Virus record (IMG/VR): IMGVR_UViG_3300009499_000053
Direction: 5' to 3' (one strand)
DNA: 64,000 bases
Source of the DNA: a virus
In this document: positions 1 to 64,000 of the stretch, piece by piece
Numbering within the stretch: position 1 is the first letter of the stretch
How the letters are laid out: every line of letters starts with the position of its first letter
Made by a program: the position numbers and the translations under genes
The notes under the pieces: model-generated
Databases searched by the model: none
What the model saw: only the letters and a program-made list of their open reading frames with translations
What the model was told of the DNA's origin: nothing

Positions 1-542
1 CAAGAATGATGATAGGACACCATGATGAAGGAGACCATGCTTGGGTAGAGATAGATGGATTAACTACTATAACTATAGATCCTACAGATGCAGTAGCATG
101 GAGACAAAATAATCCTACTTCTTTCTGGGATTATTGTCCTAATATTTCTAGAACTACAAATAAACTCTGGGGAGATAGGGTATGGACACGAGTCCATAGG
201 ATAAGTAAAAGAGGAACAACAGAAGTAACGGAGGAATATAATAATGAAGTTTAAGGGTAGTGACATAGTCAAGACTCCAGATGGTAAATCCTGGTTCTAT
301 GATGAGAAGCACCATCAATGGATAGAGGTAACAGAGTCTAAGAAGATGAGAAAGAGTACCTTTGTCTCAATCTAAGAAAGAGGAATAATTAATGGAAAAT
401 ACACCTTTCCTAGCTAGTCAGAAACACAGAGAAGGTGAGATACAGGAATCTCATGATGAGATAAGGGACTACTATGACTTTAAGTTCTGTCCCTGGTGTG
501 GAGTAGATCTCATAGAAGAACTTCAATCGCGAGGTAAAGAAG

Positions 543-689
543 ATGAACAAAAAGAAATGCCCGAGTTGTAAGGGTAGAGGCGGATGGTTCATACCTTCAC
601 ATAGACCATTCTTTCTTACATGGTTTACCTGTGGAATGTGTGGAGGAAGTGGTAGAATAGATGACAATGAATCCAAGTCAGAGAACTGA
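543..689 (+). CDS. small DnaJ-type zinc-finger protein (not in ORF track)
   Basis: Manual translation MNKKKCPSCKGRGG...CGMCGGSG...ESKSEN*; two CxxCxGxG repeats. Confidence 0.6.
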   Translation: MNKKKCPSCKGRGGWFIPSHRPFFLTWFTCGMCGGSGRIDDNESKSEN

Positions 690-876
690 AGAATATATCA
701 TACTCTTTGATACGAGGTTGAAAGGAATAAACATTCTTATAGATCAGAAATGTTATGAACGAGTAAGTAAAAAGAAGGATATACTTCCTATGATTATAGA
801 GATTATCAAGAACAAGAATGCTAATAACTTACAGGTCTTTGTCCTAGGAAAAGAACTTAATGTCGAGTGGGAATAA
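661..876 (+). CDS. small protein with N-terminal NPSxR motif
   Basis: Begins MTMNPSQR. Confidence 0.55.
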   Translation: MTMNPSQRTEEYIILFDTRLKGINILIDQKCYERVSKKKDILPMIIEIIKNKNANNLQVFVLGKELNVEWE

Positions 877-1277
877 TGGATCCAAAACTAGTGTGGGAGA
901 GGGTCTTTAAATCAGATGAGGAGATATACTCAGAGATGATTATAAAGAAACTTCAGAAAGAAGCAGATCAAAAGGCAAAACGTCATAAACTACGAACTAA
1001 TGCCCTTCATTTCATTAGAATCCATGAGTATGAGATAGTTTCCAGAAAGAAAAGAATGGAAGTTCATAAGTGTAAGCTCTGCTCTAAGTTACAGACAAGG
1101 AAAGAAAATGGTGCAGGAAGCTGGAGCGGAGAAATAACTGGTTTTATGTTTCTTGTGGCTGTTCTTTTAACCATATTCTCTCTAGGAATGTTAAGTAGTG
1201 GTAGTTCCCTTGGACTTATCCCAGGTACCTTAGGAATAATATCAGCATATATAACACTGAAACGAGCTATGGAATAA
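867..1277 (+). CDS. hypothetical membrane protein
   Basis: CxxC followed by two C-terminal hydrophobic segments. Confidence 0.55.
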   Translation: MGIMDPKLVWERVFKSDEEIYSEMIIKKLQKEADQKAKRHKLRTNALHFIRIHEYEIVSRKKRMEVHKCKLCSKLQTRKENGAGSWSGEITGFMFLVAVLLTIFSLGMLSSGSSLGLIPGTLGIISAYITLKRAME

Positions 1278-1292
1278 TTTGGTAGTGAGAAA

Positions 1293-1826
1293 ATGACAGA
1301 CCTATTAAGACACTCAGAGGGGATATGGAGAAGTATCTATGTCTTCGCTCTGATAAAAGAGCATTATCGTATTATTGAATGGTTCAAGAAGGAGATGAAG
1401 AAGCTTAAGATAGAAGGATATTCATGGTGTCACTATGGAGAAGTAAGAGGTCCAGTACCTGTTCTTTGTGAGAAGGAACATATTACCTTTAGAGTAGACT
1501 TCCCAGGAACTACATCCTATAATTCCTTTAGAGCAGATCTAGAGAAAACAGAATGGAAATGGGAAGATCATGGTTATGACGAGCCTCTCTGGGTTAAAAG
1601 GGCTTATGAACTAGGAACTAAGCTCTATGAGATGGTAATGGAAACAACTAAAGGACCAGATGTAAATATGAACAATAACTTTATGAGAATACTTCTACAT
1701 GGTTTCTTTAATGATGCACACATGAACTCTAAAGAGGAGACAGAGTTCTACTTATTCCTGTTTCAGTCTTACTTAACAGCTAGGTATGGACTAAGGCCAG
1801 GAGGAGTTAACGATAGTATCCCATAA
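1293..1826 (+). CDS. hypothetical protein, weak resemblance to lantibiotic dehydratase C-terminal (elimination) domain
   Basis: W-C-H-Y...H-I-T-F-R and LLHGFFN...EE..FY echo the WFFxRY...HLRLR and HMxxNR...E..xY patterns; by eye only. Confidence 0.3.
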   Translation: MTDLLRHSEGIWRSIYVFALIKEHYRIIEWFKKEMKKLKIEGYSWCHYGEVRGPVPVLCEKEHITFRVDFPGTTSYNSFRADLEKTEWKWEDHGYDEPLWVKRAYELGTKLYEMVMETTKGPDVNMNNNFMRILLHGFFNDAHMNSKEETEFYLFLFQSYLTARYGLRPGGVNDSIP

Positions 1827-2026
1827 GAAAGAGGTGGAAAGGATTGGTTAGGAAAGTGGAAGGAAGTATAGAACTAAGCAACAAGCTCATGGAAGTAATT
1901 GTTGCTGATCTGAAGAAACTCTATGGTTCCTACTGGAACTTTGAGATAGGGTTTATGGAAGGTTCAGATCCTAAGAAGAACTTCAGTTTGAAGGTTAAAG
2001 TATACAAAAGGTAAGGAGGAATTGGA

Positions 2027-3613
2027 ATGGAAGTAAGAGAGAAGATTAAAGCACAAGTCAAAGAAATCAGAAGGTCTTTGTTCGGTATAGATGAGATCAT
2101 TAAGATATACTGTCTGAGTAAAGCTGCAGATCTGACAGTGCTCATGCTAGGGGAACATGCTATTGCTAAGTCCTCTTTGGCTAGAGATTGGAGCACTACT
2201 ACAAGTCTTGACTTTCGTATAGTCACTAGCTCAGAAGTAGATGAGGCAATGATAGCCTACATAGACCCTGCTATCTTTAGAGAGAAGAATATAGTTCAAA
2301 TGAAAAGAGGAGAATTGATGCTGAGAGATCACATACTCGTAGATGAATTCTTTATGTGGTCTAATAAGTACAGGGCCAAGTTACACCAATTGCTTGAAGA
2401 GAAGACATATGCTGGTCTAGATATAAAAACTAAGACATATACCTTTGCTAGTAACCCAATTACGGAACACTATGCAGGACAACAGGATGAACGGAACCTG
2501 GCTACAGAGGATCGTATTGACTTACTGTTACCAATGTACCAACCTACTGTAACTCCCACCCAGAAGATGATGATGAAGTTCAATAAAAGAGGGAGACATG
2601 AGATAGAACTAGAACCCGTAGTTACATGGGATAATTACCTTGAAGCAAGAGATGACATTATGAAGGTAGAGATACCTCCTGACTTAGTGGTATGGCTTAC
2701 CCTCTTTGCAGAGTCTTTGAGTGCATGTAAGTACTCAGCTTCTAAGTTTGATGTATCTAGGGCTAGGATGCATACACTATGTGCAGAATGTAATCAACGT
2801 AAGCATCTCTGTGCTAAAGTAGCATTATCTAAACCAAGATTCCTAAGGGCAACTATCCTTCTAAGTAAGGCACTTGCATGGTATGATGAAAGGGAGACAA
2901 TCTCAGAAGAGGATGTCTTTGCTTCTGTGAAGTATACACTACCACACAGAATGATATTCCTACAAGAGGAAAGAACCATCTTCGAGGCAGAAAGAGCTCT
3001 TCCAGAGATCCTACAAGAGTTCATAGATGACTTTAACAACTGGGAAAGCAGAAAGATCTTTAGTCACCTTGAAGCATTGATTCTAAAAGCAATAAATGAT
3101 AAGAGTCCATACTTTGACCTAGAATCAGCTAATAATCTCCAGAGTGAGGTAGCAGAACACTTAGCCATAAATAACTATGTAAAAGAGGCCGTAATGAGGG
3201 TTCAACAGGAAGTGAAGAAACGTTACAGAGTAATCCTGAATGCTGGAAAGATCACAAATGTTGATGATATAAAGGAACTACTCAATAAATCTGGCTTAAA
3301 CCTCTATGATAAAGGAGAGATCCTAGAAGAGTACATGTCGAAGAATGAACTCTTAACCTTCTATCATGAGCTAGACAGAAGAGATACGAAGGCTCTAGAA
3401 CGAGTAGCTATTGCAGTAAGAGCACTACATCAGACAGAAACTCCTAATGTAAAGATAAAGTCCAAGATCAGATTAGTGAAAGCCTTTAAGAGAGAAATAA
3501 CCTATGCCTCAGACCTGATACTAATCAAGGAAGAAAGAGGAAGGATTAGGATAACAGCTTCTACACCTGATCTAAAGAAGAAGTTCGAGAAGTTACTGGA
3601 GGAAACTAAATGA
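2027..3613 (+). CDS. MoxR/RavA-like AAA+ ATPase
   Basis: Walker A variant GEHAIAKS, Walker B ILVDE, FASNP sensor, DR arginine finger, LPHR lid; VWA gene nearby. Confidence 0.8.
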   Translation: MEVREKIKAQVKEIRRSLFGIDEIIKIYCLSKAADLTVLMLGEHAIAKSSLARDWSTTTSLDFRIVTSSEVDEAMIAYIDPAIFREKNIVQMKRGELMLRDHILVDEFFMWSNKYRAKLHQLLEEKTYAGLDIKTKTYTFASNPITEHYAGQQDERNLATEDRIDLLLPMYQPTVTPTQKMMMKFNKRGRHEIELEPVVTWDNYLEARDDIMKVEIPPDLVVWLTLFAESLSACKYSASKFDVSRARMHTLCAECNQRKHLCAKVALSKPRFLRATILLSKALAWYDERETISEEDVFASVKYTLPHRMIFLQEERTIFEAERALPEILQEFIDDFNNWESRKIFSHLEALILKAINDKSPYFDLESANNLQSEVAEHLAINNYVKEAVMRVQQEVKKRYRVILNAGKITNVDDIKELLNKSGLNLYDKGEILEEYMSKNELLTFYHELDRRDTKALERVAIAVRALHQTETPNVKIKSKIRLVKAFKREITYASDLILIKEERGRIRITASTPDLKKKFEKLLEETK

Positions 3614-4401
3614 GTTATCTACCTAAAGAGGGAAAGAGAGCAGATTCCTTCCCTGACTATAGTAAGTACTTCTACGACTTCCTAAAGATACCTGAGACAG
3701 AGATCTTTAAGCAGTCTAAACAGGAAAGGGTAAAGCAAATTCTAATCATTATAGCAGGAACTATGGGAATAGGTAAGACTACACTCATAGAGAACATCAT
3801 CAATAACCTCCGGAAACACTATGGAATAGAGAAGACGAATACAGTTTATTCCCAAGTTTCCGCTAAGGTTCTAATGGAGTATGGATTCAAAGGAAATCCC
3901 ATGAGAGGATGGGATGCTGAGAAACCTATTCAGATATTAGTCTTTGATGATGCTACCTCTGCAAGACTAACTAAGAATGATCAAAGACAGTTCTGTAAGA
4001 TGAGACATCAGATGATGGATGATACAAAACTGACTGAGGGAGTAATATTCTCAATCCTGGTTACTCATGATTGGTATCGACTAGATCCTAACTTCCGTAG
4101 AAATGCCATTGTAACAGCCTTTCTCTCAGTATCTCCTCTAGATCAATACTCAAGAAGAGAGTATGGTAGAATCTTAGGAGAAGAAGGAGTACACTTTCTT
4201 TCAGAGAGATTATCTAAGTCTCTACGGTTTGATAAGGATAAGGGAACTGGTCTGGTAGTTCTACCTTTTGTACCTCCAGGAGAAAGGTCTAAGAAAGTAG
4301 GCTGTATTAAATGGAAGAACATACAGGATGTGAACTACATAGTTATTAAAGAACTTCCCTCGGGAAGATTAGTATGGAAGGAAAAGGTGAAACAGAAATG
4401 A
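3610..4401 (+). CDS. P-loop ATPase, A32/FtsK-HerA-like signature
   Basis: GTMGIGKTT, LVFDD, and MRH...SILVTH...LDPNFRRNA. Confidence 0.6.
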   Translation: MSYLPKEGKRADSFPDYSKYFYDFLKIPETEIFKQSKQERVKQILIIIAGTMGIGKTTLIENIINNLRKHYGIEKTNTVYSQVSAKVLMEYGFKGNPMRGWDAEKPIQILVFDDATSARLTKNDQRQFCKMRHQMMDDTKLTEGVIFSILVTHDWYRLDPNFRRNAIVTAFLSVSPLDQYSRREYGRILGEEGVHFLSERLSKSLRFDKDKGTGLVVLPFVPPGERSKKVGCIKWKNIQDVNYIVIKELPSGRLVWKEKVKQK

Positions 4402-4946
4402 ATGAAAAAGTAAACATGATAGAGGATGAGGAAGAAGAAATCTTAGAAAAGACAGGCCCAGATAAGAAACATAACGAGAGAGTCTTCAACTACAAGATTG
4501 CCTCTGAAGAAACTAGAGAGATAGAGGTAAGAGGAATTGCTTTCCTAGTTAAGTTCTACAAGACTACTACAGGAACTGCAGGGATCAGGGTTCAACTAGA
4601 AGACAATGGTCCAATATTCCAGAAGTTCTTAGAGTACTGTAAAGAGAACAAAGGTCAACGGATAGAGAAGGAAACACAAGCTAACCTAATGGCCTTCACT
4701 ACATTTGGTAAACTAGATCAGGGACTAGAGTTCTTTCCAGTAATGGGATTCTATATCTTCCCATTTGGAGATAAGACTACAGAACCACATCTAGTATTCA
4801 ATGAAGAGAAGGATGCTCCTGAACCTATGGAACGCTTAGAGGCATTCATGGACTACTACAAGAAGAAACTTGGTATAAAGGTAAGACCCAAGAAGAGCTC
4901 ATTCGATAGTCTTAGAAAGCTTGTCCTAACAGAAATAGGTGACTAG
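4374..4946 (+). CDS. hypothetical protein
   Basis: 190 aa ORF coupled to both neighbours. Confidence 0.6.
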   Translation: MEGKGETEMNEKVNMIEDEEEEILEKTGPDKKHNERVFNYKIASEETREIEVRGIAFLVKFYKTTTGTAGIRVQLEDNGPIFQKFLEYCKENKGQRIEKETQANLMAFTTFGKLDQGLEFFPVMGFYIFPFGDKTTEPHLVFNEEKDAPEPMERLEAFMDYYKKKLGIKVRPKKSSFDSLRKLVLTEIGD

Positions 4947-4947
4947 T

Positions 4948-5139
4948 ATGCCAACTCATGGAAGTATAAGTAAAGCAGGAAAGGTTCGTAATCAGACTCC
5001 CAAGATTGAGAAGACCCCTAGAAAGAAGAAGAGCCCTAAAGTAAACAACAGGAAGAAACACTACAAACGGTTCATACTAAACCAAGAAGTAGGACAGAGT
5101 GAAATAGGAAGAAGAAAACGTGGAAGACGCAGGGTATAA
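4948..5139 (+). CDS. rps30e: ribosomal protein eS30 (S30e)
   Basis: MPTHGSISKAGKVRNQTPKIEK...NRKKHYKRF matches the eS30 signature HGSLxxAGKVRxQTPK; ATG at 4948 preferred over GTG 4939. Confidence 0.92.
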   Translation: MPTHGSISKAGKVRNQTPKIEKTPRKKKSPKVNNRKKHYKRFILNQEVGQSEIGRRKRGRRRV

Positions 5140-5377
5140 TTCAGGTCTTTGCCCTAACCTTAAAGAATGTGGAGAATGGAGAGGAGAATGGTATTGGGGA
5201 TTCTGTCATCAAGACTTTGCCTGGTCACGATGCCCTCTGTTTATAAAGACAATCAACCCAAGTTCTAGATATCTAGGTATGGAAACCTTCCTTAAGTATA
5301 CTCAGTTAGAAGTAATGAGAAAGGCGTTGAAAGAGAATGTCAAAACCTATACAGGGAAACGTAGAAGTAATCACTAA
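5120..5377 (+). CDS. small Cys-rich protein with internal NPSSR motif
   Basis: CPNLKEC...C...CP, then INPSSR. Confidence 0.55.
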   Translation: MEDAGYNSGLCPNLKECGEWRGEWYWGFCHQDFAWSRCPLFIKTINPSSRYLGMETFLKYTQLEVMRKALKENVKTYTGKRRSNH

Positions 5378-6209
5378 GAAGAACTGGAAGAGGATTAAGC
5401 AGGAAGTAGAGGACTCTGTTCTCCGAGCCTGGAGAAATAGTAAACTTATTGTCCCTAGAATGGCCCTAGACTTCCGAGTACACTTCCAAGAAGTATATGC
5501 ATCATCAACTGGTAGAATCTGGGCTTTTACCCCTTTCTGGAGAGGAAGAGTCTTTACCGATGTTATCATGATGCATGAGTTTCTCCATTGGGCTATATAT
5601 CCTATAGATCTATGGAAGGGACTCTCTGACATGTTCAAGGCACGAAGAATGTTAGCAGAGGATCTTAAGTGGAAACCTACAAACAAGGAAACTGACCTCT
5701 ATGGAGAGGTAGAGGACTGGTCAGGTTTTGAATATGACATTACAGAATTCAGCTTTGTCCAGAATATCTTAGGAGACTATCTAATCAATCTTCATATACA
5801 TGATAACCATCCTATTCTCTTTGCTGATCTATGGAAGTTCCTTTACCATGATGGAACCTTCTATGAGCAACAGAAACAACTAAAGAGAGACTCTACCTTT
5901 ATTCTCTACCTATCAGCATACCCTGATCTTCTAAGTGACATAAAGGAAGAAGTTACCCTGATAGATCCAAAGTCAGAGAAGGACAAGGATAAGATCATAG
6001 ACATTATAGTAGAAGTACGACATGGTAGAATGAGTAAGGTCTACGCCATTAAGGAACTGACTAAGATCTTTCATCCGTACATAGTACAGGATCAGAAGGA
6101 TTCTAAGGGTAACAAGGGAGCAGAACCAAAGTGTCCTAAGTGTGGTCACGATGAGTTTGAGGTAGTAGGGTACGAGGATCCAAAGACAGGGAAGTGGGTA
6201 GATGTCTAA
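5337..6209 (+). CDS. HExxH metallopeptidase-like protein (MoxR/VWA-associated), C-terminal CxxC
   Basis: MHEFLHW, downstream NILGDYLIN, C-terminal CPKC. Confidence 0.65.
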   Translation: MSKPIQGNVEVITKKNWKRIKQEVEDSVLRAWRNSKLIVPRMALDFRVHFQEVYASSTGRIWAFTPFWRGRVFTDVIMMHEFLHWAIYPIDLWKGLSDMFKARRMLAEDLKWKPTNKETDLYGEVEDWSGFEYDITEFSFVQNILGDYLINLHIHDNHPILFADLWKFLYHDGTFYEQQKQLKRDSTFILYLSAYPDLLSDIKEEVTLIDPKSEKDKDKIIDIIVEVRHGRMSKVYAIKELTKIFHPYIVQDQKDSKGNKGAEPKCPKCGHDEFEVVGYEDPKTGKWVDV

Positions 6210-6372
6210 AGGATACTTTAACCCTTCAATGAGACATGATCTACATTTCCATGATAATTGGGGAGATCATGAGTGTCCAGCTAATAAATGTGAGTACATT
6301 GTCTTTGATGACTTTGGATACAGAATCGTCTATTGTAAGAACTGTGGTCAAGCAGATAGAAGGAAGCTATAG
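6202..6372 (+). CDS. small Zn-binding protein, N-terminal FNPSMR (not in ORF track)
   Basis: Manual translation MSKGYFNPSMRHDLHFH...CPANKC...YCKNCGQADRRKL*. Confidence 0.6.
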   Translation: MSKGYFNPSMRHDLHFHDNWGDHECPANKCEYIVFDDFGYRIVYCKNCGQADRRKL

Positions 6373-6383
6373 AGGATGAACAG

Positions 6384-6545
6384 ATGCCTAAGAGAATAGC
6401 ATGCCCTAATTGCAAAGGACATCTTAAGAGAGGGAGCCTAGCTCTAGATGAGAGAGCCTGGGAATGTGAGAATTGTCATACGATCTTTACAGATAAATAC
6501 CCAGTAGAAGAAAAGAAGGGAAAGTTTAACCCCAGTAAAAGATAA
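6384..6545 (+). CDS. Zn-ribbon protein ending FNPSKR (not in ORF track)
   Basis: Manual translation MPKRIACPNC...WECENC...KGKFNPSKR*. Confidence 0.65.
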   Translation: MPKRIACPNCKGHLKRGSLALDERAWECENCHTIFTDKYPVEEKKGKFNPSKR

Positions 6546-6564
6546 GTGTAATAGAACAGTATGA

Positions 6565-6765
6565 GTGACTCTCAGAATGAGTAAATTAGCACCTATAATA
6601 TGTCCAAGATGTCTTAGTAAGGAACTAAGGATAGCAAAGGCTACGTTTGTCACTAAACCTTATCTGATTCACTACTGTCTATGTGGATGGGTAGAAACTA
6701 GAAAATACCGTAAAGGATTAGTACCTATGATCCTTAAAGATTCATTTAACCCGAGTATGAGATAG
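6565..6765 (+). CDS. Zn-ribbon protein ending FNPSMR
   Basis: CPRC...CLCG; terminal motif. Confidence 0.65.
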   Translation: MTLRMSKLAPIICPRCLSKELRIAKATFVTKPYLIHYCLCGWVETRKYRKGLVPMILKDSFNPSMR

Positions 6766-6766
6766 A

Positions 6767-6967
6767 ATGTATAAACCTCCTCAGATATTTCAACCTAAAC
6801 CTGCCCCTGTTTATCAATTCTTGGAGCTAAAGTGTCCTCATTGTGGGTATGAGATCTACCGACCCTACCGTGAATTAACAGACTTACCATCAGAAATACT
6901 ATGTATAAAGTGTGGAAAGCACTACTCTGTATCCAGTCAATGGAATCCTTCGAGGAGATACTTATGA
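6767..6967 (+). CDS. Zn-ribbon protein ending WNPSRRYL
   Basis: CPHC...CIKC; motif. Confidence 0.65.
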   Translation: MYKPPQIFQPKPAPVYQFLELKCPHCGYEIYRPYRELTDLPSEILCIKCGKHYSVSSQWNPSRRYL

Positions 6968-7152
6968 GTAAACATGTTCATTGTCCAAAATGTAATGCCC
7001 AAGGTTACTTAAAGGCACATAAAAAAGAATGGAGTATATTCATTTGCCGAAGATGCAGATGTCTCTTCTCAGTGTCACAGAGCGATTTAGAACAGATACA
7101 TGAGACATCTGACACAGAAGTGGTACTCCCCTTTAATCCTAGTTCGAGGTAG
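6964..7152 (+). CDS. Zn-ribbon protein ending FNPSSR
   Basis: CPKC...CRRC; ATG 6964 overlaps the previous stop. Confidence 0.65.
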   Translation: MSKHVHCPKCNAQGYLKAHKKEWSIFICRRCRCLFSVSQSDLEQIHETSDTEVVLPFNPSSR

Positions 7153-7157
7153 TAATA

Positions 7158-7409
7158 ATGAGAAGACCCCGGTTTGAGGAAGTCTGTATCCATCCTTTCT
7201 ATCTTAAGAAGAAGAAACTATGTATCCACCCAGATGACAGAATCTTCTTCTTTGAACATCCGGCCTTCTTCGATAAATCTTTCTTTAGTTCTGATAAAGT
7301 ATTCAAACCCTTTCAGTTAGGAATGATTTATGGATATGAGGTCTTTGTTCAGGATGATATGCAGATTATGCTCCTAAGTATGAATGGAGGAAAGAGTGTT
7401 GAAGATTAA
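7158..7409 (+). CDS. hypothetical protein
   Basis: Coupled ORF with a duplicated CIHP. Confidence 0.45.
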   Translation: MRRPRFEEVCIHPFYLKKKKLCIHPDDRIFFFEHPAFFDKSFFSSDKVFKPFQLGMIYGYEVFVQDDMQIMLLSMNGGKSVED

Positions 7410-8397
7410 GATAAAATGTACTAAATGTAATTGGGAAGCAGTAGTAGAGGTATCACGCTCCCCCTTAGGTTCTCTAAAACCAGGTAAAGCTATCAAGGGT
7501 ACAGGGAAAGGACTGAAAGTTAAGTGGACAAAGGAACAACTGGATAAGGTTATGGATGCTGCTGGAGGACTAGGTGCCTCTAGAGATGAGCTAGGTCAGG
7601 TAGGTATCCGTGTCCCCATTCCTCAGTGGGTAGACGCCCTGGAACGTAGAAGACTTAGACAGTTTGTAAGGAAGCATCTAAAGGTCTCTAAAGATTTAAG
7701 AAACGCTCAGGGAGAAAGAAGTCAAGTATCTACTGCTCCTTGGCAAATGGGAGATTCTTTCAAAGATGTAGATCTAGCCTCTAGTGAAATTGCAGCCTAT
7801 GGAGTTCCCGATCTTCGTCTTATTCCTGGAGTAACCCTACAGAAGAGGGTCTTTGAGACTACTAAGGGAGGAGACCGAGAGATACTTAGGGGAATAAAGT
7901 TCTTTAACATCATAGATGTCTCAGGAAGTATGTTCGGCGGATCAAGTCAAAGTCAAGGAAATATCGATAAGGTTCACAAAGCACTTATGATGGCCGAAGA
8001 GACATCAAAGATCTGTAAGAAGTTAGGTTATGACTACAACTTGTCTATCTTCTCTGGTATAGCTACTAGGATTCCCAAGAGAAAGATCAAAAGATTCTTT
8101 AAATCTGAGACTGAAAGAGCAACCTATCCTGGATGGAATGGAGGAACTACACTATCATCTGCTCTCGGACTATACGATCTAAAGGAACTCAAGGATGGAA
8201 ACTTGGTCATAATGTCTGACATGGATATATCTGACTCTGAGGAATCTAAGAAGAAGTTGAAAGAGATAGGAAATGTAACCTCATCCTTCAAGGTAGTAAT
8301 TATAGAGTATCGTTCTCAACTAAGGAAAGAAAGATTAATAAGAACAAGGGAACTATTTCCAGATAAGAAAGTACAAATACTCCGAATAGCAATCTAA
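7384..8397 (+). CDS. von Willebrand factor A (VWA) domain protein
   Basis: MIDAS DVSGS, GGT, SD motifs; N-terminal CTKC. Confidence 0.8.
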   Translation: MEERVLKIKIKCTKCNWEAVVEVSRSPLGSLKPGKAIKGTGKGLKVKWTKEQLDKVMDAAGGLGASRDELGQVGIRVPIPQWVDALERRRLRQFVRKHLKVSKDLRNAQGERSQVSTAPWQMGDSFKDVDLASSEIAAYGVPDLRLIPGVTLQKRVFETTKGGDREILRGIKFFNIIDVSGSMFGGSSQSQGNIDKVHKALMMAEETSKICKKLGYDYNLSIFSGIATRIPKRKIKRFFKSETERATYPGWNGGTTLSSALGLYDLKELKDGNLVIMSDMDISDSEESKKKLKEIGNVTSSFKVVIIEYRSQLRKERLIRTRELFPDKKVQILRIAI

Positions 8398-8586
8398 ACA
8401 GGAGGATCTATTATTGCCGAATAAAAAAGAAACAAAAGATTTCGAGATGAAGTCAGAATACTGGGAAGTAACAATAGACAAGGCAGACCATTCTGAGATT
8501 AAGTACATCATCGTCTTCAAGGATAAGGTGATCCCAGTGGGAGAACTAAGAAAGCTTGAAGAGGCTATAAGGAAGGTTCTCGAAGC

Positions 8587-8808
8587 ATGTGGCCGTATAG
8601 AGACTTTGCATCCTTCAAAACGCCAATAAATCTTGACAAATGCAAGGTCTGTGGTACCTATGTCTGTCTTGTACCAGTGACCTATGGCAATGCATTGTTT
8701 GGATACGTCTGTGGCCTCTGTGCAGGGATCCTATTCACGAAAGGGAACCTTAGAATAGGTTTCAACCCAAGCTCTAGAAACCCCTGGAGGATAGTGAAAG
8801 TAAAATGA
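8587..8808 (+). CDS. Zn-finger protein with FNPSSR
   Basis: CKVC...CGLC; motif near C-terminus; start uncertain. Confidence 0.55.
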   Translation: MWPYRDFASFKTPINLDKCKVCGTYVCLVPVTYGNALFGYVCGLCAGILFTKGNLRIGFNPSSRNPWRIVKVK

Positions 8809-9032
8809 CAAAAGTAATACTTGAAGAAGATTCCTGGATTAGATGGATAGACAAAAAAGGCAATGGTACAATAAGAGTAGGTCAAGTTAAGAGACGAATA
8901 AAGGATAAGCCCTTTGATAGTCAGAATATAACAGTGGCTACTCCTAACTATGGAGAAACACAGTTAGATGTTAGTACAATCATAGAGGTCTTCCCTAAAA
9001 TAACAATAAGATTTAATCCTTCGGAGCGATAG
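8805..9032 (+). CDS. small protein ending FNPSER
   Basis: Terminal motif. Confidence 0.6.
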   Translation: MTKVILEEDSWIRWIDKKGNGTIRVGQVKRRIKDKPFDSQNITVATPNYGETQLDVSTIIEVFPKITIRFNPSER

Positions 9033-9034
9033 AG

Positions 9035-9325
9035 ATGAAACTACAAGGAATGTTCAAATGCCCTCAATGCGGAGGAGAGTTTGATGCATGCAGACCCAGT
9101 GGTCCTGGTAGAATCTGGGCTCATTGTGTAAGTTGTTCTCTAGTAGTTATTATAGAAGACTACAAACTCTGGCTAAGACGAGCACAGAGAAGAAAACAAC
9201 AAAAAACGGGAGTTCATGGTAGTAAATCGTATTCAGGAACGTTAGTCTACCCAGGTTTTGATACAGGGAAAACAAAGGAAATAGAGAAAAAGGAAAAGGA
9301 TGAATACAATCCAACGGAGAGATAA
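9035..9325 (+). CDS. Zn-ribbon protein ending YNPTER
   Basis: CPQC...CVSC; terminal motif. Confidence 0.65.
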   Translation: MKLQGMFKCPQCGGEFDACRPSGPGRIWAHCVSCSLVVIIEDYKLWLRRAQRRKQQKTGVHGSKSYSGTLVYPGFDTGKTKEIEKKEKDEYNPTER

Positions 9326-9329
9326 TTAG

Positions 9330-9602
9330 ATGCCTTATATAAAAGAAGAGGATCGTGTACCGATTAGTAGATATCTAAATGATCTGATAGCAATACTCAG
9401 AATCAAGACAGATAAGGGAAAACAAAGCAATGGTCAGGTAGTTTATGCTATCTATAGGATTATCAAGGAAGTCTATGGAGAAGGACGTTTTGAAGTAAAG
9501 AGTAATGCTTTGAAAGTCTTGGATGCTGCAGGTAAGGAATACTACAGACGAATCATGGTTCCGTACGAAAAAGAGAAGATCAAGGAAAATGGAGACGTCT
9601 AG
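9330..9602 (+). CDS. conserved viral hypothetical protein (MPYIK-type)
   Basis: MPYIKEEDR...EYYRRIMVPYEKEKIKENGDV, a pattern I recognise from a widespread small phage family. Confidence 0.6.
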   Translation: MPYIKEEDRVPISRYLNDLIAILRIKTDKGKQSNGQVVYAIYRIIKEVYGEGRFEVKSNALKVLDAAGKEYYRRIMVPYEKEKIKENGDV

Positions 9603-9864
9603 TTTGGGTCTCAATTACTTTAAGTGTAAAATCTGTGGATTCTCTTTTCTAGAACTGTACAATCTTGAACACCATATGCTAACTTATCATAGGAAAGAAC
9701 ATACCCTAAAGAGGAAACAAGGTAACTTTGGTTGTTATTGGAGATGTTCCGAGTGTGGAATGGCATTCAAGAATGTGAAAACAGCTCTCAATCATTCAGG
9801 AGAAATGAATCATAATCCGACAGAGAGAATCGAACTGGATGGCTTTAATCCTTCGAGGAGATAA
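9589..9864 (+). CDS. C2H2 zinc-finger protein with two motif copies (HNPTER, FNPSRR*)
   Basis: CKIC...HHMLTYH; CSEC...H...H. Confidence 0.65.
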   Translation: METSSLGLNYFKCKICGFSFLELYNLEHHMLTYHRKEHTLKRKQGNFGCYWRCSECGMAFKNVKTALNHSGEMNHNPTERIELDGFNPSRR

Positions 9865-9865
9865 T

Positions 9866-9976
9866 ATGTGGGAATGTCCTTTCTGTGGTTCTGAGGCAGA
9901 GAGAGTCTTTCCTAGAGACTATACTTCGCGTTTAATCTATTGTCCAGTTTGTAAGGTTCATACTTCTCCAAACTAA
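9866..9976 (+). CDS. 36-aa Zn-ribbon microprotein (not in ORF track)
   Basis: MWECPFCG...IYCPVCKVHTSPN*. Confidence 0.55.
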   Translation: MWECPFCGSEAERVFPRDYTSRLIYCPVCKVHTSPN

Positions 9977-9978
9977 AG

Positions 9979-10023
9979 ATGGCAGAGAAAGAATTCAATC
10001 CAACAAAAAGAGGGGAAAATTAA
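9979..10023 (+). CDS. 14-aa micro-ORF made essentially of the motif (MAEKEFNPTKRGEN)
   Basis: Starts 2 nt after the upstream stop; its stop abuts the next ATG at 10024. Confidence 0.45.
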   Translation: MAEKEFNPTKRGEN

Positions 10024-10368
10024 ATGAGTGATGAAGGAAAGAAAAAGATCAAGATAGACAGGTATAATCCAAGCTCTAGGAAGAACGAAATAATAGAGAT
10101 AGAGCAGGTACAAATAGGAACAGTAAAGTACAAAGACATTGGAGATAACTTTGAATGCCTTGTAGGGATAGAGACAGAAGATTCGGATGCTGGTTTGTAC
10201 AGAGGAAAGAGTGTAACTATGAACTCACCCAGGAGAATATCTAGGATTAGGTGGGATGTATCTAAACACCACAGCCTAGGAGATAGAGTAGATCTTAGTC
10301 CCAGAGATATTCAAGTCCTAGATGCAATCCTTCAATACCTAAAGAAAATGGGTTACCATGTGGGATAA
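10024..10368 (+). CDS. hypothetical protein with N-terminal YNPSSR
   Basis: Motif near residue 14. Confidence 0.6.
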   Translation: MSDEGKKKIKIDRYNPSSRKNEIIEIEQVQIGTVKYKDIGDNFECLVGIETEDSDAGLYRGKSVTMNSPRRISRIRWDVSKHHSLGDRVDLSPRDIQVLDAILQYLKKMGYHVG

Positions 10369-10566
10369 GAAAGATGGGCAAAGTGAAAGACATACTAAAG
10401 AAACTTAGAGGAAAACAAGGGACTATTTCAGATCTAGAGATTCCACCGGATCATGTTAGATGTTCAAGGTGTAAAAAGACAGTTCCTAAGGGAAAGGCTA
10501 CTGTTGACCTAGAGGCCTCGACAAGACGTACAGAGGTATGGGTCTGTGATGGATGTTTCTTTGGAC

Positions 10567-10809
10567 ATGCAATCTAAGGAATACCCCTCTAATCTTCGGG
10601 GAAGACTCTCGGAACAGACCAGATGTGAAGTCTGTAAAGACTTTCTCAATGATTCTTGGTGTCTAACAAGCGTATGTCAGATTTGTTGTGAGAAGGGACG
10701 TTGTAGGAGAAAAGAACATTGTTGTGTCTATCCAGATATCCTAGTTCGTCTACAGTATCAGAAAAAAGAAAGTGTGATCTATAATCCATCTAAGAGGATA
10801 AAGATTTGA
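10567..10809 (+). CDS. Cys-rich protein ending YNPSKRIKI
   Basis: Multiple Cys; motif. Confidence 0.6.
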   Translation: MQSKEYPSNLRGRLSEQTRCEVCKDFLNDSWCLTSVCQICCEKGRCRRKEHCCVYPDILVRLQYQKKESVIYNPSKRIKI

Positions 10810-11090
10810 CCCTTAAAAAGAGAGAATGTTATTACTGTAAGACAGATGTTACTGAGGGTGAACGTCTGAGGATCAGTTTAATGGCAGGAAAGGCTAAGTA
10901 TGTTGGTACTAGCTTACAAAGTAGTGGACAGCTTGAAAAGATTTATGTCTGTTCTGACTGTTCTAGAGATTACTTTGAACTCATAGTTATGGGACACAGT
11001 AATACGCACAATCACTTAAAGTTAATACTCCAAAGAATGATTCCTACTAAGAGAATAAAGAAAAGAGAATGGAACCCTACGGAGAGATAA
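10806..11090 (+). CDS. Zn-finger protein ending WNPTER
   Basis: CYYC...CSDC; terminal motif. Confidence 0.65.
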   Translation: MTLKKRECYYCKTDVTEGERLRISLMAGKAKYVGTSLQSSGQLEKIYVCSDCSRDYFELIVMGHSNTHNHLKLILQRMIPTKRIKKREWNPTER

Positions 11091-11092
11091 TC

Positions 11093-11503
11093 ATGAAAGC
11101 CTATGTTGATGGATCCTCTACTGGTCTCTACGGATATGAGATAACTACTCCAAGAAAGGAGAGGAGTCTTGTCAGAGACCATCCAATGACAAATAACCAA
11201 GCAGAATGGTTAGCTCTAGTTCATCTACTTATGAACCTAGAGCCCAGAACAAAGTTAACTATCTTCTCTGATTCTCAGATAGTTGTTAATCAGTTAATAG
11301 GGGCATGGGAGACTAGGGACAAGGAGATGCGACACCTTAAGGGAGTTGCTAGGGAACTAATAGAGATAAAGGAACTAAACGTTAAGATGATCTGGATTCC
11401 AAGGAAACAGAATGTCTTTGGTTGGTATCTAGATAAGATCATGAAACATCGTAGGAAGAAGAGAAGGAAGCGTAGAGAGAGGATAAGGAGAGGATATAAT
11501 TGA
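11093..11503 (+). CDS. rnhA: RNase HI-like protein
   Basis: YVDGS, TNNQAEWLAL, DSQIVVNQ, WIPRKQN. Confidence 0.85.
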   Translation: MKAYVDGSSTGLYGYEITTPRKERSLVRDHPMTNNQAEWLALVHLLMNLEPRTKLTIFSDSQIVVNQLIGAWETRDKEMRHLKGVARELIEIKELNVKMIWIPRKQNVFGWYLDKIMKHRRKKRRKRRERIRRGYN

Positions 11504-12711
11504 AAGAACTAAAAGAACTTCTAAAATCAGATAATCTAGTAATTATGGCTTGTCAGGAGTACCCAGGCTTTCCTGATGAAGTACACTTCTGGGGAGGAAT
11601 GGGTGTAGTTGCTCAGTCTATCTCTGAGAGACTAGTCAAGAGAGGCTATGAGGTCCTAGTCATTCCTCGAAGAGTAAAGGAGTATGGAGCCGAAGGTGTC
11701 TTCTATGACCAGAAGAATGAAGTTAATGTTCTAAGTTTACCTACTCAAGCATTCCAAGCAGGAAGTGAGAATGGTGATCTCTATCAGATCTATCCTACTC
11801 GTGCAGGAAGGTCTATCCTAGATCACACCTTCACAACATGGAGGTACTTAGAGAAAATAGGGATGAAGGATCCTATCTTCCACTGCCATGATTGGTTAGA
11901 AGTAGGTACACTCAGGATGTCCAAGAAGAGTGGCTTCCGAAACATCTTAACAGTTCATATGTCTGCCATTAGAACAGAAGATAGGGTGGAAGCAGATAAA
12001 CGTCTAGAACTAGAACGACTGGCAGGAGGTTATGCTGATAAGATCCATTATGTCTCCTTAGCTCAGATGAACTCTTGTAGGTTGTATCACTGGAATCATG
12101 ATAAGAGACACTATGTCATAAAGAATGGTGTAGACATCAATAAGTTTACCCCACCTAAGGAACAACCTATAGGAGACTATGTCTTCTTTGTAGGGAGACT
12201 TACTCCTGTGAAGAATGTTACTGCCCTAGTAAATGGATGGAGACTCTTCAATAATAAATACCCAGGAGTAGAACTAAAGATCCTAGGAGCATCAGGTATC
12301 TCTAACATAGACGTTATGCAGGCTATTGAGAAGTTAGAACCTAATCGGAGAAACAAGGTAGAACTTAGGATTGAGATGGTCTCAGAGGAAGAAAGACTAA
12401 GGTACTACCGGAACTCTACTGTGTGTTGCTTCCCAAGTTCCCAAGAAGCATTTGGTATTGTAGCTGTAGAAGCACAATCCTGTGGAAAGCCTGTAGTAGT
12501 TGGAGATGTAGGTGGCTTTAAGGAGAATGTCCTAGAGGGAGTTACTGGTGTTCATGTCCAGGGTCACATTCCTGAGGAAATAGCTAGAGGTTTAGAACTA
12601 GCCTTCCTTAACAGAAAAGCATGGGGAAAGAACGCTAGGAAATTGGTCAAAGGTTTCTTTTCATGGGATAACCTGATAGATAACTATGTAGAGGAGTTGT
12701 ATGAAGAATGA
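11500..12711 (+). CDS. GT4 (GT-B) glycosyltransferase
   Basis: GGMG, HCHDW, NGVD, FVGRL, EAFGIVAVEA. Confidence 0.88.
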   Translation: MKELKELLKSDNLVIMACQEYPGFPDEVHFWGGMGVVAQSISERLVKRGYEVLVIPRRVKEYGAEGVFYDQKNEVNVLSLPTQAFQAGSENGDLYQIYPTRAGRSILDHTFTTWRYLEKIGMKDPIFHCHDWLEVGTLRMSKKSGFRNILTVHMSAIRTEDRVEADKRLELERLAGGYADKIHYVSLAQMNSCRLYHWNHDKRHYVIKNGVDINKFTPPKEQPIGDYVFFVGRLTPVKNVTALVNGWRLFNNKYPGVELKILGASGISNIDVMQAIEKLEPNRRNKVELRIEMVSEEERLRYYRNSTVCCFPSSQEAFGIVAVEAQSCGKPVVVGDVGGFKENVLEGVTGVHVQGHIPEEIARGLELAFLNRKAWGKNARKLVKGFFSWDNLIDNYVEELYEE

Positions 12712-12922
12712 GATTCAAAAGGAAAAAGACCAAGACTTATATCAAGATAGAGTTTGATAAAAAGACTCAGGAGATTAGGATAGAAGTAGAACCAGAGACT
12801 GTAAGACCTACTGAGATAATCCAGACTCTTATGCTAGCAATAAACGTTATAAGCCAGACTCTACAAAAGGAGTTAAAGGCGAAGAAAGAAAAGAAGAAAC
12901 CAAAGAAGTTGGGATATATTGG

Positions 12923-13231
12923 ATGACTGGACATCACGGACATTCAGTTAATGAGACTAAGGCAAGATCCTTACTTAAGGCAATATCAGGAAGGGTAATT
13001 GAGATTGCTGTAGGAACCCTAGTCTTTGGAACAATAATCTCTATATTCTTTCCAAGTATTCCTAGTCCCTTTATAGCAGGGCTTGGTTTTAATCTATTAG
13101 AGGAAACAGTCTGTTTTATAGTAACCTATGGTACTGAAAGAGTATGGAATAAAGTATCCTGGGGAAGGAAGGTGTTAGATAAAATTGTCATACATGGATC
13201 CAGAGAAGAAGAAGATAGCACAGAAAGCTAA
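12923..13231 (+). CDS. DUF2061-like small membrane protein
   Basis: ETKARSLLKAISGR...ERVWNKVSWGR with two TM segments. Confidence 0.6.
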   Translation: MTGHHGHSVNETKARSLLKAISGRVIEIAVGTLVFGTIISIFFPSIPSPFIAGLGFNLLEETVCFIVTYGTERVWNKVSWGRKVLDKIVIHGSREEEDSTES

Positions 13232-13499
13232 GTGGAGACACTACTATATCTGTAGAATATGCAAGAAGAAGTACAGAGGACGGAAACGATGTTCTAGATG
13301 TGGGTCTAGTAATAGAAGGGAAATACATCATGATGCCAGAAAGAAAGGAAGAAACTGATACGGGGATAGTTAATCTCCTCTGTGAGGAATGCGGAAGGAT
13401 TACCCCTCATATCTTAGAGGAGAGAGGTAGAACTAAGAAGGTTGCAATCTGTGTCCTCTGTGAAGAAGAAGTTGGAATCTTAGGAACAGAGACAGAAGA

Positions 13500-13688
13500 A
13501 TGAAAGATCAATATGGTAGACTACTTCAGTGTCCTCAGTGTCGTGGATATATGATTATAGGAGTCCATGTACCTTTTGCTTCTAGCAGACATCGATGCAC
13601 AGATTGTGGTTATAAGGGTAGGGAAGAGTCCTTTAGGGCTGTTCCAGCTAAGGCTGTAATTGAATACTTTAATCCATCGGAGAGATAG
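13500..13688 (+). CDS. Zn-ribbon protein ending FNPSER
   Basis: CPQC...CTDC; terminal motif. Confidence 0.65.
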   Translation: MKDQYGRLLQCPQCRGYMIIGVHVPFASSRHRCTDCGYKGREESFRAVPAKAVIEYFNPSER

Positions 13689-13690
13689 TA

Positions 13691-13978
13691 ATGAAAAATA
13701 GAACCCTTTCATCTAAGAAGAAGACACTTGACTTTGATAAGATAGAGATAATCATCAGAAGTCTAACCCTAGACGAGTTGACTATAGTCCTTGGAAAGAT
13801 AAAGAACGGTCCTCTTCATGGAGCAAAGCAGGCACTTGAATATGGAATAGTATCTCCTCCCAGTATCAAGAATAATCCTGGAAGATTAAACGCTGAGATT
13901 GCACTTGTTGTTGCAACAGAGATTCTAACACTATCAGGACTATATGAGAAACCCCCCTATAACCCCTCCGAGAGATAA
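13691..13978 (+). CDS. small protein ending YNPSER
   Basis: Terminal motif; no Cys. Confidence 0.6.
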   Translation: MKNRTLSSKKKTLDFDKIEIIIRSLTLDELTIVLGKIKNGPLHGAKQALEYGIVSPPSIKNNPGRLNAEIALVVATEILTLSGLYEKPPYNPSER

Positions 13979-13980
13979 GT

Positions 13981-14217
13981 ATGGGCTTCATTTCATCATC
14001 AACAGTAGAGTTTAAAAAGGCAAAGTACCCAAAGCTCACGATGGAAACTATCTGTGCTAACTGTGGAACAATGGGTTGGAAGACTATGATGAGGAAAACG
14101 GGTAGACTATGGGTCTGTAATAGCTGTTGGAAACTATTCAAAGAAGAGATAATGAACCAAAAGACCGACAATGTAACAGTTAGGAAAAGAAGGTTTAATC
14201 CATCGGAGAGGTACTGA
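13981..14217 (+). CDS. Zn-finger protein ending FNPSERY
   Basis: CANC...CNSC; motif. Confidence 0.65.
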   Translation: MGFISSSTVEFKKAKYPKLTMETICANCGTMGWKTMMRKTGRLWVCNSCWKLFKEEIMNQKTDNVTVRKRRFNPSERY

Positions 14218-14381
14218 TGGAAACCACATGTTCCTTTTGTGGAAGGAAATCTAAGATTACTACGATAATCAGTAGTTTCTTTATTTGTGAGAGATGTCAT
14301 CTAGAGTATGAAAAGACAAAAGCTGGAATGACTACAATGGAAAAGTATAAAGATAAACGATTTAACCCATCGGAGAGATAA
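14217..14381 (+). CDS. Zn-finger protein ending FNPSER (not in ORF track)
   Basis: METTCSFCG...ICERCH...KRFNPSER*. Confidence 0.65.
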   Translation: METTCSFCGRKSKITTIISSFFICERCHLEYEKTKAGMTTMEKYKDKRFNPSER

Positions 14382-14383
14382 AA

Positions 14384-14596
14384 ATGGAATGTCCAACCTG
14401 TAATAAGGAGAGTCAACCTCTCTGTCCATTCTATGATGGATGTAAATATAGACATTCACAGCTCCAAGCAGAGAGGGTTTGCTGGAAGACACCACACTAC
14501 TGTGACATCTATAGAAAGAAGAACAGAAGAGCACCCCCGACAGAACGAGAGGAGGAGTTTAATCCTTCAGAGAGGGATAATGATGTTGATATGTAG
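14384..14596 (+). CDS. Cys-rich protein with FNPSER near C-terminus
   Basis: CPTC, several more Cys; motif. Confidence 0.6.
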   Translation: MECPTCNKESQPLCPFYDGCKYRHSQLQAERVCWKTPHYCDIYRKKNRRAPPTEREEEFNPSERDNDVDM

Positions 14597-14789
14597 TGAG
14601 TGTCTTATGGACTATAAGCTCTCCAAACCAATGTTCCTTACCTCAAGGAGTAAAAGTCTTTGTGAAGATTGTAATCGGATCAGAACTTGTTTTAATATTC
14701 CTGCAAGTGTATACTCTTACAAGGATCTAAGGGACGTTAAGATACTAGAGAGAAAGAGAAAGAAATCATTCAACCCTTCGGAGAGGTAA
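14580..14789 (+). CDS. Zn-finger protein ending FNPSER
   Basis: CSEC...CEDC; terminal motif. Confidence 0.6.
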   Translation: MMLICSECLMDYKLSKPMFLTSRSKSLCEDCNRIRTCFNIPASVYSYKDLRDVKILERKRKKSFNPSER

Positions 14790-14792
14790 GAA

Positions 14793-15026
14793 TTGGGTGG
14801 ACGAGTTAGTTGGGAAGATGCGTATACACCTTGTAAGAAAGCGATAGTACCTTTATATGGGGAGAAGAAGAAAGTAAAGTATAGTTATTGTAATGACTGT
14901 CAGTTTTCTTTTGAGAGGAAGAGTCGGAGGAAAGATTGTCCCAAGTGTGGATCCTATAACATTTCTTTTATGGGAGGGAGTTTTGTCCCAGTAAAGGGGA
15001 TGTATTGGAATCCTTCAGAGAGATGA
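14793..15026 (+). CDS. Zn-ribbon protein ending WNPSER
   Basis: CNDC...CPKCGS; terminal motif. Confidence 0.65.
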   Translation: MGGRVSWEDAYTPCKKAIVPLYGEKKKVKYSYCNDCQFSFERKSRRKDCPKCGSYNISFMGGSFVPVKGMYWNPSER

Positions 15027-15349
15027 GGAGGAATGAGGAATTAATGCCTTGCAAACGGTTACCAAATGAGACACTTAAAGAATATAGGAAAAGAAGAGCT
15101 ATAGAATACAAAAAGAGAATACAGGGATACTTCAGCTCAATTGATGAAGCCTTTGGTGACGCTATGGGAGACAATAAGAAATCCTTCAAAAAAGCCTTTG
15201 AATCCAGTACAGGTGTTAAGGTCAACGAGAAGACAAGAGTTAAAGTTAATCAGATAACAGATACAGAAGATGGTTGTAAACGTTATGATGGAAACAGAAA
15301 AGAATCATCTAAAAAGGTCAATGAAATAACAGATAAAGAGGAATGAGAA

Positions 15350-16846
15350 ATGGAAAACATATGGAAAGTAGATATGAATCGTCTAATAAAACTAGTAGCA
15401 GAGAGAATGTATAGTGATCCAATTAAAGCAGGAATAAGAGAACTAATCACAAATAGTCTAGACGCTCGGGTAGGACAGGTAACGATCCGGATAGACTATG
15501 ATGATATTCAGAAGACATTACATTATTCAGACTCAGGAATAGGAATAGATCCTAAGACCTTTAAGGATATCTATGGCAAGATAGCATCAGGCCATAAGAG
15601 ACGTAAGAACTCCAGAGGCTTCTTTGGTATAGGGAGAATGTCCCTAATTGCTGCATCTAAGAAAGGAATGATAGTATCCTACAAGGATAATAGAGTCTAT
15701 ACCTGGTTCTTTAACAAGAAGGGATGGAATGGACCTGAGGTACAGGATGATGAGGATAAGATAGGCCATGGAGTCTACATCTATTTCAATGGTATAGAGA
15801 TAGAGGATCTAGGAGAGATGGAGCTATGGATCCAGAAGACTTTTTCTGTTCCCCTAGCGAGAAAGGAATGTACCATCCAGTTCCAGATGGGGAGTATTTC
15901 TAGTCTAATTGATGATCAGTGGACTGTGTACCCTGAGATTAAGACTAAGAATGGTCCAATTCTGTTCTATGCTAAGGAACAGACAGATGGAACTCTTCAT
16001 GTATGTCAGAAGGGAATCTTAGTAAAGGAAGAGAGTTATACCGGTCTAACTGTGTTCGCAGACCAGAGCTTCTTAGAGATTAAGACAGATAGGGAAGGTT
16101 TTATTAATAATGCTAAGTATCGTCAGTTCAACTCTATTGTGAAGAAGGAACTGGCTAAGATAAGACCACAGAAGAGCTTCAAGAAGATGGAAGTGCATTT
16201 CATTCGTAGACTTATGAAGGAGTTTAAGAAGTATTGGCTTGTCCAGGCAAAGAAGACTGATCCTGTTCTGGAGAAAGTAATACTAGAGTTTCCTAAGACA
16301 GGGAAAGAGTTAGTTACAGATAAACCAGAGACTAAGGAGACTATTCCACTTATTGATCAGCCAGGGTTTGAAGAGGTCAAGAAAGAACTAGAACTATGGG
16401 ACAATGTACCAAGTGAAGGACTAGATGGACCTTTCCCACCACCAGAAGGACAAGAACACAAGGAAGGAACAAAGAGCACCGAGGTTATCAAGGCTGAAGA
16501 TGTAGAAGGGGATAGAGCAGGTTACAGTACAGCTGCAGAAGCAGAAGACAATAAAATAATCAAGGAGAAGACGGTAGTAATAAAAGGAGCTAAACCCGTT
16601 GATCTTGGAGAGGATTATCCAATGGTCTTCTTTGAGACTGATCCATTCATACTTGTCTTCAATACCTCACATCCAGTCTTTAAACAACTGGTAGAGAAGG
16701 GGAAACTTAGCTCTGCTCAGTTAGCTGTTCTATTTGAGAGGATGTTTGAGTGTGCATACACTGATCGTTTCCCAGTAGAATCACCCGAAGAGTTGAAGAA
16801 AAGATGGAAGGAAGTCGATCTGAAACTCAAGGAAATATTCAAGTAG
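15350..16846 (+). CDS. GHKL (Hsp90/MORC-like) ATPase
   Basis: RELITNSLDA, DSGIGI, GFFGIG Bergerat motifs; acidic linker. Confidence 0.8.
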   Translation: MENIWKVDMNRLIKLVAERMYSDPIKAGIRELITNSLDARVGQVTIRIDYDDIQKTLHYSDSGIGIDPKTFKDIYGKIASGHKRRKNSRGFFGIGRMSLIAASKKGMIVSYKDNRVYTWFFNKKGWNGPEVQDDEDKIGHGVYIYFNGIEIEDLGEMELWIQKTFSVPLARKECTIQFQMGSISSLIDDQWTVYPEIKTKNGPILFYAKEQTDGTLHVCQKGILVKEESYTGLTVFADQSFLEIKTDREGFINNAKYRQFNSIVKKELAKIRPQKSFKKMEVHFIRRLMKEFKKYWLVQAKKTDPVLEKVILEFPKTGKELVTDKPETKETIPLIDQPGFEEVKKELELWDNVPSEGLDGPFPPPEGQEHKEGTKSTEVIKAEDVEGDRAGYSTAAEAEDNKIIKEKTVVIKGAKPVDLGEDYPMVFFETDPFILVFNTSHPVFKQLVEKGKLSSAQLAVLFERMFECAYTDRFPVESPEELKKRWKEVDLKLKEIFK

Positions 16847-17019
16847 ACTTCAACCCCTCAGAGAGAAAGGACAGACGAAAGAGGGTACTTAAGGCCCTTA
16901 AGGTTCTGGAGAGTACAGAGTATCTAACTGAGGAAGAATGGGATAAACTTAGTAGATTAAGGGAAAAGTCACGAAGGAGAGACTTTGTAAGATGGATGAA
17001 AAACCGAGGACTAAAGTAG
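16804..17019 (+). CDS. small protein with N-terminal FNPSER
   Basis: Motif in frame. Confidence 0.5.
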   Translation: MEGSRSETQGNIQVDFNPSERKDRRKRVLKALKVLESTEYLTEEEWDKLSRLREKSRRRDFVRWMKNRGLK

Positions 17020-17337
17020 GAAGAAGGACTTTACAGAAGAAGTACTGGGAATCAGATATCCACTGTACCATGAATCATAAGGAAGTGAAGATCTTCTCTA
17101 CTGAATTCTGGCCTACATTATTTGGGTCTTCAGATTTAGATCTAATAGGAGCAAAGGGAACGTGGACTAATATTCCAGGATTTACTCTCTATTTCCAACC
17201 TAGTACAGAAGTAGTAATTGATTCGATAGTAGTATCCCTAAAGAGGAATGGTAGAACTTGGTTCATAGTTAAGAAGAAAATCATACCTGAGATTAAGATG
17301 CAATCTCAAGATACATTTAGACTAACAATACAAATGG

Positions 17338-17628
17338 ATGAGTCATGGAATGGTAAGTAAGAAGAGAAAGGTAATATTAACCTTCAATCCTTCATCTAGA
17401 AACCCAGTTACATTAGATGAGGATGGGTTGGACTTCATTGAAAGTACAATCCGAAACGCAGGAATAAAGTTTGCTGATGAACAGGATAAGCAGACCATGA
17501 TTATCCTTATGGGGATAATTAGGAAGAAACTTAAACATGAATCTGACTTTGCTCAGAAACTTAGAGAGTTTCTAGAGATAGATAAGTTGATACAGGAGAA
17601 TAAGGTTGAATGGTGTGTTAAGCAATGA
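17338..17628 (+). CDS. small protein with N-terminal FNPSSR
   Basis: Motif in frame. Confidence 0.55.
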   Translation: MSHGMVSKKRKVILTFNPSSRNPVTLDEDGLDFIESTIRNAGIKFADEQDKQTMIILMGIIRKKLKHESDFAQKLREFLEIDKLIQENKVEWCVKQ

Positions 17629-17662
17629 CAGAACCAGCCTTTAGACATGGGAAGTATGAAGA

Positions 17663-18274
17663 TTGACTAAAAGATCTAGTGTTTCTACTGAACTTGTTAC
17701 CTACAGATGTCCTTCTTGTAAGACCTTTAATAAGCCGTATTTCCATAACAGAAAGGGAATTGCCTTTACTCTATGTTCAGAGTGTAAGGCTCAGTATAAG
17801 ACAAGTACTAAGGCATCTGCTAGCTTCCGTAAGTTCTCCTCAAGACATGGAAGAAAGCCTAACCGAAGTCCTATCCACTACTCCTCATCTGAACGTTCAG
17901 GAAAGAAGTTCCTAGAGAAGTTAGGGTTAGTAGAGGGATTTGACTTCTTCCATAACCCACGAGTAGAGACGGTAAGTGTAAATGGAAGGAAGATGTACTA
18001 CTGGTTAGACTTCGTAGTTCCTGCAGTTAAACTTGTGATAGAGATCTCTCCTGAGATGTGGCACAGGTTAGATGGTGTTCCTGAGAAGGATGAGAGGAAA
18101 CGTAAGTTCATAGAGGATCTCGGTTGGACTCTTATTGATCTGAAGACTGCTGATGTCAGACGTCTAAATAGAACAAGACCTAACTCTTCTAAGAGAACCA
18201 AGGTGTGTAGGGAACTTGATAAGATACTTAAATTAAAAGAACAAGGGAAAAGAGGTGAAACTAAGTGTTGTTGA
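17663..18274 (+). CDS. Zn-ribbon plus DUF559/Vsr-like PD-(D/E)xK endonuclease
   Basis: CPSC...CSEC; LDF...LVIEI...WH...D..R...LGW. Confidence 0.65.
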   Translation: MTKRSSVSTELVTYRCPSCKTFNKPYFHNRKGIAFTLCSECKAQYKTSTKASASFRKFSSRHGRKPNRSPIHYSSSERSGKKFLEKLGLVEGFDFFHNPRVETVSVNGRKMYYWLDFVVPAVKLVIEISPEMWHRLDGVPEKDERKRKFIEDLGWTLIDLKTADVRRLNRTRPNSSKRTKVCRELDKILKLKEQGKRGETKCC

Positions 18275-18573
18275 CTATCATTATTGTAGCCTTTATCATA
18301 AGTCTATTAGTTACTTACCGAAACTACAGAAAGGTTAGGGCCAGAGCAGAACCCTATAATCCATTCAAAGAAACTAGAATGAAAGTTAAAGTAGGCTGTA
18401 CTAAGTGTAACTACACAAAGACTAGAGCCTTTAAACACTCTGAGTACATCTTCCAAGAGATTGGTAAGTGTCCTAAGTGTGGAAAGACTACAATAATAAA
18501 GGGAATATACCATCAGAAAAAGAAATCAAGAAAGGAAATAAAGTGGGAAAAATGGCTAGCGCAGTGGCAGTAA
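18265..18573 (+). CDS. membrane-anchored Zn-ribbon protein
   Basis: N-terminal TM; CTKC...CPKC. Confidence 0.55.
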   Translation: MLLTIIIVAFIISLLVTYRNYRKVRARAEPYNPFKETRMKVKVGCTKCNYTKTRAFKHSEYIFQEIGKCPKCGKTTIIKGIYHQKKKSRKEIKWEKWLAQWQ

Positions 18574-19013
18574 AGAAAAAGGAAAGAATAGGATTTGACT
18601 TTGATAATACACTGACTAGGCTGCCATTTCCTTTTAGTTTCCTAAATAGGGTATTCAACTGTGCTCAGACACCTAGGTTTATCTATGAAGTCTACTTTAA
18701 TGTAATGATTAGATTGCCTATATTCCTGAATCATAAGAAACTCAAGGTTATTAAACTGTTCTCAGATCAGTATGACATGTTTATTATTACTGGAAGATGG
18801 AATGGTGAAGTACCGATAACTTACCTTCTAGATAAGTATGGGTACTTTGTAGCATTTAAGGGAATCTATGCACCCCATCCACCTCCTAGGGTATCTATTC
18901 AATCATTCAAATGGTATAACTGTAGAAGACTGGATCTTGATTGGTACTTTGAGGATAACTACTATACTATCTATTACCTATGGAAGAGGGGCATAAAGGT
19001 AGTGAGGGTTTAG
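18552..19013 (+). CDS. HAD-superfamily phosphatase
   Basis: DFDNTL, ITGR, K, FEDN motifs. Confidence 0.7.
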   Translation: MASAVAVKKKERIGFDFDNTLTRLPFPFSFLNRVFNCAQTPRFIYEVYFNVMIRLPIFLNHKKLKVIKLFSDQYDMFIITGRWNGEVPITYLLDKYGYFVAFKGIYAPHPPPRVSIQSFKWYNCRRLDLDWYFEDNYYTIYYLWKRGIKVVRV

Positions 19014-19244
19014 AATGAAATGTGTAGATAAGAAAGGTCATGAATATGGCTTCGTAGGTTACATGGTAGTCTGTGAAGAGATTCAGGGAAAGACAGAGAA
19101 AGGACGAAGAACGCCACAACCAGGAACCGCAGGGCCTGTTATTCTTAAACTACCTGAACACTTCTCTGCAAAGATAGAAGTCTGGCAATGTCTTAAGTGT
19201 GGTCACATTAAATTAGCTCCTGCTGTCTTTACGAGGTTATAGAG

Positions 19245-19574
19245 ATGAAGTACCATAGAATTGCGAAGCAGTGTCCATTCTGTCCCACTATTAAATCAGC
19301 TTATACCTTTAAGACATTTCATGGATTACGTAAGCACATCCTCCAATGGCATCTTCAAACAAAGAAAAGAAGGAGTTGGTATATTTGGTCAAGAGGACGG
19401 GGAAGATTCCCGAACAAAGAGAAACCTGCTTTCATCAGAGTCTATAAAGTGAAGTACTCTGAATATCGTGATATTCCTGTAAATGGGATGGCTCACGTAG
19501 AAGCAATAGTTCAAGATCACTGTAAAGAATTTAATCCATCTATGAGGGGGATAAAAGTATGGCCGATGAATTAG
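19245..19574 (+). CDS. C2H2 zinc-finger protein with FNPSMR
   Basis: CPFC...HILQWH; motif near C-terminus. Confidence 0.6.
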   Translation: MKYHRIAKQCPFCPTIKSAYTFKTFHGLRKHILQWHLQTKKRRSWYIWSRGRGRFPNKEKPAFIRVYKVKYSEYRDIPVNGMAHVEAIVQDHCKEFNPSMRGIKVWPMN

Positions 19575-20244
19575 ATCAGAACTGGTATCCAGAGTATGTC
19601 TACATTAATGAGGAAGTAAACCGTCTCTATGATAAGGAGAGAGAAAGGATTACTCAGAAGATCACTAATCGTAAGACAAAAAGGACTCTAAGGAAGAACC
19701 TTCAACTTATTAGGATCTTTCTTCCAGAGAAGGATTTTAAGTTCCTAGAGAAGCACAAGGCCTTTAGGAAGTTACATAATCTTGGGGGAATCCCCGTAGT
19801 CAAGATCAAGGAAGATAAGATCAGGATAGATACTGAGGTAGTTAATCCTAGGAAACGAAAGAGGAAGACGGTTATTTATGTCAGGGAAGACAAATAAGAG
19901 ACCCTTCGCATCTTTCAAGATAACCTTTCGAAACCCTAACTCTATGCACATGTTCCATGATGATGAGGGGATAACAAAGAACATGATCATTGATGTAGTA
20001 AGGAATGCTACAGAGTATAGGAAGGATCCTAGGAAACTTAGAAAGAGAATACGACTCTTCCATATTACTAAACACTTAACAGAAAGGGTCAGAATAACAG
20101 TTGTCTTTCAGATGTTTCCGAATAGAATTCATATCCTAAATGCCTGGTTAGGTTCCTTTCACCATAAGAATCTGTATGAGAAGATAGGAATAAAGGGCGA
20201 AGAAATAAAAGAGATGTGGAAAGAGAAAACAGGAGAGAAAGGCA

Positions 20245-20661
20245 ATGACTAAAGATAGGCCCAGTTGGTACGCCTCAAGATGGAGAAGCTCCTATAATTG
20301 GGATACCAATAAATCAACAGTTCTGCATGAGAAACCAATTCGTTGTCCTTACTGTGGATATTATATGGGATTCCATATAACAACAGGATATGGATCACAT
20401 TCCTCTGACAATTACTGGATTTGTCATCAATGTCGAATGAGTTTACCAAATCAACTAGACTTCAGACCTGAGTTTCTTGAAGGGGCTAGGAAGAACTACC
20501 GTAAACATCTGAAGAATGAAATGGAGAATACGAAAGGAAAGTTTGATAGACTGAAAAACCTTTATAACCAATATGGAGTATACTTTACTAAAGAGGAGAA
20601 ACGTGACAGGCTGATAGAGACGATTGAGGAACAGGGGAATAAGAATGCAATACAAGAATAA
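20245..20661 (+). CDS. Zn-ribbon protein
   Basis: CPYC...CHQC. Confidence 0.55.
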   Translation: MTKDRPSWYASRWRSSYNWDTNKSTVLHEKPIRCPYCGYYMGFHITTGYGSHSSDNYWICHQCRMSLPNQLDFRPEFLEGARKNYRKHLKNEMENTKGKFDRLKNLYNQYGVYFTKEEKRDRLIETIEEQGNKNAIQE

Positions 20662-21025
20662 GGATAAAACGAATCCTACTTCAAAGGACTTCGGGGCATC
20701 TATGCATACCCCTACCAAAGTTCTAAAGGAAGCCAAGCAAGCTAACAGAGGAAAGAGAGTAATGAGGAAGGTCTTTGACGCAAGGAGATACCCTGATAGG
20801 GAGTCAATAGACTTAGGTGTCTGTTGGATGTGTTGGATGGATCTTACAGAGGAACCATTAGAGAAGTGGAGAAGAGAACCCTACAGCTTTGTTATCCCTC
20901 ATGATCAAGTTTGTCCCTTATGTGGATACATGCACTGGAAGGGAAGGATATGGTATCCATTTAGGTTCATTAGAGGTTATATTGGTAATCCATCAAGTAG
21001 ACATGGAATTAGGGGAAGGAAGTAA
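20624..21025 (+). CDS. Zn-finger protein with GNPSSR
   Basis: CWMC...CPLC; motif near C-terminus. Confidence 0.55.
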   Translation: MRNRGIRMQYKNKDKTNPTSKDFGASMHTPTKVLKEAKQANRGKRVMRKVFDARRYPDRESIDLGVCWMCWMDLTEEPLEKWRREPYSFVIPHDQVCPLCGYMHWKGRIWYPFRFIRGYIGNPSSRHGIRGRK

Positions 21026-21461
21026 GATGATGAAGAAGTGTAGTTTATGTAAGAAGGAGATCTGGTGTTGGACAGAGATCGATGGTAAAGCAGTGTGTAA
21101 TGACTGCAGAGAAAATAATGTCTGCACAGGGAAGAAAGGGAAACCTAAGCCTATAGTGAAAGTCCATAAACCCAGAAAGAAACCTTGGCTTAGGATAATC
21201 ATTCGTAGATCTTGGAGTAAACCTTGGATAAAGTTTGTACTCAGGAAGAAGAAGGGAGATGAGAGATGATGAGTAACAAGGTAAGACAGAGAACAAGTAA
21301 CCGTGTAATGCAATGCCCCAGATGTGGTTCCAAGGATCTTGAAGAGGTAGTTTGTTGTGGGGGTAAGACAAACTACAAATGTAAGAAGTGTAAGCTTCTC
21401 TCAAGATCTAAAGATGTAAAGAGAGGAGAATTGCCCTCCCAAAATAAGGAGAAAAAAGATA

Positions 21462-21998
21462 ATGAGAAAGAAACTTAAGTTCTATCTAGTAGGTCCAATT
21501 CAGTGGACTGAAGACTTTATGAACTGGAGAATAGATCTCAGAGAGTACCTAGAAGATCAAGGACATGAAGGACTTCTTCCCTGGGGAGAGATCTATCACG
21601 GTAAGATGGGAAGATTAGTCTTCACTAAATGGGCAAAGAGTATGTCTAGGGATGATTATCTAGGGAGAGTTAGAAAGTACTTTAGAAAGTACGTTATCAA
21701 GTGGGACATCAGGGCTGTGGAGGCATGTGATGGTATCATATTCTGGTTACCTAAGGATATACCAACTGTAGGATCCCATGGGGAATGTACTTTAATCTAC
21801 TACCTAGTTCATCACAAAAAGCTTGCTAAGTGGAGAGCAAGTCATAAGAAGATCTTTGTGGTAACTACAATTCCTGCTAAGGATCTTTCTTACTGGCTAA
21901 TTGGTTGTTCTGATAGAATATTCTTCAATTGGAACGAATTTAAGGCCTATTTCGGTAAGCGTTTTAACAATAAAAAGAAGAAGGTGAATAACAAATGA
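21462..21998 (+). CDS. nucleoside 2-deoxyribosyltransferase-like protein
   Basis: FYLVGPI...WR...DIRAVEACD...GSHGE. Confidence 0.6.
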   Translation: MRKKLKFYLVGPIQWTEDFMNWRIDLREYLEDQGHEGLLPWGEIYHGKMGRLVFTKWAKSMSRDDYLGRVRKYFRKYVIKWDIRAVEACDGIIFWLPKDIPTVGSHGECTLIYYLVHHKKLAKWRASHKKIFVVTTIPAKDLSYWLIGCSDRIFFNWNEFKAYFGKRFNNKKKKVNNK

Positions 21999-22354
21999 CT
22001 AAAAGATGGAAGTATAGGAAAGTAACTCCTGAGAACAGAAAGAACATGAAGGACCTAAGGGAAAAAGGATGGTCCTATGTAAAGATAGGAAAATTGTTTA
22101 ATATAGATCCTCACTCTGTCCGTTATTGGATAGATGAAGAATATAGACAACGATGTATTAAGCGAGCTAAGAGTAGAAAGAGGAAACCCCTTACTGATGA
22201 GCAGAAAACAAAGAGGAAAGTCTACATTAGGAAATACATCAAGAAGAGATATAACGAGGATCCTGAGTTTAGAGAGAGATTTCTAGGCCATACTAAGAAA
22301 TGGCAGAGAAAGAACAAGGCAATGAATAAAGTGGGAAGTGAGAAGAATGCCTAA
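21995..22354 (+). CDS. basic helix-turn-helix protein
   Basis: LREKGWSYVKIGKLFNIDPHSVRYW. Confidence 0.55.
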   Translation: MTKRWKYRKVTPENRKNMKDLREKGWSYVKIGKLFNIDPHSVRYWIDEEYRQRCIKRAKSRKRKPLTDEQKTKRKVYIRKYIKKRYNEDPEFRERFLGHTKKWQRKNKAMNKVGSEKNA

Positions 22355-22937
22355 AGAATGGGAATACATGGATGAACATGCAAAGAAGAAAACTAGAACA
22401 CCCTTAGATGACAAGATAGATGGGAGATTGATGAAGAAGAGAATCTTAATATTAAATGGTGAACTGGAAGAGGAAAGAGTTGATAGAATCTGTAGAAAAC
22501 TGATCCTCCTAGGAACAGAGAAGAGTAAGGCTCCTATCAGGATAATCCTTAACTCTGTTGGTGGAGAGGTCTTTCTAGGACTTCTAACCTACAATACCAT
22601 AATGGATCTTAGAAGCAAAGGAATCCCTATAGAGATAGAGACTCGTGGACTAGCTGCAAGTATGGGTTGTATTATTCTTCAATCTGGAAGTAGAAGAATA
22701 GCAAGAAAGTATACCCGTTTCCTTATACATGAGATTACCTCTATCACCTTTGGAAAGTCCTCTGAGATTAAAGAGCAGGCCCAAGAGATTATAAAGCTGA
22801 ATAACATGCTTCGAGACATCATAGCAAACCATACAGGTAAGACTCCTAAACAGATTAGGAAACTTTGGTTTAAAAAGGATGTTTGGATGTCTGCAGAGGA
22901 AGCATTGAAGTTTGGTCTGTTAGATGAGATAGTCTAG
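22347..22937 (+). CDS. clpP: ClpP-family serine protease
   Basis: NSVGG, GLAASMG (Ser), FLIHE (His), DVWMSAEEALKFGLLDEI. Confidence 0.9.
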   Translation: MPKEWEYMDEHAKKKTRTPLDDKIDGRLMKKRILILNGELEEERVDRICRKLILLGTEKSKAPIRIILNSVGGEVFLGLLTYNTIMDLRSKGIPIEIETRGLAASMGCIILQSGSRRIARKYTRFLIHEITSITFGKSSEIKEQAQEIIKLNNMLRDIIANHTGKTPKQIRKLWFKKDVWMSAEEALKFGLLDEIV

Positions 22938-22974
22938 CAATTCTCATACAAGAACAAATCGGAGATAAAATAAT

Positions 22975-24708
22975 ATGACATTAAAATTAAGTGAAAACGC
23001 TAAATATATTCTAAGTCAGAGGTATCTCTTAAAGGATGAGAATAGGGAACTCATTGAAACACCTATACAGATGTTCAGACGGGTTGCTAAGGCAGTAGCA
23101 GCATCAGAGTTTAAGTACGGAAAGACCAAGAAGGATGTAAAGAAGTATGAACGAGACTTCCTACGGATGATGACTAGTCTGGAGTTTCTACCCAACTCTC
23201 CTACGTTGATGAATGCAGGTACAGATCTAGGTCAGTTGAGTGCTTGTTTTGTTCTTCCTGTAAGTGATAGTATTGATGAGATCTTTCTAGCAGTAATGTA
23301 TACTGCAAGGATTCACAAGACTGGAGGGGGAACTGGGTTCTCATTCTCACGATTAAGACCAAAGGATGACATTGTTAAATCTACAGGTGGAGTAGCCTCA
23401 GGTCCCCTATCCTTTATGACATGTTTTGATACTGCTACAGAGGTAATTAAACAGGGTGGAAAGAGAAGAGGAGCTAATATGGGTGTCCTCAGAGTAGATC
23501 ATCCTGATATCCTAGACTTCTTAGTGGAGAAGGAGCAAGAGGGGAAACTTAGGAATTTTAATCTCTCAGTTGCCTTAACTGATAAGTTCCTAAATGCTGT
23601 AGAGAAGGAGGCAGACTTCAGTCTTATTAATCCAAGAACTAAGAAGGTAACCAATACTATTAGAGCTAGGACTATCTGGAACCTTCTAATCACTATGAGT
23701 TGGAAGAATGGAGAACCAGGAGTCATCTTCTTAGATCAGATGAATAGGGCAAATCCTACACCAAAGGTAGGAGAGATAGAGGCTACAAACCCATGTGGTG
23801 AACAACCATTACTACCCTATGAATCCTGTAACCTGGGTTCTATTAACCTCTCTAAGTTCATCAAGAAGAATGGACAGATAGACTGGGAGAAACTTAAGAG
23901 AACGGTCAGACTAGCAGTTCGTTTCCTAGATAATGTAATAGATGCTAACAAGTATCCACTACAGGAGATAGCGAACCAGACCCTAGCTAATAGAAAGATA
24001 GGTCTGGGAGTGATGGGCTTTGCTGATCTTCTTCTAAGACTAGGAATAAGGTATGATACCAAGAAGGCAGTAGACCTTGGAAGAAAGATAATTAAGTTCA
24101 TTAAAGAAGAGGGATTTAAGATGTCACAGGAGCTAGGAAAGGAGAAGTCAAGCTTTCCGAATAAGAGAAGGTCTATCTTTAAGGATATACCCTACCTAAG
24201 GAATGCCACAATTACAACCATTGCACCTACAGGAACAATCTCTCTAATAGCTAACTGCTCCTCTGGGATAGAACCAATCTTTGCAGTGGTACAGAGAAGG
24301 AACGTAAAAGAGAGTCTAGGAAAGGATCTAATAGAAATCAATCCTGCCATTAAGATCTCCCTTGAGTTGAAGGGACTATGGTCTGATGTCATGGAGGAAA
24401 CTTTGAGGAAGACAGAATGCGCTAAGTGTCTCTTGATTCCTAAAGCAATGAGGGACGCCATAGTTACCTCTGCTGAGATCTCTCCTAAGTGGCATGTAAG
24501 GATGCAAGCAGCCTTTCAGGACTATACGGACAATGCTGTTTCCAAGACAATAAACCTACCCAATAAGTCTACTGTGGATGACATTGAGAGGGTCTACCTA
24601 TTAGCTTATAAGTTGGGATGCAAAGGTATTACTATATACAGGGATGGAAGCAGAATATTCCAGTTATTAACTAAGGGAGGAAGGGTATCATGCCCCAAAT
24701 GTGGTTAA
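22975..24708 (+). CDS. nrdJ: class II (adenosylcobalamin-dependent) ribonucleotide reductase
   Basis: PNSPTLMNAG, QLSACF, RRGANM, NPCGEQPL, TIAPTGTIS, AVSKTIN, KGITIYRDGSR. Confidence 0.92.
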   Translation: MTLKLSENAKYILSQRYLLKDENRELIETPIQMFRRVAKAVAASEFKYGKTKKDVKKYERDFLRMMTSLEFLPNSPTLMNAGTDLGQLSACFVLPVSDSIDEIFLAVMYTARIHKTGGGTGFSFSRLRPKDDIVKSTGGVASGPLSFMTCFDTATEVIKQGGKRRGANMGVLRVDHPDILDFLVEKEQEGKLRNFNLSVALTDKFLNAVEKEADFSLINPRTKKVTNTIRARTIWNLLITMSWKNGEPGVIFLDQMNRANPTPKVGEIEATNPCGEQPLLPYESCNLGSINLSKFIKKNGQIDWEKLKRTVRLAVRFLDNVIDANKYPLQEIANQTLANRKIGLGVMGFADLLLRLGIRYDTKKAVDLGRKIIKFIKEEGFKMSQELGKEKSSFPNKRRSIFKDIPYLRNATITTIAPTGTISLIANCSSGIEPIFAVVQRRNVKESLGKDLIEINPAIKISLELKGLWSDVMEETLRKTECAKCLLIPKAMRDAIVTSAEISPKWHVRMQAAFQDYTDNAVSKTINLPNKSTVDDIERVYLLAYKLGCKGITIYRDGSRIFQLLTKGGRVSCPKCG

Positions 24709-24851
24709 AGTGTCCATACTGTGGTCAACCCTTCAAAAACGATTTCAGAATGAAGGAACATTGTTGGCAAAGACATTGGTGGACAGGATACGTAGAGAGA
24801 TACGTGACAATGGCGTTTAATCCATCCTGTAGATATGGGTACTGGGATTAA
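24690..24851 (+). CDS. C2H2 zinc-finger protein with FNPSCR (not in ORF track)
   Basis: MPQMWLKCPYCG...HCWQRH...AFNPSCRYGYWD*. Confidence 0.6.
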   Translation: MPQMWLKCPYCGQPFKNDFRMKEHCWQRHWWTGYVERYVTMAFNPSCRYGYWD

Positions 24852-24852
24852 A

Positions 24853-24975
24853 ATGAAGTGTCTTATATGTGGTGGTAATATGGTAAGGATGCCTGTCCAG
24901 AAAGACTGTGGTCAAGGACACTGCAGTATAGAATGGAAAAACGTTTGCAATAATTGTGGAGAAATGAGTGATTAA
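24853..24975 (+). CDS. 40-aa Zn-ribbon microprotein (not in ORF track)
   Basis: MKCLICGG...VCNNCGEMSD*. Confidence 0.5.
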   Translation: MKCLICGGNMVRMPVQKDCGQGHCSIEWKNVCNNCGEMSD

Positions 24976-25858
24976 AATGAGTAAACAAGGAATAGGAAAA
25001 AGAACAAGCATTAGAAGTTATCCAGGAGTAACCCTAGACTTAATGGAGAGAAAACTAAAAGTGATTGATATTCCTTTGCAACCAGGTCAAACCTACAGCG
25101 AAGTCATCTTTATGGGTGATTTTCATGTAGGAAGTGATGGTTTCTCAGAGCATCAATTAAAAGCATACCTAGACTGGATCAAGGATAACCCGAGTGTTAG
25201 AGTCATTCTAATGGGAGATTTGGTTGAGGTTGGTGATCTATCTGGTCATCTACCTGCACAGAAAGAAGCATTTAAGGATCAAATCATTAGACTGGTACAA
25301 CTACTAGAACCAATTAAGGAACAGATTATCTGTATCCTAGAGGGTAACCATGAGGAGAGATATGCACGAGAAGTAAAGAATGCTATTGAGTTTTCACATT
25401 ACCTAGCTCTTGAGTTAGGTATCTCTAGGAAGATACTGAAACCTGGACCTCAGAAAGGACAGATAATGGTTCTAAAGGTAGGTGAACAATACTATCCTAT
25501 CTACTGTATACATGGGAATACCTCATCCATCTATAATAAGGGTACACAACTCAAGAGGATGGCCTTTACAACTAAGCTTCCCTTAATTATACATGCACAT
25601 ACACACCAGATCTATCATGATCACTACATCTATCGTATGCCTAACAGGATAGCAGGGGACTTCTATGAGTCAGTATTTGAACAGCACTGGGTAGTCTCAG
25701 GTTGTTTTGTTAAGTACCTAGGTTATGCAGAACAGAAGTCATATCCAATGTCTAAGATCGGAGCTCCTATAGTTCGCTTCTTTGGGGATTCGCAGGGACT
25801 AATGGTCATAACAGATGCTATGTTCTTCTATGGGATAGGAAAGAACCCCTCTTATTAA
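24968..25858 (+). CDS. calcineurin-like metallophosphoesterase
   Basis: GDFH, MGD, GNHE, HG, AHTH. Confidence 0.85.
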   Translation: MIKMSKQGIGKRTSIRSYPGVTLDLMERKLKVIDIPLQPGQTYSEVIFMGDFHVGSDGFSEHQLKAYLDWIKDNPSVRVILMGDLVEVGDLSGHLPAQKEAFKDQIIRLVQLLEPIKEQIICILEGNHEERYAREVKNAIEFSHYLALELGISRKILKPGPQKGQIMVLKVGEQYYPIYCIHGNTSSIYNKGTQLKRMAFTTKLPLIIHAHTHQIYHDHYIYRMPNRIAGDFYESVFEQHWVVSGCFVKYLGYAEQKSYPMSKIGAPIVRFFGDSQGLMVITDAMFFYGIGKNPSY

Positions 25859-26242
25859 GATCTTCTTCTATAGGATGGAGGAAGGATGGGAAGGAAGTTA
25901 AAGTACGAGAAGATTCTATTTCCTAAAGATAGACCTAAGTGTCCACGTTGTGGTGGTTTACATGTTATCTCTAGAGGAGTGGAATGGGGATGTGGTAACT
26001 GTGGTAGGAGATGGGCAAAGCGTTTAAACTGGGGAAAGAACTATGAGAAAAAAGAGATGGACGGAAAAGCAGTTAAAGGAGAAGATTGAAGAGATAAAGG
26101 GTCAGGTCAACTACCAGAAAAGGACTATTAAGAGATCAGAAGATGAGATTAGAGACCTAGAGATCCTTCAAAGATACTTTAGGGAGATGCTGGCTAAGAA
26201 GTATGATAATCCCTCGTCAGTTAAGTTCGGAGGTCCCCAGAA

Positions 26243-26506
26243 ATGAAAGGTCATAAGAACTTTAAGGTTCTAAGGACATGGAAAGGAACAAGTTATAGGT
26301 TGTTTGAGTTGGTTAAATGCCCTGAGTGTGGGATTAACTTCGTAAGGGATATTAATCATGAAAGGTACTGTATCATAAAGATTCCCTCAGTTTGCCCAGG
26401 TTGTAGATATCCTTGGACCTATTACCAGAAACTTAGGGAAGAATTAGAGAATAAGGGTATACCGAAGGTAGCTCCACCATTTAATCCTACGGCGAGGGTA
26501 CAGTAA
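26243..26506 (+). CDS. Zn-ribbon protein ending FNPTARVQ
   Basis: CPEC...CPGC; motif. Confidence 0.6.
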   Translation: MKGHKNFKVLRTWKGTSYRLFELVKCPECGINFVRDINHERYCIIKIPSVCPGCRYPWTYYQKLREELENKGIPKVAPPFNPTARVQ

Positions 26507-26602
26507 TGTGTCAGAACCCCTGGAAAGAGTGTAAGAAACCAGGATGCGTTGTCCTAATCCTTTATAAGAAGTCGAGTAAAGAGATATGTAAGAGGTGCTG
26601 GA

Positions 26603-26902
26603 ATGAAATCGCTGTTTCCGATCGGGAGTGGGGTAACTCTAAAAGACGCACTAAAGAATAGGTATCCCGGTCTAGAGTTTGATATAGAGGATGACATTAC
26701 ACGGGGAAGGAAGATGATTAGGATTTCACTAGAGGATACTGAGACGTACAGAATCGATGTAGTGTTTAGTCAGACTTTGTTAGCAGCAGGACGTCCAGAA
26801 CTAATGTCAATGCACATAGATAGTGCAGTAAAACGTCTTAGGGAGTATGTAAGACAGGAAAAGTGGGGAGAGAACAATCCATCATCAAGGTGGTACTGTT
26901 GA
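26603..26902 (+). CDS. small protein ending NNPSSRWYC
   Basis: Motif near C-terminus. Confidence 0.55.
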   Translation: MKSLFPIGSGVTLKDALKNRYPGLEFDIEDDITRGRKMIRISLEDTETYRIDVVFSQTLLAAGRPELMSMHIDSAVKRLREYVRQEKWGENNPSSRWYC

Positions 26903-27168
26903 GTATTGAGTTAATAGCTATTTTGGCTGCAGTGATTATTTCCCTTGTTAATCTGTTGCTTGGTCTTCTAAGGACTTATTATGCTAAGTACACAAAGAGG
27001 ACCTACCAAGGTTCAGTAAATTACTGGTCCTCCTGGCAGAAAAGGAAGTTTGATGTAGCAGCCGAGGTTCTCAAGGAGATGGGAATAGAGTCTCCTGAGG
27101 ATATGAGGAAGTTAATGAAGAAGATTACGAAAGAGAAAAAGAGGAATCTAAAAGAGAAAACAAAGTAG

Positions 27169-28545
27169 GTGGAAATAATGGAAGAAAAAAGTGAAGTAAC
27201 GTGTGAAGATGGCCCAGCCTGTTCAGGATCTGTAGAGAGAACAGGTAAAGCAACATCAACAGTTAAGAGTGAGATAACAGAACAAACAAGGAGAGAAGTG
27301 AAGACTTTTGCAGCGCAGATTCTTAAGGTCCTAAAATCCTATGTCACCCAACAGGATAAAGACTATGAGGAATGGCTAGGAGTGAAAGCTGAGGATAGAG
27401 TAACAGTGTCTGTAGAGTATCCACTTTACCAACAATCGCAGGCCTGTTATGCTGTCAATACACTAATAGATAAGACTGCTAAGGTACATAAACGGACAAG
27501 TTACTGTGGAGGAGAGAGAAGTGCAGCAGACTATCAGGATGTAGAGATTAAAAGGGAAGTATACCAGAGTCTCTTGGTAAGTGGGAAGATATTCTTTACA
27601 TGGAAGAAAATGAAGTGTATCGCAAGTGTGTTCTTCTCAGGTAACTACTCTGAGGCTAGCTTTGTCCATGCCAAGAAACATGCTAAGACCAGTAAGAAGT
27701 TCCAAGCTGAGTTAAGAGAGTTCATGTGCAAACATAACTATTTCAAGGGTGAGAAGTTAGAGTTTATGCCCTACTCCAGAATAAAGTTCCTAAGTTTCCC
27801 AGATCTAGACTGGAATTCTCTTATCCTAAAGAAAGAACTCAAGGATGAGATAGCCCTTAACCTTATCTTTCCGCTACATAACCAGAAACTATGTGATAAG
27901 TTCAATGTACCCTGGAGAAGGGGAGTACTTCTAGCAGGGGTTCCAGGAACAGGAAAGACTCAGTTAGGGAGAGTACTCTGTAACAAGTTAGATGGTATAA
28001 CAGTAATCTGGGCAACCTGTAAGTCAGTGCAAGATGTGAGCAGAGTAAGGAACCTCTTTGAGATAGCAAGAAACTTTGCTCCTACACTGATAGTAATGGA
28101 GGATCTAGACTTCTATGGCCAAGATAGGGAGTTTACAACTAACCCGATTGTGGGTGAACTTCTAAACCAACTAGATGGGAATGCACCTAATGTAGGAGTG
28201 TTTGTCCTAGCAACCACTAATAGACCTTACCTACTTGATAAGGCACTAGCTGACAGACCAAGTAGATTTGATATAAAGCTAGTATTTGGTCTTCCTGATG
28301 TAAATGAGAGAAGGGCCATGATAAATCTCTTTGGAAAGAAGAAGAACATAAAGCCCTCTGTTGACTATATTGCTCGGATGTCAGATAAGTTGACTGGAGC
28401 ACATATCAAGGAAGTCATTAACTATGCTCAGTTGGTATCCCTGAATGATGGAAGGGAGGAAATACAGACAAAGGACATAGATTTAGCCCTGAGAAAGGTT
28501 AAGACTAAACTAGAGGCACAAAGAAAAAATAATTTGGTGAGGTAA
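27169..28545 (+). CDS. classical-clade AAA+ ATPase (single AAA domain)
   Basis: GVPGTGKT, MEDLD, LLNQLDG, TTNRP...DRPSRFD, LTGAHI. Confidence 0.85.
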   Translation: MEIMEEKSEVTCEDGPACSGSVERTGKATSTVKSEITEQTRREVKTFAAQILKVLKSYVTQQDKDYEEWLGVKAEDRVTVSVEYPLYQQSQACYAVNTLIDKTAKVHKRTSYCGGERSAADYQDVEIKREVYQSLLVSGKIFFTWKKMKCIASVFFSGNYSEASFVHAKKHAKTSKKFQAELREFMCKHNYFKGEKLEFMPYSRIKFLSFPDLDWNSLILKKELKDEIALNLIFPLHNQKLCDKFNVPWRRGVLLAGVPGTGKTQLGRVLCNKLDGITVIWATCKSVQDVSRVRNLFEIARNFAPTLIVMEDLDFYGQDREFTTNPIVGELLNQLDGNAPNVGVFVLATTNRPYLLDKALADRPSRFDIKLVFGLPDVNERRAMINLFGKKKNIKPSVDYIARMSDKLTGAHIKEVINYAQLVSLNDGREEIQTKDIDLALRKVKTKLEAQRKNNLVR

Positions 28546-29260
28546 TATGGGAGGTCAATTTTGTCCAAAGTGTAATGAGGGTCTTCTACTAAGGACTTCT
28601 AGAGGAACTAAGAGATGCAAGGTCTGTGGACATACCAAACATGATAGCTTCAATAAACACTCAAGGGGATTGCCCCTAGGGAAGAAGAGGGAGAAGAAGG
28701 ACACAAAGGAAATACCGGTAATCCATAGTAAGAAGTATGAGAAAGAACTGAGTCGTTCTATTCCTAAGGGTGATGGTTTCTTTAGTGAAGACTATCAGAC
28801 TAAGAAGTTTGTTCGTGATGGTCAGATTAGAAAGGCTAGGAAACTACAGGGAATCCAGGAGATGCTTAAGAAGATGAGAGCGAATAAGTACAATTCTCTT
28901 GAATCTATACAGATAGATGGAGAACTATGGGATATTAAGACAGGAAAACTCGTTAGAGAGAAAGGAAAGACAGTTAAGGAACCAAGCAAGAAAGAGCTTG
29001 AAACCGATAGAATTATCGAGGACATGGTCTTTAAAGAATCTGGGTAAGGAATAGGAAGAAGAAATGAGAAACCCTGTTTTGGTTCTGTTAATAACTCTGG
29101 AACATAAGTTCATTCCTTCAAAGATAACAGGATCATCCCTATACAAATACTTCTTTATTAATACAGTCTATCCATATCCATTTGAACGATGGTGCGTATA
29201 CTGTAGAAGAACAAGTTACTGTTGGTGGAAGGAGAAGGAAGAATGGAAGGAGGAGAGAGA

Positions 29261-29617
29261 ATGTGTAAGTATGGGACCTATAAAAAAGTCCTAGTAACAA
29301 TGCAACCCCACGTATCAAGGACACAACCTTATGATTACTCTCAACCTTGGGAAGTACTCTGGAAGTTGTTAAAGTTTAGGTGCTTTACCTTCAATAAAGT
29401 TACTCTTTCCCAGTTATTTCAGAGGTATAAGGAATGGTTAAGGTGGACTTCGATTGATAGTTGTGTTGCTGATATCGTTCAAGTCTTTGAGGATAACAAG
29501 GTGTATATGAGAGCCTCATGCTGTGGTCATGGTAGAGGTAGAGGAGACGGTTATATTGACTTTAAGGATTACTCAACAATCATTATTCCTATTGAACTTA
29601 CAACGAATGAGGGATAG
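29261..29617 (+). CDS. SCCGH-family (Tyw3/Taw3-like) protein 1
   Basis: IDSCVADIV...ASCCGHG. Confidence 0.55.
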   Translation: MCKYGTYKKVLVTMQPHVSRTQPYDYSQPWEVLWKLLKFRCFTFNKVTLSQLFQRYKEWLRWTSIDSCVADIVQVFEDNKVYMRASCCGHGRGRGDGYIDFKDYSTIIIPIELTTNEG

Positions 29618-29619
29618 AA

Positions 29620-30081
29620 GTGTGTAAATGGGGAACCTATGAAGAAGTAGAGTGTGTTATTGCAGCACACCTTAGTTATACTGGAAAGGAACGTAAGAAG
29701 CTAGTGAAGATCGATAAGTGTATAGCTCCTATTGTCCGTGCCCTATCTGAGGCAGGAATTAAGATGGTATACTCCTGTTGTGGACATGGTAAATCAGGTC
29801 GTATTGATTTAGCAGATGGTAGATTCTTAATAGTCAGGAACAATAAGTCAGACTGGCCATATGAACGTTGCAGTGGCTGTGGAAGAGAACAACGACTAGC
29901 CTGGGCTGTAACTGATGAACTCTGGGCTAAGGTAATAGAATGTCCAGATGTACAGAAAGTTCTTTGCTTAGAGTGCTTCTTAAGTGTAGCTGATGAAAAG
30001 AGCATAGAAGTTAATAACGAGGATTTTACCTTCCTTCAATGGATAGGAATTAATCTTAAGGGAGAAGGATTTAGAAAATGA
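29620..30081 (+). CDS. SCCGH-family (Tyw3/Taw3-like) protein 2 with C-terminal Zn finger
   Basis: IDKCIAPIV...YSCCGHG; CSGC...CLEC. Confidence 0.55.
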   Translation: MCKWGTYEEVECVIAAHLSYTGKERKKLVKIDKCIAPIVRALSEAGIKMVYSCCGHGKSGRIDLADGRFLIVRNNKSDWPYERCSGCGREQRLAWAVTDELWAKVIECPDVQKVLCLECFLSVADEKSIEVNNEDFTFLQWIGINLKGEGFRK

Positions 30082-30536
30082 GTAAATGTCCAATAAAAAG
30101 GAAGACAGATAACTTAGCAGTAAAAAGAAAGTTAGAGAACTTTACTGGAGATCTTCTGACACCAGAGGAGAAACAGTTCAGATTAAAAAGATTACAGAAA
30201 GAAATCGAGAGTAAACGAATCGATGAGGAAATGGTTCCTTATGTTAAACGAATCAACGCACTCTCCTCTTTTGTAACTACACAATGTTGTTTTGGTCATA
30301 AAGGAAATGACCATAATCAAAGAGCTTACATAGACTTTAGGAGTTCTTTAAAGCCCGGGGAGGTAATAGAACAGATCCTCAAGCCAATGTTATTGAAGCA
30401 TAATGTTCTACAAGTACAACTCTTTGGTCTCTGGAACGATCGTTTACGTTACTGTATTAGATTGGAAAGTAAGTTCTGGAAAGAAGAAATGGAAACACTA
30501 ATCAATATTCTAGAAGGAATTGAATATGGTAAGTAG
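30078..30536 (+). CDS. Tyw3/Taw3-like protein 3
   Basis: IDEEMVPYVKRINALSSFVTTQCCFGH resembles the Taw3 D..I..L...IN....TTSSCSGR pattern. Confidence 0.5.
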   Translation: MSKCPIKRKTDNLAVKRKLENFTGDLLTPEEKQFRLKRLQKEIESKRIDEEMVPYVKRINALSSFVTTQCCFGHKGNDHNQRAYIDFRSSLKPGEVIEQILKPMLLKHNVLQVQLFGLWNDRLRYCIRLESKFWKEEMETLINILEGIEYGK

Positions 30537-30912
30537 GAAACTTAGAGTATATCTTGGGGGAAGCAAAGGTACATGGAGAAGGAAGTTTGCTAAGGAGAAT
30601 CAGGACTGTGAATGTTATGATCCCTTCAAGCATTCTAAACAGACTGCACTAGTTTCCTTTACCCAAAAAGATCTACAGGCAGTGAAAGAGACAGATGTCC
30701 TCTTCATCTATATTAACTACAAAATCTACACAGGAAGTTGTATAGAGGCAGGGTTTGCCTTTGCTCGGGGAATACCTATAATCTTGGTATTTGAACTAAA
30801 GGGTTATATTGACCCATTGCTACTAGGTATATCACGGAAGGTCTTTACAGATCTGGACTCAGCAATAGACTGGTTTAAGAAGTCGACTTATGTTAAGAAG
30901 GTGAGGAAATGA
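30520..30912 (+). CDS. nucleoside 2-deoxyribosyltransferase-like protein
   Basis: VYLGG...YDP...DLQAVKETD...GSCIEAGFA. Confidence 0.7.
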   Translation: MNMVSRKLRVYLGGSKGTWRRKFAKENQDCECYDPFKHSKQTALVSFTQKDLQAVKETDVLFIYINYKIYTGSCIEAGFAFARGIPIILVFELKGYIDPLLLGISRKVFTDLDSAIDWFKKSTYVKKVRK

Positions 30913-31233
30913 GTAACTGCACAGGCTGTCACAATTCTTTTGGGGATCATCCTAATCCACATAGTAGAGAGTGTACAATTTGTATACGGAATCCTAGGTA
31001 TCCTACTATGAAGATGCCTGATAAGGCTACTATAGATGGAGTAGAGGTAACAGTGCCCCAGGATCTGTACATTACTGAGGATAGAAAGAAGTTGGATGAG
31101 AAACGAATGTTAAAGAAACTGGCTGAGGTGGCAAATACTATAAACCGAAGAAGGGAACATGAAAAGATCATTCCTCTTAAAAGACCTAAGCGTTTACGTC
31201 CAGCATATTCACCTTGGGAGGCATATTGGGACT

Positions 31234-31578
31234 ATGTCTACTGCCAGTGAGAAACACACGAAAGTTGAGTCTCCATCTGGAGGTACAATAGATCCAACTA
31301 TGTTCGGGCGAAGGATCAGGGAACTACCAACGAAAGAGGATAATCCTAGTTCTCGTTACTTTGGACATTTGGTTTTCCCCTTTGGATTTAAGAAAGGTGC
31401 CCTAGAGCTTGAGGACCAGAACCTAGTATGGAATGGAGCAATCATTGTAAACTGGAATATTGATATTCCTTTTGAAGATGAGAAGAAAGATAGTAATCCT
31501 TCTTCTAGAACCTTTGGAAAGTTAGCAGATGTGAGGGAATTGATAGGAAATGACTACCAAGAAACGATCAGTATCTGA
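31234..31578 (+). CDS. small protein with two NPSSR copies
   Basis: EDNPSSRYF and DSNPSSRTF. Confidence 0.55.
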   Translation: MSTASEKHTKVESPSGGTIDPTMFGRRIRELPTKEDNPSSRYFGHLVFPFGFKKGALELEDQNLVWNGAIIVNWNIDIPFEDEKKDSNPSSRTFGKLADVRELIGNDYQETISI

Positions 31579-31915
31579 GTGGATAGAGTACTGTAAGAAG
31601 AATGCTAATGAGCATGGATTCACGATAGTTTGGGAAAGACAAGAAGGACCAATGAATCCTATAGAGAAGTTAATGAAGATTGTCTCAGAGTGTTCAGAGG
31701 CTTTAGAGGCCTATACTGCACAGAGTAAACCTAATGATGGAAAGAATAAGATACACTGTGATAACTGGAAGGAACACTTTGAAGCAGAGATAGCTGACAT
31801 TGTTATTCGTACATTACACTTAGTGGGAGACCTAGATATTGATCTAGAAAGTATCTTAGAGAAGAAGATGAAGTATAATAAAAAGAGATCACACTTACAT
31901 GGGAAGTTAACTTAG
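31550..31915 (+). CDS. MazG-like all-alpha NTP pyrophosphohydrolase
   Basis: SECSEALEA...EAEIADIVIR...KMKYNKKR. Confidence 0.8.
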   Translation: MTTKKRSVSEWIEYCKKNANEHGFTIVWERQEGPMNPIEKLMKIVSECSEALEAYTAQSKPNDGKNKIHCDNWKEHFEAEIADIVIRTLHLVGDLDIDLESILEKKMKYNKKRSHLHGKLT

Positions 31916-32181
31916 TGAGACTACCATCTGCACCCTGTTGGGCATGTAAGCTAACCTACAGTTCAAGGGGACAACGTATTACTGTCTTTACCAAGGACTC
32001 TAAGAAGGTGGAGATTATGCTGTGTTCAATATGTTGGAATAGGCTCCTTAAAACCATTATAAACAGATACAGTGATGATATCATAGAAGAACTAATGCAG
32101 ATGTGTGGAATGAAATTTAATCCTAGTAGTAGGATAATCTGGAGGAAGGAAAGTGAAAAAGGAAAAGGAAAGAAAGTTTAA
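31915..32181 (+). CDS. Zn-finger protein with FNPSSR
   Basis: CWAC...CSIC; motif. Confidence 0.6.
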   Translation: MRLPSAPCWACKLTYSSRGQRITVFTKDSKKVEIMLCSICWNRLLKTIINRYSDDIIEELMQMCGMKFNPSSRIIWRKESEKGKGKKV

Positions 32182-32440
32182 TCCGTCATCTAGAACAGAT
32201 TCTGAGGAAAATCTTAAACCATTAGATAATCTTCAGGAAGGGGATAACTGTAAAGCTAATTGGCCTTTGTTTCAGAAGAGTGATGTAATTCTAAGGAAGA
32301 TAGCAGAGGACTCTAGAGATGTTGCTAGAACTACACTATGTTGGGAGAGAAAGAGCCATAAGAAAACAATAAGGTTTATTCTCTGGTTAGGTTTGGTTAT
32401 TGGATCAATAATCGGTTTATTTATCGGGGTGATTATCTGA
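32153..32440 (+). CDS. membrane-anchored protein with N-terminal FNPSSR
   Basis: Motif plus C-terminal TM helix. Confidence 0.55.
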   Translation: MKKEKERKFNPSSRTDSEENLKPLDNLQEGDNCKANWPLFQKSDVILRKIAEDSRDVARTTLCWERKSHKKTIRFILWLGLVIGSIIGLFIGVII

Positions 32441-32826
32441 TGGAAAAGAAAAAGGTAGAGGATAATAAGAATATAAGGAAGTTCCCAGGAGGAGCAACTA
32501 GGGATACAGAGAGAAATAAATTGGATTACGAAGGTTTCTTCTCACCACTAGTACTACAGGCCTGTGCTGTGTATATGCATAAGCATAGATTACAGACTGA
32601 TGGTTCATTCAGAGACAGTGATAATTGGCAGAAGATGTATGGGGAGAAACACTATGATGTATGTATGAAGTCACTAACCAGACACTTTATGGATGTGTGG
32701 CTGGAACACAGAGGGTCCAAGAGTAGGGATGGTCAGAAGGACGCCCTGTGTGGACTGATATTCAATGCAAGAGCTTATTTGTTCAAGATGTTGAAAGAGG
32801 AAGAAGAGAAGAAAGAGACCCCATAA
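32440..32826 (+). CDS. dATP/dGTP diphosphohydrolase-like (DUF5664-like) protein
   Basis: FPGGATRD...KLDY...DNWQK...SLTRH. Confidence 0.65.
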   Translation: MEKKKVEDNKNIRKFPGGATRDTERNKLDYEGFFSPLVLQACAVYMHKHRLQTDGSFRDSDNWQKMYGEKHYDVCMKSLTRHFMDVWLEHRGSKSRDGQKDALCGLIFNARAYLFKMLKEEEEKKETP

Positions 32827-33124
32827 GTATCGTACGCTGGGACGGAAGGTCTAGACCCTTCATGGTTTATCACTATGAACGTTCTAGTAGCGGTAATGGA
32901 TAGGTCGATAACAATGAAGAACATAGAAGATATACTAAGAGAGTGTGTAGGACATAGAGTAACTATTACTTTCTGCTCTGTCGATGAACCAAAACTTAGG
33001 GAAGTTTCGGGAATCTTAGTGCAAGTTGAGGAACAAGTTATTACCTTTAAGTTGTTTGATAACTATGGAGGGTCTGACCTTTACCACCTCAATCGGCATA
33101 GTTGTACACTGCATAGTGTAATAG

Positions 33125-33700
33125 ATGAAGGAAAGTGAAATGAGTAAGAAAGTAGCCATAATTGGAGCACAGAACTGCGGTAAGACTACCTCACTCTACT
33201 ATCTCTGTTACAAGTTGAAGAAGAGGAACATAAAGTTAGGAGTAGGTCATGAGGTGGCTAGGGAATGTCCATACCCTCTAAATGCTAAGGGAGGACTACT
33301 TACTCAGTTATGGATACTTTTTAAACAGATGGAGAGAGAGGCTAAGTTAGAAGGTTACTATGAGGATATAATCATAGATCGATCTGTCTTTGATTGTGTT
33401 CCTTATTGTGATCAGTTAACAAGATGGGGAATCATAAAAAGGAAAGACTCGAAGTTTGTCTCTGAGAGTGCTTTTGCCTGGGCTAAGAACCATCCTTATT
33501 CTCTGTTAGTCTACCTAGAACCTTTATCCCCAGAAACAAATACAAAGAACGGTAGTGGAAAGTACCAAACCTCAATAGTAGAACACTTTGAGAGACTACT
33601 AAAGAAGATAGATACTCCCATAAAAAGGGTGGATATAGCTCCCAAGGATGAAAGATGTAAGAAGGTATATAAGATTGTCAAAAGACACATCTATGGATGA
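33125..33700 (+). CDS. P-loop nucleotide kinase-like (AAA_28/NadR-type) protein
   Basis: GAQNCGKTT, EVAR, IDRSVFD. Confidence 0.7.
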   Translation: MKESEMSKKVAIIGAQNCGKTTSLYYLCYKLKKRNIKLGVGHEVARECPYPLNAKGGLLTQLWILFKQMEREAKLEGYYEDIIIDRSVFDCVPYCDQLTRWGIIKRKDSKFVSESAFAWAKNHPYSLLVYLEPLSPETNTKNGSGKYQTSIVEHFERLLKKIDTPIKRVDIAPKDERCKKVYKIVKRHIYG

Positions 33701-33898
33701 TAAGGTTTGCTTTGGAGAGCACGGATTACATGAACTCTGCAATGAGTGTCCACTTAGAAGAAGGTGTCAACGCTTTACAGCAGCAGAGAAGCAGGTATCT
33801 ATCCGTCATAAAGGTAAATATACTGGTAAGGGCAAAGAGAGAAGGAGAGAACGTTACTGAAACGTATCATGGGTATTAAAAAAGGAGATGAATAAGAA

Positions 33899-34861
33899 TT
33901 GAAAGAGAAAGAGAGATTAGAGAAACTTAAGGAGAAATACGGAATAAGCCGTATAGGGAAACTAGCTGTGCATGACGATGCAGACGGGATTAGTTCAGGG
34001 GTATTGCTCACCTATGTCTTTAAGACTGCGGAAGTTATGGCTCCTGAGATCTTTGGAGAGGTTGAGGATGCTGACGTTTGTACTGATATGAGACCAGTCG
34101 ATCCTGAATGGAAGGGTCTATGCTTTGATCACCACCCAGGACATCCAGAAGAGAAAGATAGAAAATATAAACTGGTCTGGGGAGATCAACCTGCAACTAA
34201 GGTAGTATACGATGTTTTCAAGGATCAGATCCCAGAGGAACATGCCTGGAAAGCAGTCATCGGAACCTGTGGAGATGGTAGGGCCGATATCATACCGATA
34301 GACTTGTGGAAGAAGTTCCCAATGTTACTATCACACTTCCAGAATGTTTATGATAGCAGAGGACAAATAAGACTGTATCCCATGCCAATGTATATGAGAG
34401 TAGTCTCAGGTATCAATGCCTGTTGTAAGATTCCTGGGAAATGGTACGTGGCCTACACTGTACTTCGTGCAGCGGATAGTCCACTTGACATAATCTTTGA
34501 CGATGCTATAAACTTGGCAAGAAAGCTAGTAAATGAGGAGAGAAAGCGAGCTGTTAAGGATCACCCGATTGTCGACTTGAATGACTATATTCGAGTTTGG
34601 CCTATCGAGAGTGAATACAGGATCCAGAGAGGCTTAGCTTGGAAGGCAAACAATGTAGACCATAAAACTTCAGTCGTTGTTAACACGAAGACGAGTACCA
34701 TGAGTATTAGGGGTATTCTAGCAACACTTATATGCAGCGAACTGACTAAGAAAGGTTATGAGGTCGGTGGTCATCCTGGGTTTGCTGGAGGAATTCTCAA
34801 GGAAGAGAAGAACCAGGACTATAAGAAACTAATACAGGACCTCAAGGATATTAAAATTTAG
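33899..34861 (+). CDS. DHH-family phosphoesterase (RecJ/Cdc45-like)
   Basis: HDDADG, DHH, GGHPGFAG. Confidence 0.8.
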   Translation: MKEKERLEKLKEKYGISRIGKLAVHDDADGISSGVLLTYVFKTAEVMAPEIFGEVEDADVCTDMRPVDPEWKGLCFDHHPGHPEEKDRKYKLVWGDQPATKVVYDVFKDQIPEEHAWKAVIGTCGDGRADIIPIDLWKKFPMLLSHFQNVYDSRGQIRLYPMPMYMRVVSGINACCKIPGKWYVAYTVLRAADSPLDIIFDDAINLARKLVNEERKRAVKDHPIVDLNDYIRVWPIESEYRIQRGLAWKANNVDHKTSVVVNTKTSTMSIRGILATLICSELTKKGYEVGGHPGFAGGILKEEKNQDYKKLIQDLKDIKI

Positions 34862-34873
34862 GGAGGAAAGGAA

Positions 34874-35938
34874 ATGACTATGAAGAAAGAAGCCTATTTG
34901 AAGAAATGGGCTAAGGAAACTGGAAAGACCATAGATGAATTGTCAGAGATCTGGAAACAGACAGAAGAGCGGATGGAAAGATTAGGAATAGATGACAAGA
35001 GAGCCTTACAACTAGCCTTTAGAAGAAAACTTAGAGGCGCTGTGTTCGGCAAAGGTAAAACAAGACGAACCCCGCAAGAGTTCTTTGGGTTTGTGTGCGG
35101 TACCTCTCGTCTAATAGACTGGGATGAGATACGAAGGAACAAAGCTCTTAAGAGAGATAATGAAGACCATACAAATGCTGTTCTGGGAGGCATAGTGGAT
35201 GAAGCAGGAAACCCACTAGATGACAGAGAAACCATCTACCGTTTTGGTGAGAAAGTAGAAAATCCTAACTTTAGGAAACCTCTAGTAGGTCACGCCTATG
35301 ATAGGAAGGTCTATGGAGTCGCTAGGATGGAAGGTGATACTGATCCTAAAGTGTTCAGACTAAACCTGAAAGGAAAGACTGCAAAAGAGTTCAGGGGTTG
35401 GAAGCCCTTTGTTGCTGTAAGATTTCTAGCACTGGTCTATGGAAAAGAAGGACAAGACTTCTATGAACTATACCCATCTAGGATAACTAAGTTCCAAACT
35501 GATAATAAGACAAAGATAGACTTCGAGCAGTGGATTAGAACTGCTTCACATGTCTACAAGCTTGATAAAGTTGATCAGGCTTTCAATTCAGTTGATGGAC
35601 AAAAGAACAAGTGGGTGTTCATTGAGGCAGATCTGGACTACATCAATCCAAATGTTGACGAAGATCGAGGACAGAGATCCTTGAACATAGCAGACGATAT
35701 TGTGGGTCTACAAACCTATCGTGTTCGTTTGCCACAGGATTTCCCTATAACATTTAGCGAGTTCTCTCGTATAATTGTCATGGGTGAGATACAGAAGTGG
35801 AAGAGGAAGGATGATTCAGAGGCAACCTCTATAGAAGGCTTTGGTGTCTTCCCAATTCCAGGTCAATCGGTCAAGATGCCTGATAAGACATCCTTACCCG
35901 CAGAACCTTCAGAAGAACCAATAATTCTCTGGGAGTAA
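34874..35938 (+). CDS. hypothetical replication protein, possibly OB-fold ssDNA-binding
   Basis: Between DHH and RadA-like genes; strong GGAGG RBS; beta-rich; acidic/Pro tail. Function is inference. Confidence 0.4.
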   Translation: MTMKKEAYLKKWAKETGKTIDELSEIWKQTEERMERLGIDDKRALQLAFRRKLRGAVFGKGKTRRTPQEFFGFVCGTSRLIDWDEIRRNKALKRDNEDHTNAVLGGIVDEAGNPLDDRETIYRFGEKVENPNFRKPLVGHAYDRKVYGVARMEGDTDPKVFRLNLKGKTAKEFRGWKPFVAVRFLALVYGKEGQDFYELYPSRITKFQTDNKTKIDFEQWIRTASHVYKLDKVDQAFNSVDGQKNKWVFIEADLDYINPNVDEDRGQRSLNIADDIVGLQTYRVRLPQDFPITFSEFSRIIVMGEIQKWKRKDDSEATSIEGFGVFPIPGQSVKMPDKTSLPAEPSEEPIILWE

Positions 35939-35999
35939 TCTCAGGGAACCCCCTCTTATTTAGAGGAATTAGAGAAATTAACTAAAAGGAGAGATTAAG

Positions 36000-36950
36000 A
36001 TGAAAGACACAGTAACAAAGTTAAGTTCTGGAGTAAAAGAAATTGATGATATGCTAGAGGGTGGTATCTTGCTTGGTGCACCGGCTTTAGTTTATGGTAT
36101 TCCGAACCTTGGAAAAACTTGGCTTAGTTTTCAATTGTGCTGTATGAGCACACGGGATCCAAAACACGGTGGTCTTGGAAGAAGAGCCCTTTACTTAGAT
36201 ACTGAGACTTTCTTTACTAGGGATACATTCGATAGATTCTACAAGTACTTTAAGGCAAGATGGCCTGATCTACCTGAGGAACCTATGATTGATGTCAAAA
36301 TAGTCCCCGATATATTCAAGCTTGGTAAGCTTTTTGGTATCGACTATGAGATTATCCATGAAGAGAAAAGGGTCAGTATGATATCAAGATTTCCTACCAA
36401 GAGACAGAAAGCCTTGAAGAGATCAGGAAACACAAAGCTGAAGACTACAACTAAGTCAAGTGACTATATCCTTGATTCTAAGTTGTACCAGATGTTACAG
36501 GAAAAGAAGTATGGTATTGTCGTAATTGACTCCATCACTGCTCCTATAAAGAGCGTAATTCCTTCTGCTGCACAAAACTTCCCAGCTAGAGCAAGTATTC
36601 TTCAAGAACTACTTGGAACCTTCTACACAATCTGTCAGGAGAATGATTGTGCAATCTTTATGACAGACCACATTACAAGATCCCCCATGTCACCAGGATA
36701 TGTGTACGGACTTGGAGCACCTTGGGGTGGACAAGACGTAACATACTATGTGAAGATACAACTAGGGCTATACAGAGCACTGAAGGCCCAGAGAGAGATG
36801 TATCCCGGAGAGGGACAAAGACTGCGAAGGGTAGAGAGACATAGATATCCAGGACTAGAAAAGTCTTTAGTTCTAGTGCACTTAGCTAAGGACACTGGTT
36901 ACAAGAGTCTAGGCTCTGGAACTGGTGGTAAAGCAAGACCAGCTAGTTAG
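36000..36950 (+). CDS. RadA/RecA-superfamily ATPase
   Basis: SSGVKEIDDMLEGG, GIPNLGKT, YLDTE, VVIDS. Confidence 0.85.
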   Translation: MKDTVTKLSSGVKEIDDMLEGGILLGAPALVYGIPNLGKTWLSFQLCCMSTRDPKHGGLGRRALYLDTETFFTRDTFDRFYKYFKARWPDLPEEPMIDVKIVPDIFKLGKLFGIDYEIIHEEKRVSMISRFPTKRQKALKRSGNTKLKTTTKSSDYILDSKLYQMLQEKKYGIVVIDSITAPIKSVIPSAAQNFPARASILQELLGTFYTICQENDCAIFMTDHITRSPMSPGYVYGLGAPWGGQDVTYYVKIQLGLYRALKAQREMYPGEGQRLRRVERHRYPGLEKSLVLVHLAKDTGYKSLGSGTGGKARPAS

Positions 36951-37177
36951 AATTTTAAGGAGGGATAGGAATGGAGGAAAGGAGTGGAAGAAAGATAATG
37001 AAGGCACTAGGTGCAGAGGATCAAAAGTACCCTTGCGTTTGGTATGAGAAGGTTAACTGCCCGATCAGAACCAAATGGAAGTTAGCACCTGAGAATCTCA
37101 CACCTTGGTGCACTGTCTGTAAGCAGATAGGTTATCTAGATGAACAGAAAGAGAAGACTTCTAAGGAGGATAAATAA

Positions 37178-37903
37178 TTGCCAGAGGTTGTAATAAATGA
37201 GCTGTCTTCTGATAGTTCAACCCCTGTTTCTTTAGTGGAGAATGGTAATGGTAATGGAAGTTCTGTCAGAGTAATGATTATGGACTCACATGAACCAAAG
37301 GATATAGCTGAGAAACTTAGACAAAAAGGAATACCTGTCTCAGTAGAGTTCCTATCCTCAGGAGACTACATCTTTAGTAATATTGGGATAGAGAGGAAGA
37401 CCCTGACTGATCTCTGGGGCTCTATAACTTCTAAGGATAAGAGGATCTGGAGACAGATGTTTGAGTTGAAGAGAAACTTTGAGAGACCATTCCTTATTGT
37501 AGAGTCATTTAACTTTGCATACCTAAGAGACCCATCCTACAGTAAACAGATATGGGGAACACTAGCATCAATAGCCCTACTGGGAATCAATGTGATTACA
37601 ATAGCATCCAAGATGGGTGGGTCTAAGGAGTTTATAGACTTTATGAACTACCTGTACTTCTCAGCAGATAAGACTAAGAAGACATCAAGACCCCTACCTA
37701 AGAAGAGTGCCAATCCTAAGGATATCTTTAGGGACAGTCTGTGTATGGTTCCTCAGATAGGTCCAGTAACAGCTAGAAAGTTAATGGCTAGGTTCAGGTC
37801 ATTTGAGGCACTATGTGTAGCTAGTCAGGAGGATCTAAGTAGTCTTTGTGGAAGAACAAAGTATCAGATGCTTTGGAGGATTTTACATGGAGAGAATCCA
37901 TAA
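37178..37903 (+). CDS. XPF/ERCC4 structure-specific nuclease (short form with HhH)
   Basis: DSHE, GDY, IERKT, HhH VPQIGPVTA. Confidence 0.85.
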   Translation: MPEVVINELSSDSSTPVSLVENGNGNGSSVRVMIMDSHEPKDIAEKLRQKGIPVSVEFLSSGDYIFSNIGIERKTLTDLWGSITSKDKRIWRQMFELKRNFERPFLIVESFNFAYLRDPSYSKQIWGTLASIALLGINVITIASKMGGSKEFIDFMNYLYFSADKTKKTSRPLPKKSANPKDIFRDSLCMVPQIGPVTARKLMARFRSFEALCVASQEDLSSLCGRTKYQMLWRILHGENP

Positions 37904-38093
37904 TGCGTAATGGACCTACACCCTTAGCACCCTACACCCATTTTAGTTTCTGTCCTGTATGTGGATGGGAGTATGAAACTTGGAGTGAGGATGTAGAGTT
38001 TCGTTGTTTTGAGTGTCGTCACTTTATTGTCCTAAGGAAGGATATGAGTTATCCTACAGAGGTAAAGGATGAACCCTCAAGTAGGTGGTTTAG

Positions 38094-38549
38094 TTGAAGA
38101 GGAGAAGAAATCCTGATTCGTTAAGATCGAATCCTGAGAAGAATAGAGAATATAAACGAGATTGGATAAGACGATGGAGAAGGAAATCCCCCGAAGAAGC
38201 AAAGGAAAAGAAAAAGAAATGGCAGGATAAGAACATAGAACATTTACGGAAACATTGGAGAGAATACAACCGAAAAAGATTACAAAAGCTCCGAACAGCA
38301 ATCTTAGAAATTCTTGGAAATAAATGTGAAAGATGCGGTTTCGAAGATTATAGAGCTCTACAAATAGATCATATTCATGGTGGAGGAACTAAAGAATCAA
38401 AGTCCTTCAATCATGGGCATAGTTATTATGTTTATATTTTAAAGAAACTAAAGAAAGGATCTAAGGACTATCAATGTCTGTGTGCTAATTGTAACTGGAT
38501 TAAACGAGTTGACAGAAAAGAAACTGGACATAGTTGGGGAGGGAAATAA
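38094..38549 (+). CDS. HNH endonuclease (free-standing, homing-type)
   Basis: CERCG...LQIDHIHGGG...LCANCN with basic N-terminus. Confidence 0.75.
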   Translation: MKRRRNPDSLRSNPEKNREYKRDWIRRWRRKSPEEAKEKKKKWQDKNIEHLRKHWREYNRKRLQKLRTAILEILGNKCERCGFEDYRALQIDHIHGGGTKESKSFNHGHSYYVYILKKLKKGSKDYQCLCANCNWIKRVDRKETGHSWGGK

Positions 38550-41129
38550 ATGCGTGGAGTGCTTACAAGAGTTGAGCAGAAGATAGAGGAATGGCCAAAG
38601 GGCACTGGTAGGAAGAAGTCTGTCATTTGGCTCTTCATTAGAGGAGAGGATAAGAAGAGGTACGTCTTTAAGGATCCTTTCTTTGAACCCTACTGTTACT
38701 TTAATAGGGGGGTACTGAATGTGACCTCTTTCCCTAAGGAGGTTAAGAAACATGCAGTGGTGAAGATAGAGGGTAAGAGTTATGTAAAGGTCTGGACTGA
38801 CTTTCCTACGTCTGTTGCTAAGTTAAGGAATATTGTGGAGCATAAGAAGCCTAACATAGTTACTACTTTTGAGGCAGATATTGTCTTTCCCCTAAGGTAC
38901 ATCATAGATAAGTTGATTAGGGGACCAGTGGAGTTTGATCCTGGTCAAGGGAATATAAAACCGATAGATGAGAATATTCCATCTAACCTACGTATCCTAA
39001 TCCTTGACATTGAGACACTTGGTAATGAAATAATCTGTCTGACTATATGGGATAATTATGATGAGAAGTACTATACGTGGTACTGGAGAAAGAATCCCCT
39101 TATGATAGAGGAGGAGAAGGATTGGGTAATAACCTGGTGTGAAGACGAGGTATGGATGCTTAAGGAAGCACTTAAGTTCATTAGAAAGAAGAACCCTGAT
39201 GTAGTTACAGGGTATAACGTTGACTTTGACTTAGTGGAAATAAGGAAAAGGGTTCTATCCCTAGCCTCTCCTGAGGTTGGAACAGCATGGGATTATATCT
39301 GTCCTATGCAGGGGAAGACTAGAGCTGACGTCTACCGTATGCCTCCTCCCAGAGATAGGAGAAAGAAGTTTAGAGACTTCTGGGTAAAAAGTAAACACCA
39401 GAGAATACCAGGAAGGAATGTAGTAGACCTTCTACAGATCCTGATGAAGATAGGAAAGCATCAGTTATCTGAGTTTAACTTGGACTTTGTAGCACGGCAC
39501 CACCTTAAACCTTCTATGGGGAAGAGGAAGTTCAATGGGATAATCATCTCTAAGATGTTAGGTAAGATGTGGAATAAACATCCAGTAGAGGTCTTAAAGT
39601 ATAACAAGATGGATGTAGAACTCTGTGTGGAACTGAATAAACAACTAGCCCTGATTGCCTTTGCTGATGAGATAAGAAAGTTTGTGGGGATTCAACTAGA
39701 TGATATTCAGTCTAATAAGAGGATAGCACACATAGAACTACTAAGGAAGAGTAAGAAGCCCTTCCCTGTAACAAAGAGGGAGAAGAGGTCATTCAAGGGT
39801 GCCATAGTAATTGAACCTAAGAAAGGGGTCTATAAGTGGGTCATTGTAATGGACTTTACCTCTCTATATCCTTCAGTTATTCTACAGTTGAATATTGATC
39901 CTGATACATACATTAGCACTAAGTGGAGACACAAGTACAACATTACCAATGCATACATCCTAAAGGATAAGGATGAAAATACAGAGTATTGGTTTAAGAA
40001 GAAGCCTGAGGGAGACCTATCTGCTGTTCTGAGGAAGTTCTTAGCACTTAGAAAGGATAAGAAGATTGAACTAGAGAGGACTAGAAAGACAGGGAATAAA
40101 GAGTTAACTGCTATTCTAGATACCCAACAGTATGCCCTAAAGGTGATAACTAATGCATTCTATGGGTCACTAATGTATAGGGGACAACCATCAGCTTGGA
40201 TGTGTGCTAGGGCTATTACCTGTGGAGCAAGGGAGTCTATTAGGTTTGCTAAGAAGGAAATAGAGAAGTTAGGATACATGGTAATCTATGGTGATACAGA
40301 CTCAATAATGATTGCCTCTAAGTTTAGTAGTTATAAGAAGGTGGTGGAGGAAGCAGACTATCTAAGTAAAAGGGTCTCTGTTAAAATGCCTAAGTTTCTT
40401 AGTTCCTTTGGAGGAACAGGAGATAAGAGCTACATTAACTTAGCACTGGATAAAGTCTTTAAACACTTCCTAATGGATGAGAAGAAGAAGAGGTATGCAG
40501 GAATACCCATAACTAAGTATGGAGAGGACAAATTAGAGGTAAAGGGTTTTGGGACAGTAAGATCAGATACGTCTAAGTTTACAGGAGAATTACAGAGAAG
40601 ACTACTTAAGGAGATCCTACTAGAGAAGGAGAAGGGAAGGATAAAGTACCTTACTGAACTAGAGTTGGAGGAGTTTACTAGAAGACCTCTAACTGAGATA
40701 GGGGTCCCCTGTGTATTGACTAAGCCACCTAGTAAGTATAAGGGTAATTCAATACAGAAGAAGGCATTTCACTTTACCAATAAATACCTGGGAGGAGACT
40801 TTAGGGTAGGGGATAAACCTAAGAGGATCTATGTAAAGACACTCACAGAGAAGGCTCCCATAGAGATGATAGAACCAAAGGGTGTAGATGTCATAGTCTA
40901 TGACGTAAATGATCTAAAGCTTCCTGATTGGTTAGAGATAGACTACCCAAAACAGGTGAATAGGACTGTAAAACCTAAGATAGAGAAAGTACTACAGTTT
41001 GTAGAGATAGAATGGAAGGACCTGAAGTTACCTAGTATACTGATTAAGAAGAAGAAGAAACGGAAGAAGAAGGCAAAGAAGTTGAAGAAGGCAAGGGAGT
41101 TAGTAAAAGGACAGACCAAGCTTGGCTGA
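38550..41129 (+). CDS. polB: family B DNA polymerase
   Basis: ExoI DIET, ExoII GYNVDFD, ExoIII YNKMD; DFTSLYPS, KVITNAFYG, YGDTDS, KKRY. Confidence 0.95.
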   Translation: MRGVLTRVEQKIEEWPKGTGRKKSVIWLFIRGEDKKRYVFKDPFFEPYCYFNRGVLNVTSFPKEVKKHAVVKIEGKSYVKVWTDFPTSVAKLRNIVEHKKPNIVTTFEADIVFPLRYIIDKLIRGPVEFDPGQGNIKPIDENIPSNLRILILDIETLGNEIICLTIWDNYDEKYYTWYWRKNPLMIEEEKDWVITWCEDEVWMLKEALKFIRKKNPDVVTGYNVDFDLVEIRKRVLSLASPEVGTAWDYICPMQGKTRADVYRMPPPRDRRKKFRDFWVKSKHQRIPGRNVVDLLQILMKIGKHQLSEFNLDFVARHHLKPSMGKRKFNGIIISKMLGKMWNKHPVEVLKYNKMDVELCVELNKQLALIAFADEIRKFVGIQLDDIQSNKRIAHIELLRKSKKPFPVTKREKRSFKGAIVIEPKKGVYKWVIVMDFTSLYPSVILQLNIDPDTYISTKWRHKYNITNAYILKDKDENTEYWFKKKPEGDLSAVLRKFLALRKDKKIELERTRKTGNKELTAILDTQQYALKVITNAFYGSLMYRGQPSAWMCARAITCGARESIRFAKKEIEKLGYMVIYGDTDSIMIASKFSSYKKVVEEADYLSKRVSVKMPKFLSSFGGTGDKSYINLALDKVFKHFLMDEKKKRYAGIPITKYGEDKLEVKGFGTVRSDTSKFTGELQRRLLKEILLEKEKGRIKYLTELELEEFTRRPLTEIGVPCVLTKPPSKYKGNSIQKKAFHFTNKYLGGDFRVGDKPKRIYVKTLTEKAPIEMIEPKGVDVIVYDVNDLKLPDWLEIDYPKQVNRTVKPKIEKVLQFVEIEWKDLKLPSILIKKKKKRKKKAKKLKKARELVKGQTKLG

Positions 41130-41132
41130 GGA

Positions 41133-41579
41133 ATGAGAGAGATGTTCAATTCATATCCGCGACTTATCTTGAAAGAAAATAGGAAGGTTCTTTCAGATAG
41201 GGATGCTAGACTGTGGATCAATATAGCTAGGACTCACAGTAAGTTGTGTCTATTTGGACTATACGCCTTTGAGAAGTGGAGGGATAATAGACCACTCATG
41301 GAAACGGTAATCTTAGACGTAATTGCTCTAACAGGAGGGAAGGGAACCCTTGAGAAGTTAGGGGCTAAGTTCCTTAAAGAAGGAAGACAATCTCTTTTCA
41401 TGTTCGATGGGGAGACATATCTTCTAATAGTGGAACATGATGGAACTCCACTTGAGAAGGTTAAGGTGCCCTTGGGTACTGAACTTATCAAAGATAAACT
41501 GTACAAGTTTACATACCCAAATACTGAGAATGGTAACACTGGAATACCAGCTGAGATAATTAGGAGATTTAAGAATTGA
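41133..41579 (+). CDS. hypothetical protein, possibly degenerate AEP primase-like
   Basis: Directly after polB; YPR...LY.F...VILDVIAL resembles a viral primase N-terminus but lacks DxD. Confidence 0.3.
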   Translation: MREMFNSYPRLILKENRKVLSDRDARLWINIARTHSKLCLFGLYAFEKWRDNRPLMETVILDVIALTGGKGTLEKLGAKFLKEGRQSLFMFDGETYLLIVEHDGTPLEKVKVPLGTELIKDKLYKFTYPNTENGNTGIPAEIIRRFKN

Positions 41580-41761
41580 AGAAAAAGACCCATGCTGAGG
41601 AGAATTACGGAAAGTTAACCAAGGAAGATATCCTGAAGATCATAACAAGTTACCTAGGAAAATACGCGGTAGAATCAATAGTTGTAAATCCTCAAGAACT
41701 TAGGATAGTCTACTACGATGAGGAGAAGAAGTTTAACCCTACTAAGAGGGGAAAACCATGA
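41576..41761 (+). CDS. small protein ending FNPTKRGKP
   Basis: Motif. Confidence 0.55.
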   Translation: MKKKTHAEENYGKLTKEDILKIITSYLGKYAVESIVVNPQELRIVYYDEEKKFNPTKRGKP

Positions 41762-42141
41762 CAACAGGAGGTAATTCTGCATTTTGCCCAATATGCAATA
41801 AGGGTAGACAACGTCCTCTACTCAGGAGTATGCTCTTCCCCAGTGATGTAAAGGATATAAGCAGGTGTGGGATCTGTAAACGACTCTTTCTTAAAGGAAA
41901 AGAGGTAGAGATCATTGTAAAGGAAAAACCTAAACTAGGGATAGACCTTGCTAAGATGATAAAAGATCACTACAGGTGTCCAGTATGTTATGAGGTCTGT
42001 GCAGGACTCATGAGTTGGGCAAGTCATTGTGCCCAGAGACATGGATTACCTTCAAGTGAATTCAAGAAGAAGTATGGAGAACCAGAATGGAGTGCATATG
42101 GAATTGACTTCGAAAAGAACTTTAACCCGACCAAAAGATAA
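41758..42141 (+). CDS. double Zn-finger protein ending FNPTKR
   Basis: CPIC..CGIC; CPVC...HCAQRH; terminal motif. Confidence 0.65.
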   Translation: MTTGGNSAFCPICNKGRQRPLLRSMLFPSDVKDISRCGICKRLFLKGKEVEIIVKEKPKLGIDLAKMIKDHYRCPVCYEVCAGLMSWASHCAQRHGLPSSEFKKKYGEPEWSAYGIDFEKNFNPTKR

Positions 42142-42385
42142 GTTTGCAAAGCCTAAGGGTAGACCTGCACCCTTCCCAAAGATGAGGATAAGTCCCCTTA
42201 CTGATGCTCTGGGGTACTATAACTTGAGCTATAAATGTTCAAATTGTGGGATAACAATCATCTATCCTAAGTACCTAGAGAAGGACTTTGTAATGAAGTG
42301 TCCCAAGTGTCTTACAAGGGCTATGATTTCAGGACGGAAAAAAGGAAATGTTAAGAAAAGGAAATGGAATCCAACTGAGAGGTAA
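42029..42385 (+). CDS. Zn-ribbon protein ending WNPTER (true start probably downstream)
   Basis: CSNC...CPKC; terminal motif. Confidence 0.6.
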   Translation: MPRDMDYLQVNSRRSMENQNGVHMELTSKRTLTRPKDKFAKPKGRPAPFPKMRISPLTDALGYYNLSYKCSNCGITIIYPKYLEKDFVMKCPKCLTRAMISGRKKGNVKKRKWNPTER

Positions 42386-42390
42386 TTGAA

Positions 42391-42732
42391 GTGAAGCATA
42401 TACTTAAATCAGGAGAAGGCAGAAAGGCAGACTGTTTTCTCTGTAAAGAACCCCTTGATGGGGATGTCTTCTGGACTGTAATACAATCAAAGAAGGAGAT
42501 ACGTGTATTCTCTTGTCCTAAGTGTGGTCAGGATTATATGCTAGAGAAGAATGTACTTACAGACTGTTGGGAAATTGATAAGAAGTGCCCCTGTAAAATA
42601 TCACTTTCTCTCGAGGATCTTTCAGGATCTCTACCTAAGTGGAGAAAGACAAAGTACTTTTACTGTGATAAGTGTTTTAGTGAGGCATTTGGTAACATCC
42701 TATTTGAAAACCTAGGTGATAAAAGTGAATAA
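42391..42732 (+). CDS. Cys-rich Zn-binding protein
   Basis: CFLC, CPKC, CPC, CDKC. Confidence 0.55.
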   Translation: MKHILKSGEGRKADCFLCKEPLDGDVFWTVIQSKKEIRVFSCPKCGQDYMLEKNVLTDCWEIDKKCPCKISLSLEDLSGSLPKWRKTKYFYCDKCFSEAFGNILFENLGDKSE

Positions 42733-43768
42733 ACTACTCTGGATCTCAGACTATCCCCTAAAGGGTACATCATTCGGTAATGTAACCTTGGAACTCTGTA
42801 GAAGGATACAGAACTATAAGATATACATCCTGGGAATAGGTTACACAGGAACCCCCATAGCTCCTTTCCCTAATATGGATATACTTCCTCTGGAGAATGC
42901 TAAACAGATAGAGTACTATGTAAGGAAGCTTAAGCCAGATAAGACGGTTGTATACCACTCATTCTACTTCTTAGAACAACTAACTGGAATAGAGTTACCA
43001 GACAATACAGTAGGTTACATTCCAGTAGAGGGAGAGAAACTCCCTGCTAACCTAGTAGCTTACCTAACTAACTTTGAGAACCTGATAGTTCCCTCTAAGT
43101 ATTCACAGGGAATACTACGAAAGGAGGGACTTCACTCAGAGATTGTCTACCATGGAGTAGATAGTAACTTCTTCACTCCTGCAAATAAACCACCATTAAA
43201 GGAGTTCAGGTGGGGTTACTTAGGACTTAATGACATTAGGAAACAGATACCTAGGATTATAGAGGCATACTCAAGACTACCAAGGAGGACAAGGGGATCC
43301 CTAGCAATAGCAGCAAAGGGAACTGGACACTATCTTCTCTCAGCAGTAGCTCAACAGTTTAGGGTGTCTCCTATCTGGATAGAGAAGAAGTACTATGGGA
43401 TACCAATGGCTAAACAGAATATCCTAAGTTTCTACCGTAATCTATCATGCTATGTAAACTGTTCATCAGAGGCATTTGGTCTACCTAACCTAGAGGCTGC
43501 TGGGGCAGGGATACCAAGTATAGCACTAGATCATGGGGCTTCTAAGGAGATAATGGGAGGCGGGTCTCTCTATGTTAAGGTTAAGGATATGCTTGATACG
43601 AACATAGGACAACTGGGTCTTGCAGACAGAGATGACCTATACAGAAAGATGAAGGTAATCTTAGAGGTTCCTCCAGAACGAAAGAGGTTAATCAAGGCAG
43701 GAAAGAGGAGAGCTAAGATCTTCACATGGGAGAAGGCATTGAAGCAACTACTGGATGTGATAGATTGA
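42716..43768 (+). CDS. GT4 glycosyltransferase
   Basis: HGVD, RKQ, EAFGLPNLEA. Confidence 0.85.
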   Translation: MIKVNKLLWISDYPLKGTSFGNVTLELCRRIQNYKIYILGIGYTGTPIAPFPNMDILPLENAKQIEYYVRKLKPDKTVVYHSFYFLEQLTGIELPDNTVGYIPVEGEKLPANLVAYLTNFENLIVPSKYSQGILRKEGLHSEIVYHGVDSNFFTPANKPPLKEFRWGYLGLNDIRKQIPRIIEAYSRLPRRTRGSLAIAAKGTGHYLLSAVAQQFRVSPIWIEKKYYGIPMAKQNILSFYRNLSCYVNCSSEAFGLPNLEAAGAGIPSIALDHGASKEIMGGGSLYVKVKDMLDTNIGQLGLADRDDLYRKMKVILEVPPERKRLIKAGKRRAKIFTWEKALKQLLDVID

Positions 43769-44025
43769 GGATAGAGATAGTAAGGAAGAAGGCAGAGAAC
43801 CCAATAGATAAGGATCCTATGATTACCTGGTTATGGGATGCCCTTAATCCCCTCTTTAAGGAGACAGATGGAAAGGTAATGGTCTACATGTCAGATGACC
43901 TAGGACCTAATGAGGATCAGAGGGGTATGGTTATCTACCTAGAGGGTCTGAAGTCAACAGAGATGCGTATAAGAAAGATTATAGAACTAAATCCGACAAA
44001 TAGGAACTATCAGGAGGAGAAATAA
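43726..44025 (+). CDS. small protein with LNPTNR near C-terminus
   Basis: Motif. Confidence 0.5.
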   Translation: MGEGIEATTGCDRLRIEIVRKKAENPIDKDPMITWLWDALNPLFKETDGKVMVYMSDDLGPNEDQRGMVIYLEGLKSTEMRIRKIIELNPTNRNYQEEK

Positions 44026-44324
44026 TGAAATCTATAAAGATAAAAAGGGGTCATTGGCCATCAGGAATATCGAATGGACTAACTATACATTGTAGTGTGT
44101 GTGGAGATATACCTAAGTTTGATTATAGAGTAAAAGATGAACTATGGATTAAAATAATTCCTAAAGCATTTAGAAGAGGAGCAATATGTTTACCATGTCT
44201 AGATAAATTAGCTGTAGAGAAAGGAATAGACATAGGTAAAGGACTAATTAGTTTTCAATATACAGGAATAAATAAGACTATAGAACTAGTGCCAGTTACA
44301 GTATATTATTACAAGAAACATTAG
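44025..44324 (+). CDS. Zn-finger protein related to the C-terminal domain of 29620..30081
   Basis: CSVC...VKDELW...CLPC versus CSGC...VTDELW...CLEC. Confidence 0.55.
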   Translation: MKSIKIKRGHWPSGISNGLTIHCSVCGDIPKFDYRVKDELWIKIIPKAFRRGAICLPCLDKLAVEKGIDIGKGLISFQYTGINKTIELVPVTVYYYKKH

Positions 44325-44414
44325 ATTGATAGACAAACGTAAGATACCTGGGAGTAGCCTTGAATCTTTAAATACAAGCAGGACACTATTAGTTGTTAGT
44401 AGGGATAGATAGGA

Positions 44415-44531
44415 ATGAGTATAGGGAAGATGATTTTTGAGAAGAACCCAGATCTCTTAGAGGAAGAGGAACTGGTAGATGTAGATAACCCTAGTTCAAG
44501 ATATTTTGGAATTGATCAGAATGATAAGTGA
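44415..44531 (+). CDS. 38-aa acidic microprotein with DNPSSR (not in ORF track)
   Basis: MSIGKMIFEKNPDLLEEEELVDVDNPSSRYFGIDQNDK*. Confidence 0.45.
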   Translation: MSIGKMIFEKNPDLLEEEELVDVDNPSSRYFGIDQNDK

Positions 44532-44773
44532 TGAACGAGCTAAACAGGTTTGGATGTGTACTTTCTGTGCTACTCCACATGAGACTAAGGAACAGGCTGA
44601 ACAGTGTTGGGAGTCACACTCTGAGTTAACCATAGACTATATATTCGGTGGGATTGGTGGAGGGGATATGCCTTTGGAGTGTGTTATCAAGAAGCATGAG
44701 AGAGGTTACATTACCAAGATAGCAACTTACACTAAGAAAGAGGAAGTAGAAGTTCAAATGAGGGAAAAGAGAA

Positions 44774-46201
44774 GTGTCAAAAGGAAGTAGAAAAGTAAAG
44801 AAAGGACCTAATATTCTAGATAGAGGAAGGATTAAGAAAGGAACTAAGATTCCAGTAAAGTCCTTATCACCTAAGTTACAACAGGAGTTGAGGGATATAG
44901 AGAAGGATATGAAGGAGAAGAAGAAGACGAAGGAACGAACATGGAGAGACATAAGTATTCTCTGGTACTCTGTAGCACCCTATGTTAAGTCTGGGTATGG
45001 AGTAGTAACTAAGCACTTTGTCTCTAGACTAATATATAGAGGATTTACCACAATGGTTGTAGCATACTATGGACTTCAGAAAGGAGGATTCCTAAAGGTA
45101 GGGGATATAGTAACATTCCCAATAGATGCTCAACCAGGAGATAACCTAGGGTTTAGGTCAGTAGCCCAACATCATAAGAAGTTTAATACAGACTGTGTTA
45201 TCTTCTTTACAGACTTCTGGGTTGCTAAACCCCTAACTAAGGTTGTTAAGGAGACAGTAGCCTATACAGTCCTAGACCATGAGGACTATGCAGAGGAGTA
45301 TCAGGACGTTCTTCGTGGTTTCTTTAAGGTAGCCATAGCCTCTAAACATGGCTGTGCTGAGGCTAAGAAGTATGGGGTAGATGCTCGTTTTATTCCACAC
45401 GGAGTAGATACTGAGGTATTTTATCCACTACCAAAGGGTGCCTGTAAGAAGATGTTGTCAGTAGATCCTAAGACATTTGTCCTGGGGATTGTAGCAGCTA
45501 ATAATGACAAGGAACCCCGTAAGGGATGGGACAAGATGTTCCAGGCTATTCGTATCTTTATGGAGAATAACAAGGAAATGAGGAAACCAGGAAAGTTTAA
45601 GGTTTTCATTCATACTGATGCACGGTGTAATAGGGGTTATGACCTAAAGCTTCTGGCTAAGAGGACAGGAATAGGAAAGTATGTTATCTTCCAGGATCCC
45701 TATATGTCAATTATAGGGTTACCTGACAAACTAATGGCAAGGATCTATTCTGCCTTTGATGTACTAATAAACCTAGCCAGGAGAGAGGGATTCTGTCTAC
45801 CCCTTCTGGAGGCACAGGCCTGTAGAGTACCAGGTATAGCAACTGACTTCTCAGCTATGACAGAAAGACTAAACTATGGTAAGTGTGGTTGGTTAATTAA
45901 GCCAACTACAACAATGTTGTCACCCCTGGGTGGTGTAACTGCCATTCCAGATGAGCACAAAGCTGCTGAGGCTCTAGAGGAAGCATGTTTCAATCTAAAG
46001 AAGAGGGAACTATATGCTAAGCGATCCCTTGTATATGCTAGACAACAGACCTGGGATATAGCTGTTGATAAGTACTGGTTACCTTTCATAAGAGACATTT
46101 GGGCAGACCTAAGGGCTCCAGCACAGAAGAAGGCAGCTAAGGTTCTATTCAAGAATAAACAGAGGAAAAAGAAGAGAAAGATAAAGATAAGAAAACGATG
46201 A
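44774..46201 (+). CDS. GT4 glycosyltransferase
   Basis: SGYG, HGVD, RKG, EGFCLPLLEA. Confidence 0.85.
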   Translation: MSKGSRKVKKGPNILDRGRIKKGTKIPVKSLSPKLQQELRDIEKDMKEKKKTKERTWRDISILWYSVAPYVKSGYGVVTKHFVSRLIYRGFTTMVVAYYGLQKGGFLKVGDIVTFPIDAQPGDNLGFRSVAQHHKKFNTDCVIFFTDFWVAKPLTKVVKETVAYTVLDHEDYAEEYQDVLRGFFKVAIASKHGCAEAKKYGVDARFIPHGVDTEVFYPLPKGACKKMLSVDPKTFVLGIVAANNDKEPRKGWDKMFQAIRIFMENNKEMRKPGKFKVFIHTDARCNRGYDLKLLAKRTGIGKYVIFQDPYMSIIGLPDKLMARIYSAFDVLINLARREGFCLPLLEAQACRVPGIATDFSAMTERLNYGKCGWLIKPTTTMLSPLGGVTAIPDEHKAAEALEEACFNLKKRELYAKRSLVYARQQTWDIAVDKYWLPFIRDIWADLRAPAQKKAAKVLFKNKQRKKKRKIKIRKR

Positions 46202-46215
46202 GGAGGCAAGAATGA

Positions 46216-46668
46216 ATGAGAGACAAAGTAGATGATACAAAAAGATGGAAGTTTATGGGAAAGACTAGACGAGGAAAGGTTTGGGCCTTTCAGATGTCAG
46301 ATGATCCAATGGATGAACTACTTATCTTCTTCACTCCAAAGGGAGCAGTAAGAGGCGGAGACTTCCATGATCATAGACAGTATAACCTAGTCATTAGAGG
46401 ACAGGTTAAGTTCTATGAGAGATATGGTCCAGATATGAAGATACCAGGAAAATGTTGCAAAGTTTCTGGAGAGAATACAACCTTTCTAAAGGAAGGGCAG
46501 ATGCGATGCTTTGAACCGGGTATACCACACTGGTTTGTTGCCTTGACAGACTGTATCATGTTGGAGTTCTTTGAGAGACCAAGAAGTAAGCATGTCCATG
46601 AAGAGTATCGGGACATCATTAAGGCATTTGAGAAGATGCTAGATAAAAAAGAAAAGGAGAAACAGTAA
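46216..46668 (+). CDS. cupin-fold sugar isomerase/epimerase-like protein
   Basis: RGGDFH...PGIPHWF. Confidence 0.65.
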   Translation: MRDKVDDTKRWKFMGKTRRGKVWAFQMSDDPMDELLIFFTPKGAVRGGDFHDHRQYNLVIRGQVKFYERYGPDMKIPGKCCKVSGENTTFLKEGQMRCFEPGIPHWFVALTDCIMLEFFERPRSKHVHEEYRDIIKAFEKMLDKKEKEKQ

Positions 46669-46669
46669 G

Positions 46670-47572
46670 ATGAAAGTATTAATAACTGGTGCTGGAGGAT
46701 TCGTAGGAACTGAAGTCTGTAGACAACTAAGGGCACAAGGTCGAGAGGTGTTCGCTACAGACATAAGTAAAGCTCCAGGTATAGACTATATGGATGTTAC
46801 ACAACTTAAGCCTATGATTAACTACCTACAGAAGAATCGCTTTGGACCTAATGATGCTATTATACACCTAGCTGCTAAGGTGGCTGGGAAGCCTAGTCTA
46901 ACAGATCCTTGGGGTTACTTCTATGTTAACCTAATAGGAACACTAAATGTCCTAGAGGCCATGAAGACCCTTAGGATAGGAAACTTGGTATTTATTTCCT
47001 CTTGGTCTACATATGGTTCTAATATTGCTCTACCAATAACTGAGGCTACACCACAATACCCAGAGAATCCCTATGGTGCATCTAAGAAGGCAAGTGAGGC
47101 ATTGGTGGAATCCTATACAGGACTCTTTCCAATCAGGGCAGTTATCATTCGTCCAACCATGATATATGGACCTGGACAACCAGAGAAGAATGTCCTGCAA
47201 CAGGTTGTAGATGCTATGATCTCTGGGGAGAAGTTTGAGATATATGGTAGGGGTTCACATACCAGAGAGTTCCTGAATGTTAAGGATGCTGCTGCAGCCT
47301 TCATTAGGGGAATCAAGGTGGCTAAGACAATAGATACCTTTGAGGTGTTTGTTCTTGGAACAGAGGACCCCATATCCATAGCAGACCTAGCCAAGATAGG
47401 TAAGAAGATCAAGGACTTTCCACTGATATTTAAGAATGTTCCCAAGTGGGCCTTCTCCCAAGCTAGTAGGATGTCTAAGTTCAAGAGAGGATTCAACATG
47501 GATACTAGGAACTTTGTTACACTAAGGGAAGGTCTAATGGAATGTCTAAAGGCACGACAAAAAAGGGACTAA
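46670..47572 (+). CDS. NAD-dependent nucleotide-sugar epimerase/dehydratase
   Basis: TGAGGFVG, HLAA, YGASK, YGPG. Confidence 0.9.
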   Translation: MKVLITGAGGFVGTEVCRQLRAQGREVFATDISKAPGIDYMDVTQLKPMINYLQKNRFGPNDAIIHLAAKVAGKPSLTDPWGYFYVNLIGTLNVLEAMKTLRIGNLVFISSWSTYGSNIALPITEATPQYPENPYGASKKASEALVESYTGLFPIRAVIIRPTMIYGPGQPEKNVLQQVVDAMISGEKFEIYGRGSHTREFLNVKDAAAAFIRGIKVAKTIDTFEVFVLGTEDPISIADLAKIGKKIKDFPLIFKNVPKWAFSQASRMSKFKRGFNMDTRNFVTLREGLMECLKARQKRD

Positions 47573-48408
47573 GATTCTCTAAGGTCCTATGGATCTCAGA
47601 TCGTTCTTATCCTGACTACAATGGTGGTGCTGAGAGGACAGACTATGTTATACGAGATGCTGGAAAGAAGTTAGGTCTGGAGATAGACTGGATTAGTACG
47701 TTTCCTAAGGATACAGAGAAGTATGACCTGGTTGTCATCTCAAATATCCATATGTGGAAGGATGAGGTAGCAGAACAACTTCTTCTGGAGACATACACAC
47801 CCATACTTTTCTTCTCACATGATCCACTAATACATAGGTGGTACCCCACTGCAATTAAGCAGGCATTCTGTTCTGTTTTTATGAGTCCTGCACACTGTAA
47901 GTTCTATAGAAAGAAGTTCTTCATTAAGAACTACATTGTCCAACCACATGGGATTATAGACCTAGATAGGTGGTATGGGGAGGAGAAAAGAGAGGACTAC
48001 TGTCTCTATGTGGGAGACCTTAATACCTACAAGGGAGCACAGAATGTGTATAAGTGGGCAGAGGAGAATCCAGATAGAGAAGTGAGGGTCTGGGGAAGAC
48101 ACATGGTTAAGTTCCCCTTTACGATAGATAACTTCAAGTACTATGGATGGATGGATGAGGAGGAACTACCTAAGAAGTTAGCAACTGCATCTTACTTTAT
48201 ACACCTACCAGAGTACATAGATCCCTGTCCCAGGATGATAATGTTTGCTCTCCTATCTGGGTGTGAGATTATAGGGAATGATAACATAGGGACAAGTTCA
48301 TATGACTGGCCCTGGGAAAACTTAGACAGAATTAAGGATATCCTGAGGAAGGCTCCTGAGGAGTTTTGGCGTAAGGTAAATAAGTACTATAGGAAGGAAG
48401 AGGGATGA
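47542..48408 (+). CDS. glycosyltransferase-like protein (GT-B)
   Basis: GGAE, YVG...KG, DPCPR...ALLSGC. Confidence 0.65.
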   Translation: MSKGTTKKGLRFSKVLWISDRSYPDYNGGAERTDYVIRDAGKKLGLEIDWISTFPKDTEKYDLVVISNIHMWKDEVAEQLLLETYTPILFFSHDPLIHRWYPTAIKQAFCSVFMSPAHCKFYRKKFFIKNYIVQPHGIIDLDRWYGEEKREDYCLYVGDLNTYKGAQNVYKWAEENPDREVRVWGRHMVKFPFTIDNFKYYGWMDEEELPKKLATASYFIHLPEYIDPCPRMIMFALLSGCEIIGNDNIGTSSYDWPWENLDRIKDILRKAPEEFWRKVNKYYRKEEG

Positions 48409-49367
48409 ATAAGAAACAGAAGAGAAAGATAAAGATTGGTTTCTTCCTAGACTCCCTGAATAGGGTGACAGGAGGACATAAGAGACGAGTGTACATGGCT
48501 AATGAGTTGAAGAGTAGGGGATATGATGTTGCCCTTCTCCTAAAGAACAATCACTTCAATAAGATCTGGACTGGAGTAATAAAGGTTAGAGGAGATGTAA
48601 ATCCCTGGGATAAGGACTATGACTTCCTCTTCTTGGGAGATGCCCGTTTTAGTATAGATCCATTCCTAAAGTCTAATAACTCTACCAGGATATGGATGAT
48701 GCAGGGAGCCTATGAGGGAGACAACCTTCTTGGTGGAAAGCTATTCCAGACGGTAAATAATAGAATATACCGGAACGAGAAGATAATCAAGTTAGCCTTT
48801 ACAACCTACATGAGGGATTGGTTAAGGATACATCACAAGGCAACGAGTATACTTGCTCCTGGTGGGATAAATACAGCATACTACTATCCACAGGAATTCA
48901 TACAGAGGGAAACAAAGATCTGTTCAGTAAGGTGGCATGTTCCTGGTGAATGGAAACATGAAATAGATGAGACTGTTCGTGGATCAAATTGGTCATACAA
49001 GGAAACTGTTGGAAGGGAGAGGGAGGAGGACATGGCTAACTTCTATAGGAGTGCAGGAATCTTAGTAACCTTTAGGGCTCCCAGTGTAGCAGGTGTCGTA
49101 AGGGACTGGAATAATCCAATGGCTGAGGCAATGGCCTGTAAGACACCTGTAATCACAACGCCTATGGGTGGAATAAGGGACATAGCCATTCAGGGGAAGA
49201 CAGCCTACATTGTAGAGTCAAAGGAAGAGTTCCGTAGGGTTCTAAAGAAATGTATCAATAGCAGAACGTACAAGAATCAACATGTTGAAAGAGCCTATGC
49301 CCATATTAAGGGGTTTGAGTACTTTGACATGATAGATATCGTTGAGAAGGAGATCATACAGAAATGA
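48405..49367 (+). CDS. GT4-like glycosyltransferase
   Basis: TGG, NPMAEAMACKTPVI. Confidence 0.75.
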   Translation: MNKKQKRKIKIGFFLDSLNRVTGGHKRRVYMANELKSRGYDVALLLKNNHFNKIWTGVIKVRGDVNPWDKDYDFLFLGDARFSIDPFLKSNNSTRIWMMQGAYEGDNLLGGKLFQTVNNRIYRNEKIIKLAFTTYMRDWLRIHHKATSILAPGGINTAYYYPQEFIQRETKICSVRWHVPGEWKHEIDETVRGSNWSYKETVGREREEDMANFYRSAGILVTFRAPSVAGVVRDWNNPMAEAMACKTPVITTPMGGIRDIAIQGKTAYIVESKEEFRRVLKKCINSRTYKNQHVERAYAHIKGFEYFDMIDIVEKEIIQK

Positions 49368-50005
49368 AAGACTCATGTGAAGCTTGGAAGAGACATAAGG
49401 ATCCTAAGATCCTAACCTGGGGAGAGTACCTCTCAGGAGAAAACTTAGTGGAAATCTTAGATAAGAAAGGGTACTTTAAGGATGGAATGAGGATCTGTGA
49501 GATAGGTTTTGGTTACAACAGGTTCCTGAATAGTCTCCTTAAGAGGGAGTATCAATTTACCTACGTTGGGGTTGATATAGGGAAGAACTGGGTAGACCAA
49601 GCTAATAGGAAACATCGGAAGAATAAGAGCATTGAATTCTTAGAGGGAGACGTGAGGGATAGGGACTTCTTTATAAAACTGGGGAAGAATAGAAGATTTG
49701 ATTTGATCCTTTCATTTGTTTGCCTACACCACATCAAGCCCACCTTTGCTATTCCCCTTAGAAACTTTAGACTAATTCTGGATTCGAAGGGACTAGTTAT
49801 CTTTGATCTCCCAGTAGTTGACAAGGAGAAGGATGAGAAGGTCCTAGAGTGGGAAGATGCCTGGGCAAGAAACTACTATCTAACTGAGGCAGAGTTGGTT
49901 ATCTGTAGAGAGTTCTTTAAGTTACTAACGAAGTTTAGAGTACAACAGGGAGTACACAATAGAATGTGCTTTATAATTAGACCATGGAATGTGATTAGGA
50001 AATGA
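49364..50005 (+). CDS. class I SAM-dependent methyltransferase
   Basis: EIGFG, GVD, GD, FDLI...LHH. Confidence 0.8.
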   Translation: MKDSCEAWKRHKDPKILTWGEYLSGENLVEILDKKGYFKDGMRICEIGFGYNRFLNSLLKREYQFTYVGVDIGKNWVDQANRKHRKNKSIEFLEGDVRDRDFFIKLGKNRRFDLILSFVCLHHIKPTFAIPLRNFRLILDSKGLVIFDLPVVDKEKDEKVLEWEDAWARNYYLTEAELVICREFFKLLTKFRVQQGVHNRMCFIIRPWNVIRK

Positions 50006-50937
50006 AAATCTGTTACTATCCTAGATACGACATAAATGGAGGGTCTAGTAGGTGTAGGGCCTACTACATTCAACAGAGACTACTCAAGTGGGGAGTAGAT
50101 GCCTATATTACAAGTGCCCCCTATACAGCAGATGTTATTGTCTTCCAGAAGACCTATGAGAAACCCTACCTAGAGATAGCCAGGAAGGCTAAGGAGAAGG
50201 GGATAAAGATGGTCTTTGATCTGGATGATGACTACCTGGCTAAGGATATGATTGAACTGGTTGATGTGGTAGTCTGTGACTCACAGGGCCTTGTAGACTT
50301 TGCTCAGAACCAGACCATGAAGAAGATAGATGGGAGAGTAATCCTAAACCCAGTAGACTACATTAAGGAACCCCTACAACAGAGAAAACACACCAAGAAG
50401 AATGGTCTAAACCTTGTGTACTTTGCTAATCCTGCTAACTTTAAGGCATTTGTTAACTGTAGGAAGGGAATGGAGAGACTGAGAAAGGAAGGATTCAAGT
50501 ATAACCTTACACTCCTAGGAGGACGGAACCTAGCCCATATAAGAAAGTACGGAGATCCGTTTAAGGGATTCAAGGTAAATCACGTCCCCTGGTCACTAAA
50601 GACATTCTCCCTTGAGTTAAGGAAGTTTGACTTCTCTATACTACCACAGGCATGGGACTGGAAGGGACCTGCTAAGCAGACTGAGTCGGTAGCCCACAAT
50701 GTACCTGCAGTGTGTGAGAAGATACAGCCGAATGAGTCCCTCTATAGGGATGCTGGACTAATGGAGTACCTAGCAGGGACACAGGATGAGTGGTACAGGG
50801 CTGCTAAGAAGCTCTTCAACCCTAGGGAAAGAAATGGGTTCCTGGATAAGGTTCTACCTGTAGTCTGGAAGAAGAGATCACATGATGGGATAACCAGAGA
50901 GTGGTTAGACCTATTTGAGGAGTTGGTTGGGAAATGA
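50002..50937 (+). CDS. glycosyltransferase-like protein
   Basis: SSRCR, VFQK, FDLDDD, KGPAK; cluster context. Confidence 0.6.
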   Translation: MKICYYPRYDINGGSSRCRAYYIQQRLLKWGVDAYITSAPYTADVIVFQKTYEKPYLEIARKAKEKGIKMVFDLDDDYLAKDMIELVDVVVCDSQGLVDFAQNQTMKKIDGRVILNPVDYIKEPLQQRKHTKKNGLNLVYFANPANFKAFVNCRKGMERLRKEGFKYNLTLLGGRNLAHIRKYGDPFKGFKVNHVPWSLKTFSLELRKFDFSILPQAWDWKGPAKQTESVAHNVPAVCEKIQPNESLYRDAGLMEYLAGTQDEWYRAAKKLFNPRERNGFLDKVLPVVWKKRSHDGITREWLDLFEELVGK

Positions 50938-51425
50938 AGGGTGTAGTAATTAGGAAGATTGGATCTGCAGTTCTAAGTAAGAGACCAGACCTACTAAGGG
51001 AACTACCCTTTATTGTACACCAACACCATACAACAGGAAAGCCAAAGCACATAGCTGATGATTGGAGTAAGAGATTACCTATACTTAGGAGGGCTATGGA
51101 AGGTGGAAACTATGGACTACTGGTGGCAGTAGATTCAGAGAGTGAGAATGATACGATAATAGGTTTCCTGGACTACCACATTATAGACTGTTTCATAGAG
51201 AATACAAGGATATGCTTCCTACAGAATATGAGGGTATGGCATCCTTGGAGGAAGAAGGGAGTAGGGACTATGTTGGTTAGGGAACTAATCATCAGAGCTG
51301 AGAAGGCAGGTTGTAAGGAGATCCACGTAGTGGCTGGGGAAGGAGCAGATGCCTTCTATGAGAAGTTAGGGTTTAGTAAGAAGGATACATTCCTGGAAGC
51401 AGAGGTAACTGACTTCTTTGAGTAG
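50934..51425 (+). CDS. GNAT acetyltransferase
   Basis: V.HPWRKKGVG, AFYEKLGF. Confidence 0.85.
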   Translation: MKGVVIRKIGSAVLSKRPDLLRELPFIVHQHHTTGKPKHIADDWSKRLPILRRAMEGGNYGLLVAVDSESENDTIIGFLDYHIIDCFIENTRICFLQNMRVWHPWRKKGVGTMLVRELIIRAEKAGCKEIHVVAGEGADAFYEKLGFSKKDTFLEAEVTDFFE

Positions 51426-51437
51426 GGAGGGTATAGG

Positions 51438-53228
51438 TTGGACTACAAGGTAGAGAACTGGACAGAGGGGAAAGGGTACCAGTTTAAACTAAAAGATGCT
51501 AAGTTTCCAGAGGTGGATCTACCTGGGGGTTATACCTTTAGGGAGGGGTACCCCAATGAGATGACCAGAAGAGACTTTGAGGAGTTTAAGAGGATCTATG
51601 GTGGAAAGTCTCCTGGTAGAGATAGTATCTTCTATCAGAAAGTGGGAGAGGGAAACAACTTCTTCATGTTATGGGTCTACTTCGAGAAACGTGTAGTTGG
51701 TTCCAGTCTTGTAATTATAGAACCTAAGACAGGTAGTTGTCGGATAGAGTGGTCTAATGTCCTTCCTAAACATAGAAAGAAGGGACTATACCGAAACATG
51801 CAGTATCACTCCCTCAAACGATTAGAGGAGATGAAGGTAGAGACACTAAGGTTTGGTCTATCTGAGGCATGGCTTCTGCCCTTCTGGTTAAGCATATTTG
51901 GGAAGAAGAAGACCATTACCTTCACACAATTCAGTAGTCTATTCAGAGAGTATAAGCCTATGACTAGGAAAGAGGAGATCTGGGAGTTAGTTAAGATTAT
52001 AGAGAAGAGGAGACCAAAGATAATTATGGAGATAGGGGTTGGAAGTGGAGGGACCTTCAAATTGTGGGAGACTATAATTCCCATCAATGGAATGCTAATT
52101 GGTATAGACATAATGGATGAGTCTAAGTGGGATCATCGAGGGAGTAAGAAAAGGGTACACTTCCTTCATGGAAACTCTCTCTCAAAGAAGATCCTAAATA
52201 AGGCAAAGGGAATCCTCAATGGGGAGAAGATAGACTTTCTCTTTATAGATGGTTGTCATGAGGGTTCCATAGTAAGACAGGACTTCTCTAACTATAGACA
52301 ACTAGTAAAGGAGAATGGAGTAGTTGCCTTTCATGACATAAGGGCTCCTGATACAAAGGATTACCAAAGGACAACAACAGTGGATAAGGTCTATACAGAT
52401 CTTAAAGGGATATACAAGTCCCAGGACATTCTACCAGAGAAGGGATGGAAAGGATCAGATGGGATAGGAATTATCTTCCTGGAGAAGGAGGCTAAGAAGG
52501 GAATGAATATTGTAATTACTGGGGCATCAAGCGGAATAGGGAGAGCAACTGCTAGGGAGTTCTCTAGACAGTATCCAGATAGTGCCTTTCTACTAACCTA
52601 CCGTAAAGCTGTACATCAGATAGTAAGAGTCAGAGCAGAGATCGAGGGACAGGGAAGTAATGTAATGGTAGGACAGCTAGATGTGACAACTAGGAAAGAC
52701 GTGAAGAAGATTATAGAATACTTTGTAAAACAGTATGGAAAGATAGATATCCTAGTGAACAACGCAGGAATCAACATTCCCAGTACAGTAGAGAAGATGA
52801 CAGATGAGCAGTGGGATAGGGTCATAGAAGTAAACCTTACTGGAGTAGTAAATGTAACAAGGGCCTGTCTACCACACATAGAGAGTGGAGGGGCCATAGT
52901 TAACCTGGGAAGTGTACAAGGAATAGTGGGAGGTTATGGATCAGCAAACTACTCAGCCTCTAAGGGAGGGGTACTGGCCCTTGGTAAGGCACTAGCCAAG
53001 GAGGTAGCCAGTAGGGGAATACGAGTGAATAATGTAGCCCCTGGGTACATAGATACAGACCTAGTAAGGGAGATCCCTAAGAGGATACAGGAGAAACTTA
53101 GGGAGAGAACGTTACTGAAACGATTTGGTACTGCAGAGGAGATAGCTAAGTTTATAGTGTTCCTGGCAGTAGAGGGTACATTCTGTACCGGTCAGACGTA
53201 CATAGTTGATGGAGGAAACATTTCTTAG
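51438..53228 (+). CDS. GNAT-like + class I methyltransferase + SDR reductase fusion
   Basis: VLPKHRKKGLY; EIGVGSGGT...FIDGCH...AFHD; TGASSGIG, NNAG, YSASK, VAPG, DGG. Confidence 0.8.
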   Translation: MDYKVENWTEGKGYQFKLKDAKFPEVDLPGGYTFREGYPNEMTRRDFEEFKRIYGGKSPGRDSIFYQKVGEGNNFFMLWVYFEKRVVGSSLVIIEPKTGSCRIEWSNVLPKHRKKGLYRNMQYHSLKRLEEMKVETLRFGLSEAWLLPFWLSIFGKKKTITFTQFSSLFREYKPMTRKEEIWELVKIIEKRRPKIIMEIGVGSGGTFKLWETIIPINGMLIGIDIMDESKWDHRGSKKRVHFLHGNSLSKKILNKAKGILNGEKIDFLFIDGCHEGSIVRQDFSNYRQLVKENGVVAFHDIRAPDTKDYQRTTTVDKVYTDLKGIYKSQDILPEKGWKGSDGIGIIFLEKEAKKGMNIVITGASSGIGRATAREFSRQYPDSAFLLTYRKAVHQIVRVRAEIEGQGSNVMVGQLDVTTRKDVKKIIEYFVKQYGKIDILVNNAGINIPSTVEKMTDEQWDRVIEVNLTGVVNVTRACLPHIESGGAIVNLGSVQGIVGGYGSANYSASKGGVLALGKALAKEVASRGIRVNNVAPGYIDTDLVREIPKRIQEKLRERTLLKRFGTAEEIAKFIVFLAVEGTFCTGQTYIVDGGNIS

Positions 53229-53240
53229 GAGGAATATAAA

Positions 53241-54362
53241 ATGGGAAAGATTTGGTTATTTAATCCTTTCTTGCCTAAGGAGGCAGGGGATGAGTTAAAG
53301 AAGACAATAGATAGTGGATTCATTAATAGGGGAAAGAAGGCTACTGAGTTTGAACAGAAACTTAGAGAAAAGTTTGGTTTCAATCAGGTACACCTAGTGA
53401 ATAGTTGTACATCTGCCCTTAAGTTATCCCTTAAGGTTGCAGGTATTAGACCGGGGGATGAGGTAATATCTACTCCCTGGAGTATGATAGCTACCAATAC
53501 AACCATACTGGAGTGTGGTGCCAAGCCTGTCTTTGTGGACATTAAGTACGAGACACTGAACATGGATCCCACCCTAATAGAAGAGAAGATTACTAAGAGG
53601 ACCAAGGCAATCATGTTGGTACACTATGCAGGTTACCCTGCTGACCTGAAGAAGATCTATGAGGTTGCCCAGAGATACAACCTAGAGGTTATTCAGGACT
53701 GTGCCCATGCCCTAGGGGCTAGGTACAAGGATATGTACATTGGTTCCTTAGGAAGGTTCTGTTGTTTCTCCTTTCAGGCAATTAAGATGATAACAACGGG
53801 GGATGGGGGGGCTATCTCCACTACAGACAGTAAGGTCTATGAGGACCTAGTTAGGTTGTCATGGTTTGGGATAAATAAGAGTAAGAGGATAAAGACACCC
53901 ATAGGCGCCTTTCCAGAGGACATTAGTGAACTGGGATATAAGCACAATGTAACTGACATAGATGCCACCCTTGGACTGGTTGGTCTAAGACACCTGGATC
54001 AGGCACTATGGAGAAGGAGACAGGTAGCAGAGACCTACAACCATAGTCTAGGAAAATGTAAGAGAATTACCCTACCTGTCTATGAAGGAGACAGGAAGAG
54101 TGCATATTGGTTATACCCCCTACATGTACCAGGGAAGAGGGACTCCTTTGCTAAGTTTATGCAGACTAATGGTATACAGGTAGATAAGCACAATGATAGG
54201 AATGATAGGTACAAGATCTTTGGTGGTCTGAGGAGTGACCTACCCAATACAGCTAGGGTAGATAAGGACATAGTTCACATACCAATACACCCTGCCCTCA
54301 CAAGTGAGGAGATGATGACAGTGATAAGAAAGGTAAGGGAGTGGGATAGAAGTGGGAAATAA
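53241..54362 (+). CDS. DegT/DnrJ/EryC1/StrS PLP-dependent sugar aminotransferase
   Basis: NSCTSAL, VHYAG, DCAHA, SFQAIKMITTGDGG. Confidence 0.92.
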   Translation: MGKIWLFNPFLPKEAGDELKKTIDSGFINRGKKATEFEQKLREKFGFNQVHLVNSCTSALKLSLKVAGIRPGDEVISTPWSMIATNTTILECGAKPVFVDIKYETLNMDPTLIEEKITKRTKAIMLVHYAGYPADLKKIYEVAQRYNLEVIQDCAHALGARYKDMYIGSLGRFCCFSFQAIKMITTGDGGAISTTDSKVYEDLVRLSWFGINKSKRIKTPIGAFPEDISELGYKHNVTDIDATLGLVGLRHLDQALWRRRQVAETYNHSLGKCKRITLPVYEGDRKSAYWLYPLHVPGKRDSFAKFMQTNGIQVDKHNDRNDRYKIFGGLRSDLPNTARVDKDIVHIPIHPALTSEEMMTVIRKVREWDRSGK

Positions 54363-54996
54363 GGCAGCAATAGTCCTGGGAATGCATAGGACTGGATCCT
54401 CTGCTGCAATGGGAATCCTGAGAATTCTTGGTGTAGACATTGGAGATGACCTTGGTGGAAAGAATGACTACAATGAGAAGGGATACCTAGAGAACCAGGA
54501 GTTCTACAGATGGGAACAGAAGATTCTGATTAAGTCAGGAGGAAACTGGCAAAGTATCCCCTCCCTCAATGTTGTAAATAGTACATTTGGATTCTACGAG
54601 AAAGAGTACATGATGCTCCTGGAGAAGTATAACAGAAGTCCCTACTGGGGATACAAGGCAATTAGGGGAGGACTATTCCCTGATCACCTAACACTAATAG
54701 AGAACCCCCACTTCATAGTCTGTTGGAGGAGTCCCAAGGCAGTGGCTGACTCCCTAAGAAGGAGAAATGGCTTTACCAGACAGAAGTCTATTGGACTGTG
54801 GGCTACATACTACTACAGAATCTTTAGTTTCCTGGGGAGGAGTAAGCTTCCGTATATGATACTTAACTATGATGAGTTGGTTGATGACACAGAGGAAACA
54901 GTACTGAAAATAGCTAAGTTTCTTATGATAGAGTTCACTAAGGAGAAGAGGAAGAAGACTGAGGAATGGATAGAGAAAGGACTTAGACACTTCTAG
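54352..54996 (+). CDS. sulfotransferase-family protein
   Basis: GMHRTGSS, GYLEN, WGYK, RSP.AVADSL. Confidence 0.75.
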   Translation: MGNKAAIVLGMHRTGSSAAMGILRILGVDIGDDLGGKNDYNEKGYLENQEFYRWEQKILIKSGGNWQSIPSLNVVNSTFGFYEKEYMMLLEKYNRSPYWGYKAIRGGLFPDHLTLIENPHFIVCWRSPKAVADSLRRRNGFTRQKSIGLWATYYYRIFSFLGRSKLPYMILNYDELVDDTEETVLKIAKFLMIEFTKEKRKKTEEWIEKGLRHF

Positions 54997-55005
54997 GTGA
55001 AGTAA

Positions 55006-55389
55006 ATGAGTAAGAAATGGACACTATTCATAGGAAGGTTTAGTCCACCTCATAAGGCTCATAAGTACCTCTTTGATAGTGTACTTAATAATGGAGGGAA
55101 GGTTGTGGTGGCACTACGGGATACATCAATCTCTGAGAAGGACCCCCTAACAATAGAACAACGTAAGTTCCTGATTGAGAAACTATATCAAGGGAACCCA
55201 AGAGTAAAGGTAATAGTCATACCCGATGTAGAAGAGGTATGCGTAGGAAGAAAAGTGGGCTACAGGATTATGGCTGTACCTGAGAAGATAAGGGTCATAT
55301 CAGCAACTAAGGTGAGAAAAGGAAAGTATGATGATGTTCCTGAGGAGATTAGAGATCTAGTGAAGGAGATGTTAGATAAAGATGAATAA
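55006..55389 (+). CDS. cytidyltransferase-like (HxGH-type) nucleotidyltransferase
   Basis: GRFSPPHKAH...ISATKVR. Confidence 0.75.
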   Translation: MSKKWTLFIGRFSPPHKAHKYLFDSVLNNGGKVVVALRDTSISEKDPLTIEQRKFLIEKLYQGNPRVKVIVIPDVEEVCVGRKVGYRIMAVPEKIRVISATKVRKGKYDDVPEEIRDLVKEMLDKDE

Positions 55390-56038
55390 ACAGAAGAAAC
55401 GAATTTGGGGAACCCTAGCTGAACCAAAAATCTGGAGAGGTATAGATAGGTCTATTGGTTCCCTTCAACTATTTTGGTTACTTAACCTAGGGCTTCGTCC
55501 TGAACACTTTCTCCTAGACCTTGCCTGTGGTCCACTTAGGGCTGGGGTCCACTTTATCTTCTATCTAGATAAGGGACACTACTATGGAGTTGATGCTGAC
55601 CAACGTTCCCTAAATAACGGAGAAGAATACTATAAGAGATTTAGACTAGAGGATAAGGAACCGAATCTAGTTCTTGAAGATAACTTTGACCTAGGGAAAC
55701 TTAGGAGAAAATTTAACTTCATTATAGCACAGTCTCTCTTTACGCACCTAGCAGATCCAGATATTAAGAAATGTCTAACTGAGGTTGACAGAATCCTAGA
55801 AGGGGGAGGAGTCTTCCTAGCTACCTTCTTTGAGGCAAAAAAGGGAGTAAGAGAAGTCATGAGAAATTTGGGAACAATGAGAAGATCAACTTTCCGTAAT
55901 AAGAACCCCTTCCATCAACCCTTTAGGTTCTACAAGGATAATTGTCCAAGGGCACTTTCAGTAGAGTACAAAGCAAAATGGTGTCACCCTCGTAACCTAA
56001 ATATATTAATCTTCAGAAAGGAGAAGAAGAAAAAATGA
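55382..56038 (+). CDS. class I SAM-dependent methyltransferase
   Basis: LDLACGPLRAG, AQSLFTH. Confidence 0.8.
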   Translation: MNKQKKRIWGTLAEPKIWRGIDRSIGSLQLFWLLNLGLRPEHFLLDLACGPLRAGVHFIFYLDKGHYYGVDADQRSLNNGEEYYKRFRLEDKEPNLVLEDNFDLGKLRRKFNFIIAQSLFTHLADPDIKKCLTEVDRILEGGGVFLATFFEAKKGVREVMRNLGTMRRSTFRNKNPFHQPFRFYKDNCPRALSVEYKAKWCHPRNLNILIFRKEKKKK

Positions 56039-56718
56039 GGAAGAAAAAAGTAAAGATTAGTTTCTGTATTCTAAACTACTATGAGGACTGGTTAGTAGTT
56101 AGGACCATATCACAGGTTTATGATTTCGTTGATGAGATACTAATTGGGGATACTTCCAGAGGTAAAGATCTGATACCCAGAGCGGTAGACGGCCTTCCTA
56201 AGTGTAGGATTGTGCCCGACCCTGGGTTCGATGAGGGAAGCAATTTCAGTTGGTCAGAGTGGAGGAACTATGTTCAGTCATTTGCTAAGGGAGACTGGGT
56301 AATGTGGACTGACCCAGATGAGATATACCCCCTGAACCTAATGAGGAATCTTAGAGGCTGGTTAGAGAGAACGACAGCAGAGGCAATTGGTCTGGTTAGA
56401 ATAGCATATGAAACACACAAACGAATGGTAGTTAGGAACAAGGAACCGAAGATTCGGATATGGAGAAACCTTAACCGAATTAGGTGGTCAAGGAAGATAC
56501 ATGAGAGTCCTGAGGGATTTAAGGACTATGAGATCTGGGATGTGACATATGCCCATGACATTAACTGGTTACCCAGTTTTCCACAGAGGATATACAAGCT
56601 TAAGAAGAGGGAAAGGAGAGGAAACATCCTTCCTAGGATAAAGAAGAATGACCTAGATCCCTACAGAGAACGCTACCCCAATGAGAAAGAGGAAGACGCG
56701 TTTAGATCAAGGGAGTGA
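56035..56718 (+). CDS. GT2 (GT-A) glycosyltransferase
   Basis: VDEILIGD, RN, DPDE, IHE. Confidence 0.75.
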   Translation: MRKKKVKISFCILNYYEDWLVVRTISQVYDFVDEILIGDTSRGKDLIPRAVDGLPKCRIVPDPGFDEGSNFSWSEWRNYVQSFAKGDWVMWTDPDEIYPLNLMRNLRGWLERTTAEAIGLVRIAYETHKRMVVRNKEPKIRIWRNLNRIRWSRKIHESPEGFKDYEIWDVTYAHDINWLPSFPQRIYKLKKRERRGNILPRIKKNDLDPYRERYPNEKEEDAFRSRE

Positions 56719-56722
56719 CATT

Positions 56723-57334
56723 ATGGCTTCTTCACAAGACCATGCTAAGGCTAAGGCCCTAATAAGAACTAAGAGGGGAAACATCCTTATTGATGTTGGG
56801 GCTAATGATGGTTACTACAGTATGCTACTCAGAAGAAACTTTAAGAAGGTCTATGCCATAGAACCCTTCCCCAAGTCAGTAAGTGTACTCAAGAGAAACC
56901 TTAGGAATGGAAAGATTACCAACGTAGAGGTTCTTCCATTTGCTGTGGGAAGTAGAACAGGGAAGACTAAGATGTACCTCTCCCTAAGGGGAACCAAGTG
57001 TCATAGTCTCCTAAGGGTGGGTGAGAGGACAATCATAGTAGACTGCTACACTCTTAATGACCTCTTTCCAGACTATGAGGGAATAGACCTTATCAAGGTT
57101 GATGTGGAGGGAGGGGAGATTGAGGTTCTCCTGGGAGCAGAGAAGATCATGAAGAACGTAAAGTCATGGTTCATAGAGATGCATGACCTAGGGGAGATCC
57201 TAAGGGGACTACCACATAGTAGGGAGAGAACGAGGGGACACAATGATCGAATAGATAAGATGTTAAAGGGTTATGGTTATGAGACTGAATGGATACTAGA
57301 AAGATGGGTATATGCGGAGAGAAAGAAATGCTAA
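56723..57334 (+). CDS. FkbM-family methyltransferase
   Basis: DVGANDG, IEP, IKVDVEGGE. Confidence 0.88.
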   Translation: MASSQDHAKAKALIRTKRGNILIDVGANDGYYSMLLRRNFKKVYAIEPFPKSVSVLKRNLRNGKITNVEVLPFAVGSRTGKTKMYLSLRGTKCHSLLRVGERTIIVDCYTLNDLFPDYEGIDLIKVDVEGGEIEVLLGAEKIMKNVKSWFIEMHDLGEILRGLPHSRERTRGHNDRIDKMLKGYGYETEWILERWVYAERKKC

Positions 57335-57492
57335 GAAAGTCTAGAGGGATCTCCCTCGTATTCTCAGGAGAAGGATCACAGGCACGTAGAATCCTGCGAC
57401 CAATGAATGATCCTCTTACTGGAGAACACCTAAGCAATAATGGTGTATCTACACCTACCTGCTTATCTAAGCGTTTTGAGGAGTGTACATAG

Positions 57493-57856
57493 TATGGACT
57501 CTCTGTCTATTGTAGAGATAATGCCTATAGAGTATGATAAGAGAAGGAAAGTAGTACATACATACTCAAAGATATGTACACAGGACATGACTGCTCAACG
57601 TCTAAGGGACCTCTACATAAACCTGGGATTTAAGAATGCTCCTGTAGTTACCCACCTTGGAGAGGCATTCCTCATAACGTTCTTCCCCAAACCACCTATC
57701 ATCATCTCCAAGAGTGATGGGAGAATGTACACCTTTGTTGGTGGTAAGTGGGATCTTAAGGAAGCACAACATCAAGCGTCTTTAGTAATGAGGGTACTAG
57801 TTGAGTTTGACCTAGTAGGGAACCATAAGAGGAGAAGTGTACGGAGGAGAAAGTAA
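57493..57856 (+). CDS. hypothetical protein
   Basis: ORF in the same tightly packed run. Confidence 0.5.
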
Positions 57857-58020
57857 TGGAAGGAACTGGCTGTTCAGTTGTCAATAGTAAAAAATGGCAC
57901 ATATTTGATTGTCCCTACTGTAGCTTTAAAACAAGGATTTGGGATATTATGCAGGAACATATGAAGACGCACCCTAATCCAATACTAAAGAAACCAGGAT
58001 TTAATCCATCAAGAAGATAG
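57856..58020 (+). CDS. C2H2 zinc-finger protein ending FNPSRR (not in ORF track)
   Basis: MEGTG...CPYC...HMKTH...PGFNPSRR*. Confidence 0.65.
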   Translation: MEGTGCSVVNSKKWHIFDCPYCSFKTRIWDIMQEHMKTHPNPILKKPGFNPSRR

Positions 58021-58022
58021 GT

Positions 58023-58040
58023 CAAAAGCTTTAAAAGGTA
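58023..58040 (+). promoter_or_regulatory. putative archaeal BRE/TATA promoter
   Basis: CAAAAGCTTTAAAAG about 45 nt upstream of ATG 58080; GGAGGT RBS at about 58064. Confidence 0.5.
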
Positions 58041-58079
58041 CATATAGAGTAAATAAATAGAATGGAGGTATAGACTGAC

Positions 58080-58436
58080 ATGTTAGATCCACAAACTGAA
58101 ATGATCTTACTTGGAGTAGGTAAGGGTGTTGTATACGGTATCTTTGCCGGAGGTATTGGATACATTAAGAAAGAGACGTGGCAAACGTTTGACCCTTATA
58201 AGTTCCTAAGAACAATGATAATCGGTGGAGTTGTTGGTGGCATTAGTGGCACTGGCTATTCACTGGCTACAGCTTCTGCTTTGATAGGTAGTGAGTTCGG
58301 AGTTCCAGCCCTAGGGGTTGAGACATTCCTTATGACTTCAATAGTAGCTATCGCTGATAACATAGTAAAGGTTATCTCTCGCAGAACAGAACTAGGAAAA
58401 CTCTACACAAAGATCAAGGAATTCTTCGGCAAGTAA
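58080..58436 (+). CDS. small multi-TM membrane protein (holin-like candidate)
   Basis: Gly-rich hydrophobic segments; own promoter-like and terminator-like signals. Confidence 0.55.
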   Translation: MLDPQTEMILLGVGKGVVYGIFAGGIGYIKKETWQTFDPYKFLRTMIIGGVVGGISGTGYSLATASALIGSEFGVPALGVETFLMTSIVAIADNIVKVISRRTELGKLYTKIKEFFGK

Positions 58437-58444
58437 GTAAACTG

Positions 58445-58473
58445 GGTTGCCTCTCGGCAGCCGTTCTTTTTTC
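58445..58473 (+). terminator. hairpin plus T-tract terminator at the convergence of the two arms
   Basis: GGTTGCC-TCTC-GGCAGCC followed by TTCTTTTTT. Confidence 0.6.
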
Positions 58474-58756
58474 TAAACTCCCTTTTTATGTTTATTATGT
58501 ATTATCATTTTTTCCTGTTAGAATAGAATGTCTAAGTTTCTTTCTAAGAAATTCTATTCATAACAAAATAGGGTTGGAAAAGGTAACCAAACACAACCCC
58601 CAGACTACACAGATCCTGCCCAGTACGGGAAGTATTCTGTACTCTCTTACCTTCACTCAGTAGTTTCCTACCTCGGAAGGGGCAGATTGCTCTAAAAAAC
58701 GAATTACTATACAGGTTGGTAAAGACACTAATTGGTTCTATTCTCACTTAGTTCCC

Positions 58757-59071
58757 TCAAGGAATTGGAAGACCTAAGATATACTTAACTGCCATTATTA
58801 CACCAAACGTTACAACTGGTGACAGAACAAAACTTACTACCTTCCAGTAGAGGGAGATCCTATCATAACGGGCCTTAGCTTCTATGTAGAGTTTCTCTAC
58901 TCCACCAACTCTATCCCTAAGAGTACCCATTTCATCATTGATTATTGTGATGTGTTCCTTTATCTCTTTAAGGTCCATGCTACTATGTTTGAATCCCTGA
59001 AGAACCTTCTCTTCAATCCTAGTTAGTTTTACTAAGACCTTAACGAGTTCTGACTTATCGTTCTTGTCCAT
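58757..59071 (-). CDS. coiled-coil protein with C-terminal TM (XhlA/holin-like architecture)
   Basis: Heptad-rich region followed by a hydrophobic helix. Confidence 0.55.
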   Translation of the reverse strand: MDKNDKSELVKVLVKLTRIEEKVLQGFKHSSMDLKEIKEHITIINDEMGTLRDRVGGVEKLYIEAKARYDRISLYWKVVSFVLSPVVTFGVIMAVKYILGLPIP

Positions 59072-59107
59072 TTAATAGACCTCACTCATATTATACCATT
59101 CTACATT

Positions 59108-59120
59108 CTTAAACTTTTCT
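59108..59120 (-). promoter_or_regulatory. putative archaeal BRE/TATA promoter
   Basis: Reverse strand AGAAAAGTTTAAG about 40 nt upstream of ATG 59071, with GAGGT RBS. Confidence 0.45.
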
Positions 59121-59227
59121 CTATTAGTCTGACTCTACCCCTGGGTCTTCAGGCTTACGCTTGAACTTCTGCATAAGTCTCTCGATTCTTTTACTGAGGG
59201 CTTTGTCTATCTTACTCATTCTTCCCA

Positions 59228-59809
59228 TTATTCTTCAACTCCTCTTAGGTGTCTAGCTCTGAAGGGTAGGGTTCCTAATCTAAGTCCTTTACTTGCTAGA
59301 CGTGTCCACATATGGTAGTGTTCACTGTAAGGTACCTCTAGCTGAGTATACTTACCAGGGGCTATCCAGACGATGTCTAACTTAAGTTTAATAGGATTAT
59401 AGTCATACAGTTCCCTAAGCAGTTCAGTTCTCCAGATAGATATACCATATTCCAGGGCACCAATAGAACCTATATCCTTGTAGAATATAGAAACAGCTCC
59501 CATATCCTTATTCTTCTTAAGGAGTGCAAGAGCTCTAACAATGTATCTCTTTGGGATAATAACATCTGAATCTAGGTTAAGAACAAAGGGAGTTTCTACT
59601 TTAGAGTAAGCAAGGGAACGTGCTTTAGCCATTGTACAGTTCTTAGTTATGTAGACTGTAGCTAACTCCTTAAGGTCTCCTCCACCATTAGAATCAACAA
59701 CTATCACAGGATACTTTTTCAGGTATCTCCTATTCTTCTTCATGAACTCTCCTAGAAACTTAGGATCTTTTACTGGTATTACTATAGTTAATTTCTTCAA
59801 TTGTTTCAC
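59228..59809 (-). CDS. GT2 glycosyltransferase
   Basis: IVIPV, VVD, AR...LNLDSD. Confidence 0.75.
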   Translation of the reverse strand: MKQLKKLTIVIPVKDPKFLGEFMKKNRRYLKKYPVIVVDSNGGGDLKELATVYITKNCTMAKARSLAYSKVETPFVLNLDSDVIIPKRYIVRALALLKKNKDMGAVSIFYKDIGSIGALEYGISIWRTELLRELYDYNPIKLKLDIVWIAPGKYTQLEVPYSEHYHMWTRLASKGLRLGTLPFRARHLRGVEE

Positions 59810-59812
59810 TTC

Positions 59813-62800
59813 CTATATTGCTACTTTCTTTCCTACTAGACAGATATCATCTACATACATTTGATTGACTTTATAACTCATTTCCACCTTAACCTCGGTT
59901 ATAATCTTTCCAGCAGTTAGGTAGGGAGTAAGGTCTACCTCTAAGTAACTACCATTACCACCTGATAGGTTAGTAATCTCTGTTGTAGTACTATCTGAGT
60001 AGGTAATAGTTACATCTACCTTATCTATCCAAGGACAGGATCCGGAATACAACCAGATACTAAATGTAACAATGTCATCTACTGGGGCATTAACTCCTGT
60101 CTGTTCTATGTATTCTCCAACTGTATCAAACATGGCCTTAAATGTACCACTATGGGTACTGCCAGTACTTATCGTTGGAGGTAGAGTAGAGGACCATCCA
60201 CTTAGACCACCTGACTCGAAACCACAGTTCTGGATACATGCAGTAACAGCTTCAAGTTGTTCAAAGGTCATCTCACACGCAGTTCCTTCCTCATCCTCAT
60301 ACTTAAGGGTTAGTTCTTTTAACTGGTAGTAGTACATCTCATCATCTGTTTCAGGTATTCCTATGACAAACTGATCTCCAGGGTTCCAATTCTCTATACC
60401 ATCAAGAAGTCCCTTAGCCCTTCTTAGGTGGTAAAGTGGATCCTTATACCTGTTAATTATCTCCAGTGCCCACCTACTAGCTGCAGTATCAGAGAATATA
60501 GAATCATCAAAGATTTCCTTGAACCAGATACCATGACCACTTGGAGGATCTGCCATGGAAGCAGGATCACTACTTCTCCCAAACCACTTACCACTGTCTA
60601 GGTGAATCCAGTCTACTAGGAGACGAGCCCACTCGGAACTATCTCCTCTCCAGGTTACTTGTGTACTTATATTGAACTTAACTACATTACTCCAGTCAAA
60701 GTTAGCCCCTGACTTCTCCCATTTACCCTCTATCTCAGAGTCAGGTCCTACTGGGATTCTTACCTCAACTAGGTTCTCTGGGATCACTTGTTCAGACTTA
60801 ACGTATTCTATTCTTCTATCCTTGCTATAGGTTCCTCCACCAGCAGCAGTCTTGTACTGGTATCTTACCTCTAACTGCTCACCTAGGTCACCAGTAATAT
60901 GGACTGAAGGTTCATAGGTCTTCTCTGCAGTTGTTCCATAGTAGGCCTCAGCATAGAGGTTTCTAATACAACATTGATTTCCTGAGATTCCTTTTCCTTG
61001 ACCTTGGACAACTAAGGAATGCCCAGGATCCCCTTGATTAGAGACTGTAGTGGACTCTAGTATCCAGACCCTTCCTGTGTGTCCCCATCCACCAAGGTAA
61101 GTCGTATCACCATTGAACGTTCTTCTAAACCTCATCCATGCTGTTGATACTCCCGAACTCCACCACTCAGCCCTTACGTAAGTAAGTCTAACCCTGGTAT
61201 AGACATCTGGGGCATCAAATCCTAGACAGTTTACAAGATCTGTATATGTGAGAGCTGTAGTGCAACCAGGACCAGAACCAGTACAGGTATGTAGAACCTC
61301 TATAGGATCTGTTGTTATATCATCCCCAGTAGCATCAGGATCTACAGTTGTCCAATCACCAGAACCACCGAATCTATACTGTATCCTTGAGTATCCATCG
61401 ATTCCAAACCATGTATTCCTAAATATATCCTTTACATTGGTTAGGGTAATTCTCTCTGTACCAGCACAGGCTACATCAATTGTACAATGACTAACGTAGG
61501 ACTCAGAGGCAGTTGAGTGTGTAGAAGCATCTAGGGCCCAGGAACCCTCAGTAGGAGCTTCATACGTCTTAAGAAGATCATACATCTGTTCAGCAGGATA
61601 AGTTACTAAGTCTCCGGAGGAATCCTCTAGGGTAAATATAACCTCCAACTTTGGGAAAGAGGTTAACTCTGCTCCAGATATAATCCTAGCAGAGAATACT
61701 AACTCCTTAAAGGCATTCTTGGGAGTTAAGTCAACTGTACTTGGGAAGGTAAACTCTAGGTTAAGATCAATTGGTTGTGTCCCTAGGGAGTCATTAGCTA
61801 TTGAACGAGTCCCAGCTCTTACAGCAAGTGTACTTAGGAACAGAGCTCCCTGTGCAGTGGCCCAATATGTTAGTTTATCAGACCAAGGATCAGGATTATT
61901 TGCTGTTGGAACTGGACTTATCTTATTCTGATGACCATAGACATCAACTGTATTTACCAGATTGTCCTCTGTGACCTCATAGTTATAGTCCCAGAAATCA
62001 TCTATTCCAAAGGTATCCTTGACTGGTGTACCTGTTCTAGGGAAGAACTGTAGACGTTTATTCTGATCAACATAGAACTCAGACTGAGTAATAAAGGCTA
62101 ACTTTCCTAGACAGTCAAGTAGGGACTCTCCCACAAAGTCAACTGTTCTGGTCTTATTAGAGTTAGTTACCTGACTTAGGTTAATAGCACGTTCATTAGG
62201 ATATGGGGGATCATGAGCAGTATCTATCTCAGCTAGGACTGAGTTTATGATTGAGTTAATGTTAGTTACTGTAGCAAAGGAAGAAGTAATCTTAGTCTCT
62301 AGAAGAAGCTTACCATAATCTAGGATTGAAAGTCTCAATTTCTGTTCAGCATTTTCCTCTTCCCAGAATCGTTCTACTGAGTCTACTTCCCCTGTAAAGA
62401 CAAGCTTCTCAAGACCAGAGTTCTCTGAACCATAGTAGATCCTAACCTCATCTCCCTCTCTAAAGTCATGAACATCAGAATTATCAAGAAGAACCTCTCC
62501 ACTACCAACTTCATCAGTTAAGGACTTAGTAAACTCCCAGTTCTCTATATCTCCCTGGTCTAGTCCCAGTGTTGCTCCATTTCTCCAGATCTCTATCCTA
62601 AAGGTCTCATGTAGTTCCTGTTTATATTTACTGCACTGATCAACTAGGCTAAGATTCTCTGATAGATTCTTACCCACCTTGAGTATCTTCTCATCCTCTA
62701 GAAATAACCATTCAGAAGTAAAGGACTTTACCCCAGGCTCCTTTTTCTGTGTATCAGATACAGTAAAAGTCTCTTCAAGCTCAAGCTTAGTTTCCTTAGA

Positions 62801-62854
62801 TATCTCATCTGAAACAGTTAAGGTCTCAGTCAGATTAATTGTATTATCAGCCAA
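59813..62854 (-). CDS. tail/baseplate hub-like structural protein with C-terminal carbohydrate-binding-like domain
   Basis: VFTGEVDSV, FYVDQNKRLQFF hub-like motifs; NCGFESG...W; position after tape-measure-like and distal-tail-like genes. Confidence 0.6.
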   Translation of the reverse strand: MADNTINLTETLTVSDEISKETKLELEETFTVSDTQKKEPGVKSFTSEWLFLEDEKILKVGKNLSENLSLVDQCSKYKQELHETFRIEIWRNGATLGLDQGDIENWEFTKSLTDEVGSGEVLLDNSDVHDFREGDEVRIYYGSENSGLEKLVFTGEVDSVERFWEEENAEQKLRLSILDYGKLLLETKITSSFATVTNINSIINSVLAEIDTAHDPPYPNERAINLSQVTNSNKTRTVDFVGESLLDCLGKLAFITQSEFYVDQNKRLQFFPRTGTPVKDTFGIDDFWDYNYEVTEDNLVNTVDVYGHQNKISPVPTANNPDPWSDKLTYWATAQGALFLSTLAVRAGTRSIANDSLGTQPIDLNLEFTFPSTVDLTPKNAFKELVFSARIISGAELTSFPKLEVIFTLEDSSGDLVTYPAEQMYDLLKTYEAPTEGSWALDASTHSTASESYVSHCTIDVACAGTERITLTNVKDIFRNTWFGIDGYSRIQYRFGGSGDWTTVDPDATGDDITTDPIEVLHTCTGSGPGCTTALTYTDLVNCLGFDAPDVYTRVRLTYVRAEWWSSGVSTAWMRFRRTFNGDTTYLGGWGHTGRVWILESTTVSNQGDPGHSLVVQGQGKGISGNQCCIRNLYAEAYYGTTAEKTYEPSVHITGDLGEQLEVRYQYKTAAGGGTYSKDRRIEYVKSEQVIPENLVEVRIPVGPDSEIEGKWEKSGANFDWSNVVKFNISTQVTWRGDSSEWARLLVDWIHLDSGKWFGRSSDPASMADPPSGHGIWFKEIFDDSIFSDTAASRWALEIINRYKDPLYHLRRAKGLLDGIENWNPGDQFVIGIPETDDEMYYYQLKELTLKYEDEEGTACEMTFEQLEAVTACIQNCGFESGGLSGWSSTLPPTISTGSTHSGTFKAMFDTVGEYIEQTGVNAPVDDIVTFSIWLYSGSCPWIDKVDVTITYSDSTTTEITNLSGGNGSYLEVDLTPYLTAGKIITEVKVEMSYKVNQMYVDDICLVGKKVAI

Positions 62855-62868
62855 GGTGCGACTCCCTC

Positions 62869-63351
62869 CTAATGTCTAACAAGGGATACCCTTCGTAGAG
62901 TTAATTGATAGTCAAACCAGTTTGTCTTAGCTTCTTTCTGAGTAAACTTAGCAGACTCAAAGATTAGATAGACAGTCTCATTGTCCTTAGCCTTAGCTTC
63001 TGCAGTCCAATATCTATAGGAAGCTGCACTAGAGTCAGACGTCTGTTCTGAGTGTGGGGTTAACATATCAGAATTCTGAAGAAGAAACAGTGAGTCTCTC
63101 TTAACGTACCATTCTAATTCTCTTCTTTTTTCCTGTCTACAGGATCCAGAGATCTTAAACTGTATCTTCTCGTTATGTCTGAATCTACCCCTCTCTTCTT
63201 TTCTCTTGTAACCAGGTCTTCTAACACGCCATTTCACGCTAACATCCTTGTTAACAGAAGCAGGTGTAGGTTCAAAGATAAAAGTGTTACCTGATAGAAC
63301 ATAGCCTGTGCTTACTCCAGACCAATACTCAACGAGTTGTAAAACAGCCAT
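62869..63351 (-). CDS. putative distal tail protein
   Basis: Size and position between tape-measure-like and hub-like genes; C-terminal YQLTL strand. Confidence 0.4.
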   Translation of the reverse strand: MAVLQLVEYWSGVSTGYVLSGNTFIFEPTPASVNKDVSVKWRVRRPGYKRKEERGRFRHNEKIQFKISGSCRQEKRRELEWYVKRDSLFLLQNSDMLTPHSEQTSDSSAASYRYWTAEAKAKDNETVYLIFESAKFTQKEAKTNWFDYQLTLRRVSLVRH

Positions 63352-63363
63352 TTCTCCTCACTC

Positions 63364-64000
63364 CTAATATTCTGATCTCCTATACTTTTTAGCCATTCTC
63401 TCTGATATCTGGGATACGGAGGCTTCTACCGCTCTCTCTATAATTTCTTCTATACTTGATACCCCTGAGACATCCACTGTTACAGTTAATGGAGGTTCCT
63501 TAGGGATGTACCTACCTCTTCCTCCTTTTCCTAATGCAGCAGTTGTAGCTGCAGGAAGTACAGTTTCCTCAGCATGTACCATAGCAAGTCCTGGAGCTGT
63601 GATTAAACCTCCCTCACCTAATGAAGGTATCTTAGTAATAGCAGCCATTACAGCTCCCTCTCCGCCGAATGCCCTAATTATTCCTAGAGGAACTACCATG
63701 GCCATCAGAGCTGCAGTTAGAGCGAAGATACCAGCTGCAAAGGTAAGTAGTCCTGTCATACCTAAGAATCCTGCAGCACCTGCAGCAGATAATGCTAGGG
63801 CTAGTATTCCTATGGCTCCTGATAGAGCAAGGACTACTGGAAGTGTAGCTATAACTGAAGCTAAGTTTCCTCCAAGTTGTAGTATAGCATCAGAGGCCAT
63901 CTTAGCACCTATACCAGCTAGTAGGAATCCTGTACCTACCATAAGAGCAGCAGCCCCTATCCCTAGTAACAGGGCCACTACCGGCATAGCCATAGCAGCT
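63364..64000 (-). CDS. tape-measure-like protein, C-terminal part (probably runs off the window)
   Basis: Ala/Gly/Leu-rich amphipathic sequence, then IPSLGEGGLI...AMVH.EETVLP. Confidence 0.65.
   Translation of the reverse strand, partial: AAMAMPVVALLLGIGAAALMVGTGFLLAGIGAKMASDAILQLGGNLASVIATLPVVLALSGAIGILALALSAAGAAGFLGMTGLLTFAAGIFALTAALMAMVVPLGIIRAFGGEGAVMAAITKIPSLGEGGLITAPGLAMVHAEETVLPAATTAALGKGGRGRYIPKEPPLTVTVDVSGVSSIEEIIERAVEASVSQISERMAKKYRRSEY

Follow-up and report, generated by a model that had tools for sequence, protein, structure and literature searches.

About 40 unrelated small proteins of one virus share a six-residue peptide tag, [FWY]NP[ST]xR. The tag is confirmed as real and stands far above chance expectation. 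We describe it in the window, which is the whole 64,000-nucleotide stretch of IMG/VR record IMGVR_UViG_3300009499_000053 that was analysed, and in related viruses.

Motif counts and specificity

A six-frame regular expression search of the window for NP[ST]xR found 42 copies in the plus frames (19, 13 and 10) and 4 in the minus frames (2, 2 and 0). The mean in 200 second-order Markov shuffles of the window was 1.64 +/- 1.30 copies, with a maximum of 6. This is the comparison that the initial annotation had proposed, and the plus strand stands apart from both the minus strand and the shuffles. The earlier count of 40 copies in 38 ORFs was matched exactly by a scan of all ORFs of at least 30 aa in the window. 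In a non-overlapping gene set, 36 of the 93 proteins of at most 140 aa have the tag (38 copies in 7,836 aa), while shuffling residues inside each of these proteins gives an expectation of 0.09 and a maximum of 2. The larger proteins of the same set, 42 in number and 12,385 aa in total, have one copy. The motif is also specific at each position: in the window [FWY]NP is followed by [ST]xR in 32 of 39 cases, the third position of NP..R is S or T in 42 of 49, and R comes two residues after NP[ST] in 42 of 59.

The positions that the initial annotation gave also held up. We recovered the same 15 ORFs that it listed as running into a stop codon, all of them ending exactly in the motif, and the six N-terminal copies that it claimed start within residues 1–17. 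Its statement that no large enzyme has the motif fell, as the terminase large subunit, which lies outside the window, carries NPSSRxF. There is also a DNPSVR in a 296-aa metallophosphatase of the window that is missing from the orthologue and is probably a chance copy.

Peptide form and codon use

Judging from codons and orthologues, purifying selection acts on the tag as a peptide: Ser is encoded by both AGY and TCN, the carriers are otherwise unlike, and the tag is kept in orthologues that are 26–58% identical. Asn is written as AAT and AAC, Pro with all four of its codons, Ser with TCN and AGY, and Arg with AGR and CGN, while the Ser/Thr and Arg positions are invariant. In a comparison with a relative that shares 78% PolB identity, 16 of the 17 orthologous pairs, all in that identity range, had retained the tag, and dN/dS of the carriers was 0.27–0.48 where dS could be estimated. 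Four more relatives (L009–L011 and L049) keep the tag as well.

A stop codon directly follows 26 of the 52 copies that are preceded by an aromatic residue, and most of the others are no more than about 15 aa away from the C-terminus or 22 aa from the N-terminus. Where the upstream aromatic is lacking, one tends to stand at +1 or +2 instead (11/19 such copies, vs 6/61 of those that have it; Fisher p = 4e-5). We read the tag as a probable short linear docking motif in two flavours, [FWY]-N-P-[ST]-x-R and NPSSR-x(0-1)-[FWY]. After masking the tag, the 36 carriers were 36 singletons by BLASTP (E < 0.01), and we found no Pfam domain common to them. The earlier description of the carriers as otherwise dissimilar, with a short linear motif and not a piece of a common domain, is borne out. 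Its place at the flexible termini of a set of small proteins whose membership turns over fast is also supported. The motif had not been recognised from any described system, and our literature search likewise found no earlier description of it.

The MoxR/HExxH/VWA module

All genes and ORFs in this section and the next are on the plus strand. Module 1 starts with a MoxR-like AAA+ ATPase of 528 aa (2027–3613, P-loop GEHAIAKS) that has orthologues in every relative examined; its Pfam matches to AAA_lid_2 (1e-6) and bpMoxR (6e-4) are both below the cut-off. It is followed by a 263-aa P-loop NTPase (3610–4401, Walker A GTMGIGKT, with weak AAA and RNA_helicase matches) and by a conserved 190-aa protein (4374–4946) that is 58% identical in a relative and has no Pfam match. 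The HExxH protein (5337–6209, 290 aa) is zincin-like with a C-terminal CxxC, has H80, E81 and H84 invariant in 5 orthologues, and gives weak structural matches to zinc peptidases (Z 4–6). The VWA protein (7384–8397, 337 aa) has the MIDAS motif DVSGS, an N-terminal CxxC and 33 homologues. The HExxH and VWA proteins are separate genes and neither has a Pfam match. In Foldseek, the AF2 model of the VWA protein (pLDDT 74) came closest to the VWA of NorD in the NorQD complex (E 1e-5), followed by BatB, Ro60 vWA and CMG2. On this model, 7384–8397 folds as a VWA domain closest to that of NorD, which is the partner of the MoxR ATPase NorQ.

Tagged ORFs flank the VWA gene on both sides. Upstream, all eight viruses that have the VWA gene (44–100% identity) also have a Zn-ribbon ORF with NPSx[KR], which overlaps or abuts the VWA start in seven of them and is one ORF away in the window. 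Downstream, a conserved ORF of 63–71 aa ending in [NHRDS]PS[KR]R is present in 8/8 viruses and adjoins the VWA gene in seven, with other short predicted ORFs in between in G003. The window has here a conserved small protein (8414–8629) with a degenerate tag, LHPSKRQ, at its end; the orthologues in 7 relatives end in RPSKR, DPSKR, SPSKR, NPSKR (three) and NPSRR.

Carrier ORFs

The carriers are mostly zinc ribbons, and their genes are in the replication/accessory arm, outside the structural module. Zn-ribbon carriers that end in the tag are at 6384–6545 (FNPSKR), 6901–7152 (FNPSSR), 9035–9325 (YNPTER), 13500–13688 and 14217–14381 (both FNPSER), 14793–15026 (WNPSER) and 42029–42385 (WNPTER). A few residues follow the tag at the ends of three others: 13981–14217 (FNPSERY), 26243–26506 (FNPTARVQ; FNPSSRDK in the orthologue) and 6767–6967 (WNPSRRYL), the last of which aligns with the Zn-ribbon ORF immediately upstream of the VWA gene in relatives. 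In the Zn ribbon at 31915–32181, FNPSSR is 15 aa before the end. A zinc-finger carrier at 57856–58020 ends in FNPSRR and is BLASTP-similar to a relative's orthologue of 6767–6967, and a C2H2 zinc finger at 9523–9864 (Pfam zf-C2H2, 1e-6) has HNPTER plus a terminal FNPSRR.

Other terminal tags are FNPSMR at 6565–6765, WNPTER at 10806–11090 and FNPTKRGKP at 41576–41761. Two Cys-free carriers end in FNPSER (8805–9032; the orthologue also ends in FNPSER, dN/dS 0.48) and YNPSER (13691–13978), and two Cys-rich ones end in YNPSKRIKI (10546–10809) and FNPTKR (41758–42141; FNPSKRNTEI in a 57% identical orthologue). L009 has FNPSKRDEN in a sequence context that resembles the carrier at 41758–42141. Two candidate ORFs overlap in different frames and either frame may be used: 14384–14596, with FNPSER 5 aa before its end, and 14433–14789, ending in FNPSER.

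Tags a little way in from the C-terminus are FNPSSR at 8587–8808 (9 aa before the end), FNPSMR at 19245–19574 (8 aa; the orthologue ends in FNPSLR, dN/dS 0.27), GNPSSRHG at 20624–21025 (7 aa; GNPSSRFG kept in the orthologue), FNPSCR at 24690–24851 (5 aa) and LNPTNRNY at 43726–44025 (6 aa). At or near the N-terminus are MNPSQR at 661–876 (residue 4; the orthologue keeps LNPSKR), FNPSMR at 6202–6372, YNPSSR at 10024–10368 (residue 15), FNPSER at 16804–17019 and FNPSSR at 17338–17628 (both residue 17), and FNPSSR at residue 10 of a tail-anchored membrane-like carrier (32153–32440). Directly before the carrier at 10024, a 14-codon ORF, MAEKEFNPTKRGEN, is predicted from the sequence at 9979–10023. 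The carrier at 5120–5377 has an internal INPSSRYL, and the one at 26603–26902 ends in NNPSSRWYC, with the aromatic after R; its orthologue is 26% identical and ends in NNPTSRFFK. Terminase-like copies are found at 31159–31578 (two, DNPSSRYFG and SNPSSRTFG) and in a 38-aa ORF at 44415–44531 (DNPSSRYFG).

Related viruses and the terminase copy

Looking for the motif in related viruses, as had been suggested, recovered it in eight. Distant relatives have about 3–8 carriers, and the tag has expanded to about 40 in the virus of the window. It is specific to one family of large, uncultivated, tailed viruses that are probably archaeal.

The terminase large subunit has xNPSSRxF at its N-terminus in 15/15 orthologues that are at least 60% identical, and most of those at 44–51% identity have [SN]PSF[KR]xF. 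This copy lies in an N-terminal extension before the ATPase domain, and some small proteins copy it closely (NPSSRYFG). The terminase peptide and the C-terminal tails of the small proteins flanking the VWA gene are, as far as sequence conservation can tell, the old, conserved copies of the tag. Conserved position and sequence tie the motif to the MoxR/HExxH/VWA operon and to the terminase.

Terminase peptide, module and tags are all retained in G001 and G003, two complete relatives, and are all absent from G004 (59% complete). We detected no classical AAA+ protein (27169–28545 in the window), GHKL ATPase (15350–16846) or PCNA in either G001 or G003. Since these two complete relatives keep the motif, the AAA+ and GHKL proteins are unlikely as ancestral readers of the tag. 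ClpP is kept in all relatives, and PolB is without the tag.

The genome of the window also encodes another MoxR-like ATPase, with a DUF2201_N/DUF2201 (peptidase-VWA) protein, and this module 2 heads a second tag array. Its tag is [LFV]Wxx[LIV]F, in which the second MoxR-like ATPase itself ends. There is no detectable sequence similarity between the MoxR modules 1 and 2, so it is not established that they are two paralogous readers.

Possible roles of the tag

We think that the tag is probably a docking handle for one common partner of some kind. All of the carriers would then be recognised through their tails by a single virus-encoded partner. The best candidate for this partner would be the MoxR-VWA chaperone machine, perhaps with its zincin-like protein, and we name it tentatively; the packaging machinery would be the main rival. 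The machine would hold, remodel, load or process the carriers, and these would serve it as clients or as adaptors that can replace one another. In the clade of the window, the peptide has spread onto about 40 unrelated, rapidly turning-over small proteins, mostly as terminal tails. MoxR ATPases and their VWA partners act on dedicated targets, and the final residues of NorD dock on NorQ (PMC13036017). For a jumbo-phage MoxR-vWA pair with a fused metallopeptidase a role in virion assembly has been proposed, and tail development of ATV is reported to need a MoxR-vWA pair (PMC7824862).

Several points count against the MoxR-VWA machine as the partner. The association is one of gene position in about eight related viruses, which represent few independent lineages, and shared ancestry could yield the same link between module and tag. 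The sole genome that lacks the terminase peptide, the module and the tags (G004) is incomplete, and ClpP too is conserved in all relatives. The usual ligand of VWA MIDAS sites is acidic, and no more than about a quarter of the copies have an acidic residue at x. Finally, terminase in other phages has the small terminase and the portal as its known partners, and no chaperone.

In the packaging reading, the peptide would let the terminase large subunit dock on small terminase, portal or procapsid, and the copycat small proteins would be brought there as virion cargo or packaging regulators. We consider this rather unlikely, although no carrier is better conserved than the terminase large subunit itself, with the peptide in the extension before the ATPase domain, and a subset of small proteins mimics its NPSSRYFG. 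There are precedents in phage lambda, where the terminase N-terminus binds the small subunit, and in phage T4, where a short common peptide directs internal proteins into the head. However, packaging leaves unexplained why the small ORFs flanking the VWA gene keep the tail in 8/8 viruses, and the carrier genes are in the replication/accessory arm and not in the structural module.

It is improbable that the tag is a degron marking short-lived proteins, terminase included, for the viral ClpP-like protein (22338–22937), LonB in the head module or the host proteasome. Degrons of AAA+ proteases occur at either terminus, as the tag does, the carriers are small accessory proteins, and every tag-bearing relative has ClpP. 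However, the classical AAA+ that could feed ClpP is the one that went undetected in the complete relatives with the motif, known degrons are less specific than a tag with six near-invariant positions, and ClpP has no positional link to the tagged genes. We give equally little credence to mimicry of a host motif, with the peptide binding PCNA, RNA polymerase, the ribosome or a chaperone, and the small proteins forming an effector library that this hub holds in place. Clamp-binding peptides are typically terminal and found on many unrelated partners, no viral PCNA was detected, so the host clamp would be needed, and the virus family has host-like translation genes. However, the motif is unlike a PIP box, and the fixed link to the VWA gene would go unexplained.

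We regard it as very unlikely that the tag is a modification site at which a viral enzyme phosphorylates, glycosylates or ADP-ribosylates the invariant Ser/Thr or Arg. The genome does have several GT4 glycosyltransferases, with GT4 genes inside the tag zone, and a dual-specificity phosphatase (DSPc) near module 2, but the tag has no positional or phyletic link to such enzymes and its preference for termini would not be expected.

The DNA itself does carry a signal in the C-terminal copies, where the final codons double as a Shine-Dalgarno site for the gene that follows, with a bias at the x position as a result. GGAG or GAGG occurs in codons 3–5 of 12/18 C-terminal copies vs 3/21 of the rest, GAG encodes Glu at x in 14/14 copies (55% in the genome), and TCG makes up 8/44 of the tag Ser codons (3% in the genome). 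Regional variants such as NPSER and NPSSR are largely due to this overlap, so local copying is not needed to account for them. The tag-containing DNA repeat families at 5–17.7 kb are limited to the tag and the junction. It might be argued from this that the repeated 17–25 nt (TTTAATCCNTCGGAGAGRTA) are a ribosome-binding or recombination junction between cassettes with the peptide as a by-product, but such a signal is largely refuted as the main cause and hardly credible: the Shine-Dalgarno overlap explains the x position alone, N, P, S/T and R persist in N-terminal and internal copies, where there is no Shine-Dalgarno site and synonymous codons vary freely (including AGY vs TCN for Ser), the terminase copy sits inside a gene, and frame-shifted copies of the DNA motif are rarer than in-frame ones in the six-frame counts.

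Comparison with known systems

The T4 capsid-targeting sequence (IPI, IPII, IPIII and Alt) is similar in being a short terminal peptide on unrelated small proteins that form a variable accessory set, with a single viral partner, which is a candidate in our case. It is N-terminal, about 10 residues long and present on only a few proteins, from which the prohead protease cleaves it. In contrast, our tag is mostly C-terminal, has six residues and is on about 40 proteins, plus the terminase and proteins of the MoxR-VWA operon. Poxvirus ankyrin/PRANC (F-box-like) proteins also combine a variable body with a constant C-terminal element in a lineage-specific expansion that serves one machine (again a candidate here). 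Their constant element, PRANC, folds into a domain of about 40 residues and every body consists of ankyrin repeats, whereas our constant element is a peptide of six residues on bodies unrelated to one another. Clamp-binding peptides, the PIP box among them, are short motifs at the extreme termini of unrelated proteins that meet at a single hub, as may be the case here. The PIP box consensus is different (Qxx[LIM]xx[FY][FY]), and our virus has no detected PCNA and an untagged PolB.

NorD (CbbO) on NorQ (CbbQ) offers a MoxR ATPase with a MIDAS VWA protein in which the extreme terminus of the partner docks on the MoxR-class AAA+ ring (PMC13036017), a kind of docking that is a candidate here. Only the VWA protein has the docking tail in NorQD, whereas here putative docking would involve dozens of small proteins with another sequence. 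The viral MoxR-vWA pairs of jumbo phage group 2.2 and of ATV (p618/p892) likewise combine a viral MoxR ATPase and its VWA partner with an HExxH peptidase-like domain (PMC7824862). Module 2 matches the fused form in jumbo phages (DUF2201_N + DUF2201), while the HExxH and VWA proteins of module 1 are separate, and those systems have no described client-recognition peptide. Set beside all of these, the tag looks like a previously undescribed docking label on viral proteins, a candidate that we read from sequence.

A terminal peptide shared by unrelated small proteins

Many small proteins encoded in the window carry the peptide [FWY]NP[ST]xR (the tag), or a second flavour of it, NPSSR-x(0-1)-[FWY]. 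The three + frames of the window contain 42 copies of NP[ST]xR versus four in the - frames, and second-order Markov shuffles gave 1.64 +/- 1.30 copies (maximum 6). The initial annotation had counted 40 copies in 38 small ORFs by hand. We recovered the same numbers from ORFs of at least 30 aa, along with exactly the same 15 ORFs that end in the motif and, within the first 17 residues, the six N-terminal copies. In a non-overlapping gene set, 36 of the 93 proteins of up to 140 aa hold 38 copies, where residue shuffling expects 0.09, and the 42 larger proteins (12,385 aa) hold one.

The tag has six positions, five of them nearly fixed, and these positions are mutually dependent: in the window [FWY]NP continues with [ST]xR in 32 of 39 cases, and NP..R has Ser or Thr at the third position in 42 of 49. 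The very C-terminus is the site of 26 of the 52 copies that are preceded by an aromatic residue, and most of the others lie no more than about 15-22 aa from an end. Across six viruses the aromatic stands directly before the Asn in 61 of 80 copies; among the 19 without it, 11 have an aromatic at +1 or +2 after the Arg, as the terminase does (Fisher p = 4e-5). The two arrangements would fit a single aromatic pocket beside an NPS-x-R turn. Short, with few fixed positions, terminal, present on unrelated carriers and kept while its flanks diverge, the tag is a candidate short linear docking motif (SLiM). Literature searches on the motif strings returned nothing relevant (the NPTXR matches were to a human gene), and we found no description of the motif; the DNA pattern for FNPSER plus a stop codon had 0 matches in IMG/VR.

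In two places a tagged ORF overlaps another one that is read in a different frame (14384-14596 with 14433-14789; 41758-42141 with 42029-42385). Mis-set start codons or true double coding would account for this.

Selection on the peptide

The Asn, Pro, Ser/Thr and Arg of the tag use all of their synonymous codons, including both TCN and AGY for Ser and both AGR and CGN for Arg; selection acts at the peptide level. DNA-level repeats or duplication are ruled out as the main cause, since the DNA repeat families that include tags in the 5-17.7 kb stretch are limited to 17-25 nt, which is the tag plus the stop/start junction, and their flanks are unrelated. The carriers are as dissimilar as had been claimed: once the tag is masked, 36 carriers fall into 36 singletons, which rules out a hidden paralogue family. 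A known domain is ruled out in the same way because the carriers share no Pfam domain (one of them is a C2H2 finger). About two thirds have CxxC pairs, so a very distant kinship among Zn ribbons is possible.

Part of the motif is under a second constraint, at the RNA level, because it overlaps Shine-Dalgarno sites, which we defined as GGAG or GAGG 5-19 nt upstream of the next start codon. By this definition 70 of 124 window genes have a site, most often 11-15 nt upstream, and the GGAG or GAGG of the tag falls at this usual distance. One of the two is found in codons 3-5 of 12 of the 18 C-terminal copies versus 3 of the 21 others. Glu at the x position is encoded by GAG in 14 of 14 cases (55% in the genome), and the rare TCG makes up 8 of the 44 tag Ser codons (3% in the genome). 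The overlap accounts for the dominance of NPSER, NPSRR and NPTER at gene ends versus NPSSR inside genes, and it leaves N, P, S/T and R unexplained. A purely nucleic-acid explanation is largely excluded.

Conservation in related viruses

In the 125-kb relative JABAOC010000279.1 (PolB 78% identical) we examined 51 kb and found 21 tag copies. As had been proposed, we looked for the motif in matched carriers, and it is kept in 16 of 17 pairs at 26-58% overall identity. The sole exception is the copy on a metallophosphatase. Over half of the window carriers have no detectable homologue in this relative, whereas the enzymes are 60-85% identical, and the carriers are therefore a fast-turning-over accessory set with a constant tail. 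Where dS could be estimated, their dN/dS is 0.27-0.48, as would be expected of translated genes.

On small ORFs that flank polB, mostly just downstream, the tag also occurs in three more viruses (PolB 60-68% identical), and a fourth (L049) has 12 copies in 21 kb. Distant relatives have few in-frame copies, 2-6 per 21 kb in the loci examined, versus dozens in the window's clade. In two complete genomes, G001 and G003, matches to the DNA pattern cluster around the operon that encodes a MoxR-like ATPase, an HExxH protein and a VWA protein.

The terminase large subunit

None of the large enzymes had been thought to carry the motif. This nearly holds inside the window, where the one copy on a larger protein is that of the metallophosphatase, which is absent from the relative's orthologue and probably a chance match, but it fails outside the window: the terminase large subunit (genome 96521-98032, L056:2521-4032, - strand) reads ..QCNPSSRHFTG.. 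at residues 13-23. No other large protein of the genome has the extended motif. All 15 terminase orthologues of at least 60% identity have xNPSSRxF within their first 22 residues, with variable residues before it. At 44-51% identity most orthologues have [SN]PSF[KR]xF, and some distant ones lack the N-terminal extension altogether.

Two terminase orthologues, P0165 and P0192, are about 770-830 aa long, and their precomputed Pfam domains include a LAGLIDADG homing endonuclease, which suggests that they contain inteins. Elsewhere in the structural arm, a 188-aa ORF with no Pfam match (genome 75277-75843, - strand; L057:777-1343) contains KNPSKRF at residue 52, which may be a chance match or mark a further carrier.

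The MoxR/HExxH/VWA operon

The operon occupies window 2027-8397. Its ATPase matches AAA_lid_2 above the cut-off (28.8 vs 22.7 bits) and bpMoxR below it (19.3 vs 27), and it has the P-loop GEHAIAKS, which we take to be of the MoxR type. The last protein (7384-8397, 337 aa) has no Pfam match. It contains DxSGS (here DVSGS), with D178, G181 and S182 invariant in 28 sequences, and its predicted fold matches NorD, BatB, Ro60 and integrin I domains with a Foldseek probability of 1.00. The best structural match is NorD from the NorQ-NorD MoxR complex. On the predicted structure, we assign this protein as a VWA-fold partner with a MIDAS motif.

For the HExxH protein (5337-6209), the model (pLDDT 65) had no Foldseek match, and its VIA-align matches were weak and zincin-enriched (Z 4-6). 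Neither this protein nor the VWA protein matched Pfam, DUF2201_N and DUF2201 included, and hhalign against the genome's own DUF2201 protein gave a probability below 1%, so we rejected the idea that the operon is a split DUF2201 gene. The models point to a likeness of fold only, clear for the VWA part and weak for the zincin. In all aligned orthologues a single CxxC closes the HExxH protein and another opens the VWA protein; these halves may form a zinc site between the two proteins. A co-folding run that combined both proteins with a tagged Zn-ribbon protein and Mg scored 0.00, which speaks neither for nor against binding.

The VWA protein has 33 homologues, and we read its neighbourhood in eight viruses (the window, the 125-kb relative, L049, L050, L051, which is G001, L052, L053, which is G002, and L083, which is G003), with VWA identities of 44-100%. 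The locus runs from the MoxR-like ATPase through a 160-190-aa protein, the HExxH protein and one or more tagged Zn-ribbon ORFs to the VWA gene and a 63-71-aa ORF. Seven viruses have a locus that covers all three genes, and each of them shows the order MoxR-HExxH-VWA; in the remaining one, G003, the HExxH gene abuts the VWA gene, and the MoxR gene is about 1.8 kb upstream of the VWA gene. In all eight, at least one Zn-ribbon ORF with NPSx[KR] near its end precedes the VWA gene. In every virus but the window, the last such ORF overlaps the VWA start or directly adjoins it; in the window an untagged ORF lies between. The ORF after the VWA gene ends in ..EACGR....[NHRDS]PS[KR]R in all eight viruses; it adjoins the VWA gene in seven, and in G003 other predicted short ORFs separate them.

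A second module and a second tag

On the other + strand arm, genome 109822-112597 encodes a mini-VWA protein, a MoxR-like ATPase ending in ..LWKFIM and a DUF2201_N + DUF2201 protein. This second module heads an array of genes tagged with [LFV]Wxx[LIV]F, which occurs 38 times in the + frames vs 11 times in the - frames and is concentrated in this arm, downstream of the second ATPase (genome 105-133 kb and 0-9 kb, loci L046, L047 and L048; window 867-1277). A profile comparison with the DUF2201 protein detected no sequence homology between the two modules. That two modules go along with two tags is suggestive.

Candidate readers of the tag

We consider that the tag is probably a docking handle for one common partner. 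The MoxR/HExxH/VWA machine ranks first as that partner because tagged ORFs hold a conserved position around the VWA gene, because the second module runs parallel, and because of the known behaviour of MoxR-VWA systems; the sequences make this a tentative assignment, which we put at somewhat below even chances. MoxR ATPases work on dedicated targets together with VWA partners, and NorD docks on NorQ through its last residues (PMC13036017). For viral MoxR-vWA pairs, which in some cases have a fused metallopeptidase, a role as chaperones of virion assembly has been proposed (PMC7824862); the terminase would then be a plausible client. G001 and G003 keep the terminase peptide, have tag copies around the VWA gene and encode MoxR, VWA and ClpP. 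In G004 (59% complete) the terminase lacks the peptide and neither module nor tags were seen, which is consistent with a link between module and tag, in a single incomplete genome. A wider reading, in which viral MoxR-VWA-peptidase machines select clients by a terminal peptide code, with two machines and two codes (NP[ST]xR and [LFV]Wxx[LIV]F) each serving about 40 interchangeable small proteins and one also the terminase, is rather unlikely in our judgement.

The chief alternative is that the tag docks on the packaging machinery itself, to which the tagged terminase belongs; we hold this to be unlikely, if worth keeping in mind. That the tag is a degron is more doubtful. ClpP is present in G001 and G003, and the classical AAA+ protein (27169-28545) was detected in neither. 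The GHKL ATPase (15350-16846) was not detected in these two genomes either. We give docking on a host hub protein the same poor prospects. A clamp-binding peptide (PIP box) is not supported, as the tag consensus differs from Qxx[LIM]xx[FY][FY] and PCNA_N was not found in G000, G001 or G003, in which controls were detected. A modification site on the Ser/Thr or Arg is very improbable, and an N-glycosylation sequon was rejected on account of the Pro at the X position, which normally excludes N-glycosylation.

The virus and its likely host

The window corresponds to bases 8066-72065 of a virus record of 133 kb (86% complete by CheckV; IMG/VR end class 'provirus'). As far as about 65 kb the genes lie on the + strand; the structural module follows on the - strand up to about 100 kb, after which the genes return to the + strand. 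Among the encoded proteins are PolB, RadA, ERCC4, ribonucleotide reductase, ClpP, glycosyltransferases and a T4-type terminase large subunit. Outside the group, PolB homologues are mostly haloarchaeal (about 27% identity), and relatives encode eS26, Alba and a eukaryote-type topoisomerase IB. The virus likely has an archaeal host. PolB as bait found no match in IMG/VR and the window DNA no match among GenBank phages, where the terminase matched only Thermus, Meiothermus and Ralstonia phages (23-26% identity). Against genome contigs, the ribonucleotide reductase matched cellular reductases only, at 59% identity or less, with no clue to the host. One terminase homologue comes from a MAG with the label Candidatus Parvarchaeota; its presence there may reflect misbinning. 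No RNA data containing the window are listed; the sole full match is a 2017 subsurface-metagenome DNA run, which may be the source of the DNA.

Several other genes were seen along the way. Topoisomerase IB (Topoisom_I_N, Topoisom_I, Topo_C_assoc) lies at L050:12955-14586, L051:12505-14058 and L052:12792-14360, and one distant relative that bears it also has glutamine synthetase and Alba; all three are possible clues to the host lineage. Ribosomal_S26e is found in a relative (L052:16080-16358), and a very basic 66-aa ORF in the window (4939-5139) had been putatively called ribosomal protein eS30. A nucleoside 2-deoxyribosyltransferase-like gene is directly upstream of the ClpP-like gene in three distant relatives (L050:19602-20661, L051:17219-18368 and L052:18351-19486), and in the window (21462-22937) a 119-aa ORF lies between the two. 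A relative's PolB (L010:1703-5230, 1175 aa) has Hom_end and LAGLIDADG_3 matches and probably contains an intein; the window PolB (38550-41129) has no such signs. The - strand structural arm starts with a 1013-aa ORF with no Pfam match (59813-62854, - strand).

Significance and comparison with known systems

Specific to one virus family and kept as a peptide, the tag is a terminal motif of the terminase, of small proteins linked to the operon and of about 40 accessory proteins. The uncharacterised small genes of a large virus can thereby be approached from three sides: through a peptide that many of them share, through the terminase as a carrier whose role is well understood, and through a conserved operon that may encode the reader. 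Little is understood of target choice in the widespread MoxR-VWA systems; if the MoxR-VWA machine is the reader, the class would gain a defined recognition peptide. If the reader is instead the packaging machinery, the tag would be a new route to load cargo or control packaging, and under either reader dozens of orphan genes could gain a shared context together. Were there two codes, a recognition motif would for the first time be defined for a MoxR-class chaperone, and fast-evolving small effectors or adaptors could plug modularly into one ATP-driven remodeller.

Terminal address peptides are known as a kind, with the T4 capsid-targeting sequence, clamp-binding peptides, degrons and the NorD tail as precedents. 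To our knowledge none has been described for archaeal viruses, none has the sequence NP[ST]xR, and none reaches about 40% of the small proteins of a virus. The T4 capsid-targeting sequence is removed by the prohead protease, whereas here an extreme C-terminal copy leaves nothing beyond the tag to remove. What is unusual in the tag is its scale, the copy on the terminase and its tie to the MoxR-VWA operon.

Follow-up and report, generated by a model that had tools for sequence, protein, structure and literature searches.

A gene for ribosomal protein eS30 in the genome of a head-tailed archaeal virus

One algal giant virus encodes the ribosomal protein eL40, and the antisense fau insert carried by the murine retrovirus FBR-MuSV acts via RNA, not as a ribosomal protein. 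In the survey of Mizuno et al. (2019, PMC6375957) this insert is the only form in which eS30 occurs. The phage-encoded ribosomal proteins described there (bS21, bL12, bL9 and others) are small and peripheral, have a sporadic distribution among related viruses, and were proposed to replace the host copies. In viruses of archaea, L21e is found in haloarchaeal tailed viruses of the Hafunaviridae (PMC8651126) and bL19 in the Bathyarchaeia virus Kunpengvirus (PMC10541130); S6e, L15, L15e and L30 have been listed for proviruses (PMC13573593). A literature search yielded no published report of eS30 or eS26 in an archaeal virus. The distribution of both is confined to Thermoproteota (TACK), Asgard archaea and eukaryotes (PMC11698992). 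In Saccharolobus, the N-terminal 20 residues of eS30 reach helix h44 and the A site, with roles for Pro2 and a histidine, and archaeal eS26 regulates leaderless versus Shine-Dalgarno (SD)-led initiation, an excess of the protein disfavouring SD-led mRNAs (PMC11698992).

The eS30 gene described here belongs with the virus-encoded ribosomal proteins. Like phage bS21, bL12 and bL9, its product is a small peripheral protein that is encoded amid viral genes and occurs sporadically, but those proteins are members of bacterial families in bacteriophages. The Hafunaviridae L21e and Kunpengvirus bL19 genes are, as in this case, ribosomal genes of archaeal head-tailed viruses. However, they encode large-subunit proteins and there is one per genome, whereas the present virus carries two genes for small-subunit proteins, eS30 and eS26, from opposite ends of the mRNA channel. 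The cellular archaeal eS30 of Saccharolobus solfataricus (PDB 9fhl, PMC11698992) resembles the viral copy in the N-terminal MPxHGSxxKAGKVRNQTPKI, in its high basicity and in the alignable residues 1-45. Cellular archaeal eS30 proteins of 52-54 aa and the viral protein of 63 aa fall in one length class. What sets the latter apart is that it is virus-encoded, that its C-terminal third is distinct, and that its identity to the best cellular match is 58%.

The eS30 gene and its surroundings

The window, by which we mean the whole stretch of 64,000 nucleotides that was analysed, corresponds to bases 8066-72065 of a 133,079-bp IMG/VR record of class 'provirus' with a CheckV completeness of 86%. A syntenic sister virus is present as a 125-kb contig (JABAOC010000279.1) in NCBI assembly GCA_012975005.1. 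The features of the window that are relevant here are as follows.

2027-3613, plus strand: MoxR-like AAA+ ATPase, 70% identical in the sister virus (Pfam AAA_lid_2, bpMoxR, AAA and RNA_helicase for 2027..4401)
3610-4401, plus strand: P-loop NTPase, also part of the gene string upstream of eS30, 69% identical in the sister virus
4374..4946, plus strand: gene for a 190-aa protein with no assigned function (from the ORF list), sister-virus homologue 59% identical
4938..4942, plus strand: SD-like GGTGA, read in the sequence, 5 nt ahead of the eS30 start codon
4948..5139, plus strand: eS30 (ribosomal protein S30e) gene, 63 aa, pI 12.0, 22 Lys and Arg residues, Pfam PF04758
5151..5290, plus strand: Cys-rich micro-ORF ending in INPSSRY, directly 3' of eS30, about 80% nucleotide identity with the sister virus
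5337..6209, plus strand: downstream neighbour, gene for a 290-aa protein with an HExxH motif, 68% identical in the sister virus
22975..24708, plus strand: ribonucleotide reductase (Pfam Ribonuc_red_lgC, E 1.6e-134), part of the replication/nucleotide module
38550..41129, plus strand: family B DNA polymerase (Pfam DNA_pol_B, E 9.8e-50), a context of autonomous replication
59813..62854, minus strand: first large gene of the virion module, with a weak PHROG baseplate-hub match; the module runs past the window to capsid, portal and terminase

The original prediction of an intact eS30 gene was confirmed. The sequence and the ORF list agree on a reading frame of 63 codons with ATG at 4948 and TAA at 5137-5139. 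Its product matches Pfam Ribosomal_S30 (PF04758) with 47.1 bits (E 2.9e-12), the gathering cut-off of this family being 27 bits, and a six-frame search of the genome gave a score of 45.7 bits. With phmmer, residues 1-45 were aligned to eS30 chains of crenarchaeal ribosomes in the PDB (9e71_Ba and 9fhl_e, E about 3e-11). An alignment of 26 sequences, composed of the window protein, 23 database homologues and two viral ones, contains 12 invariant columns (H4, G5, K9, A10, K12, V13, R14, Q16, T17, P18, K19 and P30), all of which are kept in the viral protein. The archaeal N-terminal signature M-P-x-H-G-S-x-x-K-A-G-K-V-R-x-Q-T-P-K is present as well, including Pro2 and the conserved histidine, and apart from L7I and T8S the first 20 residues (MPTHGSISKAGKVRNQTPKI) are those of the cellular consensus. 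Because the protein begins with MPTHGS like its homologues, the start codon is ATG 4948 and not GTG 4939. The small size and strong basicity fit a family in which proteins have about 50-65 aa. Positions 4948-5139 almost certainly represent a genuine virus-encoded eS30 gene.

The C-terminal third of the viral protein (FILNQEVGQSEIGRRKRGRRRV) is close to no cellular sequence. With the closest cellular eS30 at only 58% identity and none above about 60%, no donor of the gene was identified. This closest sequence (P0002) was considered as a possible viral relative and rejected, since its contig is cellular, with genes for a PLP enzyme, an MS channel, HSP20 and trehalose synthesis, and since its upstream neighbour is unrelated to that of the viral gene. 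The GC content of the viral gene (40.6%) and its GC3 (37.5%) are similar to those of adjoining genes, and the gene is identical in all assemblies of this virus, with zero sequence variation among them.

An SD-like core is found at -18 to -3 in 71% of 104 called viral genes, compared with 22% of control positions. The 190-aa gene, whose product gave no Pfam or PHROG match, ends with a stop codon located 1 nt ahead of the eS30 start, and because of this spacing the two genes are probably co-transcribed and translationally coupled. The micro-ORF at 5151-5290 forms the downstream edge of the eS30 insertion and differs from its sister-virus counterpart mostly at third, or synonymous, positions. It has the pattern CPxxxxCxxWRGxWYWGFCxQDFAWxxCP...INPSSRY. 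The sister copy (L084 about 15,990-16,130) is devoid of an ATG, GTG or TTG start past the preceding stop codon, and the sole start candidate of the window copy is a GTG within the 3' end of eS30. Many small zinc-ribbon ORFs ending in [FWY]NP[ST]xR are present in the ORF list for window positions 6200-11100 and elsewhere.

The eS30 gene is thus positioned in a replication or early-type block on the plus strand, outside the virion module. The description originally given, of an eS30 gene amid viral genes and away from any ribosomal operon, is accurate in that the neighbours are viral or have no assigned function and no other ribosomal protein gene is located close to eS30 within the window. The lone position itself carries no weight and is evidence of nothing, since cellular eS30 genes likewise stand alone among unrelated genes.

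Circularity of the genome and the question of host DNA

The virion module that starts in the window includes three hallmark genes in the remainder of the IMG/VR record.

Record 77152-78189, minus strand: HK97-type major capsid protein
Record 94719-96155, minus strand: portal
Record 96521-98032, minus strand: large terminase

The record further encodes a RadA-like protein and many glycosyltransferases. When the capsid protein was compared with GenBank phage and archaeal-virus records, the sole match was a weak one, to a Bacillus phage.

The viral location that had been claimed for eS30 is borne out by these capsid, portal and terminase genes, by the viral genes on both sides, and by closure of the sequence into a 156.9-kb circle. 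An independent ENA contig (ERZ27249619:k141_918870, 157,032 bp) is a circular permutation of the IMG/VR record: genes from the left and right ends of the record, which are 130 kb apart in it, are 26 kb apart on k141_918870, with orientation kept. Two pieces, L013 and L009, cover the 23.8-kb gap from the record's end to its start. The joins found with blastn lead from the record end to L013, from there to L009 and back to record base 1, which gives a circle of 156,891 bp, equal to 157,032 minus an assembly overlap of 141 bases. The 23.8-kb segment that had been trimmed from the record matches the rest of the genome in GC content (0.404) and tetranucleotide profile (r 0.98). The genome is circular or circularly permuted, and because the record ends join into the 156,891-bp circle there is no room for a host flank. 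A chimera is ruled out by the eS30 locus being 100% identical on a contig from another sample (JGI Ga0209979_1000794, 38,887 bp; sample JGI 3300024353). Sequence and gene order across eS30 agree in k141_918870, Ga0209979_1000794 and the IMG/VR record.

These results bear on the possibility that eS30 is a host gene, either in the flank of an integrated provirus or placed next to viral DNA by a chimeric assembly. Such an origin would be in line with the IMG/VR label 'provirus' and with the cell-like genes near the record ends (eS26, Alba, topoisomerase IB, tRNAs and aRF1). However, the signs of integration, which are an integrase, an attachment site at a tRNA and host genes past the boundary, were not found. 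The genome contains no integrase (no PF00589 match), the tRNAs form a viral array, and there are no recognisable host genes at either end of the record. The sister virus carries the 'cell-like' segment too, in conserved order, and eS30 itself lies 13 kb inside the record, flanked by genes common to the sister virus. In combination with the permuted contig and closed circle, the uniform composition and the identical sequence on the 38.9-kb contig, these observations make a host gene extremely improbable. The two cases against which the original prediction had to stand both failed, an ordinary host chromosome because the circle closes without an integrase or a host flank, and an assembly chimera because independent assemblies share sequence and gene order across eS30. 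Most likely, the 'provirus' label is a boundary-caller artefact that arose from the cell-like genes in the trimmed segment. The automated trimming removed 23.8 kb of DNA holding eS26, the tRNAs, Alba, topoisomerase IB and aRF1. The records of large viruses can lose translation genes through boundary calls of this kind, and surveys of viral ribosomal proteins may undercount.

Further translation genes and related viruses

The eS30 gene is part of a large set of genes for translation and RNA repair, to which the following loci of this virus and its sister are relevant.

L013:5474-5767, outside the window: eS26 gene, 97 aa, Pfam 60.9 bits, with GGAGGTG ahead of a GTG start
L013 about 12,600-15,700 (circle 143,154-146,217): array of 15 tRNAs, with one odd anticodon call
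L083:6433-8374, in the sister virus: array of 14 tRNAs at the equivalent place
L013:16893-18440: eukaryote-type topoisomerase IB, 515 aa, best named relatives in Bathyarchaeia (46-47% identity)
L009:6169-7137: aRF1-like protein, 322 aa, with NIKS and GGQ motifs, shorter than cellular aRF1, 71% identical in the sister virus
L009:7527-7835: Pth2-like peptidyl-tRNA hydrolase, closely after the aRF1-like gene
L002:1745-3636, L002:4116-5354, L012:5774-6361, L009:3130-3930 and L004:9222-10331: RNA-repair and quality-control set of Ro60/TROVE, RNA ligases, archease, RlaP and a CCA-adding-type nucleotidyltransferase

Along its entire length the viral eS26 can be aligned with Saccharolobus eS26 (9fs6_b), and both CxxC pairs are retained; its counterpart in the sister virus is 66% identical, with conserved synteny. 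The aRF1-like and Pth2-like genes may form a termination or ribosome-rescue module. Alba and RlaP are encoded in the trimmed segment, and the other members of the RNA-repair set (Ro60/TROVE, the RNA ligases, archease and the CCA-adding-type nucleotidyltransferase) in the IMG/VR record itself.

Some further observations were made at these loci. Ro60/TROVE is apparently split into two ORFs, a split that is also seen in the sister virus. Topoisomerase IB has several closer, unnamed homologues on long contigs that may be related viruses. The region before eS26 (L008:8800-13080 and L013:1-3200) is taken up by about 20 paralogous ORFs arranged in tandem; they are roughly 90 aa long and have a K/R-rich [LFV]WxxLF motif at the N terminus. 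Inside the head-morphogenesis block, the minus-strand regions L003:8954-13239 and L004:276-2525 encode an ATP-dependent DNA ligase whose N terminus carries a C2H2 finger, a LonB-like protease and a protein with a weak, sub-threshold match to LigD phosphoesterase.

The sister virus shares, besides eS26, the aRF1-like, MoxR-like and P-loop proteins and the tRNA array listed above, also topoisomerase IB (50% identity), RlaP and Ro60. At its eS30 site, about 115 nt of AT-rich non-coding DNA separates the homologues of the 190-aa gene and the micro-ORF, and the homologue of the 290-aa HExxH protein comes after that of the 190-aa protein without eS30 between them. No eS30 was found at the syntenic site of the sister contig or, by tblastn, in its first 38.5 kb. 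The empty site indicates that eS30 is a lineage-specific gain or was lost by the sister virus, whereas eS26 is common to both. It also indicates that eS30 is dispensable for this type of virus and could be a passenger.

Among 2.9 million viral contigs of IMG/VR, four others contain eS30-like ORFs.

L015: genome of 91,361 bp, bounded by direct terminal repeats and rated 100% complete; eS30-like gene at L015:9944-10162 with a 16-residue N-terminal extension, directly before a 754-aa head-module gene
L016: 8.3-kb fragment; eS30-like gene at L016:7669-7860, directly after the capsid gene and past the terminase and portal genes
L017 and L018: contigs of 77 kb and 136 kb; eS30-like ORFs with a partly eroded QTPK core

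The 91-kb genome and the present virus have terminases with only 27% identity, and on the other three contigs no match to the terminase of the present virus was obtained. eS26 is absent from all four, and no relatives of the viral eS26 were detected in IMG/VR. GenBank phage and archaeal-virus records contained no eS30, and PHROG families included neither eS30 nor eS26. Evidently, eS30 entered archaeal tailed viruses several times, or it is old and patchy there.

Host and possible role of the viral eS30

The host, with small subunits of the eukaryote type, should be a member of the Thermoproteota or an Asgard archaeon, because eS30 and eS26 are limited to these groups and eukaryotes. To this level the original proposal that eS30 points to the host lineage is supported by the family distribution, but the phylogeny of eS30, from which a closer assignment had been expected, fails to provide one. 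In a tree of 66 rows with 59 usable columns the virus is placed in a polytomy with Asgard, Baldr/Odin and a Bathyarchaeia/UBA141 clade, and the five viral sequences form no supported clade. A host call from the tree was rejected, as 59 columns leave this polytomy. The best matches of eS30 are 50-60% identical and spread across Bathyarchaeia, Nitrososphaerota, Asgard archaea and Desulfurococcales, and the best named matches of eS26 are from Ranarchaeia (Asgard, 62%), Bathyarchaeia (57%) and Thorarchaeota (57%). A call from the best matches of eS30, eS26 and topoisomerase IB was also dropped, since eS26 leans to Asgard and topoisomerase IB to Bathyarchaeia. On balance, a Bathyarchaeia-like host takes about half of our estimate, an Asgard host a little over a third, and any other host the small remainder.

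The explanation that accounts best for the data, and that we consider rather likely, is a functional eS30 of a ~157-kb head-tailed archaeal virus that acts on host ribosomes. The gene would be expressed from the long plus-strand gene string, as is suggested by its own GGTGA site and by a start codon 1 nt past the upstream stop. The protein would occupy the usual eS30 position at the mRNA entry channel of the host 30S subunit, and its N-terminal tail (Pro2 and His4) would lie at helix h44, close to the A site. In this position it would top up or replace host eS30, with translation continuing or being retuned during infection, and it would act alongside eS26 at the mRNA exit channel, the 15 tRNAs, the aRF1-like factor, Pth2 and the RNA-repair genes. 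Judged from its sequence, incorporation into ribosomes is a somewhat favoured role for the protein. Since the whole N-terminal tail is kept, the simplest reading would be that the viral eS30 acts in the manner of its host counterpart and does not poison the ribosome, while the divergent C-terminal third could mediate altered contacts in the entry channel. That the virus modulates host ribosomes, as was suggested at the outset, is probable, and this view is strengthened by the presence of eS26 and other translation genes in one genome with eS30.

The absence of eS30 from the syntenic site in the sister virus, where the flanking proteins are 59-70% identical, would also be compatible with a recently captured, host-derived passenger, lodged between a pair of conserved viral genes, with a selected function that is slight or absent, and destined to be lost again. 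The insertion is small and comprises a single gene, and genes for ribosomal proteins often have a sporadic distribution among viruses (PMC6375957). However, the gene is intact, and the retention of every family-invariant residue argues for constraint. Its GC and GC3 fit the virus, the lack of any cellular eS30 above about 60% identity implies that the capture was not recent, and the SD site and the tight coupling with the upstream gene also count against a passenger. eS30-like genes moreover recur on the four other virus contigs. We therefore regard a passenger as unlikely. Those same contigs provide the argument for another possibility, that eS30 was co-opted for a non-ribosomal job as a basic (pI 12) DNA or RNA binder, for example as a DNA-condensing factor in the capsid or an internal head protein. 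One of the copies (L016) directly follows a capsid gene, another (L015), on an unrelated tailed-virus contig, just precedes a large head-module gene, and the eroded QTPK core on L017 and L018 suggests that ribosomal constraint is relaxed for some of the viral copies. In the present virus, however, the gene is in the plus-strand replication block and not in the virion module, it retains the rRNA-contacting N-terminal tail, which a general polyanion binder would not need, and the genome also holds eS26 and many translation genes. This makes a non-ribosomal role improbable, more so than that of a passenger.

The accompanying eS26 is like the Saccharolobus regulator in its full-length match and both CxxC pairs. 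Yet excess Saccharolobus eS26 disfavours SD-led mRNAs, whereas the viral genes are mostly SD-led, and for this reason the simple idea that eS26 gives leaderless viral mRNAs an advantage was dropped. A wider idea, which we put forward tentatively and consider doubtful, is that the virus remodels both ends of the 30S mRNA channel, with eS30 at the entry and decoding side and eS26 at the exit and anti-SD side, and that these proteins, together with the tRNAs, the aRF1-like factor and Pth2, would yield virus-specific ribosomes in a Thermoproteota or Asgard host. If true, it would mean that a virus has taken over the very ribosomal proteins that are markers of the archaeal-eukaryotic transition in translation initiation. 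The archaeal roles of eS30 and eS26 are only beginning to be studied, and the viral variant pair offers ready-made probes. The combination of the two genes is also a host-range marker, as it means that the host needs ribosomes of the eS30/eS26 type.

Follow-up and report, generated by a model that had tools for sequence, protein, structure and literature searches.

In an uncultured archaeal-type tailed virus with a 133 kb genome, about 40 small and mostly unrelated accessory proteins carry a six-residue peptide tag, usually close to a protein end. The core reads Asn-Pro-Ser/Thr-x-Arg and is accompanied by an aromatic residue, either immediately in front of it or one to two residues behind. Judged by sequence, this is the same motif as one in the tail of the virus's own terminase, which is a new finding here. 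We read the tag as a portable docking motif of the short linear type that sits in disordered tails and was either copied from the terminase tail or is common to both, and give this reading a probability of about 0.5.

Distribution of the tag and its carriers

We compared six-frame translations of the window (the whole 64,000-nucleotide stretch analysed) with second-order Markov shuffles. N-P-[ST]-x-R matched 42 times on the + strand against about 1.7 expected; one of these runs across a stop codon and was discounted, leaving 41 copies in 39 genes. Phe, Tyr or Trp precedes the tag in 31 copies (0.13 expected), and Arg follows x at 31/32 aromatic-Asn-Pro-Ser/Thr sites. The copy at 25184 is absent from a relative's counterpart and is probably due to chance. 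On the - strand, there were four bare matches (1.2 expected), none with an aromatic residue in front. The initial annotation had placed all copies in the frame of + strand open reading frames, and every copy does lie within a plausible + strand gene; out-of-frame and reverse-strand copies did not exceed chance. It had also given the range as 5252-58020, where copies are indeed found, but the left limit has to be moved, with an N-terminal copy at 667-684 and a further one beyond the window, at genome position 88.

In total, 37 of the 124 + strand genes have the tag, as do 36 of the 82 encoding 140 residues or fewer (Table 1). The tag is terminal: of the 39 copies inside called genes, 35 are no more than 20 residues away from a protein end, whereas 20,000 simulated trials gave a mean of 21 and never more than 33, and 27 are within 10 residues of the C-terminus (simulated mean 5.6). 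The pattern of tag directly before stop was counted 16 times (0.2 expected), 15 of these being real and the other the match with the internal stop. Six small proteins have the extended motif N-P-S-S-R-x-F/L-G. Many carriers are zinc ribbons, while others are unrelated, and the bodies had nothing in common beyond CxxC pairs. Some carriers form a loose family of zinc ribbon plus tag that can be aligned over its full length; it has undergone local expansion at 13.5-15 kb, the region in which the copies resemble each other most as DNA. The tag also sits at either end of bodies without detectable similarity. Both of the origins proposed at the outset occur.

Table 1. Copies of the tag and related variants, all on the + strand. 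Positions are those of the window; L numbers denote relatives.
Position	Copy	Gene	Length (aa)	Remarks
667-684	N-terminal, residues 3-8; Met, not aromatic, in front	661-876	71	orthologue in L105 has tag
5252-5269	internal terminase-type variant, then aromatic-Leu-Gly	5120-5377	85	kept in L105
6217-6234	canonical, near N-terminus	6202-6372	56
6525-6542	canonical, C-terminal end	6384-6545	53	zinc ribbon
6745-6762	canonical, C-terminal end	6565-6765	66
6941-6958	canonical, 2 residues before C-terminus	6767-6967	66	kept in L105
7132-7149	canonical, C-terminal end	6901-7152	83
8609-8626	degenerate, C-terminal; His for Asn, Pro-Ser-Lys-Arg retained	8414-8629		gene always after vWA gene; orthologues in L167, L168, L169 end x-Pro-Ser-Lys-Arg
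8761-8778	canonical, 9 residues before C-terminus	8587-8808	73
9012-9029	canonical, C-terminal end	8805-9032	75	lacks zinc ribbon; kept in L105; overlaps gene 9035's ribosome-binding site
9305-9322	canonical (Tyr, Thr), C-terminal end	9035-9325	96
9811-9828	second, upstream copy; His in front	9523-9864	113
9844-9861	canonical, C-terminal end	9523-9864	113
9994-10011	canonical	9979-10023		14-codon mini-ORF, barely more than tag
10063-10080	canonical, near N-terminus (residue 14)	10024-10368	114	N-terminal copy in L169 too
10780-10797	canonical, 3 residues before C-terminus	10546-10809	87
11070-11087	canonical (Trp, Thr), C-terminal end	10806-11090	94
13668-13685	canonical, C-terminal end	13500-13688	62	zinc ribbon; overlaps next gene's ribosome-binding site
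13958-13975	canonical, C-terminal end	13691-13978	95	no zinc ribbon; kept in L117
14194-14211	canonical, 1 residue before C-terminus	13981-14217	78
14361-14378	canonical, C-terminal end	14217-14381	54	zinc ribbon
14558-14575	canonical, 6 residues before C-terminus	14384-14596	70
14769-14786	canonical, C-terminal end	14433-14789
15006-15023	canonical (Trp), C-terminal end, then TGA	14793-15026	77
16849-16866	canonical, near N-terminus (residue 16)	16804-17019	71
17383-17400	canonical, near N-terminus (residue 16)	17338-17628	96	kept in L117, L169
19530-19547	canonical, 8 residues before C-terminus	19245-19574	109	at C-terminal end in L117 orthologue
20984-21001	variant (Gly before, His after Arg), 7 residues before C-terminus	20624-21025	133	kept in L117
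24816-24833	canonical, 5 residues before C-terminus	24690-24851	53
26208-26231	degenerate terminase-type, Val-Lys for Arg-x, then Phe-Gly-Gly; near C-terminus	26043-26246		kept in L117
26480-26497	canonical (Thr), 2 residues before C-terminus	26243-26506	87	kept in L117
26873-26890	variant, aromatics after Arg, 3 residues before C-terminus	26603-26902	99	kept in L117
31339-31356	terminase-type variant, then x-Phe-Gly	31159-31578		first of two in gene
31492-31509	terminase-type variant	31159-31578		second of two in gene
32116-32133	canonical, 15 residues before C-terminus	31915-32181	88
32177-32194	canonical, near N-terminus (residue 9)	32153-32440	95	membrane-type
38071-38094	degenerate terminase-type, Glu for Asn, then Trp-Phe; C-terminus	37846-38097		just upstream of polymerase; related C-terminal copies at same place in L001, L127
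41732-41749	canonical, 3 residues before C-terminus	41576-41761	61	kept in L001, L125
42121-42138	canonical, C-terminal end	41758-42141	127	kept in L001, L125
42365-42382	canonical (Trp, Thr), C-terminal end	ending at 42385
43987-44004	variant (Leu before, Tyr two residues after Arg), 6 residues before C-terminus	43726-44025	99
44484-44501	terminase-type variant	44415-44531	38	micro-protein: acidic linker plus motif; related copy in L001
58000-58017	canonical, C-terminal end	57856-58020	54	zinc ribbon; kept in L022

Conservation as peptide and overlap with ribosome-binding sites

The initial annotation held that the tag is conserved as peptide, not as DNA, pointing to varied codons and to all three stops. 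The counts bear out this codon usage: AAT 27 and AAC 15 for Asn, all four codons for Pro, TCN 21 and AGY 11 for Ser, ACN 10 for Thr, AGA 27, AGG 13, CGA 1 and CGT 1 for Arg, and TAA, TAG and TGA all found after the tag. In a codon-position logo, as was anticipated, information is high at positions 1 and 2, whereas the third position of Pro and Ser/Thr carries almost none. The predicted lack of flanking signals was confirmed as well; no nucleotide was conserved between -30 and -1 or between +21 and +48, and 78-nt windows centred on the tag gave no indication of a hairpin, folding no more stably than random coding windows (mean z -0.20 vs -0.42). With synonymous sites free, flanks unconserved and no hairpin, the tag is evidently kept as a peptide. 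A recombination site or promoter is excluded by the synonymous variation, the unconserved flanks and the lack of excess out-of-frame or reverse copies.

The tag is also conserved across relatives. Orthologues of only 26-58% identity keep it at the same protein end, in relatives with 34% G+C vs 40% in this virus; together with the free synonymous sites and the switching between Ser codon families, this agrees with the proposed selection on the amino acids. It is present in five further relatives (polymerase or vWA identity 60-78%), and a distant clade tolerates Lys for Arg in both terminase and small-protein tags. The closest relative retains tagged small genes less often than untagged ones (11/36 vs 25/46, p 0.04).

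In C-terminal copies, the x-Arg codons and the last base of the Ser/Thr codon form the Shine-Dalgarno sequence of the next gene. Both TCG (1%) and ACG (6%) are little used in this genome, but the tag is enriched for them (7 vs 0.4 expected and 3 vs 0.6 expected). They sit in the string TCG/ACG-GAG-AGR-stop, which serves the following gene as its GGAGAG ribosome-binding site. Because of this overlap, the 3' third of C-terminal copies is under DNA/RNA-level constraint too, and the Shine-Dalgarno sequence explains why, in these copies, x is preferentially Glu and the Ser/Thr codon tends to end in G. Conservation as peptide and not DNA therefore holds for most of the tag, but not wholly for the last third of its C-terminal copies.

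This overlap and the enrichment of rare codons, along with the end-to-end alignment of the expanded zinc-ribbon family, might suggest that the tag has no shared function, being either the end of one diverged paralogue family or gene-junction DNA (ribosome-binding site plus stop) carried along when bodies are exchanged. However, the codons for Phe-Asn-Pro-Ser precede the ribosome-binding site and differ among copies at synonymous sites, and Arg is retained by every N-terminal or internal copy, where there is no downstream start. The carriers also include bodies other than zinc ribbons, some of membrane type, as well as the terminase, and the tag stays fixed while bodies drop to 26% identity. 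The N-terminal copies and the terminase copy largely refute this explanation, which we regard as highly improbable.

The terminase tail and the possible roles of the tag

The large terminase, encoded outside the window, has Asn-Pro-Ser-Ser-Arg-x-Phe in its N-terminal tail. N-P-S-S-R-x-F occurs in 15/15 close-clade orthologues (57-80% identical), within about the first 25 residues of tails that are otherwise variable in sequence, and most of a clade at 41-46% identity has [SN]-P-S-F-[KR]-x-F at the homologous place. Since the distant clade has Ser in the terminase and Asn in the small proteins, co-variation is only partial, which counts against docking. Across 44 terminases, AlphaFold2 gave a mean pLDDT of 87 but values below 50 at residues 1-4 and 9-19, placing the motif in a free tail.

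As a docking motif, the tag would bind a protein, and a single reader may serve both the terminase and the small proteins. A tail with an Asn-Pro turn would insert its Arg and aromatic side chain in one pocket of a common receptor, bringing all carriers to the docking place of the terminase tail. We favour the small terminase or another packaging part (the portal or a neighbouring terminase subunit) as the candidate receptor, by analogy with phage P22, where the small-terminase-binding site maps to residues 1-23 of the large terminase (PMC9611059); in lambda, the large subunit is bound by the C-terminal region of the small terminase (PMC9611059). As in those phages, a short peptide in the first ~25 terminase residues, outside the folded ATPase domain, is conserved in the lineage, and here it is predicted to be disordered and is invariant in 15 orthologues. 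Unlike those peptides, which are unique to terminase, this one is found on about 40 accessory proteins, at either end, and small-terminase binding is putative. It speaks against docking that some 40 carriers from the replication arm would dock to packaging components, and a host protein could read terminase and small proteins alike.

Other short peptides offer partial parallels. The capsid targeting sequence of T4, confined to the N-terminus of a handful of proteins, binds the scaffolding core and is cleaved off by the prohead protease (PMC3012670). The likeness is that one short conserved peptide marks a highly diverse, fast-changing set of small proteins with accessory or defence-related roles, in a virus with possibly sugar-modified DNA; unlike in T4, the tag is mostly C-terminal, is common to terminase and ~40 replication-arm proteins, and has no evident cut site. 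As a terminal docking peptide that may be common to many clients of one hub, the tag also recalls the clamp-binding PIP box (Q-x-x-[LIM]-x-x-[FY]-[FY]), although its sequence does not fit. It is absent from this virus's replication enzymes (polymerase, RadA, nuclease), and no clamp gene was seen in this virus.

With its terminal bias, the tag could also be a degradation signal, by which accessory proteins and terminase would be cleared on schedule by a virus-encoded ATP-dependent protease (ClpP, 22338-22937, with an unfoldase, or the Lon-like protease adjoining the portal). AAA+ protease degrons, such as the ssrA tag and the N- and C-terminal ClpX recognition signals, are likewise short peptides at either free end of unrelated proteins. 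The virus has a true ClpP (Pfam E 2e-38), a Cdc48-like AAA protein and a Lon-type AAA protease, and both tag-bearing clades retain ClpP and Lon. However, the tag differs from those signals in sequence, the link between tag and protease is one of co-occurrence, and ClpP is not linked here to an unfoldase with an ordinary pore loop; as read from its sequence, the Cdc48-like protein has no typical aromatic-hydrophobic-Gly pore loop following Walker A, and its Walker B carries Glu-Asp, not Asp-Glu. No degron on terminase itself is known in other systems, and conservation this strict is unusual for Lon-type degrons. Degradation is putative and, in our view, unlikely.

Lys makes up 21% and Arg 7% of the eight residues preceding the tag. 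This Lys-rich stretch could instead indicate a nucleic-acid-binding tail, its Asn/Ser-Pro turn and basic neighbours resembling the SPKK/SPXX minor-groove motif and tethering zinc-ribbon proteins and terminase to viral DNA that is possibly sugar-modified. Sugar or groove binders typically use aromatic, Asn, Ser and Arg side chains. Many carriers have zinc ribbons, Ser-Pro-Ser-x-Lys forms occur in the distant clade, and the virus has at least seven glycosyltransferase-like genes plus sugar-nucleotide enzymes. Against this, acidic or neutral residues precede the terminase motif, the carrier micro-protein at 44415-44531 is strongly acidic, and SPKK-type motifs come as degenerate repeats and not as one strictly conserved hexapeptide. 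We find such a role quite unlikely.

Covalent processing seems very unlikely. Either a viral peptidase, the DUF2201_N-like HExxH protein (5337-6209) or the prohead protease, would cut after Arg, or an enzyme such as a viral glycosyltransferase would modify Ser/Thr, Asn or Arg. Consistent with this, the 15 copies ending at Arg are joined by others with only 1-15 residues beyond, as if trimmable to the same end; Ser and Thr are interchangeable; and tagged genes lie between split peptidase and vWA genes. However, outside the aromatic variant no conserved residue follows Arg to define a cut, C-terminal cutting would take off only a few residues, and no test linked an enzyme to the tag. Asn-Pro-Ser is a non-acceptor for known N-glycosylation enzymes, which counts against glycosylation.

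Docking to the partner of the terminase tail is thus the reading we prefer, and the tag looks like a previously undescribed docking label that would send many proteins to one partner. For this virus, such docking may serve to recruit accessory proteins to the packaging or replication site, to load them for delivery, or perhaps to control terminase assembly.

Tag enrichment and conservation at the peptide level

The enrichment of the tag (N-P-[ST]-x-R) is real and strong; the plus-strand reading frames contain 42 matches, compared with approximately 1.7 in shuffled sequences. One match contains a stop codon, leaving 41 copies in 39 genes. An aromatic residue (Phe, Tyr or Trp) precedes 31 of the 41 copies and a stop codon directly follows 15, while a six-frame pattern scan of the window found no minus-strand copy with the aromatic residue. 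A literature search for the motif found no description of it.

The initial annotation had argued, from the variety of codons used, that the tag is conserved as peptide and not as DNA. Its statements on codon usage are all correct, and the codon-position logo agrees with them; information is high at positions 1 and 2 and approximately zero at the third position of the Pro and Ser/Thr codons. The 30 bases on either side of the tag carry no information, and folding is no better in the tag regions than in coding windows picked at random. We rejected a DNA or RNA signal (promoter, recombination site, hairpin or ribosome-binding site), as there is no frame-independent, both-strand or intergenic nucleotide conservation.

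The reading is supported, but needs amending in one respect, as the last third of the tag in C-terminal copies overlaps the Shine-Dalgarno site of the next gene. The codons TCG and ACG, otherwise rare here, are enriched in the tag (7 TCG vs 0.4 expected, and 3 ACG vs 0.6), where they are found in the string TCG/ACG-GAG-AGR-stop, with the next start codon 2-12 bases further on. This string is the GGAGAG Shine-Dalgarno site of the downstream gene, and hence Glu at position x is in C-terminal copies largely a DNA-level effect. The Arg is not such a by-product; 31 of the 32 aromatic-Asn-Pro-Ser/Thr sites are followed by it, and these include every N-terminal copy, with no start codon downstream.

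Carrier proteins and related viruses

The tag is carried by 37 of the 124 plus-strand genes, and by 36 of the 82 genes of 140 aa or less. Among the 39 copies inside called genes, 35 lie within 20 residues of a protein end (simulated mean 21) and 27 within 10 residues of the C-terminus (simulated mean 5.6), with six near the N-terminus. The tag forms the last six residues in 15 copies, and the copies have no common residue after the Arg. Where no aromatic residue precedes the tag, one is nearly always present at +1 or +2 after the Arg, and in small proteins the tag is preceded by a Lys-rich stretch. In an all-against-all comparison, the carriers had only CxxC pairs and the tag itself in common. 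Zinc ribbons of 50-80 residues form a loose class that can be aligned over the full length with the tags in register; other carriers lack a zinc ribbon, and the tail of one is of membrane type. Paralogy or junction DNA alone can largely be ruled out as the explanation, given the N-terminal copies, the terminase copy and the unrelatedness of the carrier bodies.

An ORF of 14 codons and an acidic micro-protein of 38 residues contain little beyond the tag; these two carriers could be decoys or remnants. The similar peptide inside the connector/neck-module protein may be due to chance. Several known motifs were also compared with the tag and rejected. The PIP box (Q-x-x-[LIM]-x-x-[FY]-[FY]) requires a Gln and paired aromatics at a spacing not found in the tag; the FlhB/EscU-type N-P-T-H autocleavage site has a His at a position where the tag has none, and the copies lie in terminal tails rather than a folded domain. 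The N-glycosylation sequon and sortase-type signal were ruled out on sequence grounds.

The closest relative is contig JABAOC010000279.1 (also seen as metagenome loci L105, L117, L001, L022 and L170), with 34% G+C and a polymerase 78% identical; a literature search for this accession returned nothing. Its gene order is collinear with the window, and it has approximately 24 tags. In 15 orthologous pairs (26-58% identity), the tag keeps to the same end of the protein, the remainder of which drifts. Tagged small genes are themselves retained less often (11/36 vs 25/46 for untagged ones), and this lower retention, together with local expansions in the window, is the behaviour of accessory genes. 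The tag is also present in four more relatives from other samples (L125, L126, L127 and L169), with 14 copies in 21 kb of L169. In a more distant clade (polymerase 36% and vWA 44-49% identical), the tag is relaxed to Asn-Pro-Ser-x-Lys/Arg, often lacking the aromatic residue and located near the vWA gene; ClpP is present in this clade. Scanning metagenomes with the tag DNA pattern gave approximately 119 loci, nearly all of them single chance hits, among which only L022, L047, L105 and L117 are true relatives. Five further loci (L013, L017, L020, L036 and L074; 47-51% G+C) were rejected as unrelated to the virus, as they contain a non-ORF DNA repeat, spaced at approximately 1.1 kb, in which the tag and stop codon arise by chance.

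This is an uncultured archaeal-type tailed virus (record of 133,079 bp, 40.4% G+C). From 1 to approximately 58.4 kb, all genes are densely packed on the plus strand. They include a MoxR-type ATPase, a split HExxH peptidase/vWA pair, RNase H, a MORC-like ATPase, a true ClpP, ribonucleotide reductase, a Cdc48-like AAA protein, RadA, an ERCC4 nuclease and a family B polymerase, as well as a long block of sugar-nucleotide and glycosyltransferase genes. The subsequent minus-strand genes are those of the virion, among them the major head protein, the portal and a T4-type large terminase; a Lon-type protease gene adjoins that of the portal. Haloarchaeal polymerases come nearest to the viral polymerase, at only 27%, and the terminase of one more distant relative was binned as 'Candidatus Parvarchaeota'. 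The best cellular matches of the ribonucleotide reductase (44-59%) are scattered across many bacterial and archaeal phyla, and hence are uninformative on the host. Querying a phage collection by DNA gave no match, and with the polymerase protein only matches of 22-26% identity; IMG/VR scans with the polymerase and the tag DNA pattern returned nothing.

Two distant relatives, L167 and L168, encode a eukaryote/thaumarchaeal-type topoisomerase IB, with L167 additionally encoding Alba and glutamine synthetase; these genes may hint at the host lineage. In some relatives the polymerase (proteins P0004 and P0011) and terminase genes (P0174, P0194 and P0201) are much longer. LAGLIDADG/homing-endonuclease Pfam hits on P0004, P0174 and P0201 suggest inteins.

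Coordinates of the features discussed, in the window (bases 8066-72065 of the record) unless marked as genome or by locus
Feature	Coordinates	Strand	Remarks
Internal variant of the tag	5252; 31339; 31492; 44484	+	Also in L001, L105
Single tag copy	25184	+	Not kept in relative; probably chance
Local expansions	6-11 kb; 13.5-15 kb	+	
14-codon ORF	9979-10023	+	
Acidic micro-protein	44415-44531	+	38 residues
Zinc-ribbon tag protein	14217-14381	+	
Left MoxR-type/HExxH-peptidase/vWA system	2027-3613; 5337-6209 (peptidase, DUF2201_N-like); 7384-8397 (vWA)	+	Peptidase and vWA split, tagged small genes between
Right MoxR-type/HExxH-peptidase/vWA system	genome 110161-112597		Halves fused (Pfam DUF2201_N + DUF2201)
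Cdc48/AFG2-like AAA protein	27169-28545	+	Single-domain; E 5e-43 to solved structures; 66% conserved in relative; uncharacterised 200-residue N-domain; Glu-Asp in Walker B
Second tag region	genome 109-133 kb; genome 6-9.3 kb (window ~867-1277 at its right edge)	+	
RNA-repair kit	genome 1745-5354; 101221-102330; 125779-128044		Split Ro60 (TROVE + vWA), two RNA ligase-like genes, archease, archaeal-type CCA-adding enzyme
Connector/neck-module protein	genome 75277-75843	-	188 aa; internal Asn-Pro-Ser-Lys-Arg-Phe
Lon-type AAA protease	genome 92275-94524	-	749 aa; adjoins portal, inside head-assembly module; same position in both clades (L170, L171)
Large terminase	genome 96521-98032	-	503 aa; outside the window; motif at residues 13-19
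Topoisomerase IB	L167:12955-14586; L168:12505-14058		

The tag in the terminase tail

A genome-wide scan also located one copy in the N-terminal tail of the large terminase. Each of the 15 close-clade terminases (57-80% identical) carries N-P-S-S-R-x-F within approximately the first 25 residues, in tails otherwise variable in length and sequence. In a 41-46% identical clade, most members have [SN]-P-S-F-[KR]-x-F at the corresponding distance from the first conserved helix. Terminases of this lineage occur in approximately 40 genomes. The terminase motif is exactly the internal variant found in small proteins, in which x-Phe/Leu-Gly comes after the tag, and in the distant clade Lys can take the place of Arg in the terminase motif and small-protein tags alike. 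An AlphaFold2 model of the terminase (44 sequences, mean pLDDT 87) places the start of the first long helix at residue 19, with pLDDT below 50 at residues 1-4 and 9-19, so the motif is predicted to sit in a free tail. This link to the terminase is new, and makes the reader of the tag experimentally findable.

The SPKK/SPXX minor-groove motif is a Ser/Thr-Pro-x-x turn in a basic context, usually repeated. A nucleic-acid-binding tail of this kind would fit the basic flanks of the tag in small proteins and the zinc ribbons, but the terminase flanks are acidic and the motif is single. The Pro is preceded by Asn in the tag, and by Ser in the distant terminases.

Two known systems come nearest, the docking tail at the N-terminus of the P22 and lambda terminases and the capsid targeting sequence of T4. 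In phage P22, the part of the large terminase that binds the small terminase maps to the first 23 residues (review, PMC9611059). The tail described here is alike in its position, within approximately the first 25 residues and before the ATPase fold, and, according to the model, in its likely flexibility outside the folded enzyme; unlike the P22/lambda tail, its motif is copied onto a large number of other proteins. The T4 sequence (PMC3012670) is likewise a short conserved peptide on diverse accessory proteins, but it is strictly N-terminal, whereas 27 of 39 copies here are C-terminal, and it is followed by a prohead-protease cut site, while the tag has no common residue after the Arg. The tag is also shared with the terminase, unlike the T4 sequence.

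A proposed receptor for the tag

The best-supported explanation is that the tag is a short linear docking motif, common to the terminase tail and approximately 40 accessory proteins, with one receptor that would read both alike. By analogy with the known docking tails, the likeliest receptor would be the small terminase or a different component of the packaging machinery, although it may instead be a host protein. The candidate small terminase (177 aa) is encoded directly upstream of the terminase gene, overlapping it, and is conserved in both clades. Its gene spans genome 98001-98534 and that of the portal 94719-96155, both on the minus strand.

The tag could instead be a degron for the viral ClpP or Lon proteases. 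Its exposure at free N- or C-termini fits this. The virus has ClpP and a Lon-type protease, but the only nearby AAA protein (Cdc48-like) has a degenerate pore loop. Alternatively, the tag might be a processing or modification site. The near and the distant clade alike have MoxR, the split peptidase, vWA, ClpP and Lon, and hence their co-occurrence with the tag singles out no virus-encoded reader. Complex prediction with the vWA protein, the DUF2201_N-like peptidase, Mg and a zinc-ribbon tag protein gave 'no answer' (score 0.00), which carries no weight either way. Atlas look-ups gave weak leads only (a BCS1_N-like N-domain for the AAA protein, and DUF2201_N for the peptidase).

The genome also contains a second, unrelated terminal tag (basic residues plus [LFV]-W-x-x-[LIV]-F), mostly N-terminal. 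It is found on approximately 18-20 small plus-strand proteins by a strict Trp-containing pattern, and on approximately 20-40 overall; a 381-aa protein adjoining a DUF2201_N/DUF2201 gene ends in it. Each of the two MoxR/peptidase/vWA systems is located at the start of one tag region. The MIDAS motif of the vWA protein is complete, and 28 homologues conserve it.

If the tag is a docking motif, docking might recruit its carriers to the packaging or replication site, load them for delivery to the next host, or control motor assembly, the last being suggested by the acidic micro-protein and 14-codon ORF, which are little more than the motif. A more elaborate version, which we consider rather unlikely, is protein sorting based on the packaging motor. 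Copies of the terminase peptide would bring dozens of interchangeable accessories to the packaging machinery or site, where they would then either accompany the genome to the next host or gate assembly of the motor; with the second tag, there would be at least two address codes.

To our knowledge, few docking peptides common to many viral proteins have been described; the capsid targeting sequence of T4 and clamp-binding tails are examples. In this virus, nearly half of the small replication-arm genes carry one such peptide, which the DNA-packaging enzyme also has in its tail. The tag could be used to search for members of this clade, and as an affinity handle for the receptor. A single receptor for both would offer a simple and evolvable way of routing accessory proteins as their repertoire changes, probably in the service of host takeover or anti-defence, and the tag would class these otherwise unannotated proteins as one functional group.
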